A stretch of DNA of 61,570 nucleotides, filler included, from Candidatus Tectimicrobiota bacterium (lineage in GTDB: Bacteria; JACPSX01), in NCBI GenBank assembly GCA_016193065.1. It is 6 parts of 6 records of this genome, joined end to end, with 100 filler letters (N's around TTAATTAATTAA, not from the genome) between each part and the next. Parts side by side here need not be neighbours in the genome. Positions count along the whole stretch, not along the records: positions 1 to 17,287 come from JACPSX010000269.1; 5 more parts are not named here. One strand, 5' to 3'. The notes beneath the pieces were generated by a model, which made no database searches, had not been told where the DNA came from, and saw only the letters and a program-made list of their open reading frames with translations. Positions 1 to 61,570 of this stretch are shown here, one piece after another (position 1 is the first letter of the stretch; every line of letters begins with the position of its first letter). A program made the translations under genes and the position numbers.

Positions 1-547
1 TCCCCGGCAAGAACATGGCCGGAATTTTTTCCTTGTAGAGGCGGTAACTCTGGCCGAACTTCCGCTCCATCCTTCCTTCTTCGTTGCGGGCCAGGAGGTA
101 GTACACGAACAACATCGTGATGTAGGCCACAAGAATGAAGAAGCGAGGCCAGTACAGGAGGAGCCCCAACCCCGCGATCCCGAGTCCCAGGTACTGTGGG
201 TGGCGAACATGCGCGTAGAGCCCCTTGGTTACCACCCCCCGACGGAACAGCTTCGCCGAGTAAACCTGGGCGGCGCAGACAAAAAAGAGCAGCAGTCCCA
301 GGGCAAACAGGATGGGCCCCAGATAGGCAAGCAAGGTCAACAGCCCGTTGTCGCTTGCCGTGATATGGGGGAGAAAGAAAGCGGTGAGCCAGCTTGTCCA
401 GGGACTGGCTTCCAGCCGGTTGAGGACGGGGGCGTAGAGGGAGTAAAAATAGACGGTAAACGGGGTGATCATGATGATCACTTCCAGCCCGATGAGCAGG
501 TAAAACAGGATCACCGCTCCAGGTCCCGCCTTTTTCCAGATACTCAT
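1..547 (-). CDS. Isoprenylcysteine carboxyl methyltransferase/PEMT-family membrane protein (3' end beyond window)
   Basis: Not in ORF track; hand translation from ATG 547 gives MSIWKKAG..., several TM segments, GLYAHVRHPQYLG and EE..M.RKFGQSYRLYKEKIP motifs; GGAGGG RBS. Confidence 0.8.
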   Translation of the reverse strand, partial: MSIWKKAGPGAVILFYLLIGLEVIIMITPFTVYFYSLYAPVLNRLEASPWTSWLTAFFLPHITASDNGLLTLLAYLGPILFALGLLLFFVCAAQVYSAKLFRRGVVTKGLYAHVRHPQYLGLGIAGLGLLLYWPRFFILVAYITMLFVYYLLARNEEGRMERKFGQSYRLYKEKIPAMFLPG

Positions 548-673
548 GACCGTTTCTCCCTCCTCCGACTCCCTTCGGAGAAATTCCTTGGGGGCGGGTG
601 GGGCCAGGCCCGCCCTTCGGTCTGCCACAGTTTTGCTTTCCCTTGAGGCCCCGCGTTCAACATTGCAGACCGA

Positions 674-856
674 TTAGTGTCCGTGCTTGTCGCCGATGTG
701 TGACGGAGACTTCGGAGCCAGGTACTTTTCCGGGTTCTTCAAGAAGGTCTCCTTGCAACCCTTCGCACAAAAGTAGTACGTCTTACTCTGATGCATCGCC
801 GTGGCTGCGGCCTTCTTCTCGTCCACCTCCATCCCGCAGACTGGATCCTTGGCCAT
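674..856 (-). CDS. YHS-domain small metal-binding protein
   Basis: MAKDPVCGM...YYFCAKGC motif; GGAGGTG RBS before ATG 856; His-rich tail. Confidence 0.9.
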   Translation of the reverse strand: MAKDPVCGMEVDEKKAAATAMHQSKTYYFCAKGCKETFLKNPEKYLAPKSPSHIGDKHGH

Positions 857-1127
857 TCTCATCACCTCCTTTCCGCTGATGAATCAACATGCTCCCTGAA
901 CCCTTCCTCTTTTCTTGATCCTCTAAACTTCCACCACTGCAAACTCCAAGGCATACCAGAAGCAACGCTCCAAACAGGGCTGCTGCCGCGAGGCCTCCGA
1001 TCTTCCACCCGAAAAGCGGAACAACAACCAAAGCAATCAGGACCAGGCTGCAGACCCACAGCATGAGGGTCATCCACATGACAGGCCCGCAGAGACCCTT
1101 GCGCCTCAGCGACCCCAAAGAGAACAT
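783..1127 (-). CDS. Hypothetical two-TM membrane protein
   Basis: Two hydrophobic stretches and purine-rich RBS; its 3' end overlaps the YHS gene, so the end is uncertain. Confidence 0.5.
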   Translation of the reverse strand: MFSLGSLRRKGLCGPVMWMTLMLWVCSLVLIALVVVPLFGWKIGGLAAAALFGALLLVCLGVCSGGSLEDQEKRKGSGSMLIHQRKGGDENGQGSSLRDGGGREEGRSHGDASE

Positions 1128-1152
1128 GGAATCCCCCTTCCATGCTGCTTTG

Positions 1153-1368
1153 CTACCCCTGGACCTTCTTCTTGAAGTACGAGGTGATCAGGGGCATGGT
1201 GACGATCATGGAAAGGATAAAGACCCAGATCGCTCCCCCGGTTCGCGCCGCCAGGGGATAGCTGCCCACCAGCCCACTGGCGATGAAAAAGGCCAGGGTC
1301 AATCCCAGGGAAGTCCCCGTGTAGGTGAAAGCGCTCCGCGTGGCGACTCGATCTTCGCTTCTTGCCAT
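1153..1368 (-). CDS. Small hypothetical two-TM membrane protein
   Basis: 71 aa, two TM helices, AAGGAG RBS, directly downstream of copA. Confidence 0.7.
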   Translation of the reverse strand: MARSEDRVATRSAFTYTGTSLGLTLAFFIASGLVGSYPLAARTGGAIWVFILSMIVTMPLITSYFKKKVQG

Positions 1369-1393
1369 GAGAATTTCTCCTTCCCGGCCGGAA

Positions 1394-3958
1394 TCACTTC
1401 ACCGACGGAACCTGAGCGAATTCCCCGAGCAGCGGTTCCGCCTTTTGTTCCCCTCTCTTGATGGACGGGGAAAACCGCTTGAGCAGCAGTGTGTTCAACG
1501 TGACCGTGACGGAACTGACCGCCATGAGAAGGGCCGCCAGCTCGGGGCTCACGACCAGCTTGAAGAACGGATAGAAAAGCCCGGCCCCGATGGGGATACT
1601 GGCCGTGTTGTAGGCAAAGGCCCAAAAGAGGTTCTGCTTGACCTTGCGCATGGTGGCCTTGGCTACTTCCAGGGCTACAACCACATCCCGCAGGTCCTCC
1701 TTGATCAGGATCACATGCCCCGTCTCTTTGGCCACGTCGGTCCCCGAGCCAATGGCCATCCCCACGTCGGATTGGGCCAGGGCCGGCGCATCGTTGATCC
1801 CGTCTCCCACCATGGCGACCTTCTTCCCTTCGGACTGGAGCTTCTTCACCTCGGCTGCCTTATCGTGGGGGAGAACCTCGGCCAGGAGCCGATCGATCCC
1901 TACCTGGCGGGCAATTGCCTGCCCCGTGCGGCGGTTATCTCCCGTGATCATGATGACCTCAAGCCCGAGCTTCTTCAGGAGGCTTACCGCTTCCTTGGAA
2001 TGCTCCTTGACGGTATCCGCCACCGCAATGAGTCCTGCCGCCTTTCCTTCCACAGCCAAAAACATGGCCGTCTTGCCGTCGTCTTCCAGCGCCTCTGCTT
2101 TCCCCAGCAGAGGCTCGATGTGGATCTCCCGCTCGACCATGAGCTTGCGATTTCCCAGGAGGATGCTCTGGTCTCTGTACCGGGCAACGACCCCGTGACC
2201 CGGAATCGCCTCAAAGGAATCCGCATCGGGAACTATCAGGCCATACTCTCGAGCCCCTCCGAAAATGGCCTCCCCCAAAGGGTGCTCCGAATTTTTCTCG
2301 GCGATGGCCGCCAGCTCGAGGACGTCCTCCTGGCGGAACCCGTTCGTTCCAATCACATCCGTCACGGAGGGCTCTCCCCGGGTCAGCGTCCCTGTTTTGT
2401 CGAAGATGATGGCTTGCAGCTTGCTGGTGGCCTCAATTGCATCCGCTCCCTTGAACAGAACCCCGTGCTCGGCCCCTTTTCCCGTTCCTGCCATCATGGC
2501 CGACGGGGTTGCCATTCCTACCGCGCAGGGACAGGAGATGACCAGAACCGTGATGGAGAGGAGAATGCTAAAGCCAAAGACACCGATGGCTCCCAGTTGA
2601 TTGGGAGTTAAAAGGAAGCGCGAGGCCGGATCAAAAAAGAGCCCGTAGCCCGCAAAAAACCAAAACAGGAACACGGTGAGGGCCAGGATGTGAACCCCCA
2701 GGATAAAATGTCCGGCGACCCAATCGGCCAGTTTCTGTATGGGGGCCTTGCTGGCCTGCGCGTCCTCCACCAGCCGGATGATCTGAGCCAGAGCCGTCTC
2801 CTTCCCCACCTTGGTCGCCCGGAATTTGAAGGCCCCGGTTTTATTCATGGTGCCGCCGATCACTTCATCTCCACTCTTCTTCTCGACGGGAAGACTCTCC
2901 CCCGTCAGCATTGATTCGTCCACAGCCGAGTAGCCCTCGATCACCAGGCCGTCCACAGGGATCCTCTCTCCCGGCCGGACCAGGACGATGTCCTCGGCCA
3001 CCACTTCGTCGGCAGGAAGTTCGATTTCCTGCCCGCCCCGGATCACCCGGGCCACCTTGGGCTGCAGGGCCATCAGACGGCGGATTGCCTCGGAGGTGCG
3101 GCCCCGAGTAAGCGCTTCCAGCCAGCGCCCCAGTATAATGAAAGCCGTAAGCAGAGCCGCCGATTCAAAAAAGACTGCCTTCTCCCCGCCAAAACCCGCA
3201 TCGGGCCAGAAGGTGTTGACCACTCCGATCAGATAAGCCGCCCCGATTCCTGTAGCGTAGAGCAGGTTCATGTCCGTGACCCCGCGCCTGAGCCCGTTGA
3301 AGCTGTTCTTGAAGAACTGCAGGGCGGGACCCAGGATCACCGGAGTAGTCAGGAGAAATAGGACAAGGCGATCGGCCAGAAACTCGGGCACGAAGCGCGG
3401 GAAGATCCAGTATTCCCGAAAAGTCCCCAGCATGATCACGAAAGAAAGAGGCCAGGCGACCAGCATCCAGTTCCCCTGCTTGCGGATCTCCCTCTGGCGC
3501 GCTTCCCGCTCGCGGTCCATGAGGGCAGCCCCTTCCAGCTTTTCGGAAGCTTCGTAGCCCAGGCCCTTGATGGTTTCCTTCATTTCGGCCAGGGAGGTCA
3601 GATCGGAGAAGTACTGGACCTTGGCAAGACCGGCGGCAAAGTTGACCAGTGCTTTACTGACACCGGGGAAACTCTTAAGAGCCCCCTCGATGGTCTCCGC
3701 ACAGGAGACACAGCTCATGCCGCTAACATTTAAAGAGACTTCCTCGGGGACCACCTCGTAGCCCACACCCGCAACGCTGCCGGCAATCTCCTGGATCCCA
3801 ACCCGACTGGGATCGTAGGCCACCTGTAATTTCCCGGCGGCGAGGTTCACGCTCGCCTTTGAAACTCCGGGAGTGTTCCCGACGGCTCCCTCAATGGTTG
3901 CCACGCAGGACGCGCAGCTCATTCCCTCGACTCGCAAGGTCACGCTCTTCGTCGCCAT
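1394..3958 (-). CDS. copA: Cu(I)-translocating P1B-type ATPase
   Basis: Two GMSCxxC metal-binding domains, [24 protein letters not shown] and MxxSS motifs; GGAGG RBS before ATG 3958. Confidence 0.95.
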
Positions 3959-3993
3959 ATTCATCCTCCGTATGACGAATGCAACCACTCCAC

Positions 3994-4028
3994 CCCCTCT
4001 CCCTTGAGGGAGAGGGCAAGGGTGAGGG
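3994..4028. repeat. REP-like palindromic repeat
   Basis: Hairpin CCCTCTCCC-TTGA-GGGAGAGGG with GGGTGAGGG tail; related copies at 9321, 9832, 29497. Confidence 0.65.
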
Positions 4029-4032
4029 TGGT

Positions 4033-4578
4033 TCACGCCCTGTCAGGCCCTGCGGGCTGCAGATCTTCCTCGTCGCAATGGTCCACAGGTGCCCCTCCGG
4101 GAACCTCTCTCCCGGGCTCGCTGGAGGCGGTGGTCATCAGCTTCTCGCACTTCTCCCGCTGCTCCGGCGTCAGGAGGGCTTGCGCCTGCAGGATGCCCCG
4201 GATCCGCTGGATCTGCAGGTCCGCTCGCCTTCTCTCCGCTTGCCGAATTTTTGCCTCAATGGTGGCAAGGTCTGCGGAGCCACCTTCTACCAAAGCCATG
4301 ATCTCATCCTGCTGTTGAATCATCTCCTGCTGGGCCTGGCGGGCAGCTCCCTCGAAATCTGCGCGCAACTTCTCAAGCTCGCTTACCTGAGTTTCCGTAA
4401 GCCCCAGACGATCCTTGAACTGGATCATCCAGGTGATCGGCTGGCCCGAGAAAATGGCCCTATGAGAAATCCCACCCGATCCTTTGCTACCACCAGCCTC
4501 CTGGGAAAACCCGTAAGCCCCAACCCCCATGACTCCCAGCAACAGGACAGCCAGCAACCCAATCTTGATCCTCCCCAT
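4033..4578 (-). CDS. Periplasmic Spy/CpxP/ZraP-like protein
   Basis: Signal peptide, LGLTETQ and LTPEQR motifs, helical coiled-coil; AAGGAG RBS before ATG 4578. Confidence 0.8.
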
Positions 4579-4645
4579 GTCTTTTTCTCCTTCTTTCTTC
4601 ATGATTCCTCGCTAGCGGGCCCCGACCTGACTCGCTTGACAGGCC

Positions 4646-4909
4646 CTAAGCCTTGCTCTCCCGAACCTGAAACAGGTTATAGAGAGGGACCAAAACAAAG
4701 GCGGTGTAGATTCCGTACAGGAAGGTCACCACCAGGCCCAGGAAAAAGCTCCCCCATGTCAAGCTCTGATATCCCGGGATCAAGAATCTCCACAGCCCTT
4801 CCATGGACAGGGACGGGAAGAGAAGATCCCAGAGGCTGCAGAGAACGAAAGTAACGGCAAAAAAGGCGCTCAGTGCATGGGCGACCTGCCTGAATTTGAG
4901 CCGGTTCAT
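4646..4909 (-). CDS. Small membrane protein, DUF5676-like
   Basis: Two TM segments, ends PLYN; family recalled from heavy-metal clusters. Confidence 0.6.
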   Translation of the reverse strand: MNRLKFRQVAHALSAFFAVTFVLCSLWDLLFPSLSMEGLWRFLIPGYQSLTWGSFFLGLVVTFLYGIYTAFVLVPLYNLFQVRESKA

Positions 4910-4939
4910 CGTCACTTCCTCCCTAACGTCGCGGGGATC

Positions 4940-5321
4940 TCAGAAGGCCCTCTGGGTCCAGCCGGTCTGTTTGTTGATCTGGACTTTTTCCACCAGGGAA
5001 TTGTCCCTGGTCACGATCTCCACTTCAAAGATCCCGTCCTTCTCGGTCACGTTCCCGATCTTCAGATTCGGGTTGCCGTACCCGTTTAGCTGGTTCTGAA
5101 CCAGGGCTGTGGCCTGCTCCTTGGTCAAAGGCTGCCCGGTAGCCGGGGAGCCCCAGTAGCTCCCCATCATGCCTCCCCCCCATCATTCCCCCCCCCCTCA
5201 TGCTGTGCCCCATCCCGTAACCCGGGCCATCTCCTCTGCCGTAACCGAAACCCTGGGCATAGGCCAGGGTGCCTGCTGCCAGGACAGCCGCCGCGGCCAC
5301 TGCGATGATCCCTTTCTTCAT
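4940..5321 (-). pseudogene. Exported Gly/Met-rich PepSY-like protein, frameshifted in a G tract
   Basis: Signal peptide and GYGMG repeats (ORF from 5321) join the ...EVEIVTRDNSLVEKVQINKQTG frame (4940-5170) if one G is removed from the run at 5175-5181. Confidence 0.75.
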
Positions 5322-5447
5322 CTTTCTTCCTCCTTGTTTTCCGCCCCATCTCGTGCAGGAGGCTGGTTCCTCCCCTCCATGAGTTTCTCACTCTGCACGG
5401 GAGTATCTCCTGAACCTCAAACCCTACCCCCCTAGGCTATTTGATTT

Positions 5448-5463
5448 TGCAAGCCCTGTGCCA
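5448..5463 (-). promoter_or_regulatory. Sigma-54 (-24/-12) promoter of the copper operon
   Basis: Minus strand TGGCAC-AGGGC-TTGCA, matches TGGCAC-N5-TTGCW. Confidence 0.85.
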
Positions 5464-5554
5464 CGAGACTCCATGACTGTGTCCTTGTAACCATTTAAAA
5501 ACACGCGTCTTTAGGGGCAAGTGGAAGGGAACCCCCAGAGGCCCAGGTGAGAAA

Positions 5555-5608
5555 TGACATTTTGGCGAAAAAGACCGCTTGCCGGCCTTCCCAGGGGACT
5601 TTTCGTCA
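5555..5608. promoter_or_regulatory. Paired candidate enhancer (bEBP) sites
   Basis: TGACATTTTGGCG (5555) and GGACTTTTCGTCA (5596), 41 bp apart; same layout at 12948-13001. Confidence 0.65.
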
Positions 5609-5645
5609 CACGAGGGAAGAACGGCACCGGACCCAGAAGAAATCC

Positions 5646-5674
5646 TTGATCCTCTGTAATCTATAGACTACAAT
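5646..5674 (+). promoter_or_regulatory. Sigma-70-type promoter for the PIN/UPF0175 pair
   Basis: TTGATC-N17-TACAAT just upstream of ATG 5694. Confidence 0.5.
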
Positions 5675-5693
5675 ATGCTACAGGGGGTTTTTA

Positions 5694-6152
5694 ATGGATG
5701 CGGATTGTTTGATTAAACTGACCAAAGCCGGGCTCAAGGAATCCATTGGCAAACATGTCGCGATCGTGATTCCGGAAATGGTCCAGAGAGAGGTTGTCGA
5801 GGCCGGTAAAGACAAAGGATACCCTGACGCTGCCCTGGTAGAGAGAAATATCGCTGCAGGGCTGATACAGATCACTGGGAAATCCTCCTCTCACCGCAGC
5901 GGGGATGACGCCCTTGTAACTGTTTTTCAAGGAGAAGAGTACGATGCTGTGGCAACTGATGACAGGAAACTGACCCGTATCCTGAAAGCAGCGAACGTCC
6001 CTTTCATCTTGCCCGGCTTGATTCTTTACTCTCTCAAACAACAGGGACTGATGAATCAAGAAACCGCTTTGAGAAGTCTGGATCAATTGGCTCCTTTCAT
6101 CAGCAATGATGAATACAGCACTGTGAGATTATTGCTGGAGGGAAGATCATGA
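5694..6152 (+). CDS. PIN-domain protein (putative toxin)
   Basis: N-terminal DAD, V..EVV, GD and ATDD acidic motifs typical of PIN folds. Confidence 0.7.
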   Translation: MDADCLIKLTKAGLKESIGKHVAIVIPEMVQREVVEAGKDKGYPDAALVERNIAAGLIQITGKSSSHRSGDDALVTVFQGEEYDAVATDDRKLTRILKAANVPFILPGLILYSLKQQGLMNQETALRSLDQLAPFISNDEYSTVRLLLEGRS

Positions 6153-6433
6153 ATGTAAAATCCCTAAGAATTCCCGAAGACATCGAAAAGGCCATTGAAT
6201 ACGTGGCGAAGGTTGAGAAGATCGAAAAAAGTCAATCCCTGCGAAAACTCACGCGCATCGGGTTCGAGTGCTACGTGGCGAAATCCTACGAGGCCGGAAA
6301 GCTGACTCTCTGGGAAGCAGGGAAACTTTTGAAACTGCCCCTTTCGGGAACTCTCGACCTCCTGGCGGAAATGGGGGTCAAGGGGAACATCCGGTCCAGC
6401 GAAGTCTTGGAAAGCCTGAGAACGATCCCGTGA
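6149..6433 (+). CDS. UPF0175-like putative antitoxin
   Basis: RHH-like N-terminus and YEAGKLTLWEAGKLL motif; ATGA overlap with PIN gene. Confidence 0.7.
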   Translation: MNVKSLRIPEDIEKAIEYVAKVEKIEKSQSLRKLTRIGFECYVAKSYEAGKLTLWEAGKLLKLPLSGTLDLLAEMGVKGNIRSSEVLESLRTIP

Positions 6434-6490
6434 GTACCGGCTGCAACCTTTGTTCAGGATCTACTTGCTATAGCCGGTGAAAAACGCGGT

Positions 6491-6958
6491 CTAGTCAGTC
6501 TGCTCCGCGAGATAGTTCTGAAGCCCCATTTGCTTGATCTGGTCATGCTGGGCTTCGATCCAGTCGATATGATTCTCTTCGTCCTTGAGAATCGACTCGA
6601 ACAGATCCCTGGTACCGTTGTCACCCACCTCGACAGCCAAACGGATCGCCTCGTTGTACTCCCGGACCGCGGAATCCTCGCTGGCCCAATCGTTTGCGTG
6701 TTGCGCTTCCACCGCCGCGCCGATCTTCACCTCTTTCAGAACACCGACAACGGGAGAACCCTCGAGGAACAGGATGCGCTCAATCAGCCTCTCCGCGTGC
6801 TTCATCTCGTCGATCGCCCGCTTCTTGATTCCATTCTTCAGCCGCTCATACCCCCAGTTGTCGCACATCTCGGCGTGAACGATGTATTGATGAATCATGG
6901 TCAACTCCGAGGACAGGATATCGTTCAGCTTCGCTATGATCTTTTCGTTGCCCTTCAT
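6491..6958 (-). CDS. bfr: Bacterioferritin
   Basis: MKGNEKII start, ferroxidase DEMKHA and EENH motifs, GLQNYL C-terminus. Confidence 0.93.
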   Translation of the reverse strand: MKGNEKIIAKLNDILSSELTMIHQYIVHAEMCDNWGYERLKNGIKKRAIDEMKHAERLIERILFLEGSPVVGVLKEVKIGAAVEAQHANDWASEDSAVREYNEAIRLAVEVGDNGTRDLFESILKDEENHIDWIEAQHDQIKQMGLQNYLAEQTD

Positions 6959-6987
6959 GAGTTCATCTCCTCGAAAACAAGTTTCCT

Positions 6988-7086
6988 CTACGACACAACC
7001 GCCGCGTGGTCGAACGCAGTCCAGTTGACCGGCAGCACATCGAACCGGATGTCCTCCATCACCTCTTGCAGTAAAACGCACGCCAT
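6988..7086 (-). pseudogene. Stub resembling a type III restriction (Res) subunit N-terminus
   Basis: MACVLLQEVMEDIRFDVLPVNWTAFD then early stop; similarity recalled, not searched. Confidence 0.4.
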
Positions 7087-7090
7087 CTTG

Positions 7091-7348
7091 TCACTCAGCT
7101 TCCATCGTCAGTATGTCTTCGATTTTCTGAAGAAAACGTGGAAGCTCCTCTCTGGCGATCGTCCACACAATCTCATAATTGATGCCAAAGTAGTGATGAA
7201 TCATTTTGTCCCTCACGCCTGCCAGGTCTTTCCAAGGAATTTGGGAATACCTCTTCCTCAAACGGCTGGAGAGATTCTTCGCCGCCGCAATGCGCTGTAT
7301 CGCCTCCTGGATATCGCTGAGGAAGTCCTGATCTCTTCGCTTAGACAT
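7091..7348 (-). CDS. hepT: HepT/DUF86 HEPN RNase toxin with internal in-frame deletion
   Basis: IPW and RDKMIHHY (RX4HXY) present; only 85 aa, the DAVIRNLEIIGE-type segment is absent. Confidence 0.8.
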   Translation of the reverse strand: MSKRRDQDFLSDIQEAIQRIAAAKNLSSRLRKRYSQIPWKDLAGVRDKMIHHYFGINYEIVWTIAREELPRFLQKIEDILTMEAE

Positions 7349-7664
7349 ACCTCAACGTCCTTTGGATGTCGCCAGCAATGCGTTTGTATCGAGGGTTTTC
7401 CAGACTCCGATGCAGAGTATCAAAGGTCGCCAGGTCCACCTTTCTGCCTAATGTCTCTTCAAGATAGTAAGCCAATCCGACAAACTCCAGCCCAAGTGGT
7501 TTTACAAGCTGGACTAGGATGTCAACGTCGCTTTTCGTTGTGGGGGAGCCTTTCGCAAACGAGCCGTAGAGGGCTATTCTTTCCACGCCATACTTGTCCC
7601 GCAAATATGGCAGTTCTTTCCTCAAGATTTGCATGACTTGTTCTTTGGTCAGTGACTTTTTCAT
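7341..7664 (-). CDS. mntA: MntA-type minimal nucleotidyltransferase antitoxin
   Basis: GSFAKG...SDVD (GSX10DXD) and GRKVDL motifs; overlaps hepT start. Confidence 0.88.
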   Translation of the reverse strand: MKKSLTKEQVMQILRKELPYLRDKYGVERIALYGSFAKGSPTTKSDVDILVQLVKPLGLEFVGLAYYLEETLGRKVDLATFDTLHRSLENPRYKRIAGDIQRTLRYV

Positions 7665-7674
7665 AGTCTCACTG

Positions 7675-7889
7675 TCACCACCAGATCAGCGGTTTGACCC
7701 GCTTCCAGTCCAGGTTCTTGTTGTCCACCACCTCGCCGCCCTCGAATTCCACCGAGCTTGCCCTGAGAGCATTCGAAGGGTCGGCGCTAATGCGCTTGAT
7801 CCACTTGCCCGTCAGGTTGGTCAGCGTCTCGCCAATATCAATGCCGTCGGACAGTCTCCTCAAGTCCACCTGGACCGTGTTTTTCTTGG
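7675..7889 (-). pseudogene. 3' remnant resembling a type III DNA methyltransferase (Mod) C-terminus
   Basis: IDIGETLTNLTGKWIKRI...VEFEGG...KPLIWW*; cut off at the element starting 7890; similarity recalled, not searched. Confidence 0.45.
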
Positions 7890-8245
7890 TGTCACAAGCC
7901 TATTCTTATAATATTGTCCATCACTGCCGTCCAAATTAGCCGAAAACCCGGCTCTTGGACAAGCTAACATGCTGATTTACAAGGGCACCGGTGCTCCGTC
8001 CAAAGTCAGGCCCCCAGGACTCGCAGAATGCTGTCCAAATTGCGGGGGGCACCCCTGGGTCCGACCGAATCGTCCCGAATGGGCCAGAAAGCCCGTCTGC
8101 GGCCCTTCTGGGAGCATTGAGCAGGGCACTGTGCCGCCTGCGGTGTGTCGTATGCTGTCCAAGATATGACTTGGCGAACCCTAATTTGGACAAGAGTGAT
8201 TGTCCATCACTTGTAAAGAATACGTTGAAGGTCAGGGCTGTGACA
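7890..8245. mobile_element. Non-autonomous element or transposon-end relic with TGTCACA termini
   Basis: TGTCACAAGCC...GGCTGTGACA ends, repeated GTCCAA/TTGGAC motifs inside; no transposase or TSD. Confidence 0.45.
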
Positions 8246-8406
8246 AACACAGCACGCATTTCGGCCTGATCGGTCTCACTGTGGGCAGGGAGTTTGCCGC
8301 AGCCCGAAGTCATCGCGGGCCAGGAATCCATCTGCAGCCGGGATTGAGAATGTGGGCGTAGAGGGTACAGCCCGGCGAGATCCTGAAGAACGAGATAAAG
8401 GCCGAT

Positions 8407-9297
8407 CTACCTCAGCGGTTTGCCGCACTGGCCGCAGAAGCGGTCACCGGCGTCCAGTGGAGATCCGCAGCGGGTGCAGAAGCGGGCAGTCCGATCCGCT
8501 TTCTTGGCTTCTCCGGTCGCAGCCGTTGGGGTCCCTGGGGTCTGCGCACTCTGGCGCCTTCTGCGGCTCATAGTGGCAAATCCGCCAATGGCGATTACCG
8601 CAATTGTAGTCCCCACGGCCAGGTAAACATACGGGGATTTGCGTACTTCCTTCACCGGCACCTTTTCGCCGCCGACCTCTTTCTTGACGGAAGGTTTGCG
8701 GTCGCTCTTCGTGTAGGCGATCTTCAGGGACACATCCTTTCCGGGAGCGAGGTTCTCGAAGCCCAGGTGGGCGTAGTTGAACCCCTGCTGGTCCCCAAAA
8801 ACATTTGCCGGTTTGGGCTCCACCTGAAAATTCTCGGAGCGCAACGGTTGCTGCACATCCACGGCCAGCCTCTCCACGGGATAGGCAAGCTTCAGGAAGG
8901 GTACAATTTCCCGCCGCGTGTCACCCTTTACCCCGTCAAAGTAGTACTCCATCCGGAAGCGGGGCTCGGGCAGGTTGTATTTGACTTTCTTGACTCCCTT
9001 CTCTTCCGCAATCTCCCAGGTCTGGCAGAGATGTTCTTCTTTTTCCGTCATCGCGCAGGCTTCCGTCACCTCGGCCCCCGGAGGAAGGTAAAACACGACG
9101 GAGGAAGGCTTCCCCGTGTTTTGGGAAAAGACTCCCTCATACATCACCAGGACCCTGGGGTCGTCGTACTCGGGCCAGACGGAAATCTTGAGTTCTGAAA
9201 TCTTGTAAGCCGGAGATCCCTGCGCGTTGTCCCCCAGCAGGCCGATGAAGAGGAAAACACCCAGCAGGAACGCCGTCGCGGCAACTCTCTCCTTCAT
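8407..9297 (-). CDS. Exported/membrane protein with C-terminal double zinc ribbon
   Basis: Signal peptide, WPEYDDPRVLV domain, TM helix, CTRC...CGQC; AAAGGAG RBS before ATG 9297. Confidence 0.8.
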   Translation of the reverse strand: MKERVAATAFLLGVFLFIGLLGDNAQGSPAYKISELKISVWPEYDDPRVLVMYEGVFSQNTGKPSSVVFYLPPGAEVTEACAMTEKEEHLCQTWEIAEEKGVKKVKYNLPEPRFRMEYYFDGVKGDTRREIVPFLKLAYPVERLAVDVQQPLRSENFQVEPKPANVFGDQQGFNYAHLGFENLAPGKDVSLKIAYTKSDRKPSVKKEVGGEKVPVKEVRKSPYVYLAVGTTIAVIAIGGFATMSRRRRQSAQTPGTPTAATGEAKKADRTARFCTRCGSPLDAGDRFCGQCGKPLR

Positions 9298-9320
9298 GCT
9301 CTCATCTCCTTTGACAACGC

Positions 9321-9380
9321 CCCTCACCCTCCCCTCTCCCCGGGTACCCCGGGTGCCCTTTGGGCGTTGCGGCGAGGGGG
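9321..9380. repeat. REP-like palindrome with GGGTACCC/GGGTGCCC insert in loop
   Basis: CCCTCACCCTCCCCTCTCCCC-[GGGTACCCCGGGTGCCC...]-GGCGAGGGGG. Confidence 0.6.
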
Positions 9381-9803
9381 TCAAGATGTGACAATGGCAG
9401 CCAGCTCAGCGCCACAAATGCGGCAGAAATGATCCCCAGCCCCCCGCGGTGTCCCGCACTGGGCGCAGAATCGGGCTTCACCGCGGTGATTGTCGATGGC
9501 ATCCATCACCTGTTCGTCCACCAGGCCCCTCTTTTGGGTTGTCCGGTCGATTTGCTCCAGCAACGTGAGGGCCTTGAGACGATAGCGATCCTTGAGCTCT
9601 CCATAGTCTTTGGCGTCAATCTTCCCCATGCGGTGGTCAAGCTCCAGGTCCTTGAGAGCCGCGTAGACCACCTCCTTTTCAGACTCCAGGGCCTCCAATT
9701 CCTTCTTCCCTTGAGACCTCGGAGAAACCGCCGGGCGCACGAGAGGCCAGCCGACGAATGCCAGCGTCCCCAACACCAGGGTCACGATTAGTACCGTCTC
9801 CAT
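9381..9803 (-). CDS. CcmI-N-terminus-like membrane protein with zinc ribbon
   Basis: N-terminal TM, LKDLELDHRMGKIDAKDY motif, CAQC...CRIC. Confidence 0.75.
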   Translation of the reverse strand: METVLIVTLVLGTLAFVGWPLVRPAVSPRSQGKKELEALESEKEVVYAALKDLELDHRMGKIDAKDYGELKDRYRLKALTLLEQIDRTTQKRGLVDEQVMDAIDNHRGEARFCAQCGTPRGAGDHFCRICGAELAAIVTS

Positions 9804-9831
9804 TGTCCTCTCCTCAGAAATCTCTTGATCA

Positions 9832-9901
9832 CCCCCACCCTGACCCTCCCCGCACGCCCCGGGTACCCTCTGGGTGCCACCCGGGGTACCCGGGGGGAGG
9901 A
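9832..9901. repeat. REP-like palindrome with nested GGGTACCC inserts
   Basis: CCCCACCCTGACCCTCCCC-[..GGGTACCCTCTGGGTGCCACCCGGGGTACCC]-GGGGGGAGG. Confidence 0.6.
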
Positions 9902-9944
9902 ATCCGAGTTTTTCCCTCCTCCTGGGGAATGGGCAGGGGGCTTT

Positions 9945-10415
9945 TCAGTCAAAATCCTTAAGCTCGGCCTCCATGCGCCTCTGATAACGCTCCTCCAGAC
10001 GGGCGAGGTCTTCGCCGCCCAGAGCGTCAGAGGCCGCGGGCTGCCGGGAAGCCCAGCGCCGAACCACAGCGAAGATCGCTCCGCCAGCCACCAGAATCGC
10101 GGCAAATGGGGTGAGCCAGGCGGTCAGGTTGAACCCCTTCTTGGTGGGCGCTGCCAGCAGCTTCTCCCCGTAGTTGTCGATCATGTACGCGACGATCTTG
10201 GGCTTGTCCCAGCCCTGCTCAATCTTAGTGGCAATGACCTTGCGGAGCTGCTCACCGCACTCCATATCGCAGACCGGCAGGAGGTTGTTGCAGCCGCAGT
10301 TGCAGATGAAGTCCTTCCCCACATCCCGAACGGTCAAAGTCGCAGCCATGGCGGGAGAAGAGAGCAAAAGAGTCACCAGGAACCCGATCACGAACACCGG
10401 CTCAGACCAGCGCAT
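9945..10415 (-). CDS. ccmH: Cytochrome c biogenesis protein CcmH/NrfF-like
   Basis: Signal peptide, Cys cluster, YGEKLLAAP...GFNLTAWLTP motif, C-terminal TM; downstream of ccmF. Confidence 0.8.
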   Translation of the reverse strand: MRWSEPVFVIGFLVTLLLSSPAMAATLTVRDVGKDFICNCGCNNLLPVCDMECGEQLRKVIATKIEQGWDKPKIVAYMIDNYGEKLLAAPTKKGFNLTAWLTPFAAILVAGGAIFAVVRRWASRQPAASDALGGEDLARLEERYQRRMEAELKDFD

Positions 10416-12393
10416 TTTCGGGTACCTCCCTGGGAACGGCGGGAACCGACCGGAAGGTCTTACGGGGACGCTCGCTTCCCATGACCACCAGAATCCCAAA
10501 GCCCATGACGTAGGTGCCGATCCACATCCACATCATCAAGGGATTGACCAGAACCCGGAAAGATGCCCCTTGCGGGTCATAGCCCGCCAGGATCACGTAG
10601 AGATCTTCCTTCAGGTTGCTGCGGATGGCGACCATCCCGTGGGGTTGTTCGGAGCCCGGATGAAACTGCTTCTGGGGCAAAAGGGTCTGCAGGAACTTCC
10701 CTCCTTTGTAGACTGCCATCCGGGCCGCCACAATCATCGTGTCCCCCTTGGGGTACCCGACCAGGTTCTCGTACTTGAGGGTATAGGGGCCGATCTCCAG
10801 CGATTCCCCCTTCTTCACATAGCCCTCCTTCTCAACCTTGAAGGCTCCGCCGGCAACGGCCAAAACCAGGAGGAGAATCCCCAGGTGGATGATATAGCCG
10901 CCGTAGCGCCTCTTGTTGCGGGATACCAGATTGGAGAACGCCTTCACGAAGCTCTCCCCCGTCATGTGGGCCCGGGCCCGCGTCCCCCGGTAGAACTCGG
11001 TTCCGATAGTGATTCCAATGAAGAGGAGGAGCCCGAAAGTGACATTGACGAGAGGGTCTCGAACCCCCGAAACGGGAATGAGGAGAACAGCGCCCAGAAG
11101 AGCCGTCAGGAAGGGCAGGAGAAAGTTTCGCTTGAGGTTGGACCAGGAAGCCCGCCGCCAGGCAATCAGGGGGCATACCCCGGTGAGAAACAGCAGTGCG
11201 ATCCCGATGGGGATCATGACCTGGTTAAAGAAGGGGGGCCCCACAGTGACCTTCACGCCGCGAACGGCCTCGGCAATCAGCGGGTAGAAGGTCCCCCACA
11301 AGGTTGTAAACGCCACCCCCACGAGAAGGAGGTTGTTCACCAGGAAACTCGTCTCGCGGGACACGAGCCCGTCGAGCTCATTTTTGCTTCTGAGTTCCGG
11401 CAGGCGATAGAAGAGGAGCCCCAGGGAAACCAGAAGGACGACCGCCAGGAAGCCCAGGAACAAGGGGCCAAGGCCCGTCTGGGAGAAGGTGTGGACCGAG
11501 GACAGGATGCCGCTGCGGGTAAGAAACGTGCCCAGGATCGAGAGCCCGAAGGTGGCAATGATGAGGACCATGTTCCAGACCTTGAGCATATCTTTCTTTT
11601 CCTGGATCATCACCGAGTGCAGATAGGCTGTCCCCGTGAGCCAGGGCAGAAACGAGGCGTTTTCCACGGGGTCCCAGGCCCAATAGCCTCCCCAGCCCAG
11701 AACTTCATAGGCCCACCAGGCCCCGAACATGTTTCCCAGGGTCAAGAAGAACCAAGTGACCAGTGTCCAGCGCCGGGTGCTGCGGATCCACTCGTCCCCC
11801 AATCTCCCCGTGATCAATGCCGCCATGGCAAAGGCAAACGGAATTGTGAACCCCACGTAACCAATGTAGAGAGTCGGAGGGTGAAAGAACATGCCCGGGT
11901 TCTGCAGCAGAGGGTTGAGCCCATGGCCATCGGGAGGCGGCACGGGAACCGGTGTAAACGGGTTCGAAAAGAAATTGAGGACTGCTAGAAAGAAAATCGA
12001 GACGCCCATGTTGGTGGCCATCACGTAAGGCATGAGTTCCCTGTGCCGGTAGCGGTTTTGCAGGGTCACAACGGCTACAAAGATGGAGAGCATGAAGCTC
12101 CAGAACAGCAGTGAGCCGTCCTGCCCGCCGTATAGGGCCGATACCTTGTATGCGAGGCCCTGGCCCTTTCGAGAATAGTTCATCACATAGGCCAGGCTGA
12201 AGTCGTCCCGCAGGAAGGCCGCCAGCAGTGCCAGAGTGGAAACCCCGAGGAGGAAGGCAAGGGCCAGGGAGGCCTGCTCCGAGGAGCGCACCAATTCAGG
12301 CCGTTTTTTCAGATGCCCCAGCAGCGCCGCCGCCCCCGCATAGGCAGCCACAGCCAGTGACAGGAGAAGGGAAAATTCTCCAAGGGTGTTCAT
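10402..12393 (-). CDS. ccmF: Cytochrome c heme lyase CcmF/NrfE
   Basis: WWD motif WGGYWAWDPVEN, LNPLLQ, HPP, TRSG...SVHTF; GAAGGAG RBS before ATG 12393. Confidence 0.95.
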   Translation of the reverse strand: MNTLGEFSLLLSLAVAAYAGAAALLGHLKKRPELVRSSEQASLALAFLLGVSTLALLAAFLRDDFSLAYVMNYSRKGQGLAYKVSALYGGQDGSLLFWSFMLSIFVAVVTLQNRYRHRELMPYVMATNMGVSIFFLAVLNFFSNPFTPVPVPPPDGHGLNPLLQNPGMFFHPPTLYIGYVGFTIPFAFAMAALITGRLGDEWIRSTRRWTLVTWFFLTLGNMFGAWWAYEVLGWGGYWAWDPVENASFLPWLTGTAYLHSVMIQEKKDMLKVWNMVLIIATFGLSILGTFLTRSGILSSVHTFSQTGLGPLFLGFLAVVLLVSLGLLFYRLPELRSKNELDGLVSRETSFLVNNLLLVGVAFTTLWGTFYPLIAEAVRGVKVTVGPPFFNQVMIPIGIALLFLTGVCPLIAWRRASWSNLKRNFLLPFLTALLGAVLLIPVSGVRDPLVNVTFGLLLFIGITIGTEFYRGTRARAHMTGESFVKAFSNLVSRNKRRYGGYIIHLGILLLVLAVAGGAFKVEKEGYVKKGESLEIGPYTLKYENLVGYPKGDTMIVAARMAVYKGGKFLQTLLPQKQFHPGSEQPHGMVAIRSNLKEDLYVILAGYDPQGASFRVLVNPLMMWMWIGTYVMGFGILVVMGSERPRKTFRSVPAVPREVPENALV

Positions 12394-12411
12394 GAGGATC
12401 TCCTTCAAGCC

Positions 12412-12804
12412 TCAATTGCCATAGGGGTTGCGATAGCTCGGCACGCTGACCCGGAAGTGAGCAGCAGCGGGAAGCTGTTGCACTGAAGTGTGAAAGGGAA
12501 CACTCCCGCGAGGCGGAATCCCCTCGATCTGGGCTTTGCTTTCCCCGACCTTCTCGTGGGAGCTGCTGAAGAACTCCACTTGAACCTCCACATGCTCCAC
12601 CGGGTTTCTCAGGCGATTGGTGACAATCCCCGACACCCAGACTTTCCCACCTTCCTTGGAAAACCGGGTTTCGTTGACGCCGATCTCAGCGGACCGGGTA
12701 GAAGACCAGGCCAGATAGACGACGAAGACGACGGGAAGCAGAATCCAGAGAACTTTCTTGAATCTGCGATCTCCCCTCTCCTTGCCGCTGTTTTCCGTTT
12801 CCAT
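12412..12804 (-). CDS. Membrane-anchored FxLYD-like beta-sandwich protein
   Basis: Single TM, then V.G.VTN...V.VQVEFF...I.P.GSVPF pattern. Confidence 0.6.
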   Translation of the reverse strand: METENSGKERGDRRFKKVLWILLPVVFVVYLAWSSTRSAEIGVNETRFSKEGGKVWVSGIVTNRLRNPVEHVEVQVEFFSSSHEKVGESKAQIEGIPPRGSVPFHTSVQQLPAAAHFRVSVPSYRNPYGN

Positions 12805-12839
12805 GCCCTGCCCCTAAATCAAGGTCCTCACCGCTTTCT

Positions 12840-12855
12840 AGCAAACAAGATGCCA
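12840..12855 (-). promoter_or_regulatory. Sigma-54 promoter of the ccmF operon
   Basis: Minus strand TGGCAT-CTTGT-TTGCT. Confidence 0.85.
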
Positions 12856-12947
12856 TGGAAAAATTTCGGAACAGCACCGTAATCACTGATGAAAGAAGGA
12901 ACTTGCTATTCGCCCGCGACGGCAGTGGAGCCGAAAGCGACGGCTCT

Positions 12948-13001
12948 TGACAATCTGGCAAAAACAGCGCAAAGACCCGCCGCCGTCTCGACATTTTGGC
13001 A
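12948..13001. promoter_or_regulatory. Paired candidate enhancer (bEBP) sites
   Basis: TGACAATCTGGCA (12948) and CGACATTTTGGCA (12989), 41 bp apart. Confidence 0.65.
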
Positions 13002-13129
13002 AGCCAAGATTACGTCCTCGCTGTTGGAGATCCGAAGTACCGGCGCCTGATCGGCTTTGATCCGTCTCTAAGTAGAAGTTTTCTAACGTCCCTTACGAGC
13101 TTCCGGGCCCGGGCGACCGGGAGGGAGAA

Positions 13130-13145
13130 CGGCAGGAAACTTGCA
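13130..13145 (+). promoter_or_regulatory. Divergent sigma-54 promoter of the selenoprotein operon
   Basis: CGGCAG-GAAAC-TTGCA (GG-N10-GC). Confidence 0.65.
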
Positions 13146-13188
13146 TACCCGCAACCGGTGTCAGAGCTGTTTGTAATGTACCGATCCA

Positions 13189-13749
13189 ATGGGAGGACCT
13201 ACTGTGTCAGTGAAAAGCTCCAGAAGGAGATACCGCATCAATTACTGGCTGTTTTTCCCTGTTCTTGGCGCTCTGCTCCTCGCGGCCATTCCCCCGCAGG
13301 CGGAAGCCGGGCCGAAGCAACTTCCCCTTCCCACAACTCTTGGCGAGATGCGCCTGGACCACTCCCTCCAGGGACAGGAGGCCCTCAAGGATATCTTCCG
13401 CCTGCACGGCAAGACCTTTGATCTCAAGGACGGTTACGTAGGCCACTACAGCAACAAGGCTGCCAAGGCCATGGTCTGGGTGTCAGAGTCCAAGAACCAG
13501 GACCAGTCCCGGCAGCTCTTGCAAATGATGGCGGCGGAAATCCGCCGCGGGCGCGGCCCTTACAGCAATTTTCAGGAGTTTGACGTCAACGGCAAAGTCG
13601 TCTACTCCGTGGATGGCCAGGGGCAGCAACACTACTTCTACGGCTCGGGCAAGCGGAACGTCTGGCTCGCCGTGGACCCCCCAGCAGCACAGAAGGCCCT
13701 CCACGAACTTTTGATGAAAATCAAACCCTTCGAAGTAACCAAGCCATGA
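13189..13749 (+). CDS. Exported hypothetical protein
   Basis: Signal peptide ending AEA, soluble domain; ATGA-coupled to next gene; true start may be GTG 13210. Confidence 0.75.
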   Translation: MGGPTVSVKSSRRRYRINYWLFFPVLGALLLAAIPPQAEAGPKQLPLPTTLGEMRLDHSLQGQEALKDIFRLHGKTFDLKDGYVGHYSNKAAKAMVWVSESKNQDQSRQLLQMMAAEIRRGRGPYSNFQEFDVNGKVVYSVDGQGQQHYFYGSGKRNVWLAVDPPAAQKALHELLMKIKPFEVTKP

Positions 13750-14324
13750 AGCGCCGCAGCATCTTCTGGATTGTTGTTCCGCTGGTTCTTTTGTTTCTTG
13801 GTCTGCTGGGACGCAGCACGCTGATCAAGGCCAAACAGCAACAGCGCACAGCAGAAGGCTACCAGGTCTTCGCCAAGATCCTCAAGGACAGGCGTGAGGC
13901 CCCCGAGCTTTCCCTGAAGCTCCTGGGGGGAGGGCCGGCCGACCTGCGCGAGTTCCGCGGCCGGGTCGTGATGCTCAACTTCCGGACCACCTGGTGACAC
14001 AGTTGTAAACAGGAGGGTCCTTCTGTAGAAAAACTCTTTCAGGAGCACAAAGGGCACCCCGATTTTGCCCTCCTTGCCGTCGATGTGGGGGAAGCCGAGG
14101 AGATTGTGGACCGCCGCTCCCGGGAGCTGGGATGGACCTTTCCCGTGCTCCTGGACAGCCGGGGCGAAATTTCGTCCCGATACGGGATCACTGGGCACCC
14201 GGAGACCTTCCTCATCGATAAGCAAGGACGCATCGCGGCCATGGCCATTGGACCCCGCAACTGGCAGAGCCCGGAGGCCGAGCGTCTCATTACTGCTCTT
14301 GTGAAGGAGGATCAGCCCTTCTGA
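13746..14324 (+). CDS. Membrane-anchored TlpA/ResA-like thiol-disulfide oxidoreductase, selenoprotein (Sec at TGA 13995-13997)
   Basis: ORFs 13746-13997 and 14085-14324 share a frame; read-through gives VMLNFRTTW-U-HSC-KQEGP...FPVLLD...GHPETFLID. Confidence 0.88.
14009..14026 (+). promoter_or_regulatory. Bacterial SECIS-like hairpin
   Basis: ACAGGAG-GGTC-CTTCTGT, 7-bp stem starting 11 nt after the UGA with a G-first loop. Confidence 0.75.
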
Positions 14325-14509
14325 ACCGACTGGACAGCTCCCGGTCGGCCGCGATTTGCGGAACACCCGGGCTGCCGCCATATCTACCGGACGGCAAGCC
14401 CACGGCTTCCGCGGCAGATTGTCCGCTTGCTCAAAAATCTTTTGACCTTGCCCGCCTTGGGATATAATAAGAAAAATCATCCAAAACCCAGGAATTCCGG
14501 GGACAGTTC

Positions 14510-15379
14510 ATGGAGAAGCAAGACAAGGCACTGGTCGTGCCGGGGGAAGCTGAATCCTTTGATCGAGAAGACGCGCCGGTCCGTCCCAGCCGGAAGGCTG
14601 CCAGCAGAAGGAAGGCGGCGTGGGACAACAGCCTCAGGATCGGCTCTATCGTGGCGATCTTCTTTATCTGGTGGATCCTGAGCCTGATCTTCCCCCCTAC
14701 CCTGATCCCCAAGCCATGGGAAACTCTCGCGGAGGCAGGGGCCATCATCAGCACGGGGAACTTCTTTGTGGAGATAGGGAACACGTTGCGCCGGGTTCTG
14801 GTCGGCTTCGGCCTGGCCATGGCCGTCAGCATCCCCCTCGGGATCCTCATGGGAACTCTGCGTCGCATGGAGAGCTTCTTCGAGCCGCCGGTCATTCTGG
14901 GGCTCACCATGCCGGGACTCATCTGGGCCGTGCTCATGATCATGTTCTTCGGCCTGACGGAGACCAGCGCCTACGCCGCCGTGGCCATAACGATCTTTCC
15001 CATGCTGACCATCAGCATCTGGCAGGGGACAAAGTCCATTGACAAGGATCTCATCGACATGAGCAATGTCTTCCAGGCCACTCCCGTGATGAAAATCGTT
15101 GAGGTGATCCTGCCTCAGCTCATTTCCCATATCCTGGCGGCCATCCGCTACGGTCTGGGACTGGCCTGGAAAGTGGTCGTAGTGGTGGAAATGTTCGGCT
15201 TCAGCAACGGAGTGGGCTATCAGGTGGTCCGAGGCTTCAACGTCTTCTCCATGAAGACCGTGCTGGCCTGGGCCCTCACCTTCCTGATCGTCATGATCCT
15301 GATCGAGTTCGGCCTCATCGGGTGGTTCGAGCGAAGTGTGACGCGCTGGCGCCCCCGGGTCGAGGCGTGGAGGCGTTGA
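14510..15379 (+). CDS. NitT/TauT-family ABC transporter permease
   Basis: TLRRVLVGFGLA...GILMG, LAWKVVVVVEMFG motifs. Confidence 0.9.
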   Translation: MEKQDKALVVPGEAESFDREDAPVRPSRKAASRRKAAWDNSLRIGSIVAIFFIWWILSLIFPPTLIPKPWETLAEAGAIISTGNFFVEIGNTLRRVLVGFGLAMAVSIPLGILMGTLRRMESFFEPPVILGLTMPGLIWAVLMIMFFGLTETSAYAAVAITIFPMLTISIWQGTKSIDKDLIDMSNVFQATPVMKIVEVILPQLISHILAAIRYGLGLAWKVVVVVEMFGFSNGVGYQVVRGFNVFSMKTVLAWALTFLIVMILIEFGLIGWFERSVTRWRPRVEAWRR

Positions 15380-15382
15380 TCC

Positions 15383-16156
15383 ATGGCCTATATCCATGTG
15401 GATCGGGCGGTCAAGTTCTTCCCCCGGGAAGACGGCACGGAGATGCTGGTTCTGGATGGGGTTTCCTTCGATTCGAAGGCCTACGGCATTACCTGCCTGC
15501 TGGGCCCATCGGGCTGCGGCAAGTCCACCCTTTTGAACGTGATCTCGGGGCTCGAGCGTCTGGACCGGGGCCGGGTGGAGATCATCTCGAACCACCGGGA
15601 TACGGGGGCCAGACCTCCGAAGCTGGGGTACGTGTTCCAGGACCCCCGCTTGCTCAGTTGGAAGCGGGTGGAAGACAACCTGATCTTCGCCCTGAAAGGG
15701 ATGAAGGTGCCTCCCTCCGAATGGCAGGAGCGGGTTCACAAATACCTGGACCTGGTGGGCCTGCTCGAGTTCCGCAAGCAATATCCCCTCTATCTGTCCG
15801 GGGGGATGCGCCAGAGAATCGGACTCGCGCGCGGCCTAGTGGTGCAGCCGGAAGTTCTCCTTATGGACGAGCCCTACAGCAAGCTGGATCAGTTGACGGC
15901 CCGTAAGTTGCGGGAGGACACCCTGTCCATCTGCGCCCTCCTGAAGCAGACCACCCTTTTAGTGACCCACGACGTGGAGGAGGCCGCCTACATGGGAGAC
16001 CGGATCGTGGTCATGTCCGCCCGGCCCGCGCGCGTCGTGGACATATTCGATAACCCCTTTTCGGCTCTGGAGAGAAACCTGGACGACGTGCACTTTATCG
16101 AGTTCAAGAAAAAGGTGCTCCAGACGGTCCTCAATCTCGTCAAAGAGGAGGTTTGA
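15383..16156 (+). CDS. NitT/TauT-family ABC transporter ATPase
   Basis: GPSGCGKS, LSGGM, LLMDEP, THD motifs. Confidence 0.92.
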   Translation: MAYIHVDRAVKFFPREDGTEMLVLDGVSFDSKAYGITCLLGPSGCGKSTLLNVISGLERLDRGRVEIISNHRDTGARPPKLGYVFQDPRLLSWKRVEDNLIFALKGMKVPPSEWQERVHKYLDLVGLLEFRKQYPLYLSGGMRQRIGLARGLVVQPEVLLMDEPYSKLDQLTARKLREDTLSICALLKQTTLLVTHDVEEAAYMGDRIVVMSARPARVVDIFDNPFSALERNLDDVHFIEFKKKVLQTVLNLVKEEV

Positions 16157-17160
16157 TGATGAGAAGGCATTCCAGCAAGATCCTGATCATCGCCGCTGTG
16201 GTCCTGGTGTCCCTGTGGGGAATATCCGCTCCATATCCGAAAGTTGAGGCGGCCGAGCTCCCCTCCGTTGAAGTGGGCCTTCCCCAGGACGGGCTTTTCG
16301 GCCTGGGAGGCCAGTACATTCTGGACAAAGGCCTGGACCGCAAGAACGGGTTCATCATGAAACCGCGCTGGGCCGGCGTCCCGGAGATCCAGCGGCTTTT
16401 GGGCATACAGGCCATTTCCGTGGGATTGATGACGCCCGAGGCGGGGCTGCGGGCCAATCTACAGGGCACCCTGATCCGCTTGGTCCAGCCCTATCAGACC
16501 GCCCATATGTACGTCCTGGTCCGGAAGGATTCCCCCTACCAGAAGGTGGCAGACCTGAAGGGAAAATCCATCGCCTTGACTCCGGAAATCACCGGTCTCT
16601 ACAACATGTTTGACTTCATGATGAAGAAGAGGGGCATCAACATCGAAAAGGATTTTCAGTTGAAGAAGCTCGGAGCGCCGGCCATCATCGCCGTGCTGGA
16701 AAGAGGAGAGGTGGAAGCGGGCATCATCTGGGAATCCCATGTCTCCCGGCTCCTCATGACGGGAAGATACAGGACGATCATGGGATTTCGGGATGAGCTG
16801 AACTCCCTCCTGAACACGAAAGTCTTCCCCGTGATCTGGCTGTCCGGCCTCGAACCCTGGGTCAAGGCAAACCCCGCTCTGGTCTCCAAACTGCGGGCCG
16901 CCTGGACGGAGGCCTACCGGGGTGTCCAGCAGGATGAGGCCCATTTCCGGAAGTACGCGAAACAGTTCTTTGGATTGGACAAGCCCGAGGAACTCACTCT
17001 GGCCTGGCAGCGCACCCGGGAGTTCTTGCTCCCGGCAGATTTCACCTGGCCCGATGCCTCCAGCCTGAGGGCCGCCAAGAACTATCTCCGGGAGGCTACG
17101 GAGATGGGGATGTTTTCCAAGGAGGCGGCCGGCTATATCGACAGCTTTTACGCCCCTTGA
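16153..17160 (+). CDS. NMT1/THI5-like ABC substrate-binding protein
   Basis: Signal peptide, DLKGKSIA motif, operon position. Confidence 0.85.
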   Translation: MMMRRHSSKILIIAAVVLVSLWGISAPYPKVEAAELPSVEVGLPQDGLFGLGGQYILDKGLDRKNGFIMKPRWAGVPEIQRLLGIQAISVGLMTPEAGLRANLQGTLIRLVQPYQTAHMYVLVRKDSPYQKVADLKGKSIALTPEITGLYNMFDFMMKKRGINIEKDFQLKKLGAPAIIAVLERGEVEAGIIWESHVSRLLMTGRYRTIMGFRDELNSLLNTKVFPVIWLSGLEPWVKANPALVSKLRAAWTEAYRGVQQDEAHFRKYAKQFFGLDKPEELTLAWQRTREFLLPADFTWPDASSLRAAKNYLREATEMGMFSKEAAGYIDSFYAP

Positions 17161-17228
17161 TCGAGCGAAGCCTGCCTCTGGCTAGTGGAATGTCACCGAA
17201 GCTCGCTGTGTAGTAGCGTTCCGACCCC

Positions 17229-17287
17229 CAATCCCCCCTTTGCCAAATCCCCCCTCCGCCCCCCTTTTCCAAAGGGGGGACGGGGGG
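17229..17287. repeat. C/G-rich palindromic repeat at contig end
   Basis: AATCCCCC twice and CCCCCCTTTTCCAAAGGGGGG hairpin. Confidence 0.5.
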
Positions 17288-17387
17288 NNNNNNNNNNNNN
17301 NNNNNNNNNNNNNNNNNNNNNNNNNNNNNNNTTAATTAATTAANNNNNNNNNNNNNNNNNNNNNNNNNNNNNNNNNNNNNNNNNNNN
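17288..17387. other. Artificial contig spacer
   Basis: N run with TTAATTAATTAA six-frame stop linker. Confidence 0.99.
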
Positions 17388-18986
17388 GTCATCGTCCTCG
17401 TCCTGCTCGTCTTGCCCGCGCTGATCAATCTGGGAGCCTACCGGGATGTGATTGAGTCCCGGATGGGGAGAGCTCTGGGAAGGCAGGTATCCGTCGGGAA
17501 GGTGGATCTCTCCCTGATCGGCGGGGTGAGATTGAGACTCGGAGACTTCGTCCTCTACCCGGTCGCAGGGGAAAATCCCCAGGTCACTCTGAGTGCCCGG
17601 GAGCTCCGGGTGCACCTTAAGTTCCTCCCCTTGCTCCTCAAGGAGATCCGCCTGGCCTCGGTCAAGATCGACACGCCCGTCGTGAGGGTGGCGGAGCGGC
17701 GCACGGCCTTTACAAGGGAGTCCTTCCCACCGGGACGACACGGGCTGCCCGCTTCAAGTGGGGAGGTGGTCAGGGTGTCTACCACCTCTGACCCCCGCCC
17801 GCCGGGACGGGAAAGTCCCGCTCCGGCCCAAGAACCCCGGGCGCCGTGGGCTGTCTGGGAAGGTGTTTCGCTGGGCAGCTTGGACATTCAGAAGGGGAGC
17901 CTGCATTATTTCACCTCGAACTCCGAACCGCTCTTCTCACTGGCCGACTTGAACCTCTCGGTGCGCAACCTCTCCTTGAAAGGAACCGTCCGGTTCAATT
18001 TAAAAACGAAGGTCTCCTACCAGGGCGAGCGGGTCTACGAATTGTCCGGCAACATCTTCCCGAACTTTTTAAATGTCCGGTCCCCGGAAGTGGATTTTTC
18101 TCTCAACTCTCCCCGCCTTGACGTGGAGAGCCTACTGCTCCTTTCCAGACTGTTTCAGCGCCTTCCTGCAGCCGCCCCTCGTGCGCCGGAGGCTGGAAAA
18201 CCGGGCAGGGCTCCGCGGGATTTGTGGAGTTCTCTCATCATTACCGGGCGAATTCAGGCGGACAAGGTCTTCTACAAAGGGATCCGCATGGAAAATCTGG
18301 AAGCCAGAACCCGCCGGGAGAAGGACCAGATCAAAGTAAGCTCCCTGAGCTTCCGGGGGGCCGGAGGACTGGTGCGCGCCGAAGGGGTCTTGGGGTACGG
18401 TTCCCGGGAAGGGCAGATCTCCGTGAAGGCAAGCCTTGAGCAGGTGGAAGCTCAGACGCTGTTCACCGCCCTCCAGACTGGGCGTGCTCCGATCTCCGGA
18501 CCACTCACCTTGAAGGTAGATCTCTCCAGCCCCAGGGGGGGGATTAAAAACCTGGGCGGGACCGGTTCGCTGCAGATGGGTCCCGGCCGCTTCCTGGGCC
18601 AGGAGGTGGAATCGAAGCTGCAAAACTACAGCCAGCTCATCTTCCACAAGGCGAAAACGGGGAGCCTGGTTCGGTACGAGAAGATCACCGGCAACTTGCA
18701 GGTGGGAGGGGAGCGGGTGACGACCCAGAACCTCACGGGGCAGTGGCCAAGCTTTCGGGTCGTCGTGCGCGGCTCCATGGATTTTCAAGGCCTGCTCGAT
18801 CTGCGGGCCGGCCTGTATTTCCCCGACCAGGGAATTTTGCACCTCCAAGTACAGGGGCCCATCTCCGGGCCTTCCCTGAAGCCGGACCTGGGGGAAACCG
18901 CCCGGGAGGCAGGTAAAGGGAGCAGAGAAATCCAGAAGGGGATCCGGGGAACTTTTCAGAAGCTGCTGCGGTCTCTTACTCCATAG
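17388..18986 (+). CDS. AsmA-family protein (5' partial)
   Basis: N-terminal TM then ...ALGRQVSVGKVDLSL, beta-rich body, AsmA-like C-terminus. Confidence 0.8.
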   Translation, partial: VIVLVLLVLPALINLGAYRDVIESRMGRALGRQVSVGKVDLSLIGGVRLRLGDFVLYPVAGENPQVTLSARELRVHLKFLPLLLKEIRLASVKIDTPVVRVAERRTAFTRESFPPGRHGLPASSGEVVRVSTTSDPRPPGRESPAPAQEPRAPWAVWEGVSLGSLDIQKGSLHYFTSNSEPLFSLADLNLSVRNLSLKGTVRFNLKTKVSYQGERVYELSGNIFPNFLNVRSPEVDFSLNSPRLDVESLLLLSRLFQRLPAAAPRAPEAGKPGRAPRDLWSSLIITGRIQADKVFYKGIRMENLEARTRREKDQIKVSSLSFRGAGGLVRAEGVLGYGSREGQISVKASLEQVEAQTLFTALQTGRAPISGPLTLKVDLSSPRGGIKNLGGTGSLQMGPGRFLGQEVESKLQNYSQLIFHKAKTGSLVRYEKITGNLQVGGERVTTQNLTGQWPSFRVVVRGSMDFQGLLDLRAGLYFPDQGILHLQVQGPISGPSLKPDLGETAREAGKGSREIQKGIRGTFQKLLRSLTP

Positions 18987-18996
18987 AGGAGGGGAC

Positions 18997-20499
18997 ATGG
19001 GGTTTCGCCGCATCCATCTCATCGCCGTTTTCCTGCTGGGGTTTTTGTGGGCCCAATCCGCTCCGGCCCAGAACCTGCAGGACCGGGTGATCGAGCACCG
19101 TCTAAAGAACGGCCTCGTCCTTCTTCTCCTGGAGCGTCACGGATTTCCCACGGTAGCCACCTCGATCCGGGTTAAAGCCGGCGGGGTGGACGAACTCCCG
19201 GGAAGCACGGGGCTCGCCCACATGGTGGAGCACATGCTGTTTAAAGGGACGAAAACCGTCGGCACCCGGGACTTCGAGAAGGAAAAGCCACTTCTGGAAC
19301 AGATCCAGAAGCTGGGCAACGCTCTCGATCAAGAGGAACGCAGGGGCAATTCGGCGGAAGTCCCCCGTCTCAAGACAGAACTCAAGAGGGCCCAGGAGGA
19401 ACACCGCAAGCTCATCGTCAAGGACGAATTTGCCCGGATTTACGGAGAGAACGGCGGGGTGGGCTACAATGCTTCCACCAGCAAAGACCTCACCACCTAC
19501 ATCGTGAGCCTGCCCGCCAACCGCCTGGAGTTGTGGGCCCGACTGGAAGCAGACCGCATGGCCAATCCGGTCCTGCGGGAATTCTTCACGGAGCGGGACG
19601 TGGTCCTGGAGGAACGCCGCCGCGGGGTAGAGTCCGTCGGCTCCTCCCGCCTGTACCAGGAGTTTCTCGCGGCCTCTTTTCAGGCCCATCCTTACCGGCT
19701 CCCGGTGATTGGCTGGGAATCGGACGTGCGCTGGCTCACCCCGGAGAAGCTGTCCCGGTTCTTGCAAACCTACTATGTCCCCAACAATGCGGTGATCGCC
19801 ATCGTGGGGGACATCAACCCCAGGGAAGTCATCGACCTGATCGAGAAGTACTTCGGGCCCATTCCGGCCGGCCCGACTCCACCTCCCGTGGTCCTAGAGG
19901 AGCCCCCCCAGAGAGGGGAGCGCAGGGTGCAGGTCGTCTTTGAGGCGGAACCCTCGATCTACATCGGTTACCACAAGCCCAACATTCCCGCCCGGGAGGA
20001 CTACGTCTTTGACGTGATCGATGCGCTGCTGACCGACGGCAGGACTTCCCGCCTCTATCGCACCCTCGTGGAGGACAAGAAGATCGCCTATTATGTTTCC
20101 ACCTCTCCCGGAACTCCCGGAGCCCGCTACCCCAACCTCTTTGTCCTGCGGGCAGCCCCGCGCTACCCGCACACGACACGGGAGCTGGAGGAAGGGATCT
20201 ATGCAGAAATTGAAAAGCTCCAGCGCGAGCTTGTGACGCCCCGGGAGCTGGAAAAGATCCGCAACCGCCTGGAGGTCAATTTCCTTAGGGGCCTGAGATC
20301 CAACAGCGGCCTGGCCAGCCAGATCTCCTACTTTCAAACCATCACCGGGGACTGGCGCTATATCTTGAACCACCGCCGGATTCTCGGCACCGTGACTCCA
20401 GAGGAGATCCGGGAAGTGGCCCGCAAATATCTGATCCCGGAAAACCGCACGGTCGCCGAGTTGCTGCGCCCCAAGCGAAGCGACGGACCTAAGCCATGA
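18997..20499 (+). CDS. M16-family zinc peptidase, active subunit
   Basis: GLAHMVEHMLFKGT (HXXEH), NASTS.D.T.Y, HPY..PVIG. Confidence 0.92.
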   Translation: MGFRRIHLIAVFLLGFLWAQSAPAQNLQDRVIEHRLKNGLVLLLLERHGFPTVATSIRVKAGGVDELPGSTGLAHMVEHMLFKGTKTVGTRDFEKEKPLLEQIQKLGNALDQEERRGNSAEVPRLKTELKRAQEEHRKLIVKDEFARIYGENGGVGYNASTSKDLTTYIVSLPANRLELWARLEADRMANPVLREFFTERDVVLEERRRGVESVGSSRLYQEFLAASFQAHPYRLPVIGWESDVRWLTPEKLSRFLQTYYVPNNAVIAIVGDINPREVIDLIEKYFGPIPAGPTPPPVVLEEPPQRGERRVQVVFEAEPSIYIGYHKPNIPAREDYVFDVIDALLTDGRTSRLYRTLVEDKKIAYYVSTSPGTPGARYPNLFVLRAAPRYPHTTRELEEGIYAEIEKLQRELVTPRELEKIRNRLEVNFLRGLRSNSGLASQISYFQTITGDWRYILNHRRILGTVTPEEIREVARKYLIPENRTVAELLRPKRSDGPKP

Positions 20500-21956
20500 A
20501 GGGCTTCGGAAGCTCCCCAAGAAAAATTTCTCCTTTTCTCCTGGCGGCCCTTCTGGGACTTCTCCTGAGCAGTTGCGCGGCCCCGCGGCTGGACTTCCCA
20601 GCGGTTTCGGACCTGCGCTACAAGCCCATCCAATGGACTCCCCTGGAGCCCGAACGGCGGGTCCTGAAAAACGGCCTGGTCCTCTACCTGCTCGAGGATC
20701 ACGAGCTCCCCCTGATCAACATTTCGGCCACGATCCGGGTGGGATCCGTGTATGAGCCCGCAGATAAAGTCGGCCTGGCCTCTCTGACAGGCTCCACCAT
20801 GCGCGCAGGGGGAACCGCGTCCTTCTCCCCGGAAGAGATGAACCAGACTTTGGAGTTCCTGGGGGCCTCGGTGGAGAGTTCCATCGGCACGGAATCAGGC
20901 CAGGTCTCCATGGGAGTTCTCCGCAAGGACCTTGACCTGGGGCTCCGGATCTTCGCGGACGTCCTGCGCCGTCCGGTTTTCGGCCAGCAGTGGGTTGATC
21001 TGGCCAAGAACCAGGCCATCGAAGGGATCCGCCGCCGCAACGACAACCCGGGCGGAATCGCCCAGAGGGAGTTTGCCCGGCTCATTTATGGAGATCACCC
21101 CAACGGGCGCCTGTCCACTGTGCAAACGATTCAGAATATCACCCGCCAGGACATGATCGACCTTCAGCGACGCTACTACCACCCAAACCAGGTGATCCTG
21201 GGGATCACGGGAGATTTTCAAACCGAGGAGATGGTCGCCAGGATTTCTGAAACCTTCTCCAACTGGGAACCGGACTCGGTGGTCTATCCCCCGGTTCCAC
21301 CGGTTCCCCGGGAGATCTCCCCTTCCGTGAACTTCATAAACAAAGAAGGAGGTCAGGCCACCGTGGTGCTGGGGCACCTGGGCATTCGTTTGAACAACCC
21401 CGACCTCTACGCTCTGCGGGTCATGAACCACATCCTCGGAGGCGGCGGGTTTAACTCCCGGTTGATGCGGGAGATCCGTTCTGACCGGGGGCTGGCCTAT
21501 TCGGTCGGGAGCTCGCTGGGAGCCGGGGTGCGGGATCTGGGGACCTTTCGCGTCTCGGGAGGAACAAAACCCCAGACGGCCGCCGAGATGATCTCTCTCA
21601 TGATCAAGAACCTGCGGGGGATCCAAAAAGACGTCACTCGGGAGGAGGTGGAAGCAGCCAAAGAATCCATCGTCAACTCCTTCCTGTTTACCTATACGTC
21701 CAAGTCGGCCGTCGTGGACCAGCAAATCTTCCTGGAGTTTCATGATTTGCCCCGGGACTACCTCCGGACCTATCCCGAAAAGATTTCCCGCGTCACTCGC
21801 GAAGACGTCCTGCGCGTGGCCGGGCAATATCTGCACCCCGATCGCCTGATCCTCCTCGTGGTGGGGGATGACAAGAAATTCGACCGCTCCCTGAGCGACT
21901 TTGGAGCCGTTCGCACGATCCGTCTCGACGAACCCCTCCCGGCAACGGCCCCCTGA
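20496..21956 (+). CDS. M16-family peptidase partner subunit, probable lipoprotein
   Basis: No HXXEH; SRL..EIR..RGLAYSV motif; lipobox LSSC; ATGA overlap. Confidence 0.88.
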   Translation: MKGFGSSPRKISPFLLAALLGLLLSSCAAPRLDFPAVSDLRYKPIQWTPLEPERRVLKNGLVLYLLEDHELPLINISATIRVGSVYEPADKVGLASLTGSTMRAGGTASFSPEEMNQTLEFLGASVESSIGTESGQVSMGVLRKDLDLGLRIFADVLRRPVFGQQWVDLAKNQAIEGIRRRNDNPGGIAQREFARLIYGDHPNGRLSTVQTIQNITRQDMIDLQRRYYHPNQVILGITGDFQTEEMVARISETFSNWEPDSVVYPPVPPVPREISPSVNFINKEGGQATVVLGHLGIRLNNPDLYALRVMNHILGGGGFNSRLMREIRSDRGLAYSVGSSLGAGVRDLGTFRVSGGTKPQTAAEMISLMIKNLRGIQKDVTREEVEAAKESIVNSFLFTYTSKSAVVDQQIFLEFHDLPRDYLRTYPEKISRVTREDVLRVAGQYLHPDRLILLVVGDDKKFDRSLSDFGAVRTIRLDEPLPATAP

Positions 21957-21978
21957 AAGGCCAAGGAATCGGTCTCCT

Positions 21979-24469
21979 ATGAGCGCTCCCCGGCTGTACC
22001 TCATTGACGGCCAATCCTACATTTACCGCGCCTACTTCGCCATCCGCCAGTACCTGTCCACAGCAGCGGGACTGCCGACCAATGCAATCCTCGGCTTCAC
22101 GAACATGCTTCTGAAGGTCCTGAGGGAGGAAAAGCCCGATCTGCTGGCCGTTGTCTTCGATCCGAAAGGTCCCACACGCCGGCAGGAAGTCTTTGAATCC
22201 TACAAAGCCCAGCGCCCCTCCATGCCCCCCGACATGGCCCGGCAGATCCCCTACATCCACCGCGTGGTGGATGCCTTGCGGATTCCAAGGTTACAGATCG
22301 AGGGGCAGGAAGCAGACGATGTGCTGGGAACCCTGGGGGTTCGGGGTGTGCACGAGGGATATCAGGTAACTCTGGTCACCGGGGACAAGGACATGCTCCA
22401 GATCGTGGGGCCCAACGCGGTGGTCCTGGACACGATGAAAGGGAAGGTCTACACGGAGAAAGAGGTCATCGAGCGCTTCGGAGTGGAGCCCGGCCGCGTG
22501 GTCGAGGTCATGGGTCTCATGGGGGATTCCATCGACAACATCCCCGGAGTGCCGGGGATCGGCGAGAAGACCGCGATAAAGCTGATCCGGGAATTCGGTA
22601 CCCTGGAGAACTTGCTGGCGAACCCGGACCGGGTGAAAGGGGAAAAACTGCGTGAGAGCCTGAAAGAGTATGCGGAGCAGGCCCGCTTGAGCCGCACGCT
22701 GTGCACCGTGGAGACCGACCTGCCCGTCGATCTCCCTCTGGAGTCCCTGCGGGTCCAGCCTCCGGACCGCCCTGCTCTTCTGAGCCTGCTCCGGGAACTG
22801 GAGTTCTCCAACCTGCTCAAGGAATTCGCCGCGGAGCCGGCTCCCGCCCCAGTTTCTTTACCGGCAGAGGAGGAGCGGATCTCCTGGCCTTCTTTCCGGG
22901 AAACACTGAAAAGCCCGGCCGGATTCGCTTTCGAGATTGTCAATGGGACGAGTGCCACGCCGCAATTTGCCGTGGCCGTCTCGGGAGATTCCTCCCATAT
23001 GTTGGGTGAGGATCTCACCTCGGACCCGGCGGTTCTCAAAGATTTCAGAGCTCTCCTGGAAGACCCGGATCTCGCGAAGATCTGTCACGATGCGAAGGGA
23101 AAGTACCGGACTCTGGCCCGGCACGGGATCCACCTGCGCGGGGTCTGCTTCGATCCCATGATTGCCGCCTATCTCCTGAACCCGGCCAAGAACCGCTACG
23201 ATCTCCCTCAACTGGCTGTGGAATCCCTGGGAGTTTCCCTGGCAGAGGAAGGGAAGGGAGGAGTCAGCGCCGTAGAGGCCCGGCGGCGGGCTGCGGCCGT
23301 ATTCAAGCTGCGGGAGGTCCTGTCGGAACCTTTGCGGGAGAGCGGGCTCAATGAGCTTTTCTACGAGGTGGATCTCCCCCTGGCCCGGGTGCTGGCCCGC
23401 ATGGAGGAGTGCGGGGTCAAGGTGGACATGGACCACCTGCGTGAGCTTTCCAAAAGGATCGAGATCGATCTGGAACAGATCGTTTCCCGGATTTATGCCC
23501 TGGCCGGCACGGAATTTAACATCAATTCTCCGGTTCAGCTTCGGGAGATCCTCTTCGAGCGCCTGGGGCTCAAGCCGGTCAAGAGAACCAAGACGGGGTA
23601 CTCGACGGACATGGAGGTTCTGGAGAAGCTGGCGGAGCATCACGAGCTGCCCGCGGAAATCCTCTCCTACCGCCAGCTCGCCAAGCTCAAGTCGACCTAC
23701 ATCGATGCCCTCCCCACCATGGTGGATCCCCGGACAGGCCGCATTCACACCTCCTATAATCAGACCGTGGCAGCCACGGGGCGCCTGAGCAGCAGCGATC
23801 CGAACTTGCAAAACATCCCGATCCGCACGGAGCTGGGCCGGGAGATTCGCAAGGCGTTTGCAGCGGAAAAGGGCTTCCTCCTCCTGTCCGCGGATTATTC
23901 CCAGATCGAGCTTCGAATCCTGGCTCACGTTTCGGGGGACGAGGCCATGCTGGAGGCCTTCCACCAGGGCGAGGACATTCACGCCCGCACGGCGGCCGAG
24001 GTCTTCGGAGTGGACCCTTCCGGAGTCACCCCCGACATGCGGCGGGTGGCCAAAACCGTGAACTTCGGTATCCTTTACGGTCTGAGCGTCTACGGGCTGG
24101 CCAGCGGCTTGAACCTGTCCCGGGAAGAAGCCCGGGCCTTCATTGAACGCTACTTTGAGCGCTATCCCGGGGTCAAAGCCTACATTGAAAAAGTAAAGGG
24201 CGATGCCGCCCGGCGGGGATATGTGACCACACTGATGAACCGGCGCCGCTACCTCCCTGAGATGGAGAGCCGCGACCGCAACGTGCGCGAGCTGGGGGAG
24301 CGGTTGGCCATCAACAGCCCAATCCAGGGGAGCGCCGCGGACATCATCAAGGAAGCCATGATCCGCATCGAGCGAGAGCTGGAAGAGCAGCAGCTCTGCG
24401 CCGCCATGATCCTCCAGGTCCACGACGAGGGACATACATACAGGAAGAAATTGGAACGAAGCTCACTAG
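21979..24469 (+). CDS. polA: DNA polymerase I with frameshifting deletion after motif C as assembled
   Basis: LIDG, EADD, GDKD, ATGRLSS.DPNLQNIP, ADYSQIELR, LQVHDE; terminal DIHTGRNWNEAH* lies in the +1 frame at 24431-24469. Confidence 0.92.
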
Positions 24470-24476
24470 GCTCCTC

Positions 24477-24540
24477 CGTCATTCCGGCGAAGGCCGGAAT
24501 CCAGGGGAACCACTGGACCCCGGCTTCCGCCGGGGAGGCG
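24477..24540. repeat. CGTC-type REP pair
   Basis: CGTCATTCCGGCGAAGGCCGGAATCCAG...CTGGACCCCGGCTTCCGCCGGGG. Confidence 0.75.
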
Positions 24541-24571
24541 CAGGACACAATAGGAGGGACGGGAGGCAGCT

Positions 24572-25465
24572 ATGAAGTCGGTGGGGTTTATGGGACTGGG
24601 GCTCATGGGGAAACCCATGGCCCAAAACATCCTGAAGGCGGGCTACCCGCTCACCGTCTACAACCGCACCCGGGACAAGACCCGCGAGCTGGAACAAGCG
24701 GGAGCCAAGGTTGCGGCCACTCCCCGCGACGCGGCGCGCGGCGCGGACGTGATCATCACGATGGTCTCCGATCCACCGGCCGTGCGGGAAGTAGTCCTCG
24801 GTCCGGAAGGAGTTGTCCAAGGTGCTCGCCGCGGGGCACTGCTGATCGACATGAGCACTATCTCCCCCGCGGACACCTGCTCTCTGGCCGCCGAGATCGA
24901 GAAGTCCGGGATCGCTCTTCTCGATGCTCCCGTCTCCGGAAGCGTGCAGGGAGCCAGCGATGGAACTCTGGCGATTATGGTCGGCGGCGAGCGTGCTCTC
25001 TTCACAGAGTCGGAGCCCCTGCTCCGCACCATGGGGGACAAGATCTTCTATACCGGGCCGCAGGGGAGCGGCTCGGCCATGAAGATGGTGGTCAATCTGG
25101 TCGGAGCGGCGGCGTTGATCGCTCTCGGCGAGTGCCTCGTCCTGGGCGCCAAGTCGGGACTCGACCCCAAGCAGATCATTCAGGTTCTGGAAGCCAGCGC
25201 CATGCGCTCGGCCCTGATCTCACTCAAGGGGCCCAGGATGTTGCGCCGCGACTTCTCGCCTCAATTCCCCCTGAAGCTCATGCACAAGGACCTGGGGTTG
25301 ATCCTCGCCACCGCGGCCCGGGAAGGAATTTCTCTGCCCGTCACGGCCTTGATCAAGGAGTTTTATCAGGTGGCGTGCAGCCGCAACCAGGGCGACCTGG
25401 ACTATTCGGCCATCCTCACGATCCTGGAGCAACTCAACGGGGTCACCGTAGCGGGACATGATTGA
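24572..25465 (+). CDS. NAD(P)-dependent beta-hydroxyacid dehydrogenase (GarR/MmsB family)
   Basis: GLGLMG, YNRT, DAPVSG, catalytic K, KDL motifs. Confidence 0.92.
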   Translation: MKSVGFMGLGLMGKPMAQNILKAGYPLTVYNRTRDKTRELEQAGAKVAATPRDAARGADVIITMVSDPPAVREVVLGPEGVVQGARRGALLIDMSTISPADTCSLAAEIEKSGIALLDAPVSGSVQGASDGTLAIMVGGERALFTESEPLLRTMGDKIFYTGPQGSGSAMKMVVNLVGAAALIALGECLVLGAKSGLDPKQIIQVLEASAMRSALISLKGPRMLRRDFSPQFPLKLMHKDLGLILATAAREGISLPVTALIKEFYQVACSRNQGDLDYSAILTILEQLNGVTVAGHD

Positions 25466-27617
25466 GAAAGACGAGATCCTACGCCGCTTAGAATCCCTCT
25501 CCCGTCCCCTGACCCTCAAGGAATTGATCCATCACTTTCGTGTCCCCTCAGAGAAGCGCCCGGCCTTCCGCCGGCTCGTGCGGGAGATCGGCCGCGAAGG
25601 GCACCTGATCCGGGTGGGGGGAAACCGCTACAGCCTGCCCGGTCCCCTGAAACTTGCCACCGGAAAAATCCAGATTCACCCTGAAGGGTACGGGTTTCTC
25701 ACTCCCGAAGGAAAAAAAGGGAGCGACATCCACATTCCGGAGCGCTTCACGGGCGGGGCCATGGACGGGGACAAGGTTCAGGCGCAGGTGGAGGGCTCCG
25801 GTCGCTACCGGAAGAACACCGGGCGCGTGGTGCGCATCCTGGAGCGGGCCCACACCTCCGTGGTCGGGGTGCTGGAGCCGCGGGGCAAGTCCTTCGTCCT
25901 CATCCCCCAGAACCGCCGCCTCGGCGAAGTTCAGATCCTGAAGAAGGACAGCGCGGGAGCTCGCCGGGGACTCGCCGCCGTCGCCGAGATCCTCGATTAC
26001 CCGGAGCAGGGAAACCTGGCCCAGGGCCGGGTCACGGAGGTGCTCGGCGACCCCGAGGGCCCCGACGTGGGGGTGGAGATCGTCCTGAGGAAATACGGCA
26101 TCCCGGGCCCCTTCCCGGAGCGGGTTCTCAAGGAGGTGGCTTCCTGCCCCCAGAAAGTCCTCCCGGAAGACTTCGCCGGCCGCCTGGACTTGAGGGATCT
26201 GGTCACCTTCACAATTGACGGGGAAACCGCCCGGGACTTCGATGACGCCGTCTCCATAGAGAAAACCCCGGGGGGCGGCTACCGTCTCGGAGTCCACATC
26301 GCCGACGTGGGCCACTACGTTCGGGAGGGGTCCCTGGTGGACCGGGAGGCGCAAAACCGCGGCAACAGCGTCTACTTCCCCGATCGGGCCATCCACATGC
26401 TCCCCGAACCGCTCGCGGCGGGGATCTGCAGCCTGAAGCCCGACGAGGATCGCCTCACCCAATCCGTGTTCCTCGACTTGGATTCCCGCGGAAATGTCCT
26501 GGGTGCCCGTTTCGCCGACGCCGTCATCCGCAGCCGACAACGCTTCACCTACACGGTCGTCGCCAAGCTTCTCGCCCGCGGAGACCCGAGGCTGGAGAAG
26601 CAGTACGAGCCCCTGCTCCCCTCCGTCCGGACCATGGGCGAGCTGGCGAAAATCCTGCGCGAGCACCGCCTGGCCCGGGGGAGCCTCGACTTCGACCTGC
26701 CGGAGGCGGACATCATCCTGGACAGCGACGGGCAGGTGGAGAGCATCCTGCGCCAGGAGAGAAACGACGCTCACAAGCTCATCGAGGAATTCATGCTGGC
26801 GGCCAACCAGGCCGTAGCCTCCTTCATCCTGCGCCACGGGCACCCGCCAGGCGGGTACCCGGGCCTCTACCGGGTCCACGAGCCTCCCGACCCGCTCAAG
26901 ATGGCCGACCTGGCCGCCTTTCTGGAGACCCTCGGTTACTCTCTCCCCGACGCCGAATCGGTCCGCCCCGGCGATCTAAGAGACGTTCTGGAAAGAGCCC
27001 AGGGGAAACCCGAAGAGCGCCTGCTGAACATGCTCGTTCTGCGCTCCCTCCGCCAGGCTCGCTATGCGGCCGAGAACCTCGGGCACTTCGCCCTGCACTT
27101 CGACGACTACACCCACTTCACCTCCCCCATCCGCCGCTACCCGGACCTGGTCGTACACCGGATCCTGCGCCGGATGCGCCGGGGGAAAGGGGAGAGACCG
27201 GCGGGCCGAGAGGCCGCCCTGGCGAATCTGGGCGCGGTCGCGGAGCACTCCTCCTGGACGGAGCGCCGGGCCGACGAAGCCGAGCGCGACCTCGTGGACT
27301 TGAAGAAGATCCAGTTCATGGGCAAGCATCTGGGCGAAGAGTTTGCGGGGCACATTTCCGGGGTGACCCGCTTCGGCTTCTTCGTGGAGTTGGAGGACTA
27401 CTTCGTCGAGGGCCTTGTTCCCCTGACTTTGCTCAAGAACGATTATTATGTGTTCGATGAAGTCCGCCACACGCTGCGGGGGGAGCGCACGCGGAAAGCC
27501 TTCCGCCTGGGGGACCGGGTGCGCATCCGGGTCGAGAACACGAGCATCGAGCTGCGCCGCATCGACTTCTCGCTCTCTGAACCGGCCCGGACCGTCCAGC
27601 GGCGCCGCCGCCGTTGA
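25458..27617 (+). CDS. rnr: Ribonuclease R
   Basis: GYGF cold-shock domain, TIDGETARDFDDA, HFTSPIRRYPD, S1 domain. Confidence 0.95.
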   Translation: MIEKDEILRRLESLSRPLTLKELIHHFRVPSEKRPAFRRLVREIGREGHLIRVGGNRYSLPGPLKLATGKIQIHPEGYGFLTPEGKKGSDIHIPERFTGGAMDGDKVQAQVEGSGRYRKNTGRVVRILERAHTSVVGVLEPRGKSFVLIPQNRRLGEVQILKKDSAGARRGLAAVAEILDYPEQGNLAQGRVTEVLGDPEGPDVGVEIVLRKYGIPGPFPERVLKEVASCPQKVLPEDFAGRLDLRDLVTFTIDGETARDFDDAVSIEKTPGGGYRLGVHIADVGHYVREGSLVDREAQNRGNSVYFPDRAIHMLPEPLAAGICSLKPDEDRLTQSVFLDLDSRGNVLGARFADAVIRSRQRFTYTVVAKLLARGDPRLEKQYEPLLPSVRTMGELAKILREHRLARGSLDFDLPEADIILDSDGQVESILRQERNDAHKLIEEFMLAANQAVASFILRHGHPPGGYPGLYRVHEPPDPLKMADLAAFLETLGYSLPDAESVRPGDLRDVLERAQGKPEERLLNMLVLRSLRQARYAAENLGHFALHFDDYTHFTSPIRRYPDLVVHRILRRMRRGKGERPAGREAALANLGAVAEHSSWTERRADEAERDLVDLKKIQFMGKHLGEEFAGHISGVTRFGFFVELEDYFVEGLVPLTLLKNDYYVFDEVRHTLRGERTRKAFRLGDRVRIRVENTSIELRRIDFSLSEPARTVQRRRRR

Positions 27618-27647
27618 ATCACGCGGTTGCCCCCTGATTCCTCACTA

Positions 27648-27677
27648 TTGACAAGGAGAAATCCTTGGGTTTAAGAT
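27648..27677 (+). promoter_or_regulatory. Sigma-70-type promoter upstream of coaD
   Basis: TTGACA-N18-TAAGAT. Confidence 0.5.
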
Positions 27678-27728
27678 GCCCGCAATTGAAACGGAGCGGG
27701 GAAGACTTTCAGCAGGAATCGAGCCTTC

Positions 27729-28217
27729 ATGTCCAATCCAGTCGCCGTCTACCCGGGGACCTTCGATCCGCTGACCAACGGTCACATCGACATCATCCAG
27801 CGGGCTCTCTATATTTTTGACGAACTCATAGTGGCCATTGCCGACAACCCCGAGAAATCCCCCCTCTTCAGCGTTCCCGAGCGCCGGGAAATCATCGAGA
27901 AAGCCGTCAAGGATTTCGCTCCCCGGGTCACGGTAGACTCCTTCAATACCCTTCTGGTGGATTACGTGAAGCGCAAGAAGGCCAAGGTGATCATCCGGGG
28001 GCTTAGAGCCTTGTCGGATTTTGAATACGAGTTCCAGATGGCTCTCATGAACCGGGATCTCGACAAAACCGTGGAAACCGTCTTCATGATGCCCAACGTC
28101 CGCTACTCGTTCGTGAGCTCCCGGCTGGTGAAGGAGGTCTTCCAGTTCGGAGGAGATATTTCCGCCCTGGTTCCTTCCCACGTTTTTGAGGCCCTCAAGG
28201 CCAAGTACCCTCGCTAG
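27729..28217 (+). CDS. coaD: Phosphopantetheine adenylyltransferase
   Basis: YPGTFDPLTNGH, RGLR..SDFEYE, SSRLVKE. Confidence 0.97.
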   Translation: MSNPVAVYPGTFDPLTNGHIDIIQRALYIFDELIVAIADNPEKSPLFSVPERREIIEKAVKDFAPRVTVDSFNTLLVDYVKRKKAKVIIRGLRALSDFEYEFQMALMNRDLDKTVETVFMMPNVRYSFVSSRLVKEVFQFGGDISALVPSHVFEALKAKYPR

Positions 28218-28258
28218 GTTTCTCGTGGTGCCCGCCACCGGAAAGGAGAGAGTGTGCC

Positions 28259-29452
28259 ATGTCCCTGGCCCAGCGCATCAACCGGATTCAGCCTTCCGCC
28301 ACCTTGGAAATGACGGCCCTGGCCAACTCGATGAAGGCCCAGGGAATCGACGTCATCGGTCTGGCCGCGGGGGAGCCTGACTTCGACACCCAGGACCACG
28401 TCAAGGAAGCGGCCATCGCCGCCCTGAGGCAGGGGTTCACCAAGTACACTCCGGTGGGGGGGACGAACGATCTCAAGGAGGCAATCTGCGAGAAATTCCA
28501 GCGCGAAAACGGCGTCTCTTACAAGCCTGCGGAGGTGACCGTCTCTTGCGGGGCCAAGCACTCCCTCTACAACCTCTTCCAGGTCCTCTTCGAGGCCGGA
28601 GACGAGGTTTTGATCCCCTCTCCCTACTGGACTTCTTATCCCGATATGATCGTGCTCACGGACGCCAAGCCCGTCATCGTCTCCTCCACAATGGAAAGCG
28701 GCTATAAGATCAACCCGGAGATCCTCAAGCGCCACATCACCCCGAAGACCAAGGCCCTCATCCTGAACAGCCCCAGCAACCCCACAGGAGTCGCCTACAG
28801 CCCGAAAGAGATCAAGGACCTGGTGCAGACGGCCATGGACCACAATCTCACCATCATCTCCGACGAGATCTACGAGCACATCACCTTCGAAGGCTTCCAG
28901 CAGCAGTGCGTCGCCGCCTTGGGTGAAGAAGTTAAGAAGCGAACCCTCACAGTGAACGGACCTTCGAAGACCTACGCCATGACCGGCTGGCGGATCGGCT
29001 ACCTGGCCGGATCCGCCGAGATCGTCTCGGCGGTCACCAAGCTCCAGGGGCAGAGCACCTCGAACCCCACCTCCATTGCCCAGAAGGCCACCGTGGCCGC
29101 TCTCAAAGGGCCCCAGGATGAAATTCGCCGCCGCTGCCAGGAATTCGAGCGCCGCCGCAACGTGGTGGTGGAAAAGCTGCGCACGATGCCGGGCGTGAGC
29201 GTGGTGAAACCCGACGGCACCTTCTACGCCTTCCCGCGCTTCGACGGGGCCTTCGGCAAGCGGTATGGGGACAAGGTGATCAACAGCTCGGGAGACCTGG
29301 CCACCTACCTTCTCAAGGAAGCCCAGGTGGTGACCGTTCCCGGCGATGCCTTTGGTGACGACCGGGCCTTGCGCCTCTCCTTTGCAACTTCCATGGAAAT
29401 CATCGAGGAAGGTCTGAAGCGCATCGGCACCGAGCTGCAAAAGCTCTCCTGA
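28259..29452 (+). CDS. PLP-dependent class I (aspartate-type) aminotransferase
   Basis: GEPDF, NSPSNPTG, SDEIY, SKTYAMTGWRIG. Confidence 0.93.
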   Translation: MSLAQRINRIQPSATLEMTALANSMKAQGIDVIGLAAGEPDFDTQDHVKEAAIAALRQGFTKYTPVGGTNDLKEAICEKFQRENGVSYKPAEVTVSCGAKHSLYNLFQVLFEAGDEVLIPSPYWTSYPDMIVLTDAKPVIVSSTMESGYKINPEILKRHITPKTKALILNSPSNPTGVAYSPKEIKDLVQTAMDHNLTIISDEIYEHITFEGFQQQCVAALGEEVKKRTLTVNGPSKTYAMTGWRIGYLAGSAEIVSAVTKLQGQSTSNPTSIAQKATVAALKGPQDEIRRRCQEFERRRNVVVEKLRTMPGVSVVKPDGTFYAFPRFDGAFGKRYGDKVINSSGDLATYLLKEAQVVTVPGDAFGDDRALRLSFATSMEIIEEGLKRIGTELQKLS

Positions 29453-29496
29453 ACCTGCGGCTCCCGTTCGTCTGCTTTTTTCCCCTCATCCTCCTT

Positions 29497-29528
29497 CCTC
29501 CCTGTGCGGGGAAAGGTCGGGATGGGGA
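29497..29528. repeat. Degenerate REP-like palindrome
   Basis: Minus strand CCCCATCCCGACCTTTCCCCGCACAGGGAG, similar to the 9832 copy. Confidence 0.4.
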
Positions 29529-29767
29529 AAGTTGTTGTTCCCTTTTTGTTCATCCTCCGATAATTTTCCTTGCCACAAGGGCCTGCGGCACGACAAAATT
29601 AAACGGAGGGTGATACCTTGGAGGAGGCCGCAAACAGTGTGTGGGATGTCCTGGCGGCAGCCATCGAGACCTACAAGGATCCGGGCAAGCCGTTTCCTGC
29701 CAACCTCCGCCGGAACCCGCGGATTTTTCCATGAGGCATGACATTACAAAGCGAGGAGGGGAAAACG

Positions 29768-29978
29768 ATGCGAACGGTTAAGAGGGTAGGCTCTTCCCTG
29801 GCACAGACCCTGTCGGTGGTTTTCCTTTTGTTGGCAACGGGCTGTGTGAGTCCCCAGACGCTCCAGCCGCTGGCTCAACAGAATCGCACGAATATCGCGA
29901 ACTACGGATCCAACGTGGAAGCGATGAGGATCGCCCTCCGAAAAGAGGTGGCATTGCATGCCGCCCTTCAAGTGCACG
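29768..29978 (+). CDS. Putative lipoprotein (3' partial)
   Basis: GGAGG RBS, signal peptide with lipobox-like LATGC. Confidence 0.55.
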
Positions 29979-30078
29979 NNNNNNNNNNNNNNNNNNNNNN
30001 NNNNNNNNNNNNNNNNNNNNNNTTAATTAATTAANNNNNNNNNNNNNNNNNNNNNNNNNNNNNNNNNNNNNNNNNNNN
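29979..30078. other. Artificial contig spacer
   Basis: N run with TTAATTAATTAA linker. Confidence 0.99.
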
Positions 30079-31271
30079 AACCATGGAGCCGAGTACTCCC
30101 TGTAGGGCCAGTCGACCACGTATCCTGGAAAAGGATAAAAAGCCGAAGCTGTCCACTCCCAGACATTTCCGATCATCTGACGACAACCAAAAGCACTATC
30201 CCCAAGCGGAAATGCCCCGACGTCAACACAACCCAGAAAGCGAGAATCCAGGTTGGCATGTTCAGGAGAGGGGGGTTCATCTCCCCAAGCATACCTTCGC
30301 TTGTGCGCTGTGATTCTTTTGCCATCAGGGGTGGGCTCTGCACTAGCTGCCATTTCCCACTCTGCTTCGGTAGGAAGGCGTCTACCTGCCCAGTTACAAT
30401 AAGCCTCAGCTTCGTACCAATTCACGTGGATGACAGGCGCATGCTCTTCAAGCGGAACGAGTTTGTTAAAGTGTCTGCGCAGCCAACCTTTCCCTGCACG
30501 TTCCCAATAAACAGGATGTTGAGCACCCATCTTCACACGCCATACCCAGCCTTGATGACTCCAAAGTTCACGCCGCAGATATCCTCGGTCTTCGACAAAC
30601 TGGACAAACTCCGCATTGGTCACGGGGGCGCGGGCTATTTTGAAAGGAGGCACTTCCACGGGATGGGCCCATTTCTCATTGTCCCACACAAACGGCAAGT
30701 CCGGCGTAGCGCCAAGCTGAAAAGTCCCCCCGGGTATTTCGACGTCACCGGGCAGTGGCCCGCTGCGGATCTCAGCCAAGGCGGATTTTCTCTCGGCGAT
30801 GCTCAGCGGGGGTTCAGGGTACTCCAGAGTCTGCCGCATATAAGTAAAGGCCTCCCCGTGCATATCTTCATGAAGAACGGAAAGGAGAAATAAATAATTT
30901 TCCTGAGCCTCAGGCTCATGGGAACCGAGCCGATCAACAACCTGCTCAAACACCCGGCGCATATAAGCTAAAGTTCCTTCTCTCGAAGGGAGAGGTAGGT
31001 CCCAGCGGTCATCATGATCCACCTTAAACGAATCGTAGAGGTGCTCGGCCCCTTCCAAGAGAAATCGGCCCGAACCAAGTACGCGAAGGAGAAACACATC
31101 ATAGAAGAAAGCCACATGTCCCAATTCCCAGCGGAATGGGTTCACTATTTCCATTTTTGGGACAATCAATTGGTCGTCCTCCAGATCGGCGACCAATTCC
31201 AGTGTACGTTGACGAGCATCCTTGACCAACTGGAACAATTGCTCGGCCGGAAGCTTGAATTGTTTGCTCAT
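30079..31271 (-). CDS. EgtB-family non-heme iron enzyme, SenA-like (3' partial)
   Basis: DinB-like N-domain (NPFRWELGH, HEDMHGE) plus FGE-sulfatase domain (RLPTEAEWE, GNVWEWT). Confidence 0.8.
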
Positions 31272-31450
31272 TGGACTTCTCCTCAGAGATTTCTATTAGA
31301 GGCTACGGAAGCTTTGACTTACAGTACTTCCAAGCCCTGACATACCCCTGGACCACCCGATTTTTGCTGCTTCCCGTTGGGACGTCCAGTACCATAATCT
31401 CAGGTATATGCTTCACAACGCATTCTCCTCCAGATCGTCGAGATTTTTCC

Positions 31451-31999
31451 CTACCGCTGCCCGCCCGGCCAGGTCAGCATCGGCATGTTGACGACGATAC
31501 CGGGCCGCTCGATCGTCACTTCGCCTCTGGCCTCTGCTTCTTTGACCGCTGCGGCAGACTTGAGCACACGCGCGGATTTCTCTTCTTTCCAGACGATGAG
31601 GTTCAGTGCACGCAACGGGCTGTAACCCTGCATATTCGGGGGATAATCGAACACGTCCGGCTGGAACCCGAAAGGCCCCCCGCCTTTGACGCCGTTGGTG
31701 AAGACGTAGACATTCGCGAGCGTCACTTCGGGTATCCGGGCAAGCGAGGGGACAACAAGGACCGGAGATTTCATCATGTCGGTCAGCATTTTGGCAACTT
31801 TGGAGTCCGACGCCTCGGTGTGAAGGAAAAGTATTTCCTCTCCTTCCGAATAACCTCTGACCGGAGGCACTGTAGGTCCTGTCACTGTGCCCATCCCGGT
31901 CATCTGGCCCGCGGCGGGGGGAGTTTTCACGAAATAGCCCGCGGCATATCCGGTGAACAGAGCCGCGAGGAGTACAGCAAATTGCGCCCACTTCCGCAT
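31451..31999 (-). CDS. Exported hypothetical protein downstream of the P1B ATPase
   Basis: Signal peptide, Met-rich, YVFTNG..G.GPFGFQ and YSPL motifs. Confidence 0.75.
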   Translation of the reverse strand: MRKWAQFAVLLAALFTGYAAGYFVKTPPAAGQMTGMGTVTGPTVPPVRGYSEGEEILFLHTEASDSKVAKMLTDMMKSPVLVVPSLARIPEVTLANVYVFTNGVKGGGPFGFQPDVFDYPPNMQGYSPLRALNLIVWKEEKSARVLKSAAAVKEAEARGEVTIERPGIVVNMPMLTWPGGQR

Positions 32000-32000
32000 T

Positions 32001-34418
32001 TCAGTCCCCTCCTATGACATGGCCAAGGCGCGTGAGGGCCTCTTCGATGGCCGTCCACTGCGCTTGGCCGTTGCGCATCGTCACCACCACTTGCTTCGTT
32101 TGAGGATCCCCCTCCACCGCTACCACGGCCGGCAGCCTTCCGAGGGTCTCCTGGATTTTGGTCACGCACCCCTGACAGTGAATGCTAGGGACCCTGAGCG
32201 TCACCCGCCGGACCGCCGCTGGAGGTTTTCCGTGCCGGGGCACCAGACGACCCCCGAAGGAGTTGAGCATGACCGCCGTCACGCTGGCGGCCATGGCCGC
32301 CATGGCCCAGGCCGGAGCGACCAGCCCGGTTGCGGCCAGGGGGACGCCCACGCCGTTGAAGCTGAACGCTATGGCCAGATTCTGCACTGTCTTCCGGTAA
32401 GACCTCCGGGCGATGTGGTAGGCGTCCACCACGGCGGTGAGGCGCTCCCCTACCAGAACAATGTCCGCCGACTCCATGGCGATGTCCGTGCCCGAGGCCA
32501 TGGCAAGCCCCACGTCGGCCTGCATCAGAGCCGGGGCGTCGTTGATCCCGTCCCCAACCATGGCCACCCGTTTCTCCTCACGCTGGAAAGCCCGCACCCT
32601 CTCAGCCTTCTCCTGGGGAAGGACCTGAGCCAGGACCTCGCGGATCCCGACCTGCCCTGCCACCGCGCGCGCGGTTCGCTCATTGTCTCCAGTGATCATG
32701 ACCGGCTCCATCCCGGCGCGGCGCAGCCCGGCAACGGCTTCCGCCGCATCCTCCTTTACCGCGTCGGCCAGAACCATGAGCCCGGCAGCCCGATCATCCA
32801 CCGCCACGGTAATCACGGTCCCCCCTCGGGCTTCGCGCTCCGCGGCCGGTTCGGAGAGCGCATCGGTCGTGACGCCCAACTCGGCAAGGAACCGCAGGGT
32901 TCCCACCAACACCGGTCTCCCCCCCACCACAGCGCGAATCCCCTTTCCTGCGACCGCTTCAAAGTCCTCCACCCGGTCCAGCGCCAGGCCCCCACTCTTC
33001 GCCCTTCCGACGACCGCGCGCCCCAGCGGATGTTCGGAGACCTGCTCGGCGGAGGCGGCCAGGGCGAGAAGCTCGTCGCTCTTCCATTCGTTCAGCGGCA
33101 AGACCTCAACCACCTGAGGCTTGCCGTGGGTAATCGTGCCGGTCTTGTCCAGGACAACAACCCAGACGTCTTTGAAGGCCTGGAACGAAGCCGCGCTTCG
33201 CATCAGGATCCCTTGCCGGGCGGCCTCTCCCCCGCCGCGGATCATGGCGAGCGGCGTTGCCATGCCGAGGGCGCAGGGATACCCCATCACGAGCACCGCC
33301 AGGGCCGCAAACCCGGCGCGGTCCCAATCGGGAAGGCCAAAGAGAATCCACCCGCCGAGCGTCCAGAAGAAAAAGGCGGCCGCTCCCACCGCAAGGACTC
33401 CGGGAACGAAGTACACGAGAATGCGGTCCAGGAGAAGAAGTATCCCGGGCTTGAGCGCTCGCGCCTCCTGGATGTGACGGGCCACCTGCCGGAGAAAACT
33501 CTCCTCGCCCACTTTGCTCACACGGACGAGCAGGGTCCCGGAGTGGTTCACCGACCCGCCGATCACCTCCTGGCCCGGAAGCTTCTCCCGCGGTATGGAC
33601 TCACCGGTGACCAGACTTTCGTCGACGGCTGAGATCCCCTCCTCCACGACCCCGTCCACCGGGATCTGCTCGCCGGGGCGGATGCGGACCCGATCGCCCC
33701 TCCGGACCTCCTCGATCGGCAGATCCACCTCGCTCCCATCCCTCACTACCCGGGCCGTCGGGGGCTGCAGCGACAGGAGCTTCTTCACCGCCTGGGAGGA
33801 GCGAGTCCTGACCAGGAGTGAAGCGTAGTTACCCAGTAGGTGATAGGCTGTGACGAAGACTGCCACCCCAAAGAAATCCGGGCTGGGGAACAGCGGATGG
33901 ACGAGGCCGATCGCTCCTCCGAGAAGTCCGCCGAAAGCTGCGACCTCCATGAGGACGTGCTGGTTCAGGATACGGCGCCGGGCAGAAGCCCAGGCCATCT
34001 TCAGGAAATTTAGACCGAGACCGAACACCATCAGGAAAGCCAGGATCGTCAGGATCCAGAGGGTCCAGGGGTGGGGGCGGCCAGACCACATGAGGAACAT
34101 CGCCATGAAAGCCACCCAGGCTGCGGCCCCCGCGATGATCAGGCGGTCGCGCTCCCGCCGGAGCTCTGCTTCCTCCTCCTCGAAGGTCCGGATCTTGTCG
34201 GGGTCCCGCACCGTATAGCCCAGGCTCTGAAGCGTCCCCGTGAGCGTGACACTTTTCACGCGCTTCGGGTCGTAGGTGACCAGGGCCTCCTCGTGAGCCA
34301 GGCTCACATGGACGCCCGCCACACCCTCGATCCTTCCGAGCCCCTTCTCGATGGTCGCCGCGCAGAAAGAGCAGCCCATCCCGCCGATCTTGACCTGAAG
34401 CTTCGCCGTGGACATCAT
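32001..34418 (-). CDS. Heavy-metal P1B ATPase with YPC motif and C-terminal HMA domain
   Basis: [34 protein letters not shown]-terminal IHCQGC. Confidence 0.92.
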   Translation of the reverse strand: MMSTAKLQVKIGGMGCSFCAATIEKGLGRIEGVAGVHVSLAHEEALVTYDPKRVKSVTLTGTLQSLGYTVRDPDKIRTFEEEEAELRRERDRLIIAGAAAWVAFMAMFLMWSGRPHPWTLWILTILAFLMVFGLGLNFLKMAWASARRRILNQHVLMEVAAFGGLLGGAIGLVHPLFPSPDFFGVAVFVTAYHLLGNYASLLVRTRSSQAVKKLLSLQPPTARVVRDGSEVDLPIEEVRRGDRVRIRPGEQIPVDGVVEEGISAVDESLVTGESIPREKLPGQEVIGGSVNHSGTLLVRVSKVGEESFLRQVARHIQEARALKPGILLLLDRILVYFVPGVLAVGAAAFFFWTLGGWILFGLPDWDRAGFAALAVLVMGYPCALGMATPLAMIRGGGEAARQGILMRSAASFQAFKDVWVVVLDKTGTITHGKPQVVEVLPLNEWKSDELLALAASAEQVSEHPLGRAVVGRAKSGGLALDRVEDFEAVAGKGIRAVVGGRPVLVGTLRFLAELGVTTDALSEPAAEREARGGTVITVAVDDRAAGLMVLADAVKEDAAEAVAGLRRAGMEPVMITGDNERTARAVAGQVGIREVLAQVLPQEKAERVRAFQREEKRVAMVGDGINDAPALMQADVGLAMASGTDIAMESADIVLVGERLTAVVDAYHIARRSYRKTVQNLAIAFSFNGVGVPLAATGLVAPAWAMAAMAASVTAVMLNSFGGRLVPRHGKPPAAVRRVTLRVPSIHCQGCVTKIQETLGRLPAVVAVEGDPQTKQVVVTMRNGQAQWTAIEEALTRLGHVIGGD

Positions 34419-34625
34419 GGTCCCCTCTAAGCTCCCCGACGGCAAACGCGGCTCGTGCCTCTCGAAGCTTCAATATGGGGACAAACCCCGGCCCGTCTCC
34501 CCAATTCGCTGATTTTGAGTCTTGCCTCCGGCATATGACCTCCTGAATCCAAGATTACTCATTCCAGTATAGAGATTCCGCCGCCTCACCGGGAGTCTCC
34601 GCAACCACGGGGACAGATCCCCAGG

Positions 34626-35828
34626 CTAGGATGCCAGGCCCGCCAGGTAGTGCTCCGCCGCCAGGGCGGCCTTGCAGCCGTCGCCTGCGGCCGTAACCGC
34701 CTGCCGGAAGCGATGATCAAAGGCATCTCCCGCAACGAATACTCCCCGCACGGAGGTCTGGGGAAATTCCTTGCTCACCATATAGCCTCGCTCATCCATC
34801 TCCAGTTGTCCCTTGAAGATGGATGTATTAGGCTCATGCCCGATCGCGACAAATACTCCCTGACAGAAGAGGTCCTTCTCCTCAAGGCTTTTTCTGTCCA
34901 CGATTCTGATCCCTGTTACTCCCTTCTCATGAGAACCGTAGATCTCTTTCACCTCGGTATTCCAGAGAAAGCCGATCTTCTCGTTCTTGAACGCCCTTTC
35001 CTGCATGATCTGGCTCGCCCGGAATTTGTCTCGTCGGTGGATTACCGTCACCCTGGACGCAAACTTACTTACGGAAAGGGCCTCCTCCAGGGCAGAATCT
35101 CCGCCTCCCACAACCGCCACCTCTCTATCCTTGAAGAAGGGGCCGTCACAGGTGGCGCAGGTGGAAACCCCATATCCGCGGAGCTCCCGCTCTCCCTTAG
35201 CGCTCAGCTCGCGTGGCGAGGCCCCTGTGGCGATGATCAGAGCATCAGCGCGAAGATTGCAGCAGTCCGAAAGCTCAATAAAAAAGGGCCGTCGGGAAAG
35301 GTCAACCGAGACGGCTTCTGCGGTGATAAATTGCGTGCCGAATTTTTCCGCCTGCGCCCTCGTTCTCTGCATCAGCTCCGGCCCTTGCACTCCGTCGGGA
35401 AATCCCGGATAGTTTTCTACGAGCGTCGTGGTAAAAAGCTGTCCCCCGGGGTCGCGACCTTCAACCACTATAGGCTTAAGGCCTGCCCGAGCAGCATAGA
35501 TGGCCGCAGTGAGCCCTGCCGATCCTGAACCGACGATGACCAGCCGGGTCCGGATCTCCGTGGGCTTCGCCTTGAGCCCCAGAAGCGGGTCCAGCTTGCC
35601 GCTGTTGGCCAGGTCCCGCAGATCGTCGAAGCCGCCGATCAGCTCGCCGTCGATGAAGATCTCCGGCACGGTCTTTCTCCCCTTGGAGCGCGCGAGCATT
35701 TCCTGGAGCCTTTCGGGACTTTCCTCCACGTTGATTTCCGTGTACTCCTGCCCCTTTTCCCGGAGGAGTTCCTTGGCCTTCTGACAGTAGGGGCATTCCT
35801 TCTTGGTGTAGATTTCTATCCGCGGCAT
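34626..35828 (-). CDS. trxB: Glutaredoxin-thioredoxin reductase fusion
   Basis: N-terminal Grx (CPYC, TVP, IGGFDD) fused to TrxB (GGQL, CATCDG, GGGDSA, HRRD, RQAVTAAG). Confidence 0.9.
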   Translation of the reverse strand: MPRIEIYTKKECPYCQKAKELLREKGQEYTEINVEESPERLQEMLARSKGRKTVPEIFIDGELIGGFDDLRDLANSGKLDPLLGLKAKPTEIRTRLVIVGSGSAGLTAAIYAARAGLKPIVVEGRDPGGQLFTTTLVENYPGFPDGVQGPELMQRTRAQAEKFGTQFITAEAVSVDLSRRPFFIELSDCCNLRADALIIATGASPRELSAKGERELRGYGVSTCATCDGPFFKDREVAVVGGGDSALEEALSVSKFASRVTVIHRRDKFRASQIMQERAFKNEKIGFLWNTEVKEIYGSHEKGVTGIRIVDRKSLEEKDLFCQGVFVAIGHEPNTSIFKGQLEMDERGYMVSKEFPQTSVRGVFVAGDAFDHRFRQAVTAAGDGCKAALAAEHYLAGLAS

Positions 35829-35945
35829 GTTTCTTCTCCCCCTAAAATGCGATTTTTTTCCCTGTTTCGAGAGCGATGATCAGAGTGTACTCATTCCGGC
35901 GCCGTCGAGACAGGGAAAAAAGCTCGTTCCGCAACCGGCGGAGGC

Positions 35946-35972
35946 AAAAAAAAGGGGCCCCGCAGGGCCCCC
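35946..35972 (-). terminator. Intrinsic terminator
   Basis: GGGGCCC/GGGCCCC hairpin followed by 8 T on the minus strand. Confidence 0.8.
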
Positions 35973-35983
35973 GGCGTCGGAGT

Positions 35984-36307
35984 TTACTTTACACTGTTGT
36001 TCACGTTTCCGGACGTCACCGCACCCACGGCCAGGGTCAGAAGGTTCCCCACCCCGAGGAAAAGAGGCACCGGAGAAGTGATCTCCCGGTCCAGCCTCGC
36101 CTGGGCGATGCTCCCGGGGGCCCGATCCGGGTCCGCCGGAGCAGCAGGCTCAGCCGTCGCGAAGGAGACCGCCGGGGAGTTGATCTCGCGGTCTAGTCTC
36201 TCCTGGGCGAGGCTGCCGGCGGTCGCACCGGCGGTGGAAACCCCCAGGATCAGGACCGCCACCGAAGCCAAACCCGTCAGAGCCTGCAGAACTGTGTTGA
36301 TCTTCAT
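35984..36307 (-). CDS. Small exported protein with a duplicated motif
   Basis: GGAGGT RBS, signal peptide, GSLAQERLDREINSP / GSIAQARLDREITSP, own terminator. Confidence 0.7.
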   Translation of the reverse strand: MKINTVLQALTGLASVAVLILGVSTAGATAGSLAQERLDREINSPAVSFATAEPAAPADPDRAPGSIAQARLDREITSPVPLFLGVGNLLTLAVGAVTSGNVNNSVK

Positions 36308-36385
36308 TAGCTATCTACCTCCTCATTCGTTGAGTCGGCGCCTCGTTTGCCGCCGATCGTCCCAATCCTCTGACTTGGCCTTTCA

Positions 36386-36655
36386 TTACACTAAGATGAA
36401 AAACGTCCCTTGGAGATTCAAACTGTTTGAAACGGGCTCGGACAAGAGTCGGGCGTTCCGCAATTTCTCCTGGAAAAATCGCTCCAGACGCAGACGGATC
36501 TCAGCGGACATACTGCAGCGGGAAACTTCCCGGCTGACGGCGATCGTTTGACGGTAGGTCTTCATCATGGCGAGACAATTTGGGCAATTCTTGGAATGCG
36601 GGTCCAGACGTGCCCGGTCCTCCGCGGGCAGGTTTCCGTCCACGTAATCAATGAG
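36386..36655 (-). CDS. zf-HC2 anti-sigma-factor-like protein (5' partial)
   Basis: LIDYVDGNL...HSKNCPNC (HxxxCxxC). Confidence 0.65.
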   Translation of the reverse strand, partial: LIDYVDGNLPAEDRARLDPHSKNCPNCLAMMKTYRQTIAVSREVSRCSMSAEIRLRLERFFQEKLRNARLLSEPVSNSLNLQGTFFILV

Positions 36656-36755
36656 NNNNNNNNNNNNNNNNNNNNNNNNNNNNNNNNNNNNNNNNNNNNT
36701 TAATTAATTAANNNNNNNNNNNNNNNNNNNNNNNNNNNNNNNNNNNNNNNNNNNN
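36656..36755. other. Artificial contig spacer
   Basis: N run with TTAATTAATTAA linker. Confidence 0.99.
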
Positions 36756-37515
36756 GCCATCTCAGCAGTCTCCTCTCCAAGGCCAGGAACAGGCGGTTAA
36801 ACCCATACCCCAAAACTCCCAGGACCATGATGCCGGCATACATCTCCCGGATCCGGAAGGAGCGCTGCGCATCGAGAATGAAGAACCCGATCCCGTTGTT
36901 GGAAGCCACCATCTCGGCGATCACCGAGATGATCAGAGACAGGGCCAGGCTGATTCTGAGCCCCGTGAAGATGTACGGAGTCGCCGCGGGCAGCACGATC
37001 TGCCAGAGCAGCTTCCAGGAACCCAGGCCGAACGTCCGGCCCGTGTTAACTTGCACCGGATCCGCGCTCTTCACCCCGCTGTAACTGTTCAAGAGAATCG
37101 GCCAGAAGGAGGCGAAGGCGATGACGGCCACCTTCATCTCATCGTCAATCCCCAGGAACAGGATCGCAAGGGGAATATAGGCCGGGCTGGGAATGGGGCG
37201 GAGGATCTCGGTCAGGGGCTCCAGCAGGTCATAGGCCGGGCGAAAGTAACCCATGATGAGTCCTACGAAGGTTCCCGCCGCGGCGGCTCCCCCGTAGCCG
37301 AGCAACATGCGGCGCAGCGTCATCCAAACCTGAAAGGGGATTTCCCCCGACAGGAAAAGCCCGGGCAGGGAAGAAAAGACCTGCGACACGGGGGGCAGGG
37401 AAATGGTCTTGATCCACTGCCAGCGCACGGCCGCCTCCCACAGGCAAAGAAGAAGCAGGATCAGCAACGCCCCGCTGGTTCTTCCTCGAAACGGCCATCT
37501 GGAAGCCAACAGCAA
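36756..37515 (-). CDS. NitT/TauT-family ABC permease (3' partial)
   Basis: LRPIPSPAYIP, TGLRISL, AEM...GIG motifs. Confidence 0.9.
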
Positions 37516-37526
37516 GCTCCTTCTAG

Positions 37527-38177
37527 CTAGGAACCGGAGTTTTCAAACACGGACCCGATGCTCCCGAACACCCGGCGGCGCAGGTCCAGGTAAATGGGGT
37601 TTTCCCGGGAGGCGATTTGATGGCGGGGATAGGACATGGGGACTTCAAATTCGGCCACCACCCGGGCCGGAGCCCGGCTCATGACCACGACCCTCTGGGC
37701 CAGATAAATCGCCTCGTCAATATCGTGGGTGATGAAGAGCACCGTGGGGTAGTGATTTTCAAAACCCTGCAGGCCCACCGCCTGGATCGCCCGGGCCACC
37801 TCCTGCGCCAGTGTCCGCCGGTCGTGGGGGCGGTTCTTGAGGCCGAAAGCGATATTCTGGGAGACGGTCTTCCAGGCAAACAGGGAGCGGTTGTACTGCT
37901 GAAAGAGGTAGATCATGGCCGGGTGGGGCGAACTGACCGGCCGGCCCCGGAAGCGAACCTCCCCCTGGCTCGGGCGCAAAAGACCGGCCACCATCTGCAG
38001 GAAGGTGCTCTTGCCGCACCCCGAAGGACCCACGATGCTCGTAAAGCTCCCCTGCTCGAAACTCAGGGACACGGATTCCAGCACCTCCACCCGGACCTGG
38101 CTTCCGTCCACCCCGGAGAATTCCTTCCTCAGTCTCACGGCTTCGAGGTAGGGAACGGACCCTGTTGCTGAAACCAC
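37527..38177 (-). pseudogene. NitT/TauT ABC ATPase lacking signature and Walker B motifs
   Basis: Walker A and H-loop present, but ENHYP runs directly into TVLFITHD. Confidence 0.8.
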
Positions 38178-38196
38178 CGTGCTTGCCTGCCCTCCG

Positions 38197-39153
38197 TTAT
38201 GGCCCGGTCTTGTAGATGATCTTGGTCACGTCCAGCGGGGCTTTCAAGAGACCATGCCGGACCATGAGATCGGCGTAGCGCTGCAGCCCCTCGGAGTCGA
38301 CCCGGGTGTCCAGGATGTCCAACGCCACTTTTTGGGCCAGCTCGGGCTTCATCTGGGTAAACTCGATCAGGTACTGCACTCCTTCGGCCTTCTTTTCGTT
38401 CATGACCGCCATGGCCCGCCGGATACTGCGCACGAACTTCTCCACGAGTTGCGAGTGCTCCTTGATCCAGCCTTCCTCGGCAATCCAGCCCGCCAGCGGC
38501 AGACCCGGTTGGGTATCGATGTACGGATAGGCCAGGATCCTGGCCTTCCCGGTCTGCTGCAGGATGGTGCTGAACGGTTCGGGCAGAACGGCGCCGTCCA
38601 CCTGGCCCTTGAGGACCGCATCGGCCATGTTGGGCCAGGGGACCTCCCGGAAGTTGACGCGCTTGGGATCGACTTTATTCTTTTCCAAAGCAACCACGGC
38701 GGTCAGCCAGGTGACGTTTTTCAGATTGTTGACGGCCACGGTTCTGCCTTCCAGATCTTTGAGGGTGCGCACGGGCCCGTCCTGCCTGGTGAACAAGGCC
38801 AGGCCCGTGGGAGCCTGGCGGGGAGCCGAGGCGTTGCCGGCGATGATCAGGAAATTGTATCCGGCCGCGCGGGCTTGCAGGAAGGAAGTCCAGTTGCTGT
38901 AGATGATATCGAGTTTTTGGGCGGCCAGGACGGCCAGGGATTCGGCACCTCCCCCCAGAAACTTCACCTCCACATCGACCCCCTCCTGGCGGAAGTACCC
39001 GAGTTTTTCAGCAATGTAGAGGGGGGTCAGGTTGGCGATCTTCAGGGAGCCCACCACGATTTTCGCGGCGGGAGCGGCAGGCTGCGCCCCGGCTCCTCCC
39101 CCCCACAGCAACAGGGAAAATATGGCAACGCCCAGCATGATTCTCGCCCACAT
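38197..39153 (-). CDS. NMT1/THI5/SsuA-like ABC substrate-binding protein
   Basis: Signal peptide, GYFRQEGVDVE, DLEGRTVAVN, PEPF. Confidence 0.88.
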   Translation of the reverse strand: MWARIMLGVAIFSLLLWGGGAGAQPAAPAAKIVVGSLKIANLTPLYIAEKLGYFRQEGVDVEVKFLGGGAESLAVLAAQKLDIIYSNWTSFLQARAAGYNFLIIAGNASAPRQAPTGLALFTRQDGPVRTLKDLEGRTVAVNNLKNVTWLTAVVALEKNKVDPKRVNFREVPWPNMADAVLKGQVDGAVLPEPFSTILQQTGKARILAYPYIDTQPGLPLAGWIAEEGWIKEHSQLVEKFVRSIRRAMAVMNEKKAEGVQYLIEFTQMKPELAQKVALDILDTRVDSEGLQRYADLMVRHGLLKAPLDVTKIIYKTGP

Positions 39154-39558
39154 TTCTCTACCTCCTTTGCGGAAAGGATTCTCCGGCCTTAGAGTGTCGT
39201 GATCTCAAGATGGTGCTCGTCGACAGGGGACCGCCGGGATCATTGTCTGTTTCCCCCTCGAAGCGGGCTCGGGCAAAAAAGGATGCCCTATCCTAAAGGG
39301 GTTTGGGAGGAGGGTCAAGAGAACTGGGCCAAGAGAACTCTGAAGTTTGCCCGCCCCCAGTTCGTTACCTAAGAAGTGTTCCCTCATCAGCTCCTCGGGG
39401 GAACTCCCTTGGGCTCCCGAAGCTCTTGCGACGCGAGTCACGTCGGCCGGACCGAGAGTTCTCTTCCTCGCAACCGCTTAGGTCGCCTGCGGGAGCTACC
39501 CCCTCGGAGCGGAACGCCGTGGCTGATCGCTTAAGTGAGTTAAGGGGGTGACAACGGG

Positions 39559-39728
39559 GAGACCGGGAGTGCCCCGTACGGGCGACTTACCTGTCTGCGT
39601 GTCCGCACAGGCAGGAAGTTTTGCAGGCGTCGCCGCCGCAAGACTTGAATGTCCTGGAATGCGAAAAAGCCTTGAACTTAAATCGCCCTAACGTGCAAAA
39701 CTGGAGCCCCGAGGGGCACCCCGGTCTC
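39559..39728. ncRNA. Candidate 170-nt structured RNA or repeat element, unassigned
   Basis: 16-bp closing stem and nested inverted repeats; no family core recognised. Confidence 0.3.
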
Positions 39729-39825
39729 TTCACAGCTTGCGGCAAGAGGTTCCCAATTGATGTACAACGCTCAGAAGACTGATGGGGGTGGGCAGGAAGT
39801 CTGAAGCGGTCCCAGTAAAGGGCAC

Positions 39826-39908
39826 AAAAAAGACTTTCCCACTTTATGAGTGCGCTGCAGGTGCGCGCCGTACGGCGCAGAGGAAAGTCACTCACAAAGT
39901 GGGAAAGT
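39826..39908 (-). terminator. Long-stem terminator-like structure of the Lys-rich peptide gene
   Basis: 20-bp arms 39833-39852 / 39889-39908 followed by a T run on the minus strand. Confidence 0.65.
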
Positions 39909-39926
39909 TAGGCTAACTACTACTAA

Positions 39927-40004
39927 CTACTTTTTCTTCTTCTTGGCGGCGGCCTTCTTCGCTCCGCCCTTTTTCTTCGTAGCAGCCTTTTTCTTCGTAG
40001 CCAT
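39927..40004 (-). CDS. 25-aa Lys/Ala-rich histone-H1-like peptide
   Basis: MATKKKAATKKKGGAKKAAAKKKKK*; AAGGAGG RBS, upstream TTGACA, downstream terminator. Confidence 0.75.
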   Translation of the reverse strand: MATKKKAATKKKGGAKKAAAKKKKK

Positions 40005-40122
40005 TCTTTCCTCCTTCAACGGTTACCGTTTCTGAGACCCTGCTCACCTCCTTGCCTCTTCGATACGGCCTCACCCCGTGAGGCCTTCAACTTGTTCAAG
40101 GGAAATTCTTTCATCTGGGACC

Positions 40123-40152
40123 TATATATGCGCTCCATATAATGTATGTCAA
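40123..40152 (-). promoter_or_regulatory. Sigma-70-type promoter for the peptide gene
   Basis: TTGACA (40152-40147), AT-rich -10 region 17-18 nt on, upstream A tracts. Confidence 0.5.
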
Positions 40153-40314
40153 GTTTTTTTTTCACTCTATATGTTGGATAGTCATTTTTTTTGTCCGTAA
40201 AAGACAAATTTCTGTCTCCTGGGGGAATCGTGACGCTCCACAAGTTCTGAAATGCAATCGGGATCCCTGCTCAGGATCCTTTTTAAACCCGTTCCTCCGC
40301 TTTACTGACCTCTT

Positions 40315-40800
40315 TTATTTTTTTCCGCGCTCCCGTCCCGCGGCGCTGGCGGCCTTTTTGCTTTTGCTGCTCTCCGCCCGGACTTTTCCCTCGGAGGTCT
40401 TTCCTCCTTCTCCCTTTTTCTTCACCTTCTTCTCCAGCTCCACCACCCGATCCACCAGCTCGATGATGGCCATGGAGGCATTGTCGCCGACCCGGGGCCG
40501 GATCTTGTAGATGCGCGTATAGCCCCCCGGCCTCGTGGCATAGCGGCTGGCCAGAGCCGTGAAGAGTTTGTGAGCCACCACCTTGCTCCTCAGAACCTGC
40601 AGGGCGCGCCGGTGGGCGTGCAGCCCTCCCTTCTTTCCCAGGGTAATCAGCTTGTCGGCCCAGCTCCGCAGTTCCTTGGCCTTCGCCTCGGTGGTCTCAA
40701 TGTGCTCGTGCTCCAACAGGGAGGTGACCAGGTTTCGCATGAGGGCGCTGCGGCTGCTGGAATTCCGGCCCAGCTTCCTACCTGATTTTTGGTGTCGCAT
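40315..40800 (-). CDS. rplQ: 50S ribosomal protein L17
   Basis: [18 protein letters not shown]. Confidence 0.97.
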
Positions 40801-40847
40801 GGGATTTCCATATCCTCCGTTGACTTGGGCAAACAGCTCTCTTACTT

Positions 40848-41852
40848 CTAAACGGGCTTCGCCTCGGGCGCGGCGGCGGGTTCCAGCTCATCGAGCTTCA
40901 TCCCCAGGGAGAGGTCCATTTCTTCCAAAATCTCTTTTATCTCGTTCAGGGACTTACGCCCAAAGTTGCGGGTCTTCAGCATCTCCGCCTCGGTCTTCTG
41001 CACAAGATCGGCGATCGTCCGGATGTTGGCGTTCTTCAGGCAGTTGTAGGAGCGCACCGAGAGCTCCAGCTCATCGACGCTCTTTTGCAGGTTGGCGGCA
41101 ACCTTGAGCCGCTTCTCGTCCACCCTGGGGGCCTCGGGCTCCATCTGCTCCTCGAAGTTGATGAACATCTGATAGTGGTCTTTGAGAACCTTGGCGGCCT
41201 GGGCGATGGCGTCCTCGGGCGAAAGACTGCCGTCGGTCCACACCTCAAGAATCAACTTGTCGAAGTCGGTGGCCTGCCCCACGCGGGTGTTCTCAACCCG
41301 GAAGTTGATCTTCGTGACGGGGGAGAAGATGGCGTCGATGGGAATGGTCTGGGTCGACCAGTCTCCGTTCGTCTGCTTCTCCGCGGGCACGTACCCGCGC
41401 CCTGCTTGTACCGTCATCTCCATGTTCAGATGGCCGTCCTTGTTCAGGGTCACCAGGTGCAGATCGGGGTTTAGAATCTTGATGTCCGCGTCGGCTTCAA
41501 TGTCCCTGGCTGCCACATCGCGGGGTCCTTTCACGTTTAGGTACATGGTCTTGGGGAGTTCACCGCCCAGAAGCCTGAGCCTGAGCTCCTTCAAGTTCAG
41601 GATGATGTCGCTCACATCTTCCCGGACGCCGGGTATGGTGGAAAATTCGTGATAGACCCCCTCAATTTTCACGGCGGTCACCGCGATGCCCTGCAGTGAA
41701 GAGAGCAGGGTACGCCTGAGGGAGTTTCCGATGGTCGTGCCGAACCCCCTCTCAAAGGGCTCGGCCACGAACTTGCCGTACGTCTCCGTGAGGGTGGACT
41801 TGTCACACTCCAACCGTCTGGGTTTTTGAAAGGTGGCCCACATCGTGCTCAT
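40848..41852 (-). CDS. rpoA: RNA polymerase alpha subunit
   Basis: [37 protein letters not shown] before ATG 41852. Confidence 0.98.
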
Positions 41853-41915
41853 ACTACCTCCGCGAGCTGCCCCCCTGTAAACCATCCCAGGAGAGAGCAC
41901 GCACCAGTTAATTCC

Positions 41916-42542
41916 CTATTTGGAATACAATTCGACAACAAGCTGCTCCTGGATCGGGGTGGTGACATCTTCCCGGACCGGCAGGCCCTTGACGGCCGCT
42001 TTCATCTTTTCCCGATCCAGCTCCAACCAGGGGGGGATTCCCCGTTGCTCGACCCGTTCCAGAGCCGACTTGATCAATTCCTTCTCCTTGCTCTTGGGCC
42101 TGACCTCCACCACGTCCCCGGCCGCCACCAGGAAGGAAGGGATATTGACCTTGCGACCGTTCACCGCGAAATGGTTCTGGCGCACGAGCTGGCGGGCCTG
42201 ACTCCGGGAGGTGGCAAATCCGCCGCGGTAGACCACGTTATCAAGTCTGCGCTCCAGGAGAGAAAGCAGGTTCTCCCCGGTCACACCCTGCATTTTATCG
42301 GCCTTGAGGAAATAGTTGCGGAATTGCCTTTCAAAAATGCTGTAGATGCGCCGGACTTTCTGCTTTTCCCGCAACTGCAGCCCGAATTCCGTGACCTTGG
42401 AGCGCTTCTGTCCGTGCTGCCCCGGGGGGTAATTGCGCTTCTCGATCGCGCACTTGTCCCCCATGCAACGCTGCCCCTTGAGAAAAAGCTTCGTCCCCTC
42501 GCGCCGGCAATGGCGGCAGACTGAACCAAGATATCTCGCCAA
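41916..42542 (-). CDS. rpsD: 30S ribosomal protein S4
   Basis: [29 protein letters not shown] start. Confidence 0.98.
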
Positions 42543-42570
42543 ACTTCATCCTCCCATTTTCAAAATAGAA

Positions 42571-42966
42571 TCAGACCCTGCGCCTCTTCGGAGGTCTGCA
42601 CCCGTTATGCGGAATCGGAGTCACGTCCCGAATTAAGGTGATCTCCAGCCCGGCAGCCTGCAACGACCGGATCGCGGACTCCCGCCCGCTGCCCGGCCCC
42701 TTGACCAGGACCGAGACCCGGCGCATGCCCTGCTCCATGGCCTTCTTGGCGGCCGCCTCGGCCGCAATCTGGGCCGCAAAGGGCGTGCTTTTCCGGGAGC
42801 CCTTGAAAGCCTGGGTTCCGGCGCTTGCCCAGGCAATCGTGTTCCCCGAGACATCGCTGATGGTAATCAAGGTGTTGTTGAAAGTGGCCTGAATGTGAGC
42901 GACTCCCTCGCTGACATTCCAGCGCTCTTTCTTCTTTCCTGCCCCCTTCTTCTTGGCCTTCGCCAT
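42571..42966 (-). CDS. rpsK: 30S ribosomal protein S11
   Basis: [21 protein letters not shown]. Confidence 0.98.
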
Positions 42967-42985
42967 ATGCTCTCCTTAATCGCCC

Positions 42986-43363
42986 CTAAACAGCCGCCTT
43001 GGCCCTGGCCCCGATGGTCCGCCGGGGGCCCTTGCGGGTCCTGGAGTTCGTGCGGGTCCTCTGACCCCGCACCGGCAGCCCCCGCCGGTGCCGCAACCCC
43101 CGGTAGCATCCGATGTCCATGAGGCGCTTGATATCCATGGAACGGTCCCGGCGCAGATCTCCCTCCACCCGGTATTCCTGCTGGATAATCGCCTGAATTT
43201 TGCTGAGCTCTTTCTCCGTGAGATCCTTCACCCGGGCGTCCCTGCCGATCTGGGCGGCATCGAGAATTTTTCTCGCGGAGGTTCTGCCGACCCCATAAAT
43301 GTACGTCAGACCGACCTCGACCCGCTTTTCTGCCGGAATATCGACTCCTGCAACTCTGGCCAC
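42986..43363 (-). CDS. rpsM: 30S ribosomal protein S13
   Basis: [21 protein letters not shown]. Confidence 0.98.
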
Positions 43364-43380
43364 CGCTCAATCCTCCCCGC

Positions 43381-43494
43381 TCATCCCTGGCGCTGTTTGT
43401 GCTTGGGATTCTCGCATATGACTCGCACCACGCCTTTCCGGCGGATCACCTTGCACTTATTGCAAATGGGTTTTACCGAAGCTCGCACCTTCAC
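43381..43494 (-). CDS. rpmJ: 50S ribosomal protein L36
   Basis: Not in ORF track; GTG start, [37 protein letters not shown]. Confidence 0.97.
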
Positions 43495-43506
43495 TTCTTC
43501 TCTCCC

Positions 43507-43725
43507 TTACTTGAACCGGTAGACGATCCGCCCCCGGGTTAAATCGTAGGGGGACAGCTCCACTTTCACCCGATCCCCGGGCAAGATGCGGATAAAATGC
43601 ATGCGCATTTTCCCCGAAATGTGAGCCAGCACCTTGTGGCCGTTGTCCAGCTCAACCCGGAACATGGCATTGGGAAGAGGTTCGGTGACCGTCCCCTCGA
43701 CCTCAATGGGCTCTTCCTTTTCCAT
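43507..43725 (-). CDS. infA: Translation initiation factor IF-1
   Basis: [25 protein letters not shown]. Confidence 0.98.
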
Positions 43726-43745
43726 ATTCCTTCTGCGAGCCTCCC

Positions 43746-44498
43746 TTAGTTGAACCGGCTGAGAACATCGCAGCCGTTCTTTGCAACGGCCACGGTATGT
43801 TCGAAGTGGGCCGACAGACTCCCGTCCTGCGTCACCACCGTCCACTTATCGTCCAAAATCCGCACGTCGCTCGTCCCCACGTTGACCATAGGCTCCACGG
43901 CCAGGACCATCCCCTCCTTCAGCCGCGGCCCCCGCCCGGGGGGGCCGAAGTTGGGGATCTGCGGCTCTTCATGAAGCGAGGCGCCGATTCCGTGGCCTAC
44001 AAAGATGCGCACGACAGAAAAACCCTCTTTCTCAACCGCCGTCTGAATCGCGTGGGAAATATCCGACAGGCAGTTGTTTTCCCGGACCTGCTGCAAGCCG
44101 CACTCCAGGGAGGCGCGGGTGACTTCGAGAAGCTTTCTGGCCACCTCGGGGATCTCTCCCACGCCCACCGTGATGGCCGCATCGCCGTAGTAGCCTTCAT
44201 AAAGGGAGCCCAGATCCAGACTGATCACGTCCCCCTCCCGGAGCTTGCGCTGCGCCGAAGGGATCCCGTGCACGACCTCCTCATTAATCGAGGCGCACAG
44301 GGACATGGGAAATCCCCGGTACCCCTTGAAGGCGGGCGCGGCGCCCCGTTCCTTCAGATACCGCTCGGCGATGTCGTTTAGCTCCAGGGTCGTAATTCCC
44401 GGCTCCACGGCTTTCTCCAGAAGCTGCAGAGCCTCGGCGACGATCCGGCAGCTGGCCCTGATCTTCTCGATCTCCTGCGGCGACTTCAAAATGATCAC
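43746..44498 (-). CDS. map: Methionine aminopeptidase type I
   Basis: [32 protein letters not shown] overlap with adk. Confidence 0.96.
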
Positions 44499-45145
44499 GA
44501 CGCCAAAGTCCCCCTCAATTGGCTCCGGATCCGGGAGAATACTTCCGCCACGGTGCCCATGCCGTCCACCCTCATGAGCTTCCCCCTCTTCTGATAGTAG
44601 TCGATCAGGGGCTGGGTTTGCTCCCGGTAGACCTTGAGCCTCCGGCGGATCGTCTCTTCTTGATCGTCCTCCCTCTGATAAAGCTCTCCGCCGCACTTGG
44701 GACAGGAATCGCTCGCTTGCTTCCGGGTGAAGGTCTCGCCGCATCCCCGGCAGGTTCGGCGGGCCGACAGCCGCCCCAACAGTTCGGCTTCATTCACCTC
44801 CACGCTGACGATCGCATCGATGGCTTGGTGGCGTTCCTCTAACGCTCTCTCGAGTCCGTCCGCCTGGGCCGCCGTGCGGGGGAATCCGTCCAGAATGAAT
44901 CCCGGCGCGCAATCCGGCTCCTGGATCCGCCCCTCGATGAGCCGGATCATGAGGCCGTCCGGAACCAGGGCCCCGCGCTCCATGTACGCTTTGGCTTCCT
45001 TGCCCAGGGCGGTCTCTGATTTCACCGCCTGGCGCAGGATGTCCCCCGTTGAGATCTGCGGGACCTTCAAATCCTCCACCAGAAGCTTGGCCTGGGTTCC
45101 CTTTCCCGCTCCCGGTGCTCCGAGCAGGATAATCCGCATTGCCAA
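44495..45145 (-). CDS. adk: Adenylate kinase
   Basis: GAPGAGKGTQA, DGFPRT, Zn-type lid with two CxxC. Confidence 0.97.
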   Translation of the reverse strand: MAMRIILLGAPGAGKGTQAKLLVEDLKVPQISTGDILRQAVKSETALGKEAKAYMERGALVPDGLMIRLIEGRIQEPDCAPGFILDGFPRTAAQADGLERALEERHQAIDAIVSVEVNEAELLGRLSARRTCRGCGETFTRKQASDSCPKCGGELYQREDDQEETIRRRLKVYREQTQPLIDYYQKRGKLMRVDGMGTVAEVFSRIRSQLRGTLAS

Positions 45146-45151
45146 ACGCCC

Positions 45152-46465
45152 CTACCCCCTGCGTCCCCGGAGTCTGCCCCGCTTCAAAAACCCCTCGTAG
45201 TTCCTCATCACCAGATGGGACTCGACCTGCTGCATGGTGTCCATGGCCACCCCGACCACGATCAGAAGAGCCGTCCCACCGAAATAGAAGGGGACCTTCA
45301 TGTACTGGATGAGGTAGGTAGGCAAGATAACGATCACGGAGAGGTAGATGGCCCCCGTGAAGGTGAGGCGAGACAGGGTCCGGTCCACAAACTGCGACGT
45401 GTTCTTTCCCGGACGAATGCCGGGGACAAACCCGCCGGATTTTTTCAGGTTGTCGGCCACATCATCCGGGTTAAAGATGATCGCGGTGTAAAAGTACGCA
45501 AAGAAAAAGATGAGGACCACTGTGAGAATCGTATACAGAAGCCCCCCCGGAGCCAGACTGTTGGAAATGAAACTGATCCAGGGGTGGTCGACAAACTGGG
45601 TGATCGTGGCCGGAAAGGCAATGATCGACGAAGCAAATATGGGCGGAATGACGCCGGAGGTATTGATCTTGAGGGGCAGGTAGGTGCTCTGGCCGCCATA
45701 AATGCGCCGCCCCACCACCCGCTTGGCGGACTGGATGGGGATCTTGCGGTGGCCGCTTTCCATGACCACGATGGCTCCGACCACCACGACCATCATGGCC
45801 AGCAGAACCAGCATGAGAAGCGGCGCCATCTCGCCCGTGCGAATGAGGCTCAAGGTGTTGCCAACCGCCCGGGGCAAGCCGGTCACGATGCCCGCGAAAA
45901 TGATCAGGGAAATCCCGTTTCCGATCCCGCGCTCGGTAATCTGCTCTCCGAGCCACATGATGAAGACCGTGCCCGTGGTCAGCGTCAGGATGGTCAGAAG
46001 GCGAAACGACCAGCCGGGGAAGGGCACCACGGGCACCCCACCGGGGCTCACCATCTTTTCCAGACCAATGCTGATCCCGAGGGCCTGGACGACGCTCAAG
46101 ACCACGGTTCCATAGCGGGCGTACTGGTTGAGCTTCTTGCGTCCCTGCTCCCCCTCTTTCTTGAGCTTGGCCAGGGTGGGGAAAACGACCGAGAGCAGAT
46201 CGAGGATGATCGAGGAGCTGATGTAGGGCATGATTCCCAGGGCGAAAATGGTCATCTGGCCCAAGGCCCCCCCGGAAAACATGTCAAAGAACCCGAAGAT
46301 GGTCCCCTGGGTCCGCGCGATGAACTCGGCCAGCGCCTCTCCGTTGATCCCCGGCGTGGGGATGTGGGCGCCGACACGGTAGACGGCCAGAAGAGCCAGA
46401 GTATAGAGGAGACGGCGCTTCAGTTCGGGAACTCTGAAGATATTTTGAATGCTCTCAACGGCCAA
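45152..46465 (-). CDS. secY: Preprotein translocase SecY
   Basis: [23 protein letters not shown]. Confidence 0.98.
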
Positions 46466-46907
46466 GCCCGATCACCTCCGCCTTTCCTCCGGCTGCAGCA
46501 ATCTTCTCCAGCGCCGTCTTACTGAAAGCGCTGGCCTGAACTGTGAGGGATACCGGCAGATCGCCGTTTCCCAGGATCTTGACCCCGTCCCCCAGTTTCT
46601 TCAAGATCCCGCTCTCTCTGAGGAGATCCGGTGTGACCAGGGTCCCGGCGGGAAAGCGCTGCAAGTCCCGCAGGTTGACCACGGCGTAGCGGCGTTTAAA
46701 GATGTTGGTGAACCCCCCTTTGGGCAGGCGCCTCTGCAGGGGCATTTGTCCCCCTTCAAACCAGGGGGCCGGACCGCCTCCCGAACGGGCTTTCTGGCCT
46801 TTGTGCCCCTTGCCCGACGTTTTGCCCAGACCCGATCCGACTCCGCGCCCGACTCGCCTGCGCTCCTTGCTGGATCCCCGGTGGGGCTTCAGGGTGCCGA
46901 TTCTCAT
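46455..46907 (-). CDS. rplO: 50S ribosomal protein L15
   Basis: [18 protein letters not shown]. Confidence 0.97.
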
Positions 46908-47104
46908 CAGACCTCCTTCACTTCCACGAGGTGTGAAACCCTGGCGATCATCCCCCGAATTTCCGGGGTGTCGGGGCAGACCACGGTCCTGTGGAGCTTG
47001 CCCAGACCCAGTCCCCGCAAAACCTGCCGCGTCCGCACGGGATGGCCAATCATGCTGCGGATCTGGGTAACGGCCAGTTGCTTTTCCGACCTTTCCCTTA
47101 CCAC
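46907..47104 (-). CDS. rpmD: 50S ribosomal protein L30
   Basis: RSMIG...LGL...IRGMI..VSHLV. Confidence 0.93.
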
Positions 47105-47120
47105 GATGCCCTCCCCCTCC

Positions 47121-47636
47121 TTAAACTTCCGCGGCTTCCATGGCCGGTTTCTCCACAGTCTTGCCCCGCATCCGGCTCACGTCGTCCGGGCTGCGCAGTT
47201 TCAGCAACCCCTGCACGGTAGCTTTCACCACGTTGTGGGGGTTGCTGGACCCCAGGCACTTGGTCAGGATGTCCCGCACTCCGGCCATTTCCATGATAGC
47301 GCGGACCGCCCCTCCGGCAATGACTCCGGTCCCTTTGGAGGCCGGCTTCATGAGCACTCTGCTGGAGCTGAAGGCTCCGATGATCTGATGAGGAATGGTG
47401 TTTCCCTTGAGGGGGATCGAGACCAGACTCCTCTTGGCTTTCTCAATCGCCTTGCTGATGGCTTCGGGCACCTCGTTGGCTTTTCCCAGTCCCACTCCGA
47501 CCCGCCCGGACTTGTCCCCCACCGCGACCAGCGCGCTGAAGCTGAAGCGCCGCCCCCCCTTGACCACCTTGGCCACACGGTTGATGAAAATAATCTTGTC
47601 GGTCAGTTCTTTTTCAGCGCGCTCATCTTCGGCCAA
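47121..47636 (-). CDS. rpsE: 30S ribosomal protein S5
   Basis: [24 protein letters not shown]. Confidence 0.98.
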
Positions 47637-47651
47637 GACCGTGTACTCCTC

Positions 47652-48020
47652 TCAAAAAATCAGACCCTTTTCCCGGGCTCCCTCGGCGACGGCCTTGACC
47701 CGACCGTGGTAGCGGTAGCCGCTGCGATCAAAGACCACCCGGGTAATCCCCTTTTCCCGGGCCTTCTCGGCGAGAAGCTCCCCCAGGAGCTTGGCCGCTG
47801 CCACGTTGCTGCCCTTGCCGGATCGGCTTTTGAAGTCATTGTGCAAGCTGGTCTGGGCGAGCAGCGTGCCACCACTCACGTCATCGATCAACTGGGCATA
47901 GATATGCCGGGCGCTCTTAAACACGCTCAGCCGGGGGCAAGCGGGAGTCCCTTGGACTTTCTTGCGGACCCGCTTGCGTCGTGCCTGGTGCGCCATCAAC
48001 AACCGTTTTTGTCGGTCCAC
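47652..48020 (-). CDS. rplR: 50S ribosomal protein L18
   Basis: [21 protein letters not shown]. Confidence 0.97.
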
Positions 48021-48045
48021 CGCCTGCTCCCCTTCCTAACTCCTG

Positions 48046-48585
48046 CTACTTGGCGCCGGTCTTCCCTTCCTTGCGCCGGATTTTCTCCTCAACGTATTTG
48101 ATCCCCTTGCCCTTGTACGGCTCGGGAGGTTTCAGAGACCGCAGGTTGGCGGCCACCTGGCCCACAAGCTGCTTGTCGACGCCGCCGACAGTCACCCGGT
48201 TCTTTTCCACCTCGAAATGAATGCCGTCCGGGGCCGGGACCACAATGGGATGCGAATAGCCCAAATGAAGGGTCAGGTTCTTGCCTTGCACCTGGGCTCG
48301 GTATCCCACCCCGTTGATCTCCAATTCCTTTTTAAATCCCTGGGTGACCCCGGTAATCATGTTGGCAATCAAGGTGCGGGTAAGACCATGGAGGGAGCGG
48401 GACAGGCGGCTGCTCGCAGTGGGCGTCACCAGGATGGCGCCCGAGGAGGTCTCCACGGCCATGAGCCGATGCACAGGCTGGCTGAGCGTCCCCTTCGGGC
48501 CCTTGACCTGGACAGTGCCCTCTCCCGGAGTTACCTCGACCTCCTTGGGGTTATAGACAATCGGTTTCTTACCGACTCGAGACAT
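48046..48585 (-). CDS. rplF: 50S ribosomal protein L6
   Basis: MSRVGKKP, PEPYKGKGI. Confidence 0.98.
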   Translation of the reverse strand: MSRVGKKPIVYNPKEVEVTPGEGTVQVKGPKGTLSQPVHRLMAVETSSGAILVTPTASSRLSRSLHGLTRTLIANMITGVTQGFKKELEINGVGYRAQVQGKNLTLHLGYSHPIVVPAPDGIHFEVEKNRVTVGGVDKQLVGQVAANLRSLKPPEPYKGKGIKYVEEKIRRKEGKTGAK

Positions 48586-48605
48586 TTCGACTCTCGCCTC
48601 CGCCC

Positions 48606-49004
48606 TTACCAGACATAACAGAGAACCTCCCCTCCCACCCGCAACTTCCGGCAGGCCTGATCCGTCATGATCCCCTGCGGGGTGGAGAGAATGGCGATGC
48701 CGAGCCCGTGGAGCACCCTGGGCAGCTCGCGATAACCCGCATAAAGGCGTCTTCCCGGAGTGCTCATGCGCTTCAGACCCTGGATGACGCTTTCCGTCCC
48801 GCCCTCATATTTAAGCTCAATGTGAAGGATCCCCTGCTTGCGGTCCTTTACGAGAGTCACGTTCCGGATGTACCCCTCTTCTTGCAAAATCCCGGCGATC
48901 GCCAGTTTGATCTGCGAAGCAGGGACATCCACGGCCTCGTGGCGGGCCATGAGGCCGTTGCGGATGCGGGTCAGAAGATCTGCAATGGGATCGGTCATCG
49001 ACAT
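48606..49004 (-). CDS. rpsH: 30S ribosomal protein S8
   Basis: [21 protein letters not shown]. Confidence 0.98.
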
Positions 49005-49015
49005 GGGAAACTCCC

Positions 49016-49201
49016 CTACCAGCTGGCTTTAATCACCCCGGGGACCTCGCCTTTCAGGGCGAGGGCCCGAAAACAGATTCGACAAAGGTTGAACTTCCGC
49101 AGGTAGCCGCGCGGGCGCCCGCACAGACGGCAGCGATGATAGATCCGGCTCCGGAACTTGCTGCCCCTGGCCGCTTTGTGGATGAGTGATGTTTTTGCCA
49201 T
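49016..49201 (-). CDS. rpsN: 30S ribosomal protein S14, zinc-binding type
   Basis: 61 aa, CRLC...CRIC, KASW. Confidence 0.97.
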
Positions 49202-49209
49202 AGGTGTCC

Positions 49210-49752
49210 TTAACTCCGAAACGGCATGCCCAGAAGGCGAAGCAGTTCCTTGCCCTCCTCGTCGTTGCGACTCGTGGTGGTAATCGTGACTCCAAGGCCC
49301 TTGATCTTGTCAATCTTGTCATAGTCGATTTCCGGGAAGATGATCTGCTCGCGAATTCCCAGGGTATAGTTCCCCCGGCCGTCAAATCCGTTGGGAGACA
49401 CCCCCTTGAAATCCCGCACCCGCGGCAGAGCCACGTTGAGCAGCCGGTCCAGGAACTCGTACATGCGGCTGCCGCGCAGCGTCACCATGCAGCCGATGGC
49501 CATCCCCGCCCGCAGCTTGAAGTTGGCGATCGACTTCTTGGCCCGGGTAATCACCGGTTTTTGCCCCGTGAAGGCGGACAACTCGGTCACAGCCGACTCG
49601 AGGACCTTGGGATTCTGGATGGCCTCCCCCAGGCCCATGTTGACCACGACCTTCTGGAGCCGGGGAATCTCCATGACGTTCTTGTACCCGAACTTCTTGG
49701 TCAGGGCGGGCACGATCTCCCGGCGATATTTTTCCTTGAGCCTGGTTTCCAT
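49210..49752 (-). CDS. rplE: 50S ribosomal protein L5
   Basis: GQKP, FDGRGNY, FPEIDYD. Confidence 0.98.
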
Positions 49753-49768
49753 AAGCTCCCTTGTGTCC

Positions 49769-50113
49769 CTACTTGTCGAAAACCTCTCCGCACTTCTTGC
49801 ACACCCGGACCTTCTTGCCGTCCTGCATGGTCGCCCAGGAAACCCGCACGGGCTTGCCGCATTGGGCGCAGAGCAGCATGAGGTTGGAGATGTGAATCAG
49901 GGCTTCTTTCTCCAGAATCCCTCCTTGCTGGGAAACTTTGGAGGGACGGGTGTGGCGCTTGACCATATTGATCTTCTCGACCAGTGCCTTGTTCTCGCGG
50001 GGGACCACCCGCAGGACCTTGCCCGACTTACCCCGGTCTTTTCCCGCCATGACTTGCACGTAGTCGTTCTTCTTAATCTTGGTCTTGACGACCCCTGTGG
50101 CCTGCGCCGCCAT
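49769..50113 (-). CDS. rplX: 50S ribosomal protein L24
   Basis: KIKKND.V.V.AGKDRGK, HISN; ATG 50113. Confidence 0.96.
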
Positions 50114-50115
50114 AA

Positions 50116-50484
50116 CTAGAGCACCTCCGGGGCCAGGGAAATAATCTTCATGAAACGTTTGCGCCTCAACTCCCGCCCCACCGGGCCAAAAATCCGGGTG
50201 CCGATGGGCTCTTTCTGCTCGTTGATCAGAACCGCAGCATTCTCGTCGAACCGGATATAGGTGCCGTCCGGCCGGCCCACTTCCTTGCGGGTTCGCACCA
50301 CCACGGCTTTTTTCACCTCTCCCTTTTTGACCGGGGCGTTCGGGGTAGCCTCCTTCACGCTGACCACGATGATATCCCCGATAGTCGCATACCGGCGCAT
50401 GGAGCCCCCCAGCACCCGGATGCACTGGGCGGTCTTGGCGCCGGAGTTGTCGGCGATATTCACGATGGTCCGCAGCTGGATCAT
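50116..50484 (-). CDS. rplN: 50S ribosomal protein L14
   Basis: [22 protein letters not shown]. Confidence 0.98.
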
Positions 50485-50789
50485 GGGGTCTCTTCTCCCG
50501 CCGCCTTCACCTTCCCCTGAACCGGAGCCAGAACCGTCGCCCTCTCCAGGACTTTAGTGACCCTCCAGCGCTTTTCCTTGCTCAAGGGGCGGGTCTCCAC
50601 GATCCGGACCTTGTCCCCCACGCGGCAACGATTCTCGTCATCGTGGACCTTGTACTTCTTGGTCTGCCGCACGACCCGCTGGTACACGGGGTGCTGGTAC
50701 TGGCGCTGGACGGAAACCACCACGGTTTTATCCATCTTGTCGCTGATCACCAAGCCGACCCGGACTTTCCGTCTCTCTGGTCCTCTCAT
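50481..50789 (-). CDS. rpsQ: 30S ribosomal protein S17
   Basis: [20 protein letters not shown]. Confidence 0.97.
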
Positions 50790-50998
50790 CCCTCGGTCCT
50801 CTCCGCCTTCTTGCGGGCCGATTCCCTGAGCAAGGTCTTGATCCGGGCAATGTCCCGCCGGACGATCCTCAGGCGCATGGGGTTTTCGATCTGGCGGGTG
50901 GCCTGCTGAAACCGCAAATTAAAGCGCTCCCGGGCCAATTCCGCTTCCTTTTGCCTGAGTTCCTCGTCACCCAGCTCTCTCAGTTCTCTGGCCTTCAT
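50786..50998 (-). CDS. rpmC: 50S ribosomal protein L29
   Basis: [15 protein letters not shown]. Confidence 0.96.
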
Positions 50999-51414
50999 AA
51001 CCCACCTGTTGACTTGCTGACAAACTTCGTAGCCAGGGGGAGTTTGTGAGCCGCCAGCCGGAACGCCTCGCGGGCTTCCGGTTCGCTGATCCCGTCCATC
51101 TCATAGAGAACCCTCCCCGGCTTGATGACGGCCACCCACTCCTCCGGCGCTCCCTTTCCCTTCCCCATCCGGGTTTCGGCGGGCTTCTTGGTGATGGGCT
51201 TATCGGGGAAAATGCGAATCCAGATCTTCCCGCCCCTCTTCACGTGGCGGGTCATGGCCACCCGGGCCGCCTCGATCTGGCGCGCGGTAAGCCAGCCCGG
51301 CTCCATTGATTTCAGCCCGTATTCCCCAAAACAGATCGTGGCACCCGCAGAGGCGATCCCTTTGCAGCGCCCCCGCTGCACCTTGCGGTATTTCACTTTC
51401 TTGGGCATCAGCAT
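50995..51414 (-). CDS. rplP: 50S ribosomal protein L16
   Basis: [18 protein letters not shown]. Confidence 0.98.
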
Positions 51415-51417
51415 GAT

Positions 51418-52080
51418 TTATCTCCCCGGGCCTCTATCGCCGTCTTCCTTCTGATCGCCCAAAATCTCCCCCTTGAAGATCCATACCTTGACCCCGATGA
51501 TGCCATACGTGGTTCTGGCTTCCGCGAACCCGTAATCGATGTCAGCGCGGATCGTATGGAGCGGGACTCTGCCCTCCCGGTACCACTCCATGCGGGACAT
51601 CTCGGATCCGCCCAGGCGTCCCGAGCAGGCAATCTTGATCCCCTTGGCTCCGAAACGGAGGGCGGCCGCCACGGCCTTCTTCATGGCCCGGCGAAAGGCG
51701 ATCCGCCGCTCCAATTGCAGGGCCACATTCTCGGCCACCAGTTGGGCGTCCGTTTCCGCCTTGCGGACCTCCTTGATATTGATGAAGATCTGCTTGTCCG
51801 TGATCCCTTGAAGCTGACCCTTGAGCTTGTCGACCTCGGCCCCTTTCTTGCCGATGATGATGCCCGGCCGGGCCGTATAGATATTGATCTTGGCCCGCTT
51901 GGCCGCCCGCTCGATCTCGATGCGGGAGATCCCCGCGTGGGCCAGTTCCCCTTTCACTGTTTTGCGGATGAGGATATCCTCGTGGAGCAGTGCGGGGTAA
52001 TCTTTCTTGGCAAACCAGTTGGAAGACCAAGTTTTGTTAATCCCGAGGCGAAACCCGACCGGGTGAACCTTCTGTCCCAA
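51418..52080 (-). CDS. rpsC: 30S ribosomal protein S3
   Basis: [25 protein letters not shown]. Confidence 0.98.
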
Positions 52081-52143
52081 GTCTTCTTTCCTCCTAGCAA
52101 GTCCCTGGAGAACTCTTCTTCCCTACCCCTACCCCTGCCCTTG

Positions 52144-52494
52144 CTACTTTCCGCCCTGCTCCTTCCCGCTCAGGATCAGGGTGACGTGGCTGGTGCGCTT
52201 GCGGATTGGAGTTGCCCGCCCTCTGGCCCTGGGCATGTGGCGCTTCCAAACCGGGCCGGGGTCCACGAGGACACGCGAGATGACCAGATCGTCCACCTCC
52301 TTCACCTTCTTGGTCTCGCTGGCATTGGCCACAGCCGAGCGCAGAACCTTTTCCAGCTTCCTAGCGGCTCTCTTCTCGGTGAAGGTCAAAATGTTCAGCG
52401 CCTCTCCCACTCTTTTGCCCCGGATGAGGTCCGCCACCAGCCGCACCTTCCGAGGGGAAGCTCTGAGGAATCTGAGGACCGCCCGCACTTCCAT
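52144..52494 (-). CDS. rplV: 50S ribosomal protein L22
   Basis: SPRKVRLVADLIRG, PRARGRA. Confidence 0.97.
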   Translation of the reverse strand: MEVRAVLRFLRASPRKVRLVADLIRGKRVGEALNILTFTEKRAARKLEKVLRSAVANASETKKVKEVDDLVISRVLVDPGPVWKRHMPRARGRATPIRKRTSHVTLILSGKEQGGK

Positions 52495-52512
52495 CGTGTT
52501 CCTTTTCCGTTC

Positions 52513-52797
52513 CTACTTAACCGAGGTCACCTTCTTGACGTGCCCACTGTGGGCCCTGAAGGTCCTGGTCGGGGAAAACTCACCCAGCTTGTGGCCCACC
52601 ATGTTTTCGGTGATAAAGACCGGGATAAACTTCTTGCCGTTGTGGACCGCGATCGTGTGTCCCAGCAGTTCGGGCACGATCGTGGACCTCCTGGACCAGG
52701 TCCGGATGATCTTCTTCTCCCAGGCCTTGTTCATTTCCGCGGCCTTCTTGACCAGGTGCTCGTCCACAAAGGGACCCTTCCGGATCGAACGCGCCAA
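52513..52797 (-). CDS. rpsS: 30S ribosomal protein S19
   Basis: [21 protein letters not shown]. Confidence 0.98.
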
Positions 52798-52810
52798 AAC
52801 CCTCTCCTCC

Positions 52811-53635
52811 CTACTTTTTCCGCTTCACGATGTAACGATCGGAGTCCTTCCTGGGCTTGCGGGTCTTATAGCCCTTCGTAGGGACTCCCCACGGACTGAC
52901 GGGATGCCGCCCTCCAGAGGTCTTGCCTTCGCCTCCCCCGTGGGGGTGATCCACAGGGTTCATGGCCACGCCCCGCACATAGGAGCGGAAGCCCAGCCAC
53001 CGGTTGCGGCCCGCCTTCCCCACGGAGACATTCTCATGATCCACATTGCTTACCTGCCCGATGCTGGCCATGCAGTCCATGGGGACCATGCGTACCTCCC
53101 CGGAAGCCAGCCGCACCTGGGCGTAACTCCCCTCCTTGGCCATCAGTTGGGCAAAGGTCCCGGCGCTGCGCACGAGTTGGGCTCCTTTGCCCTTCTTGAA
53201 CTCCACATTGTGGATGATGGTTCCCAGGGGGATTTCCTTGAGCGGCAGAGCGTTGCCGGGCTTGATGTCCGCTCCGGAGCCCGACAGGACCGCAGCCCCG
53301 ACGGCCAGCCCGATGGGGGCCAGAATGTAGCGCTTTTCCCCGTCCGCGTAGTGGAGAAGGGCGATGCGGGCCGAGCGGTTGGGATCATACTCAACAGAGG
53401 CCACCCGGGCCGGAATCCCCGGTTTGTCCCGGCGGAAATCGATGATCCGGTAGGAACGCTTGTGCCCTCCCCCCCGGTGCCGGCAGGTGATTCGACCCAG
53501 GTTATTGCGCCCCCCCTGCTTTCGCAAGGGACGTACGAGGCTCTTCTCGGGTTCTTTCTCCGTGAGGTCGGCAGAGCCGACCACACTGTAATATCTGCGG
53601 GAATACGGAATCGGTCGGAAGGTTTTGAGCGCCAT
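52811..53635 (-). CDS. rplB: 50S ribosomal protein L2
   Basis: [21 protein letters not shown]. Confidence 0.98.
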
Positions 53636-53637
53636 GG

Positions 53638-53934
53638 CTAGCGGACTCCCTCAAAGAACTCGATGGACTCGCCTTCCCGGAGAGTCACGATGGCCTTCTT
53701 CCAGTCGGAGCGCTGGCCGGTTCTCCTCCCGAGCCGCCGCTTCTTGCCCTCGAAGTTCAGGGTATTGACCCTTTCCACGTGAACGTTGAAAAGGGATTCC
53801 ACCGCTTCCTTGATCTCCTGCTTGTTGGCGCGCCGGTCCACCTTGAACACGACCTTCGGGCTCCCGGGCTCGGAGATCAGGGTGCCCTTCTCGGTGATCA
53901 AGGGGGAGCGCAGCACCTGGTAAAGAGTCTTCAT
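53638..53934 (-). CDS. rplW: 50S ribosomal protein L23
   Basis: [18 protein letters not shown] overlap with rplD. Confidence 0.96.
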
Positions 53935-54554
53935 GGCGTCAATCCCTGTTCGATCTTGCCCAGGGAATCCCGGGTGCAAATGACTCGATCGTGGCTCAAG
54001 ATGTCGTAGACGTTGAGGCCGCCGCTCGGCAATACGTCCACCTGCGGGAGGTTTCTCACGGCCAGATCCAGATTTCGGTTCTCCTCCGCCACGACGAAGA
54101 GCACGCTGTCCCCGGCCTCCAGGTGCTTCAGGAGGGCCAGGGCCTCTTTGGTCTTGGGGCTCTCCAGCGAGATCTGGTCCACCACATCGAACTGCTTGTT
54201 CTGGACCTTGAGGGTCAGGGCAACCCGCAAGGCCTCGCTGCGCACTTTTTTGGGAACCTGATAGTGGTAGTCCCGAGGCAGAGGACCGAAGATCACCCCG
54301 CCTCCCACCCAGAGAGGCGATTTGAGAGTGCCGGCCCGCGCTCTTCCGGTTCCCTTCTGCTTCCAGGGCTTGTTGTTGCTGCCGCGGACGGCCGAGCGAT
54401 TCTTGGTGGCCACCGTGCCGCGGCGCCGGTTGTTCAACTGCATCACAACCACGTCGTGGAGCAGGTGATCCCGAATCTTCACGTTGAAGATCTCGTCTTT
54501 GAGATCCACCGTATCGACGACTTTTTTATGACAATCCACAACATCTAGAGTCAT
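53931..54554 (-). CDS. rplD: 50S ribosomal protein L4
   Basis: [22 protein letters not shown]. Confidence 0.97.
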
Positions 54555-54585
54555 GGAACACTCTTCCCGCCCTGCTGCGATTCCC

Positions 54586-54894
54586 TTACAGTTTAATTTC
54601 GATGTCCACCCCGGCCGAAAGATCGAGCTTCATGAGCGCATCAATGGTCTGGGGCGTGGGCTCCAGAATATCGAGAAGCCGCTTATGAGTTCGGATCTCG
54701 AACTGTTCCCGGGATTTCTTATCCACATGAGGAGAGCGCAAGACCGTATAGCGGTTCTTGACCGTGGGGAGTGGAATCGGCCCTACGACTTTGGCCCCCG
54801 TCCGCTTGGCCGTGTCCACAATTTCACCCACCGACTGGTCCAGAATCCGGTGGTCGTACGCCTTGAGTTTAATTCGGATTTTCTGCTCCGCCAT
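54586..54894 (-). CDS. rpsJ: 30S ribosomal protein S10
   Basis: [23 protein letters not shown]. Confidence 0.98.
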
Positions 54895-54933
54895 CTCCGC
54901 CTTTTCCGCTGCCAGCAAGATCCGTCCCTAGTA

Positions 54934-55102
54934 CTATTCTATGACTTCGCTGACGACGCCGGCGCCCACGGTCCGTCCCCCTTCCCGGATCGCAAAGCGC
55001 AATTCCTTCTCCATCGCAATGGGCGTGATCAGCTCCACCTGAAAGGACACATTGTCCCCCGGCATCACCATCTCCACCCCCTCGGGCAGCGTCACCACCC
55101 CC
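54934..55102 (-). CDS. tuf: Elongation factor Tu, C-terminal fragment
   Basis: [13 protein letters not shown]...[16 protein letters not shown]. Confidence 0.96.
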
Positions 55103-55202
55103 NNNNNNNNNNNNNNNNNNNNNNNNNNNNNNNNNNNNNNNNNNNNTTAATTAATTAANNNNNNNNNNNNNNNNNNNNNNNNNNNNNNNNNNNNNNNNNN
55201 NN
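55103..55202. other. Artificial contig spacer
   Basis: N run with TTAATTAATTAA linker. Confidence 0.99.
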
Positions 55203-55203
55203 G

Positions 55204-55992
55204 ACGATTCGCAATCTCCTGGGGGGCGATCTTGCCTACGGCGAGGCGGCCGTGTCGGCCGTCGTAACCGCTATCCAGAAGGGGGCTGACCTCCGAATCA
55301 TCAGCGGCAACGTGCATACGGTGGCAGAGTTCGTGTGGGTTGCCATGCCCAACTCACCGATCAATACCCTGAAGGATTTCAAGGGCAGGAGAATTGCCTA
55401 TACGAATCCTCGGTCCACGAGCCAGGCGCTGGTGGCTCTGCTCCTGGAGAAGGCTGGCCTGAAGGAAGGCGATGTGATGCCCGTCAAGGCTGGCGGTTTC
55501 GGCCCGGGGCTCGCTCTTCTCGAGCATGGCGAGGTCGACTCCGCGCCGGCGGCCGAGCCGCTGTGGTCGCAGAGGCGCGGGAAGTACAAAGCAGTCATTT
55601 GGGTGACCGATGTTCTCCCGCCCCTGAGCAATGTCGTGGGCGTCACAACGGCGAAAGCCGCCGCCGCCAAGCCGGATTTCATCCGTGCCGTGATAACAGC
55701 TCGCCGGAAGGCGGTGGAGTTCATGTACGCGAACCCGAAGGAGGCGGCCCGGATCATTGCCAAGGTCTGGAACATCGAACCGGACGTGGCTGAAAGCGTG
55801 ATCACCAACCTGTTAAACAGCGAGAAGAAGAGTAGGGTCCCCTATTGGGGCCCCGGCGACCTCCGTCTCGACACCATGGACAATATGCTCCGCGCCCAAA
55901 AGCTCGTCGGCGCGTTTCAAGGGGAGGCCGACTGGTCCAAAATCGTTGATGAACGTTTCCTCCCCGACGACCTCAAAACGAAGAAGCGATAG
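55204..55992 (+). CDS. NitT/TauT-family ABC substrate-binding protein (5' partial)
   Basis: DFKGRRIAYT, open frame from contig edge. Confidence 0.85.
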   Translation, partial: TIRNLLGGDLAYGEAAVSAVVTAIQKGADLRIISGNVHTVAEFVWVAMPNSPINTLKDFKGRRIAYTNPRSTSQALVALLLEKAGLKEGDVMPVKAGGFGPGLALLEHGEVDSAPAAEPLWSQRRGKYKAVIWVTDVLPPLSNVVGVTTAKAAAAKPDFIRAVITARRKAVEFMYANPKEAARIIAKVWNIEPDVAESVITNLLNSEKKSRVPYWGPGDLRLDTMDNMLRAQKLVGAFQGEADWSKIVDERFLPDDLKTKKR

Positions 55993-56015
55993 GCCTTCGA
56001 AGGCAGGCGGGCAAC

Positions 56016-56828
56016 TTGGCCAAAGGCGAAGCGCACGTAACGCTCCAGGGTGTGACGCGGGTGTATCCTGCGGTGGCCGGACAACAGCCGGTTCACGCGC
56101 TCGGACCCCTGGATCTGGAACTGGTCAAAGGCGAATTCTTCTCAGTGGTCGGGCCGTCGGGATGCGGCAAGTCCACCCTCCTTGATGTGCTGGCAGGTTT
56201 AGCGCCGGCAACCGATGGCGTCATACGTTTCGAAGGGGTACCGATCCATGGTCGGGTGCCGGACGGCATCGGCGTGGTCTTTCAGGAGGACGCGAGCTTT
56301 CCGTGGCTGACCGTCGAGGACAATATAGCCTTTGGCCTTCGGCAGAACAGCGTTGAGGCGGGCGAAGTTCGCCGCCGAGTCGATCACGCGCTCTCCCTGA
56401 TGGGCCTCAAGGATTTCATCCGCGCCTATCCGGCGCAGCTTTCCGGCGGCATGCGACAGCGGGTGTGCATTGCACGAACGCTGGTGCTTGAACCGCGGCT
56501 TATCCTGCTTGATGAGCCGTTCGGTTCGCTCGATCAGCAGACCCGCTTGCTCATGGGTGATGAACTCCTGCGACTATGGCGCGAGACCGAATCCACCGTG
56601 CTGCTCATCACGCATGCCCTCGACGAGGCCGCGATGCTGGCTGACCGGATCGGGGTCATGTCGGCCCGCCCGGGACGCTTCCTGGAGATTGTCGAGACGG
56701 GCTGGCCGCAGGATCGCGACAGCCGGATCGTGGCGCGGCCAGAGTTCGGCCGGATCACCGGCCGACTGTGGTCGCATTTGCGGGTAGAATCACTGAAGGC
56801 CCTGGGCCAGGACCGACCGCCACTATGA
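56016..56828 (+). CDS. NitT/TauT-family ABC ATPase
   Basis: GPSGCGKS, LSGGM, LLDEPF. Confidence 0.92.
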   Translation: MAKGEAHVTLQGVTRVYPAVAGQQPVHALGPLDLELVKGEFFSVVGPSGCGKSTLLDVLAGLAPATDGVIRFEGVPIHGRVPDGIGVVFQEDASFPWLTVEDNIAFGLRQNSVEAGEVRRRVDHALSLMGLKDFIRAYPAQLSGGMRQRVCIARTLVLEPRLILLDEPFGSLDQQTRLLMGDELLRLWRETESTVLLITHALDEAAMLADRIGVMSARPGRFLEIVETGWPQDRDSRIVARPEFGRITGRLWSHLRVESLKALGQDRPPL

Positions 56829-57577
56829 GCAGGGTTGGGTGGATACGCGTCTCCGTCGTGGTGGCGGCAGTGGCGGCGGTTGAATGGCTGTGCCAGGGCG
56901 GGATCATCACGAGGTTTACGATGATCCCGCCCAGCGAAATGGTAGTGGCGCTCGCCGGCATCCTGGCATCCGGTCGACTGACACCGGCCATTGTCCGGAC
57001 ACTTCGCATCGTCGGAATCGCCTTGTCCGCGTCGATCATCGTCGGATTCGTGTTGGGTGCCCTGCTGCATGCGTTGCCCCGAGTCCGACGGACGGTGGAT
57101 CCCCTCTTTGCGACGTACTATGCGATCCCAATTTATGCGTTCTATCCGCTGTTCATCGTGCTATTCGGCCTCGGCGATGTCCCGATAATCATCATCGGGT
57201 TCTTGCTGGCCGTTGTGGCTATGATCATCAGTACCCTGAACGGGTTCGACCGCATCCCACGTGCACTTCTCAAGACTGCCAGGATCTATCGCATGGGCCG
57301 TGTGCGGACCGCCCTGCAAGTTATGATGCCGTGCGCGGCGCCCTACATATTCACGGGCGTAAAGCTCGCCATAGCATACTCGTTCATCGGTGTCATCGGT
57401 GCCGAGTTCATCATGTCCGGGTCAGGCATGGGCTATGAGATCGCCTTTGCGTACAACAACTTCGATAACAAGGTCATGTATCCGCTGATCATGTTGGTCT
57501 TGGTCCTGGTGACGACAATTAACATGCTCCTCCATTTCTGGGAGATGATTCTCTTCGAGCGACGGAGGCGCCGCTAG
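56825..57577 (+). CDS. ABC transporter permease
   Basis: Multiple TM segments, GVIGAEFI...GMG; ATGA overlap. Confidence 0.9.
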   Translation: MSRVGWIRVSVVVAAVAAVEWLCQGGIITRFTMIPPSEMVVALAGILASGRLTPAIVRTLRIVGIALSASIIVGFVLGALLHALPRVRRTVDPLFATYYAIPIYAFYPLFIVLFGLGDVPIIIIGFLLAVVAMIISTLNGFDRIPRALLKTARIYRMGRVRTALQVMMPCAAPYIFTGVKLAIAYSFIGVIGAEFIMSGSGMGYEIAFAYNNFDNKVMYPLIMLVLVLVTTINMLLHFWEMILFERRRRR

Positions 57578-57587
57578 CTAGGGCAGC

Positions 57588-58325
57588 ATGGTCACAAGAA
57601 GTCGGGATATTGCGGTGTTGATCGTTGTGATCCTGCTCATCTGGCAGGGACTGCACCAATTCACGGGAACAGGGGTGTTGACGGCTCCTCTCGACACGTT
57701 CGCGCGAGTGCTCAGGCTGCTCGGCACGCCGAGTTTCTGGCCCCATCTGAATGAAAGCGCCAGCGCCTTTTTGCGAGCATTGACCATCGCGGTTGTTGCG
57801 GGCGTGATCGTCGGCACAGCTCTCGGCGCGCATCGACTGTCGGGGGAGGTCGCGGAGCCGATCTTGGTTGCGCTCTACTCGATCCCAAAGGTCACGCTGT
57901 ATCCTGTCGTATTGTTGTTTTTCGGTATCGGCATGCCGGCCAAGGTCGTGTTTGGCGCCATTCACGGAGTCGTCCCCATCGCGATCTTTGCAATGAATGC
58001 GGTCCGCAATCTCAACCCGATCTATCTCAAAACGGCAGAGATCCTGAAACTCGGGCCGTGGGCGACGGCACGCAAGGTTCTACTGCCAGCGACACTCCCG
58101 GAGATCTTCACCGGCTTACGCGTCGGCTTCTCGTTAACCCTGGTTGGAACGCTCCTCGGCGAAATGTTCGGTTCACAGCGCGGGCTCGGCCATCTCCTCA
58201 TGGCTGCGATCGGCTTGTACAGAATGGACACCATCATGGCGATCACTCTTCTGCTTGTCATTTTTGCCACCACGATAAATTCAATCTTGCTGGTGGTCGA
58301 CTACCGGCTCCACCGTCGCGTGTGA
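57588..58325 (+). CDS. ABC transporter permease
   Basis: YSIPKVTLYP, TGLRVG, GEMFG. Confidence 0.9.
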   Translation: MVTRSRDIAVLIVVILLIWQGLHQFTGTGVLTAPLDTFARVLRLLGTPSFWPHLNESASAFLRALTIAVVAGVIVGTALGAHRLSGEVAEPILVALYSIPKVTLYPVVLLFFGIGMPAKVVFGAIHGVVPIAIFAMNAVRNLNPIYLKTAEILKLGPWATARKVLLPATLPEIFTGLRVGFSLTLVGTLLGEMFGSQRGLGHLLMAAIGLYRMDTIMAITLLLVIFATTINSILLVVDYRLHRRV

Positions 58326-58346
58326 GGCGACGGGAGAAAATCACAC

Positions 58347-58446
58347 NNNNNNNNNNNNNNNNNNNNNNNNNNNNNNNNNNNNNNNNNNNNTTAATTAATT
58401 AANNNNNNNNNNNNNNNNNNNNNNNNNNNNNNNNNNNNNNNNNNNN
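58347..58446. other. Artificial contig spacer
   Basis: N run with TTAATTAATTAA linker. Confidence 0.99.
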
Positions 58447-59557
58447 TATGCCGTAAAAAAAGAGCCGTGGCTGCCGTTACAGCCACAATCCCAAATGTTT
58501 TATTGGTGTATGACTGCCAGTGGCTGGGTTGGAAAAGTTTCCCGGTAAGAACATGCTGGTTGAGAACAAGGATCCCGCCCACGCTCAGCGCGACCATGTA
58601 GCTCATGGCCAGTGTTTGCCCCGCTGAAGTCTGGGGGCTGGTCGTAATCGTCACAATAGCGAGCCAAACCAACACGAAAAGATGAATCCAGGGCAATAAA
58701 GGAGCATGGCTGTTCACAACGTCCAAACGCTGCAACAGATATGTTAAGCCGGGATCTCTCATCGCCTTCCACGTCCAGGCCCAGTACGGCAGCGAGACTA
58801 CAAGCGAAATCAAAACTTCCAAGCATAATATCCGAGCTCGCCGGCCGTCCTTCTCGGCCAACAGGACCCAAAGACACAACACGCCCAATCCCGCATAGAG
58901 GAAACTCCAGTAGAACACCCCGATGTAGAACAATATTCCAATCGCTATCCCGGCCGCGACGGTCCAGCACAACAGTAATCGATTCAGGCTTCGCCATACC
59001 AATACCAGGGCTGCAAAAAATAGCAGAAAATTAAATTGCGGGCTGATCGGTTTCAAGAACCAAAGCGGGTATGAATAACTGCCGTCGAAGATCTTCCCCG
59101 CGAATAAGAATCGCGTCGACAACAAATGGCTCCCTAAAACTACATACAAGCCGGCGGTGATACCCGCGAGTCTCGACTGTGACAACTCTTCCGTTAGAAG
59201 GTATGAAAGCAGGAAAAGCCCCGCCGTGAAGAGAAAGGCATAAAGGATCATTCCACTGCCGATCGATAGCCCTGATAATCGGGAAACGCCTGACAGCAGC
59301 AGCTCGGGCATAGGCACCATCACGAGAGGATCTTTCCGATGCTCGTAGATGAATGGGTTCCCCTGGCCTAATTTGCCGTACATTCCGGCGTTTAGCCTCC
59401 CGACGTAAAAGGTCTCGTCGCTGAATCCCGTAGGCCCGAGACCAAGGAAAGGGCGGGTCTCATAACGAATAACCAGCAGCGGAGCGGCATATACGAGCCC
59501 CACGAATAGCGCAGCGACCCACACTGTCCAGTTTGGAACGCCACGGGTTCTGCTCAC
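58447..59557 (-). CDS. Polytopic membrane protein, possible GT-C-type enzyme (3' partial)
   Basis: DE motif in first loop, many TM segments. Confidence 0.6.
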
Positions 59558-61047
59558 CTGCTTCCTGCGCCACCTTCCAGGACAAAAGCCCTCATGATCC
59601 CAAATTTTCCCGCGATAACTACCTTCAGCTTTGCCTCTGCCAGCTTCCGGCTCACCAGATCATTCAGTTGATGGTTCTCTAACTTATCAATCTCAAAGAG
59701 CAGAACTTTTCCCGATTCTCTCTCTATCCGACGGGGATCTTCGATGAATTCCTTCGCCCGGATAAACACCTGATCTCCGGGAAAAGCTTTTTCCCGTTGC
59801 ATGTAGTCGGAAAATCTCCGATCGTCGGGAACAATTACGACTCCGCCAGCAATCACGTTCGCCCTCGTAAAAGCAGCGGCTCCCTTAAAATCCACGATTT
59901 CATAGCGGACCACGGCCTGGTCGCGGAAGATGAAAAACACGGTGAGCAGAACCAGGGCGCCCGCCGCCCATGGCCCCTTCAGGCTCCAGACGAATCCCGC
60001 AAACAGAATCGGCATGATCAGGCTGGAGGCCAGAAAATAGCGGGACGTCAGCACAATTCCCAGACCCTCGTGAGCCGCCAGTGCCAGCAGGAAAGGGCCC
60101 ACAAGGCAGACGGCCAAAAGAGGGGCCCATTCCCTGCCGCCATCCTCCCGGGCAAGTTCCCTGTACCCCCGCCAGGCGATCACCGCTAACAGGACGACCG
60201 CCAGCAGCGTCGCCGCGGCCAGTACGGCAGAGCTGAATACCTCGTGCAACGGCAGCTCGGCGAACAAGTCCTGGTCGAGCCCCAGAATCCCCAGTGCCCC
60301 CCTGGCGATTCCCCCGCGATGAACCCCCCCCAGGTAAAAGCCCGCCCGTGCGGTCATCTGGGGGTGATTTATGAATACGGGCAACTGCCGTATCAAGTAC
60401 GGGACCCAGGGCGCGAACAACAGCAAGGTGGCCGCCTGGCAGGCAATCCACCACTTCAACTTCCCCGACCGGCCGGCCTTCCAGATACCGTACACCCCGA
60501 CGGCAGCCAGGAGAAGCCCGCTGAAGTAAAAGCTGTAGAGGCTCACGGTTGCGCCCAGAACAAACAGGGCCGCCCACTTCCACAACCGGCGTCGATCCGG
60601 CTCCTCGAAAAACCGCCCCGCGGCATAGATCCCCAGCACGCTGAACAAACCCGCCAGCATGTAGCTCCTCAGATACTGGGAATTCCACACCGCCTGCGGG
60701 AGAATCGCGGCCAGCCCCAGGGTCGTGAGGGCGCTTTTCTCCCTTTGAACTCTACAGGCAATCCGGTACACGACCAGGAGGGCCACCACTCCGGCAAGAA
60801 CGTTCAGGAAACGCGCCCAAGCCTCCCCGGAATCGATCCGGCCCCACGCCTTCAGCAGGAAGTAATACAGAGGAGGATGGGAGTCCTGCGCTACCAGGTC
60901 ATCGATCATTTGCCCCCAGCTTGCCTGGGTGGCCCTGAAGGTCCAAAATTCGTCGTCGTCCAGCGTTTTTCCCAGATTGGGGAGCCTCCAGGCCAGGGCG
61001 GCCAGGAGCAACAGGACGACGATCAGGGCGCGTCTCGGGATCTTCAT
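59554..61047 (-). CDS. GT-C (GT39/ArnT-like) membrane glycosyltransferase
   Basis: LDDDE, DSHPPLYY, R.Y motifs; ATG 61047 overlaps the upstream stop. Confidence 0.85.
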   Translation of the reverse strand: MKIPRRALIVVLLLLAALAWRLPNLGKTLDDDEFWTFRATQASWGQMIDDLVAQDSHPPLYYFLLKAWGRIDSGEAWARFLNVLAGVVALLVVYRIACRVQREKSALTTLGLAAILPQAVWNSQYLRSYMLAGLFSVLGIYAAGRFFEEPDRRRLWKWAALFVLGATVSLYSFYFSGLLLAAVGVYGIWKAGRSGKLKWWIACQAATLLLFAPWVPYLIRQLPVFINHPQMTARAGFYLGGVHRGGIARGALGILGLDQDLFAELPLHEVFSSAVLAAATLLAVVLLAVIAWRGYRELAREDGGREWAPLLAVCLVGPFLLALAAHEGLGIVLTSRYFLASSLIMPILFAGFVWSLKGPWAAGALVLLTVFFIFRDQAVVRYEIVDFKGAAAFTRANVIAGGVVIVPDDRRFSDYMQREKAFPGDQVFIRAKEFIEDPRRIERESGKVLLFEIDKLENHQLNDLVSRKLAEAKLKVVIAGKFGIMRAFVLEGGAGSR

Positions 61048-61570
61048 GCTTTGACGAACCGGCAGGCCATGAACAGGGAGTAGCGCGGCGAGCAAACCCT
61101 CGGAAACCTCCTCGTGCCCTCCAGGCGAAAGCGCTCCGAGACGCAGCCTATGATCTGCTTCCAATCCCAGCGGTGGACGTCCTCCGGGAGCGGAGTGCGC
61201 GCCAACCGGTAGCCCAGCTTGCTGATCGGATTGACCACGGGGATTCCCAGCAACACGCTCCCGCCGCGCTTCACGCAGCGATGCAGCTCTGCGACGGCCG
61301 CGGGGAGGTCGTCCACGAACTCCAGAACGCTCACGCAAACGATCCGGTCAAAGAAGTTTCCCGCAAACGGCAGATGGGTGATGCTGTTCCGGCAAAGCTT
61401 CCCTTGAATCCCCTCTTTTCTCATCATCGCCCGCACCCGGGTCAGGTGGTCGTGCATGTCGAAGGCGATCAGTTCCTCGCAGCGCCTGGACAGCTCGGGC
61501 AGGAAAACCCCTCCCCCGCATCCCGCGTCGAGCAGGGTCCGGGACCGGCCGGACCCCATCAGTTGCAGGA
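61044..61570 (-). CDS. Class I SAM-dependent methyltransferase (start possibly beyond window)
   Basis: LLDAGCGGG, LPF...FD, VLE motifs. Confidence 0.88.
   Translation of the reverse strand, partial: LQLMGSGRSRTLLDAGCGGGVFLPELSRRCEELIAFDMHDHLTRVRAMMRKEGIQGKLCRNSITHLPFAGNFFDRIVCVSVLEFVDDLPAAVAELHRCVKRGGSVLLGIPVVNPISKLGYRLARTPLPEDVHRWDWKQIIGCVSERFRLEGTRRFPRVCSPRYSLFMACRFVKA

What the first reader, a model, noticed from the sequence alone, without database searches (positions are those of the whole stretch)
1..14324. Candidate system: one sigma-54 regulon joining copper export, a CcmF/H module and a periplasmic selenoprotein
Seen: three operons each have a -24/-12 promoter. They are (i) PepSY-like, DUF5676-like, Spy/ZraP-like, copA, YHS, methyltransferase; (ii) FxLYD-like, ccmF, ccmH, two zinc-ribbon proteins; (iii) an exported protein plus a UxxC TlpA. 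The first two share an upstream layout and the third sits on the other side of the second enhancer pair. Known: ZraSR and Myxococcus CorSR are sigma-54 metal/envelope systems, and copper attacks periplasmic thiols. Inference: metal stress induces efflux together with a Sec-based thiol-reduction branch that protects apocytochrome cysteines. The activator gene is not in the window.
Basis: partly seen in the sequence, partly recalled or inferred. Interest (0 to 1): 0.82.

Follow-up and report, generated by a model that had tools for sequence, protein, structure and literature searches.

The report
Sigma-54 copper and cytochrome-maturation regulon
Three neighbouring operons for copper export, haem attachment to c-type cytochromes and a selenium-containing thiol reductase carry the same conserved activator sites and sigma-54 promoters, so they probably form one stress regulon.

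Summary
P1 (5448-5463, -), P2 (12840-12855, -) and P3 (13130-13145, +) match the -24/-12 consensus with 0, 1 and 2 mismatches. P1 and P2 each carry two sites 41 bp apart, at -144/-145 and -103/-104. P3 faces the other way across the P2 pair.

A weight matrix built only from relatives' sites ranks three of the four window sites as the three best distinct sites among 121,948 positions. A site pair plus a sigma-54 promoter occurs twice in the window and in 0 of 200 shuffles.

The closest relative (L001) keeps P2, P3 and both sites at 94% identity, while the spacer between P3 and the sites is 35% identical.

Five Methylomirabilota loci have the same architecture in front of ccmF/H, TlpA, CopA, a Cus-type pump and DegP. 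Two of them encode a kinase and an NtrC-type activator directly upstream. The window has neither.

Gene identities are confirmed, including an in-frame TGA at the first Cys of WCxxC.

Copper or envelope stress as the signal is inferred from gene content, not shown. I class it as a new variant of CorSR/ZraSR-type systems.

The parts
5448..5463 (-). P1, sigma-54 (-24/-12) promoter of the copA operon
   Evidence: 0 mismatches to TGGCAC-N5-TTGCW. It lies about 125 nt upstream of the first ATG at 5321.
5553..5569 (-). P1 proximal activator site (contains GCCAAAATGTC, at -103)
   Evidence: 12.6 bits, rank 4 of 121,948 positions with a matrix built from relatives only. The 11-mer is shared exactly with P2.
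5594..5610 (-). P1 distal activator site (GACGAAAAGTC, at -144)
   Evidence: 9.5 bits, rank 15. It lies 41 bp from the proximal site. This is the weakest of the four sites.
4940..5321 (-). Secreted Met/Gly-rich protein with a C-terminal domain of uncertain family; read as two ORFs (5025-5321 and 4940-5170) because of a frameshift in G-runs
   Evidence: The L018 homologue is a single 103-aa ORF. No Pfam match; weak PepSY lead.
4646..4915 (-). DUF5676 two-TM protein
   Evidence: Pfam PF18926, 36 bits. Homologues sit beside copA in L009.
4033..4602 (-). Periplasmic Spy/ZraP/CpxP-family protein
   Evidence: Pfam Metal_resist 49 bits and LTXXQ 30.7 bits, both above cut-off.
1394..4036 (-). Cu(I)-type P1B ATPase CopA with two HMA domains
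   Evidence: Pfam. NCBIfam TIGR01511 580.7 bits against a cut-off of 397. Motifs CPC, YN, MAVSS and DKTGT are present.
1153..1368 (-). 71-aa hydrophobic ORF (uncertain gene)
   Evidence: ORF list. No family.
674..865 (-). YHS-domain metal-binding protein
   Evidence: Pfam YHS 50.3 bits. A 73% identical homologue lies downstream of a sigma-54 promoter with site pair in L009.
2..628 (-). PEMT/ICMT-like membrane methyltransferase (runs off the window's start)
   Evidence: Pfam PEMT 33 bits. It is 66-75% identical to the protein encoded just upstream of the Exp181 homologue and ccmF in L007, L017, L033 and L036.
12840..12855 (-). P2, sigma-54 promoter of the FxLYD-ccmF-ccmH operon
   Evidence: 1 mismatch. 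15 of 16 bases identical in L001.
12946..12962 (-). Proximal activator site of P2 (at -104), shared with divergent P3
   Evidence: 19.0 bits, rank 2. 16 of 17 identical in L001.
12987..13003 (-). Distal activator site of P2 (at -145), shared with divergent P3
   Evidence: 21.4 bits, rank 1. 16 of 17 identical in L001.
12412..12804 (-). FxLYD-domain membrane protein
   Evidence: NCBIfam NF038353 32.3 bits against a cut-off of 23.
10402..12408 (-). CcmF haem lyase subunit
   Evidence: Pfam Cytochrom_C_asm and CcmF_C. WGGYWAWD, HPP and LHS are present. About 50% identical to CcmF of complete ccm operons.
9945..10499 (-). CcmH (start codon uncertain)
   Evidence: Pfam CcmH 72.2 bits. Four invariant Cys in 10 homologues.
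9381..9803 (-). TM protein with C-terminal zinc ribbon (ZnR1), a conserved follower of ccmH
   Evidence: Pfam Zn_Ribbon_1. Homologues follow ccmH in most of the 80 loci.
8407..9384 (-). 325-aa protein with TM segment and C-terminal zinc ribbon (ZnR2)
   Evidence: Pfam. Homologues lie in ccm loci of L001 and four actinobacterial MAG loci.
13130..13145 (+). P3, candidate sigma-54 promoter of the Exp181/TlpA operon
   Evidence: 2 mismatches with GG and GC kept. 15 of 16 identical in L001 beside a 35%-identical spacer. No sigma-70-like site was found in front of it.
13204..13749 (+). Exported 181-aa protein of an unnamed family (Exp181)
   Evidence: 6 proteins with E <= 0.001 among 120 candidates, one being the window's own. 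Adjacent to ccmF in Methylomirabilota and actinobacterial loci. 18 invariant columns including H143. PknH_C/DUF6599-like fold by the Atlas model.
13746..14324 (+). Membrane-anchored TlpA/ResA/CcmG-like thioredoxin-fold selenoprotein (TWUHSC); Sec codon at 13995-13997
   Evidence: Translation with TGA=U. The Pfam AhpC-TSA match spans the TGA. The same TGA is in L001. Cys occupies this position in 21 loci.
14009..14026 (+). SECIS-like hairpin (7-bp stem, GGUC loop) starting 11 nt after the UGA
   Evidence: Fold z = -2.09, with 5 of 200 shuffles as stable. The stretch from the TGA through the 44 nt after it (47 nt) is identical in L001.

Best explanation
The three operons form one sigma-54 regulon driven by an NtrC-family response regulator encoded outside the window.

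Shown from sequence:
- three -24/-12 promoters;
- pairs of TTGAC-N5-GTCAA-like sites 41-43 bp apart (about four helical turns), roughly 100-150 bp upstream;
- conservation of this architecture, in front of orthologous genes, across the window's lineage and Methylomirabilota.

Inferred mechanism. A membrane histidine kinase phosphorylates the regulator. The regulator assembles on the site pair and opens the sigma-54 closed complexes at P1, P2 and, across the shared pair, P3.

Inferred signal: periplasmic Cu(I), metal or envelope stress.

Inferred output has two halves.
1. Copper handling: CopA, a Met-rich secreted protein, a Spy/ZraP-like chaperone, YHS, DUF5676 and an ICMT-like methyltransferase.
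2. The thiol-dependent last steps of System I cytochrome c maturation: CcmF, CcmH, a zinc-ribbon partner, accessory proteins and a CcmG-like TlpA that here uses selenocysteine.

Raising this second set would keep haem attachment going while copper attacks periplasmic thiols.
For: Promoters.

Identical site positions at P1 and P2.

The exact shared 11-mer occurs twice in the window.

A matrix from 17 sites in 5 relatives' loci gives window ranks 1, 2, 4 and 15 of 121,948.

Pairs at 40-44 bp: 3 seen against 0.01 expected. Pair plus sigma-54 promoter: 2 seen, 0 in 200 shuffles.

Footprint against L001: P2, P3 and both sites are 94% identical, the spacer 35%.

A sigma-54 site with an upstream matrix hit occurs in the window and in 7 of 80 loci. 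These are L001, five Methylomirabilota loci and one borderline Binatia locus.

Genes downstream of such promoters in relatives: the ccmF/H cluster, TlpA, CsoR-DUF5676-CopA, YHS, DegP, and (behind a sigma-54 site without its own nearby site pair) a CusA/CusB-type pump.

A kinase and a REC-AAA+-HTH_8 regulator with GAFTGA lie directly upstream in L033 and L036.

Copper genes and ccmF/H are linked again in L009 and L018.

c-type cytochrome assembly is a reported target of periplasmic copper (PMC4600104 and bioRxiv 10.64898/2026.10.17.759849, passages read).
Against: There is no expression data.

The activator, rpoN and the Sec machinery are not in the window.

P3 has 2 mismatches, a class of match that is common by chance.

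The P1 distal site is weak (9.5 bits, rank 15).

L018 keeps the copper-ccm gene linkage but has no sigma-54 site near the cluster and no matrix hit of 11 bits or more. The linkage therefore does not depend on this control.

The relatives' kinase shows only HisKA and HATPase_c domains behind a hydrophobic N-terminus (judged by eye), so nothing points to direct periplasmic metal sensing.

CcmF/H looks like the lineage's ordinary haem lyase rather than a stress-specific copy. Whether a second copy or ccmABCDE exists elsewhere could not be checked.

The matrix was trained on Methylomirabilota sites, so counts in those loci are circular. Only the window and L001 are independent tests.
Confidence: 0.72

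Rival explanations
1. The regulon is real but is a biogenesis programme for respiratory complexes, not a stress response. The regulator would answer to redox state, oxygen or copper supply, and would coordinate haem attachment, Rieske and cupredoxin proteins and copper trafficking.
For: In Methylomirabilota the same operons hold Rieske proteins. L018 has a cupredoxin and a Rieske gene in the cluster. CcmF/H is orthologous to housekeeping System I genes. The kinase has no evident periplasmic metal sensor.
Against: Members such as the Spy/ZraP-like chaperone, DegP, a Cus-type efflux pump, a CsoR-like repressor and a P1B-1-type exporter are typical of detoxification and envelope stress.
Confidence: 0.17
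2. Only P1 and P2 belong to the regulon. P3 is a chance match, and the Exp181/TlpA operon is transcribed from an unrecognised promoter of another type.
For: P3 has 2 mismatches. 33 such matches occur in the window against 24 expected. Its distance to the sites (143/184 bp) differs from P1 and P2.
Against: P3 is 15 of 16 identical in L001 next to a 35%-identical spacer. An 11-nt insertion in L001 shifts the sites by 12 bp, about one helical turn. No sigma-70-like site lies there. TlpA genes in L033 and L036 have their own sigma-54 promoter with a strong distal site.
Confidence: 0.1
3. The resemblance between the upstream regions is chance or a shared repeat, and there is no common regulator.
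For: Single matrix hits of 9 bits or more are as frequent as in shuffles (13 seen, 11.3 expected).
Against: Pairs with promoters never arose in 200 shuffles. The sites are conserved across lineages while flanks diverge. The training set was independent of the window.
Confidence: 0.02

Closest known systems
Myxococcus xanthus CorSR and the curA operon (PMC3707914, passages read)
   Same: A two-component system with a sigma-54-dependent response regulator. Several putative sigma-54 promoters. Copper-induced targets include a P1B ATPase CopA with a YHS domain and cell-envelope proteins.
   Different: curA holds a multicopper oxidase, a cupredoxin protein and a cytochrome c, but no ccmF/H, TlpA or Spy-like gene. 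The regulator genes lie inside that operon. The paper's supplementary figure with promoter sequences is a PDF I could not see, so the sites could not be compared.
Enterobacterial ZraSR-ZraP (PMC4987338, passages read)
   Same: An NtrC-family regulator, divergent sigma-54 promoters around one regulatory region, and a periplasmic Spy/CpxP-family chaperone as target. It responds to metal and envelope stress.
   Different: The regulon described there is zraP and zraSR only. The relatives' regulator scores below the ZraR cut-off (437-444 bits against 760) and slightly better against AtoC. That review lists the ZraR enhancer sequence as not known.
Copper-induced periplasmic thiol-reduction pathways
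   Same: A copper response that raises a DsbD/DsbE-type reducing route. DsbE is the CcmG-type thioredoxin. Source: Pseudomonas aeruginosa, as cited in bioRxiv 10.64898/2026.10.17.759849, passage read. Salmonella ScsABCD is a further example recalled from memory, not checked.
   Different: Here the haem lyase genes ccmF/H and their accessory genes are themselves in the regulon, control is through sigma-54, and the thioredoxin is a selenoprotein.
System I cytochrome c maturation, CcmFH(I)G module
   Same: CcmF with a WWD motif, CcmH with conserved Cys, and a TlpA/CcmG-like thioredoxin. In Nitrospina locus L043 the orthologues lie in ccmE-F-H-(ZnR1-like)-A-B-C-tlpA.
   Different: No ccmE, ccmB or ccmC lies within the window or within 10 kb in 8 of 8 close loci. 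ccmE is present in 68 of 68 other loci. Extra partners are present: FxLYD, ZnR2 and Exp181.
UxxC thioredoxin-fold bacterial selenoproteins (review PMC13188914, passages read)
   Same: The review lists UxxC 'thiol-disulfide isomerase-like' (TlpA-like, cd02966) and 'Prx-like thiol:disulfide oxidoreductase' selenoproteins. It also reports a Methylomirabilota MAG with 63 predicted selenoprotein genes.
   Different: The link of such a protein to ccmF/H and to a sigma-54 regulon is not mentioned in the passages I read.

Membership tests
Sigma-54-dependent promoter | GG and GC elements exactly 10 bp apart within TGGCAC-N5-TTGCW, upstream of and co-oriented with the operon | tested here: met
   P1 has 0, P2 has 1 and P3 has 2 mismatches. 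P3 alone is within chance expectation.
Sigma-54-dependent promoter | Activator binding sites about 80-200 bp upstream | tested here: met
   Site pairs at -144/-103 (P1) and -145/-104 (P2), and 143/184 bp from P3.
Sigma-54-dependent promoter | rpoN present in the genome and transcription dependent on it | not testable with these tools
   No sigma-54 factor domain was seen among the 62 window ORFs scanned with Pfam. The rest of the genome is not available.
NtrC-family two-component regulon (ZraSR/CorSR type) | Response regulator with receiver, AAA+ sigma-54 interaction domain (GAFTGA) and HTH_8, paired with a histidine kinase | tested here: inconclusive
   Absent from the window. Present directly upstream of regulon promoters in L033 and L036. 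Assigning it to these sites is by position only.
NtrC-family two-component regulon (ZraSR/CorSR type) | Orthology to ZraR or CorR | tested here: not met
   NCBIfam ZraR 437-444 bits against a cut-off of 760. AtoC 485-488 bits against 714. No CorR model or sequence was available.
P1B-1 Cu(I) ATPase (CopA) | HMA domains, a CPC transmembrane motif and a score above the copper-ATPase model cut-off | tested here: met
   (TIGR01511 580.7 bits against 397). Reading YN and MxxSS as a Cu(I) signature is recalled, not tested.
System I haem lyase CcmF/CcmH | Cytochrom_C_asm plus CcmF_C domains with a WWD motif; CcmH domain with conserved Cys | tested here: met
   The NCBIfam CcmF/NrfE subfamily score (450 bits) is below its cut-off of 569.
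System I haem lyase CcmF/CcmH | Presence of ccmABCDE to supply holo-CcmE | tested here: not met
   None in the window and none in 8 of 8 close loci. The rest of the genome could not be searched, so this applies to the neighbourhood only.
Bacterial selenoprotein (UxxC TlpA-like) | In-frame TGA aligned with a catalytic Cys of homologues, with a conserved reading frame after it | tested here: met
   Of 29 loci with a homologue, 2 have TGA (L001, L068), 21 show Cys, and 6 printed segments do not cover the position.
Bacterial selenoprotein (UxxC TlpA-like) | SECIS hairpin just downstream of the UGA | tested here: inconclusive
   A 7-bp hairpin with a GGUC loop starts 11 nt after the UGA (z = -2.09). 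The TGA and the 44 nt after it (47 nt) are invariant between the window and L001. No Rfam family matched.
Bacterial selenoprotein (UxxC TlpA-like) | selA, selB, selD and tRNA-Sec in the genome | not testable with these tools
   No tRNA gene in the window. The genome is not available.
Spy/ZraP/CpxP periplasmic chaperones | LTXXQ / Metal_resist domain above cut-off, with an N-terminal hydrophobic segment | tested here: met
   The export signal was judged by eye from the sequence.

The most novel reading that the evidence does not exclude
In this lineage and in Methylomirabilota, the thiol-sensitive end of cytochrome c maturation has been detached from ccmABCDE and placed under a sigma-54 copper/envelope-stress two-component system. 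That end comprises CcmF, CcmH, a zinc-ribbon partner and a CcmG-like reductase. Haem-ligation capacity would then be treated as an inducible repair function. Exp181, ZnR2 and the FxLYD protein would be undescribed accessory factors of System I, because they also sit in ccm loci of unrelated actinobacterial MAGs.
Probability: 0.35. Interest if true: 0.8.

Novelty: new variant of a known kind. Interest (0 to 1): 0.66.

Why it matters
Experimental work has identified c-type cytochrome assembly as a main periplasmic target of copper. If this regulon responds to copper, it would be natural genomic evidence that some bacteria answer by raising the haem-attachment and thiol-reduction machinery together with copper export.

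The finding also supplies material that can be tested directly:
- an activator motif (TTGAC-N5-GTCAA pairs 41-43 bp apart);
- a candidate kinase/regulator pair in relatives;
- three uncharacterised proteins (Exp181, ZnR1, ZnR2) that recur next to ccmF/H in several phyla.

My searches for ccmF with RpoN and copper, for sigma-54 with copper and cytochrome c maturation, and for Methylomirabilis with sigma-54 and copper found no description of such a regulon.

Tried and rejected
- A simple palindrome count (TTGAC-N5-GTCAA, at least 8 of 10) was not informative. It gave 12 hits against 16.8 in shuffles and missed the P1 sites.
- Rfam found nothing in the window, and ARAGORN found no tRNA.
- The 66-nt fold after the UGA was not better than shuffles. 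Only the short hairpin was.
- PDB sequence searches for Exp181 and ZnR2 gave only chance-level matches.
- A third matrix pair at 31271/31313 has no sigma-54 site beside it, overlaps a start codon, and was set aside as chance.
- The idea that Exp181 replaces CcmE was rejected. In three of four actinobacterial loci both genes are present.
- Structure prediction of Exp181 could not be run. Cluster look-up was off.
- The supplementary promoter figure of the CorSR paper is a PDF and was not seen.
- A 1-mismatch sigma-54-like site at 13450-13465 (-) lies inside the Exp181 coding region. I treat it as the roughly one such match that my own rough arithmetic predicts by chance; no tool call tested this (site listed).


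Full report
**Anatomy of the region**

Region 1-14324 holds three gene arrays.

Operon i lies on the minus strand, from 5321 down to the window's start. It encodes:
- a secreted Met/Gly-rich protein, split into two ORFs by a frameshift in G-runs;
- a DUF5676 protein;
- a Spy/ZraP-family protein (Metal_resist and LTXXQ domains);
- CopA with two HMA domains;
- one or two small hydrophobic ORFs;
- a YHS protein;
- a PEMT/ICMT-like methyltransferase.

CopA scores above the copper-ATPase cut-off and carries CPC, YN, MAVSS and DKTGT.

Operon ii lies on the minus strand, 12804 down to 8407. It encodes an FxLYD-domain protein, CcmF (with WGGYWAWD), CcmH and two zinc-ribbon proteins, which I call ZnR1 and ZnR2.

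Operon iii lies on the plus strand, 13204-14324. It encodes an exported 181-aa protein of no named family, which I call Exp181. It also encodes a membrane-anchored TlpA/ResA-like protein whose redox motif reads TWUHSC when TGA is read as selenocysteine.

Gaps within the arrays are short apart from the stretch between copA and YHS. No sigma-70-like site precedes any of the three arrays. Two toxin-antitoxin pairs and a bacterioferritin gene lie between operons i and ii.

**Promoters and upstream sites in the window**

P1, P2 and P3 match TGGCAC-N5-TTGCW with 0, 1 and 2 mismatches. The exact core occurs once in the window against 0.10 expected. Matches with up to 2 mismatches are ordinary: 33 seen, 24 expected. 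P3 therefore needs other support.

Measured from the T of TGGCA, P1 has sites starting at -144 and -103, and P2 at -145 and -104. Both pairs are 41 bp apart. One 11-mer is shared exactly between the two promoters and occurs nowhere else in 61.5 kb. P3 points away from the same P2 pair, 143 and 184 bp from it.

**Independent tests**

One scan of genome contigs with CcmF returned 80 loci. In five Methylomirabilota loci (L007, L009, L017, L033, L036), ten sigma-54-like promoters have TTGAC-N5-GTCAA-like sites upstream. In seven of them these form a clear pair 41-43 bp apart, near -150 and -110 or shifted by about 25 bp.

I built a weight matrix from 17 of the 20 windows picked in those loci. Three were dropped for matching fewer than 7 of 10 consensus positions. 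The window itself contributed nothing to the matrix.

Scanning the window with this matrix gave these ranks among 121,948 positions:

| Site | Rank |
|---|---|
| P2 distal | 1 |
| P2 proximal | 2 |
| P2 proximal, opposite strand | 3 |
| P1 proximal | 4 |
| P1 distal | 15 |

In 200 dinucleotide-preserving shuffles:
- single hits of 9 bits or more were as common as in the real sequence (13 real, 11.3 in shuffles);
- pairs at 40-44 bp were not (3 real, 0.01 in shuffles);
- a pair with a sigma-54 site 95-120 bp downstream never arose (2 real, 0 of 200).

The third real pair, at 31271/31313, has no promoter beside it and looks like chance.

**Footprint in the nearest relative**

L001 has a CcmF 92% identical to the window's and the same divergent layout. 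Identity between the window and L001 across the intergenic region is as follows:

| Element | Identical bases |
|---|---|
| P2 | 15 of 16 |
| P3 | 15 of 16 |
| Distal site | 16 of 17 |
| Proximal site | 16 of 17 |
| Stretch between P3 and the sites | 40 of 113 (35%) |

That divergent stretch carries an 11-nt insertion in L001, and the sites sit 12 bp further from P3 there, about one helical turn. This is the main support for P3. In addition, the TlpA genes of L033 and L036 have their own sigma-54 promoter with a strong distal site.

**What the architecture controls in relatives**

- L009: an operon running from DUF2933 and Rieske genes through the Exp181 homologue, ccmF, ccmH and a ZnR1-like gene to a DsbD_2 (CcdA-like) gene.
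- L009: an operon with a receiver-only regulator, an NfeD-like protein and a YHS protein 73% identical to the window's.
- L009: a CsoR-like gene, DUF5676 and CopA.
- L009: a divergent perfect sigma-54 site in front of a CusA/CusB-type pump. It has no nearby site pair of its own.
- L007: a DegP/HtrA protease.
- L033 and L036: a Met/Gly-rich secreted protein followed by a Cys-type TlpA, then the long operon through the PEMT-like methyltransferase, Exp181, ccmF and ccmH.

The methyltransferase at the end of the window's copA operon is 66-75% identical to the one encoded just upstream of Exp181 and ccmF in four of these loci.

Across all 80 loci, a sigma-54 site with a matrix hit of at least 11 bits 80-260 bp upstream occurs in L001, the five Methylomirabilota loci and one borderline Binatia locus, L008. 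Counts in the training loci are circular.

**The activator**

In L033 and L036 a histidine kinase and a response regulator sit immediately upstream of the first regulon promoter. The regulator has a receiver domain, a sigma-54 interaction domain with GAFTGA, and an HTH_8 domain. It is not an equivalog of any named activator: its best scores are to AtoC and ZraR, both below cut-off.

The kinase shows only HisKA and HATPase_c domains behind a hydrophobic N-terminal region, judged by eye. The signal may therefore be sensed in the membrane or through accessory proteins.

tblastn with these three proteins finds nothing in the window.

**Nature of the ccm module**

In Nitrospina locus L043 the orthologues lie in a complete System I operon: ccmE-F-H-(ZnR1-like)-A-B-C-tlpA. 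CcmE is found in 68 of 68 loci outside the close group and in 3 of 4 actinobacterial loci. It is found in none of the 8 close loci and not in the window.

Actinobacterial MAG loci show ZnR2-Exp181-(CcmE)-CcmF-CcmH-ZnR1. Exp181, ZnR1 and ZnR2 are thus recurrent ccm neighbours. The genes of operons ii and iii therefore belong to one functional module apart from any shared control.

Exp181 has 18 invariant columns, including a His, in 15 sequences. The Atlas's own model has a PknH_C/DUF6599-like fold. Its function is unknown.

Copper genes and this module are linked again in L009 and in L018. L018 has no sigma-54 sites near the cluster.

**The selenoprotein**

The TGA lies at the first Cys of WCxxC. 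Among 29 loci with a homologue:
- L001 has the same TGA;
- L068, an actinobacterial ccm locus, has one independently;
- 21 loci show Cys at this position;
- 6 printed segments do not cover the position.

The Pfam match spans the TGA. A 7-bp hairpin with a GGUC loop starts 11 nt after the UGA. The 47 nt from the TGA onward are identical between the window and L001.

UxxC TlpA-like selenoproteins are a listed family, and Methylomirabilota are reported as selenoprotein-rich (PMC13188914, passages read). Selenocysteine is therefore a lineage trait here, not a defining part of the regulon.

**Organism**

The L001 record is labelled only 'bacterium'. RpoA's nearest named relatives are Nitrospinota and Tectimicrobiota MAGs at 67-71% identity. 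CcmF is closest to Methylomirabilota, at 64-71%.

**Comparison and verdict**

CorSR of Myxococcus is a sigma-54 copper two-component system controlling CopA and envelope proteins (PMC3707914, passages read). ZraSR drives divergent sigma-54 promoters and a Spy-family chaperone (PMC4987338, passages read). Copper damage to c-type cytochrome assembly, and copper induction of a DsbD/DsbE route, are in print.

What is new here:
- the content of the regulon, with haem lyase genes, their accessory genes and a Sec-type CcmG-like protein beside copper export;
- the site motif;
- the lineage.

My searches found no prior description. Co-regulation is well supported. The signal and the protective role are inferred.

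Noticed in passing
window 5165-5205 (- strand): The first gene of operon i is broken by a frameshift within runs of 10 and 7 G. The L018 homologue is one 103-aa ORF. This could be an assembly error in a homopolymer or slippage-prone DNA.
   Followed up: partly
window 5694-7664: A PIN-like/UPF0175 pair, a bacterioferritin gene and a HepT/MNT pair lie between operons i and ii. No sigma-54 site of the regulon type is associated with them.
   Followed up: no
window 32001-35828 (- strand): A second HMA-type P1B ATPase (814 aa) and a glutaredoxin-thioredoxin reductase fusion (400 aa) lie here. Neither has a sigma-54 site or a matrix hit of 11 bits or more nearby.
   Followed up: partly
window 17288-17387, 29979-30078, 36656-36755, 55103-55202, 58347-58446: Five places each hold two runs of 44 N separated by 12 bases. 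These are masked stretches, all in intergenic positions and outside the finding.
   Followed up: no
L068 17171-17173: An actinobacterial MAG has an independent in-frame TGA at the same WCxxC position of the TlpA-like gene in its ccm locus. A stable hairpin follows it.
   Followed up: partly
L019, L028, L047, L068 (about 6000-13100 in each): ZnR2-like and Exp181-like genes (the Exp181-like gene was not detected in L047) lie upstream of ccmF, and ccmH and a ZnR1-like gene lie downstream, in four actinobacterial MAG loci. This suggests undescribed accessory proteins of System I.
   Followed up: partly
window 13450-13465 (- strand): A sigma-54-like site with 1 mismatch lies inside the Exp181 coding region on the opposite strand. 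L001 has a 2-mismatch version. I treat it as chance on my own rough arithmetic of about one such match expected; no call tested this.
   Followed up: no
window 31271-31329: Two matrix hits of about 9.5 bits lie 42 bp apart at the start of an FGE-sulfatase/DinB gene, with no sigma-54 site nearby.
   Followed up: partly
Nitrospinota loci, about 8900-9100 (for example L043 9080, L051 9030): A recurrent matrix hit of 12-19 bits lies about 1 kb upstream of ccmF, near mraZ where annotated (L043), with no sigma-54 site. Its meaning is unknown.
   Followed up: no
window 13089-13126: A GC-rich imperfect palindrome lies just upstream of P3 and is partly conserved in L001. It could be a site for another factor.
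   Followed up: no
L009 15620-16057 and L033 17479-17937: Receiver-only response regulators lie downstream of regulon-type promoters in two Methylomirabilota loci. They may provide feedback on the phosphorelay.
   Followed up: no

Follow-up and report, generated by a model that had tools for sequence, protein, structure and literature searches.

Does the in-frame TGA at 13995-13997 in a stretch of Candidatus Tectimicrobiota bacterium DNA (assembly GCA_016193065.1) end a short open reading frame, or does it encode selenocysteine (Sec) in the active site of a TlpA/ResA-type oxidoreductase? And if the latter, what might such a protein do in the vicinity of genes for cytochrome c maturation (ccm)? 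We addressed both questions using the whole stretch (61,570 nucleotides, filler included), which we refer to as the window and to which all the coordinates below belong.

Reading frame, protein family and predicted fold

On the + strand, the raw sequence of 13746-14324 runs ATG...TGG TGA CAC AGT TGT.... ORF calling with translation table 11 splits it into two frames, 13746-13997 (83 aa) and 14085-14324 (79 aa). Once TGA is translated as Sec (U), a single read-through product of 192 residues is obtained, containing ...NFRTTW-U84-H-S-C87-KQE.... The original prediction had stated that the ORF track divides one gene, that the TGA falls at the first Cys of a WCxxC motif in a frame open to 192 aa, and that the gene encodes a hidden TlpA/ResA-type selenoprotein with a U-H-S-C site. 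The ORF calls and the translation agree with the first two statements; homologue alignment, family matches and the predicted fold agree with the third. The gene and its relevant positions are as follows.

13746-14324, + strand: predicted selenoprotein gene of 192 codons, Sec84 among them, followed by the terminator TGA at 14322-14324
13761-13811, + strand: N-terminal hydrophobic segment in the translation, residues 6-22, IFWIVVPLVLLFLGLLG, preceded by basic K-R-R
13995-13997, + strand: in-frame TGA, taken as the codon of Sec84, where W-C-x-x-C has its first Cys
14004-14006, + strand: Cys87 (TGT), putative resolving cysteine of U-H-S-C, an invariant column in alignment A1
14013-14015, + strand: Glu90, three residues past Cys87, an invariant column (41 sequences)
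14199-14201, + strand: Pro152 in G-H-P-E-T-F, an invariant column, the conserved proline of the thioredoxin fold

Public records hold this gene only as fragments of 72-110 residues, one of which is titled 'TlpA family protein disulfide reductase'. Read as proposed here, it is a clear example of a selenoprotein split or truncated by standard annotation. A mechanical search of the GC-rich window for other in-frame TGAs of the UxxC/CxxU type gave 117 candidates, and only the TGA at 13995 is convincing.

In Pfam, the read-through product matches AhpC-TSA (PF00578, 72.8 bits), Redoxin (63.4 bits) and Thioredoxin_8 (PF13905, 41.1 bits), all over their cut-offs, and comes just under the cut-off for PF13098 (25.6 bits vs 27). 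The TlpA-like family (cd02966) is defined by W-C-x-x-C, an acidic residue three positions past the second Cys and a conserved Pro. In alignment A1 (41 sequences), W83 is nearly invariant, while C84 (Sec in the window protein), C87, E90 and P152 are all invariant. Glu90 would correspond to the acidic residue conserved in ResA (Glu80) and CcmG, and Pro152, by analogy with the family, would be the cis-proline.

The AlphaFold model (pLDDT 90.3) puts Sec84 immediately before helix 85-101. Strands 44-51 and 56-59 precede the core, and both the N-terminal beta-hairpin and the central insert are found. The best structural match in the PDB is 3kcm (TM by target 0.92), with ResA, TlpA and CcmG also matched (Foldseek, E <=1e-11), and the modelled fold is TlpA/ResA/CcmG-like. 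At the N-terminus, K-R-R is followed by a hydrophobic stretch of 17 residues, and the model has a helix at residues 6-37. This segment is likely a signal anchor, which would place the thioredoxin domain outside the cytoplasm.

Genomic neighbourhood and candidate roles

The product would thus be expected to have a membrane-anchored N-terminus and an outward-facing thioredoxin-fold domain with the active site W-U84-H-S-C87. By family precedent, Sec84 would be the nucleophile attacking a substrate disulfide, Cys87 would resolve the mixed selenenylsulfide, and a CcdA/DsbD-type membrane protein would re-reduce the U-C pair. The closest relative genome (G001), which shares the gene order of the window across 8551-17185 (nucleotide identity 81-87%), has one DsbD_TM gene, a possible reductant. 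The genes nearby are these.

9945-10499, - strand: CcmH-family gene (Pfam CcmH, 72.2 bits), downstream of ccmF, 83% identical in L001
10402-12408, - strand: CcmF/NrfE-family heme lyase subunit (Pfam CcmF_C 192.8 bits, Cytochrom_C_asm 143.1 bits), divergent from the selenoprotein gene
12412-12804, - strand: FxLYD-domain membrane protein (NF038353, 32.3 bits, cut-off 23), between ccmF and the divergent operon
13189-13749, + strand: co-oriented upstream gene, 186 aa, without Cys, with an N-terminal hydrophobic segment and of no family

The TGA stop of the upstream gene overlaps the ATG of the selenoprotein gene (ATGA), which suggests that the two form one operon. An 82% identical copy of the upstream gene occupies the same place in two related loci, L001 and L105. 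No Pfam or NCBIfam model matches the 186-aa protein over its cut-off, and two leads, DUF6599 and PknH_C, were set aside as weak structural matches. In the Atlas, the protein belongs to unnamed clusters only. A promoter and terminator scan of 12300-14800 gave nothing that exceeds shuffled expectation.

The selenoprotein gene is divergent from the ccmF/ccmH pair, is separated from it by two genes and is not in the ccmF operon. The CcmF-family protein scores 450 bits against TIGR00353, under the cut-off of 569, and is 92% identical in L001. Both the adjacency of the ccmF/ccmH pair to the selenoprotein gene and the position of the FxLYD gene are kept in L001 and L105. G001 has, in addition, a canonical ccm cluster, in which ccmC, ccmE and ccmF are followed by a DsbE-like gene of the Cys type, as well as a ccmH/TPR gene. 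Because that cluster is already provided with a Cys-type DsbE-like gene, the Sec protein represents an additional paralogue in G001. These observations do not establish the CcmG/ResA role in Sec form that had been suggested on the basis of the N-terminal anchor and the location. The read-through product also scores below the cut-offs of DsbE (TIGR00385, 52.8 bits vs 123.15), ResA (NF002854, 90.9 bits vs 170) and TlpA (NF047696, 72 bits vs 230).

What the protein might do can be read in two ways. To the first, a real selenoprotein without a tie to cytochrome c maturation that acts as a general extracytoplasmic reductant, we assign close to an even chance. Its role could be TlpA-like (reduction of Sco or a copper centre), or lie in methionine-sulfoxide or peroxide defence, or concern the secreted 186-aa partner. 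Sequence comparisons point in this direction: matches to PDB entries are nearer for 3kcm (E-value 5e-25) and ResA (3e-18) than for E. coli DsbE/CcmG (3e-6 to 6e-6), and the ResA/TlpA-like, non-ccm paralogues of G001 are 39-42% identical, vs 33% for the ccm-cluster one. So does gene context, as the putative translational coupling is to the 186-aa protein and not to ccm genes, the canonical G001 cluster has its Cys-type gene, and no CcmF match lies in the flanks of L002-L009, the eight genome loci of the Cys type that are closest. On the other hand, the ccmF/ccmH adjacency is retained in the L001/L105 lineage, although it is weak as evidence because L001 and L105 are close relatives. Furthermore, G-x-P-E-T-F-L-I-D and Glu90 are common to CcmG-type homologues, a CcmF homologue lies within the fetched flanks of 116 of the 160 homologous loci, and profile searches revealed no copper-chaperone or Sco gene beside the selenoprotein gene.

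The second reading retains a narrower link to cytochrome c. The best candidate for the target is the apocytochrome/CcmH thiol pathway that would serve the second CcmF/CcmH heme-lyase pair nearby, a tentative assignment that we consider somewhat less than evenly probable; the protein would therefore be an accessory Sec-based reductase beside the housekeeping Cys-type CcmG. A stronger version, in which a specialised second CcmF/CcmH module, apart from the housekeeping ccm cluster, has the Sec protein as its dedicated thiol reductant, appears unlikely. The lineage concerned, related to Nitrospinota/Tectomicrobia, is uncultured and from groundwater; if true, this version would amount to a selenium-dependent step in maturing a subset of c-type cytochromes. 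Judged by their listings, literature searches on selenocysteine together with CcmG/TlpA gave no paper describing selenium-dependent maturation of c-type cytochromes. As a client of the second lyase, NrfA was considered and set aside, its match in G001 being marginal and partial (26.4 bits, over positions 235-371 of the 438 in the profile). The location beside the second ccmF/ccmH pair nonetheless gives a testable hypothesis, namely that selenium may enter cytochrome c maturation.

Decoding of the TGA

Downstream of the TGA, the following RNA elements can be delineated.

14009-14026, + strand: upper stem-loop ACAGGAG-GGUC-CUUCUGU, 7 bp, of which one is G-U, capped by the loop GGUC, putative SECIS
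14001-14035, + strand: longer SECIS candidate that adds a lower stem of 4 bp, AGUU/AACU (14001-14004 with 14032-14035)

The hairpin starts 11 nt and its loop 18 nt past the UGA. By itself, it folds into 7 bp and a 4-nt loop at -6.7 kcal/mol, whereas the 41 nt from the UGA onward (13995-14035) have an MFE of -8.8 kcal/mol. The bSECIS constraints quoted in one source are a loop of 3-9 nt, a stem of 4-16 bp, a G in the first two loop positions, a spacing of 16-37 nt and an MFE <= -7.5 kcal/mol (PMC13188914). The GGUC loop, the 7 bp, the 18-nt spacing and the -8.8 kcal/mol over 41 nt satisfy these rules as quoted. We then asked how common such hairpins are in the window. Under the same loop and spacing rules, one at least as stable follows 153 of the 1847 TGA triplets (8.3%); 72 triplets (3.9%) have a G[G/U] loop, but the GGUC loop occurs in none of these. 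Nor does the fold stand out by its z-scores, which are -0.45 over 61 nt, -1.05 over 41 nt and -1.72 when the hairpin is taken alone. The hairpin is therefore statistically not exceptional and by itself is weak evidence. Its sequence is identical in L001, L105 and L106. All the Sec-type sequences compared are close relatives (at least 78% identity) and the stem is invariant among them, so there are no compensatory changes that could serve as a test of the stem.

According to the decoding mechanism that we propose, the UGA at 13995 would be read as Sec when the mRNA hairpin 11 nt downstream presents its GGUC loop 18 nt past the UGA and, through putative SelB binding, brings SelB with its Sec-tRNA(Sec) to the ribosome. 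At the second TGA (14322), which has no such hairpin context, translation would terminate.

Among the 61 ORFs of the window that were scanned, none corresponds to selA, selB, selC or selD, nor does the window contain any tRNA gene. In G001, selA, selB, selC and selD are all present: selA scores 591 bits (cut-off 268), selB 373 bits (cut-off 242), selD 380 bits with one TGA, and tRNA-Sec 69 bits with the anticodon tca. A Nitrospinota MAG (G002) has selB, selD and tRNA-Sec; a profile search gave no selA match there, and none of its four TlpA-like genes contains an in-frame TGA. In G001 and G002 alike, the active site of selD contains an in-frame TGA (...CAG-U-AGK... and ...AGG-U-GAK...), and in each case a hairpin of 8 bp follows, its loop (GGG or GGA) lying 17 nt downstream. 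As predicted structures, these hairpins match the geometry of the one at 14009-14026.

The UGA might also be read through without selenium, by near-cognate insertion of Trp or Cys or by some other recoding, or TGA might be a sense codon in general. Such an explanation would accommodate the ordinary energy of the hairpin and the fact that the Sec machinery is known from the genome of a relative rather than from the window's own. However, TGA ends 20 of the 38 family-matched ORFs in the window, the selenoprotein gene included, and therefore is not generally reassigned. Moreover, the TGA in question stands at a redox-active Cys, a classic Sec/Cys pair, and G001 has not only the four sel genes but also a selD that is itself a Sec gene with a similar hairpin. 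We regard this alternative as improbable.

If Sec is the correct reading, homologues should have either Cys or Sec at this position, and an alignment of Cys against UGA had been proposed as a check. Of 160 related loci, 157 have TGC or TGT in the TGA column, and the other three (L001, L105 and L106, about 86% identical) have TGA together with an identical TTW-U-HSCKQE. The L001 orthologue is full-length and 86% identical, with TGA at the same codon; at the nucleotide level, the two genes are 85.4% identical (84 differences in 576). The N-terminal protein fragments P0124, P0125 and P0127 (83, 83 and 78% identical, respectively) all stop at ...FRTTW, and identity is 81-85% for the C-terminal fragments, P0126 and P0128. 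More distant candidates for split genes were also noted, P0002 (58% identical, from a Nitrospinota MAG), which begins five codons past the CxxC position, and P0129 (59%).

Relative to L001, dN/dS is 0.109 before the TGA and 0.147 after it, and 26 of the 41 changes after the TGA are at third positions. The nearest table-11 start past the TGA is at 14085, 30 codons on; over these 30 codons, seven sites differ from L001 and six of the differences are synonymous. Judging from this substitution pattern, purifying selection acts on the codons past the TGA and the downstream part is translated. The longest run identical between the window and L001 also covers this region (the next longest runs in the gene are 26, 25 and 22 nt).

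13992-14041, + strand: 50-nt identical run, spanning TGG-TGA and the hairpin

These data bear on the possibility that the gene is a pseudogene with a nonsense mutation in the catalytic Cys codon, its two ORFs being decaying remnants. The split by table 11 would fit this, as would the single base that separates TGC or TGT from TGA. Nevertheless, we find it highly improbable, given that the same TGA is retained across lineages 14.6% apart in nucleotides, that the low downstream dN/dS includes the 30 codons without a start codon of their own, and that three further fragments (78-83% identical) end at the same residue. A sequencing or assembly error at 13997 is barely credible: apart from the one-base distance to TGC/TGT nothing speaks for it, the TGA recurs in three assemblies from other collections (L001, L105 and L106), and the Logan contigs that bridge 13995-13997 from three studies (X4 record 11, X5 record 18 and X6 record 21) include none that differs from the window at this codon among the differences listed.

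To sum up the case for Sec, we consider the TGA at 13995-13997 most likely to be a true Sec codon because of its pairing with Cys in homologues, its retention in relatives, the purifying selection, the 50-nt identical run, the agreement with the SECIS rules and the Sec machinery of G001. With good confidence, based on these sequence comparisons, we propose that 13746-14324 encodes one 192-residue, SECIS-decoded Sec protein, an anchored TlpA/ResA/CcmG-like reductase. With the corrected reading, a little-known lineage from groundwater gains a predicted extracytoplasmic Sec reductase. Nitrospinota-labelled MAGs, the named relatives of this lineage, are listed among the most selenoprotein-rich bacteria of BSepDB (PMC13326102).

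Relation to known systems

As for SECIS elements, the upper stem-loop of E. coli fdhF starts 11 nt past the UGA and has G and U in its loop, at positions 23 and 24, according to the relevant passage of PMC8659212. The spacing that the original prediction had likened to fdhF is thus the same, and the loop of the present hairpin likewise has G at 23 and U at 24. Unlike fdhF, the hairpin has no bulged U17 (A17 is paired), and its lower stem comprises only 4 bp.

At the protein level, the predicted fold is shared with ResA of Bacillus subtilis (TM by target about 0.9), TlpA of Bradyrhizobium (0.77) and CcmG/DsbE of System I (0.75-0.81), and ccmF and ccmH are neighbours of the selenoprotein gene. 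Common to all of them are the W-C-x-x-C-x-x-E motif, the conserved Pro and the N-terminal anchor (predicted in the selenoprotein). In contrast to all three, the nucleophilic Cys is replaced here by the putative Sec, and each of their curated cut-offs is missed.

Among selenoproteins, a ResA-like WAxxUGC type is described as a member of superfamily cd02966 with Sec in a U-G-C motif (PMC13188914). It belongs to the same TlpA/ResA-like superfamily as the window protein, but assignment to its profile (NF041054, 354 positions) was rejected, as the score is 34.8 bits vs 300 and the motif is U-H-S-C rather than U-G-C. Closer are the UxxC 'thiol-disulfide isomerase-like' and 'Prx-like thiol:disulfide oxidoreductase' families, predicted bacterial selenoproteins (PMC1794560, PMC9312934, PMC13188914). 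As described there, they have UxxC with Sec at the first Cys and PF00578/PF13905 matches, as does the window protein, the likeness being one of motif and domain models and not of representative sequences. The H-S between U and C and a neighbouring second ccmF/ccmH pair are absent from these family descriptions. The gene leaves the knowledge of Sec decoding and of the TlpA-like fold family unchanged. UxxC TlpA-like selenoproteins are already catalogued in these reviews, and the window gene adds another predicted member of this kind.

An in-frame TGA at the first active-site position

Translated with table 11, the TlpA/ResA-like gene at 13746-14324 (+), hereafter the Sec gene, is divided into two ORFs in the same frame, 13746-13997 (83 residues) and 14085-14324 (79 residues). 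The sequence between 13980 and 14015 reads ...TTC CGG ACC ACC TGG TGA CAC AGT TGT AAA CAG GAG... When its TGA (13995-13997) is taken as selenocysteine (U), a single product of 192 residues is obtained, with the motif W83-U84-H-S-C87 and a second TGA as terminator. This confirms the original prediction, which had placed the TGA at the first cysteine of a WCxxC motif within a 192-residue frame split by ORF calling. The read-through product matches AhpC-TSA (72.8 bits), Redoxin (63.4) and Thioredoxin_8 (41.1) above the Pfam cut-offs. The best NCBIfam matches are ResA (90.9 bits, cut-off 170), TlpA (72, cut-off 230), StoA and DsbE (52.8, cut-off 123), none of them reaching the curated cut-off.

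We compiled 160 loci encoding relatives (80 from genomes and 80 from metagenomes) and aligned the best frame of each to the Sec protein. The U84 column holds TGC or TGT in 157 loci and TGA in three (L001, L105 and L106), all three with identical TTW-U-HSCKQE. The Cys/UGA alternation proposed as a check of the original prediction is thus present among its homologues. The orthologue at L001 is 86% identical over the full length. A search for shorter database proteins recovered the N-terminal fragments P0124, P0125 and P0127 (83, 83 and 78% identical), all of which terminate at ...FRTTW, indicating that in several lineages gene callers are halted at this codon. The C-terminal fragments P0126 and P0128 were also recovered.

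The Sec gene and its L001 counterpart differ at 84 of 576 nucleotides. The dN/dS ratio is 0.109 upstream of the TGA and 0.147 downstream, where third codon positions hold 26 of the 41 changes. Between the TGA and 14085, where the next possible start lies, 30 codons contain seven changes, six of them synonymous; this start-less stretch must therefore be translated through the TGA. Furthermore, the TGA is bridged by contigs from groundwater metagenome runs of three studies (X4 record 11, X5 record 18 and X6 record 21). Among the differences listed for these contigs none falls at 13995-13997, the codon at which TGC or TGT reads would speak against the original prediction.

A sequencing error is excluded by the Cys/Sec pairing, the conserved stop, downstream selection and the bridging contigs taken together, and the same combined results, with purifying selection continuing past the TGA, exclude a decaying pseudogene. 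A reassigned genetic code can be dismissed, as TGA is an ordinary terminator in the window, ending 20 of 38 family-matched ORFs. We therefore consider it very probable that the Sec gene is a real, mis-annotated selenoprotein gene.

Downstream hairpin and selenocysteine machinery

The hairpin ACAGGAG-GGUC-CUUCUGU (14009-14026) starts 11 nt past the UGA. The original prediction was accurate in likening this spacing to fdhF, whose upper stem-loop, as described in PMC8659212, lies 11 nt from the UGA and has G23 and U24 in its loop. The G and U of GGUC are likewise nucleotides 23 and 24, counting from the U of UGA, whereas the bulged U17 of fdhF has no counterpart. On its own the hairpin folds at -6.7 kcal/mol; a 41-nt segment beginning at the UGA gains a 4-bp lower stem and folds at -8.8 kcal/mol. 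According to the legend of Figure 2 in PMC13188914, bacterial SECIS elements have an apical loop of 3-9 nt with a G within the first two positions (mostly G[G/U]), an upper stem 4-16 bp long, a UGA-to-loop distance of 16-37 nt and a minimum free energy of -7.5 kcal/mol or lower; in the present candidate a 7-bp stem carries a GGUC loop 18 nt from the UGA, and the free energy is -8.8 kcal/mol.

By itself, the hairpin is weak evidence for Sec decoding, because one at least as good follows 153 of the 1847 TGA triplets in the window (8.3%) and shuffle z-scores for the region are only -0.45 to -1.72. A G[G/U] loop follows 72 of these triplets (3.9%), and GGUC follows none. The evidence gains weight from the longest run that the window and L001 share without change, 50 nt at 13992-14041 (the next are 26, 25 and 22), whose span takes in exactly the UGA and the hairpin. 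All four DNA sequences have the same stem, which thus offers no compensatory changes. Weight is also added by the selD genes of the closest relative's genome (G001) and of a Nitrospinota MAG (G002). In both, a TGA lies in frame where the active-site Cys is expected (...CAG-U-AGK... and ...AGG-U-GAK..., loci L090 and L091), and an 8-bp hairpin whose loop is GGG or GGA follows 17 nt downstream, a geometry shared with the Sec gene.

No tRNA gene is present in the window, and selA, selB and selD are absent from the 61 ORFs scanned. G001, which carries L001 and is collinear with window positions 8551-17185 at 81-87% nucleotide identity, encodes selB (373 bits, cut-off 242), selA (591 bits, cut-off 268), selD (380 bits, one in-frame TGA) and tRNA-Sec (69.2 bits, gathering score 47; anticodon tca by ARAGORN). 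This is indirect but strong support for the Sec reading.

Several other features touch on selenium. The 414-residue FGE-sulfatase/DinB_2 protein at 30027-31271 (-) scores 418.9 bits against NCBIfam SenA (selenoneine synthase; cut-off 420) and 289 against EgtB (cut-off 360). Among the ORFs scanned it has no senB- or senC-like neighbour; the gene may offer a second hint that the organism metabolises selenium. The 400-residue glutaredoxin-thioredoxin reductase fusion at 34626-35828 (-) matches TRX_reduct over residues 95-395 (387.5 bits). Its Grx part (residues 1-83) passes the 'Uxx-star glutaredoxin-like (seleno)protein' model (68.7 bits versus 66) and has no in-frame TGA. Two C-terminal-only fragments, P0002 (110 residues, NCBI MAG) and P0129 (92 residues), are 58-59% identical to the Sec protein and may represent further unrecognised Sec genes. 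P0002 begins five codons past the CxxC position and is labelled 'TlpA family protein disulfide reductase [Nitrospinota bacterium]'.

Predicted fold, neighbourhood and cytochrome c maturation

The AlphaFold model, built from a 41-sequence alignment in which C84, C87, E90 and P152 are invariant, has a mean pLDDT of 90.3. In it, a long helix at the N-terminus (6-37) precedes a beta-hairpin (44-59) and the thioredoxin core, and U84 lies immediately ahead of helix 85-101. The N-terminal K-R-R followed by 17 hydrophobic residues reads as a putative signal anchor. Foldseek places first 3kcm, a protein of the thioredoxin family from Geobacter metallireducens (TM by target 0.92), and the ResA of B. subtilis (about 0.9), followed by TlpA (0.77) and CcmG (0.75-0.81); a PDB sequence search gives the same ranking. 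By analogy with the family's established chemistry, Sec84 would be the nucleophile and Cys87 would resolve the intermediate, while a CcdA/DsbD-type protein would recycle the U-C pair. G001 has one CcdA/DsbD-type gene.

The ATG of the Sec gene overlaps the stop of an upstream gene (ATGA), whose 186-residue product lacks cysteine, has a hydrophobic N-terminus and matches no family. The surrounding arrangement, kept in L001 and L105, includes:

FxLYD-domain gene, divergent from the Sec gene
10402-12408 (-), CcmF/NrfE-family gene, divergent
9945-10499 (-), CcmH gene, divergent
14510-17160 (+), NitT/TauT-type ABC transporter, directly downstream; syntenic in L001 and L106

Two more NitT/TauT-type sets occur in the window (36700-39153 (-) and 55252-58325 (+)). 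For all three, SaoP/SaoA/SaoX are among the best or near-best NCBIfam matches, far under the cut-offs.

In favour of a link to cytochrome c maturation, 116 of 160 homologous loci have a CcmF homologue in their flanks, in most cases immediately upstream and in the same orientation; such loci represent the canonical ccmF-ccmG arrangement and are 26-37% identical to the query. Three observations speak against such a link. No CcmF match lies in the flanks of L002-L009, the eight closest genome loci of Cys type. Of the two CcmF genes in G001, one forms a pair with ccmH next to the Sec gene, and the other belongs to a canonical cluster on another contig (C357; L188, L194, L196 and L197) of ccmC, ccmE, ccmF, a Cys-type DsbE-like gene (best NCBIfam match dsbE, 105.6 bits) and a CcmH/TPR gene. 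With this DsbE-like paralogue the Sec protein shares 33% identity, against 39-42% with two ResA/TlpA-like paralogues encoded at other sites in G001. The separate canonical cluster and the closer ResA/TlpA-like paralogues point to the Sec protein as an extra paralogue beside an extra ccmF/ccmH pair. Our preferred guess, a tentative one, is that it may have a dedicated role with this pair. The marginal NrfA-like match in G001 (26.4 bits) identifies no client cytochrome.

Source organism and comparison with known selenoproteins

Metal-handling genes are abundant in the window (1394-4036 (-), 32001-34445 (-), 4033-4602 (-) and 6491-7081 (-)). They code for two copper-type P1B ATPases whose N-terminal domains resemble CopZ, for an LTXXQ protein of heavy-metal resistance and for a bacterioferritin. 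A HepT-like RNase/nucleotidyltransferase (MNT) pair (7091-7348 (-) and 7341-7664 (-)) resembles a toxin-antitoxin module, and a PIN_9/UPF0175-like pair lies at 5694-6433 (+). The DNA polymerase I ORF at 21901-25461 (+) encodes 1186 residues, and its PolI match stops at residue 843, which corresponds to position 844 of the 889-position profile. Approximately 340 in-frame residues lie beyond the match, and a 297-residue ORF in another frame overlaps at 24572-25465; the long ORF may reflect a fusion, a frameshift or a frame left open by high GC content.

The window RpoA is 94-97% identical to metagenome proteins and 67-70% identical to proteins of Nitrospinota/Nitrospinae or Tectomicrobia MAGs; the runs containing the Sec-gene locus are groundwater metagenomes. 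BSepDB, as presented in PMC13326102, counts Nitrospinota-labelled MAGs, which have 48-54 selenoprotein genes, among its ten richest organisms. Judging by their titles, the papers found that pair selenocysteine with CcmG or TlpA describe no Sec reductase tied to cytochrome c maturation. The Sec protein does not fit the NCBIfam ResA-like WAxxUGC family (34.8 versus 300 bits). Its fold family and motif class are already known to include selenoproteins; interest is modest apart from the sole new angle, a possible tie to a second heme-lyase module.
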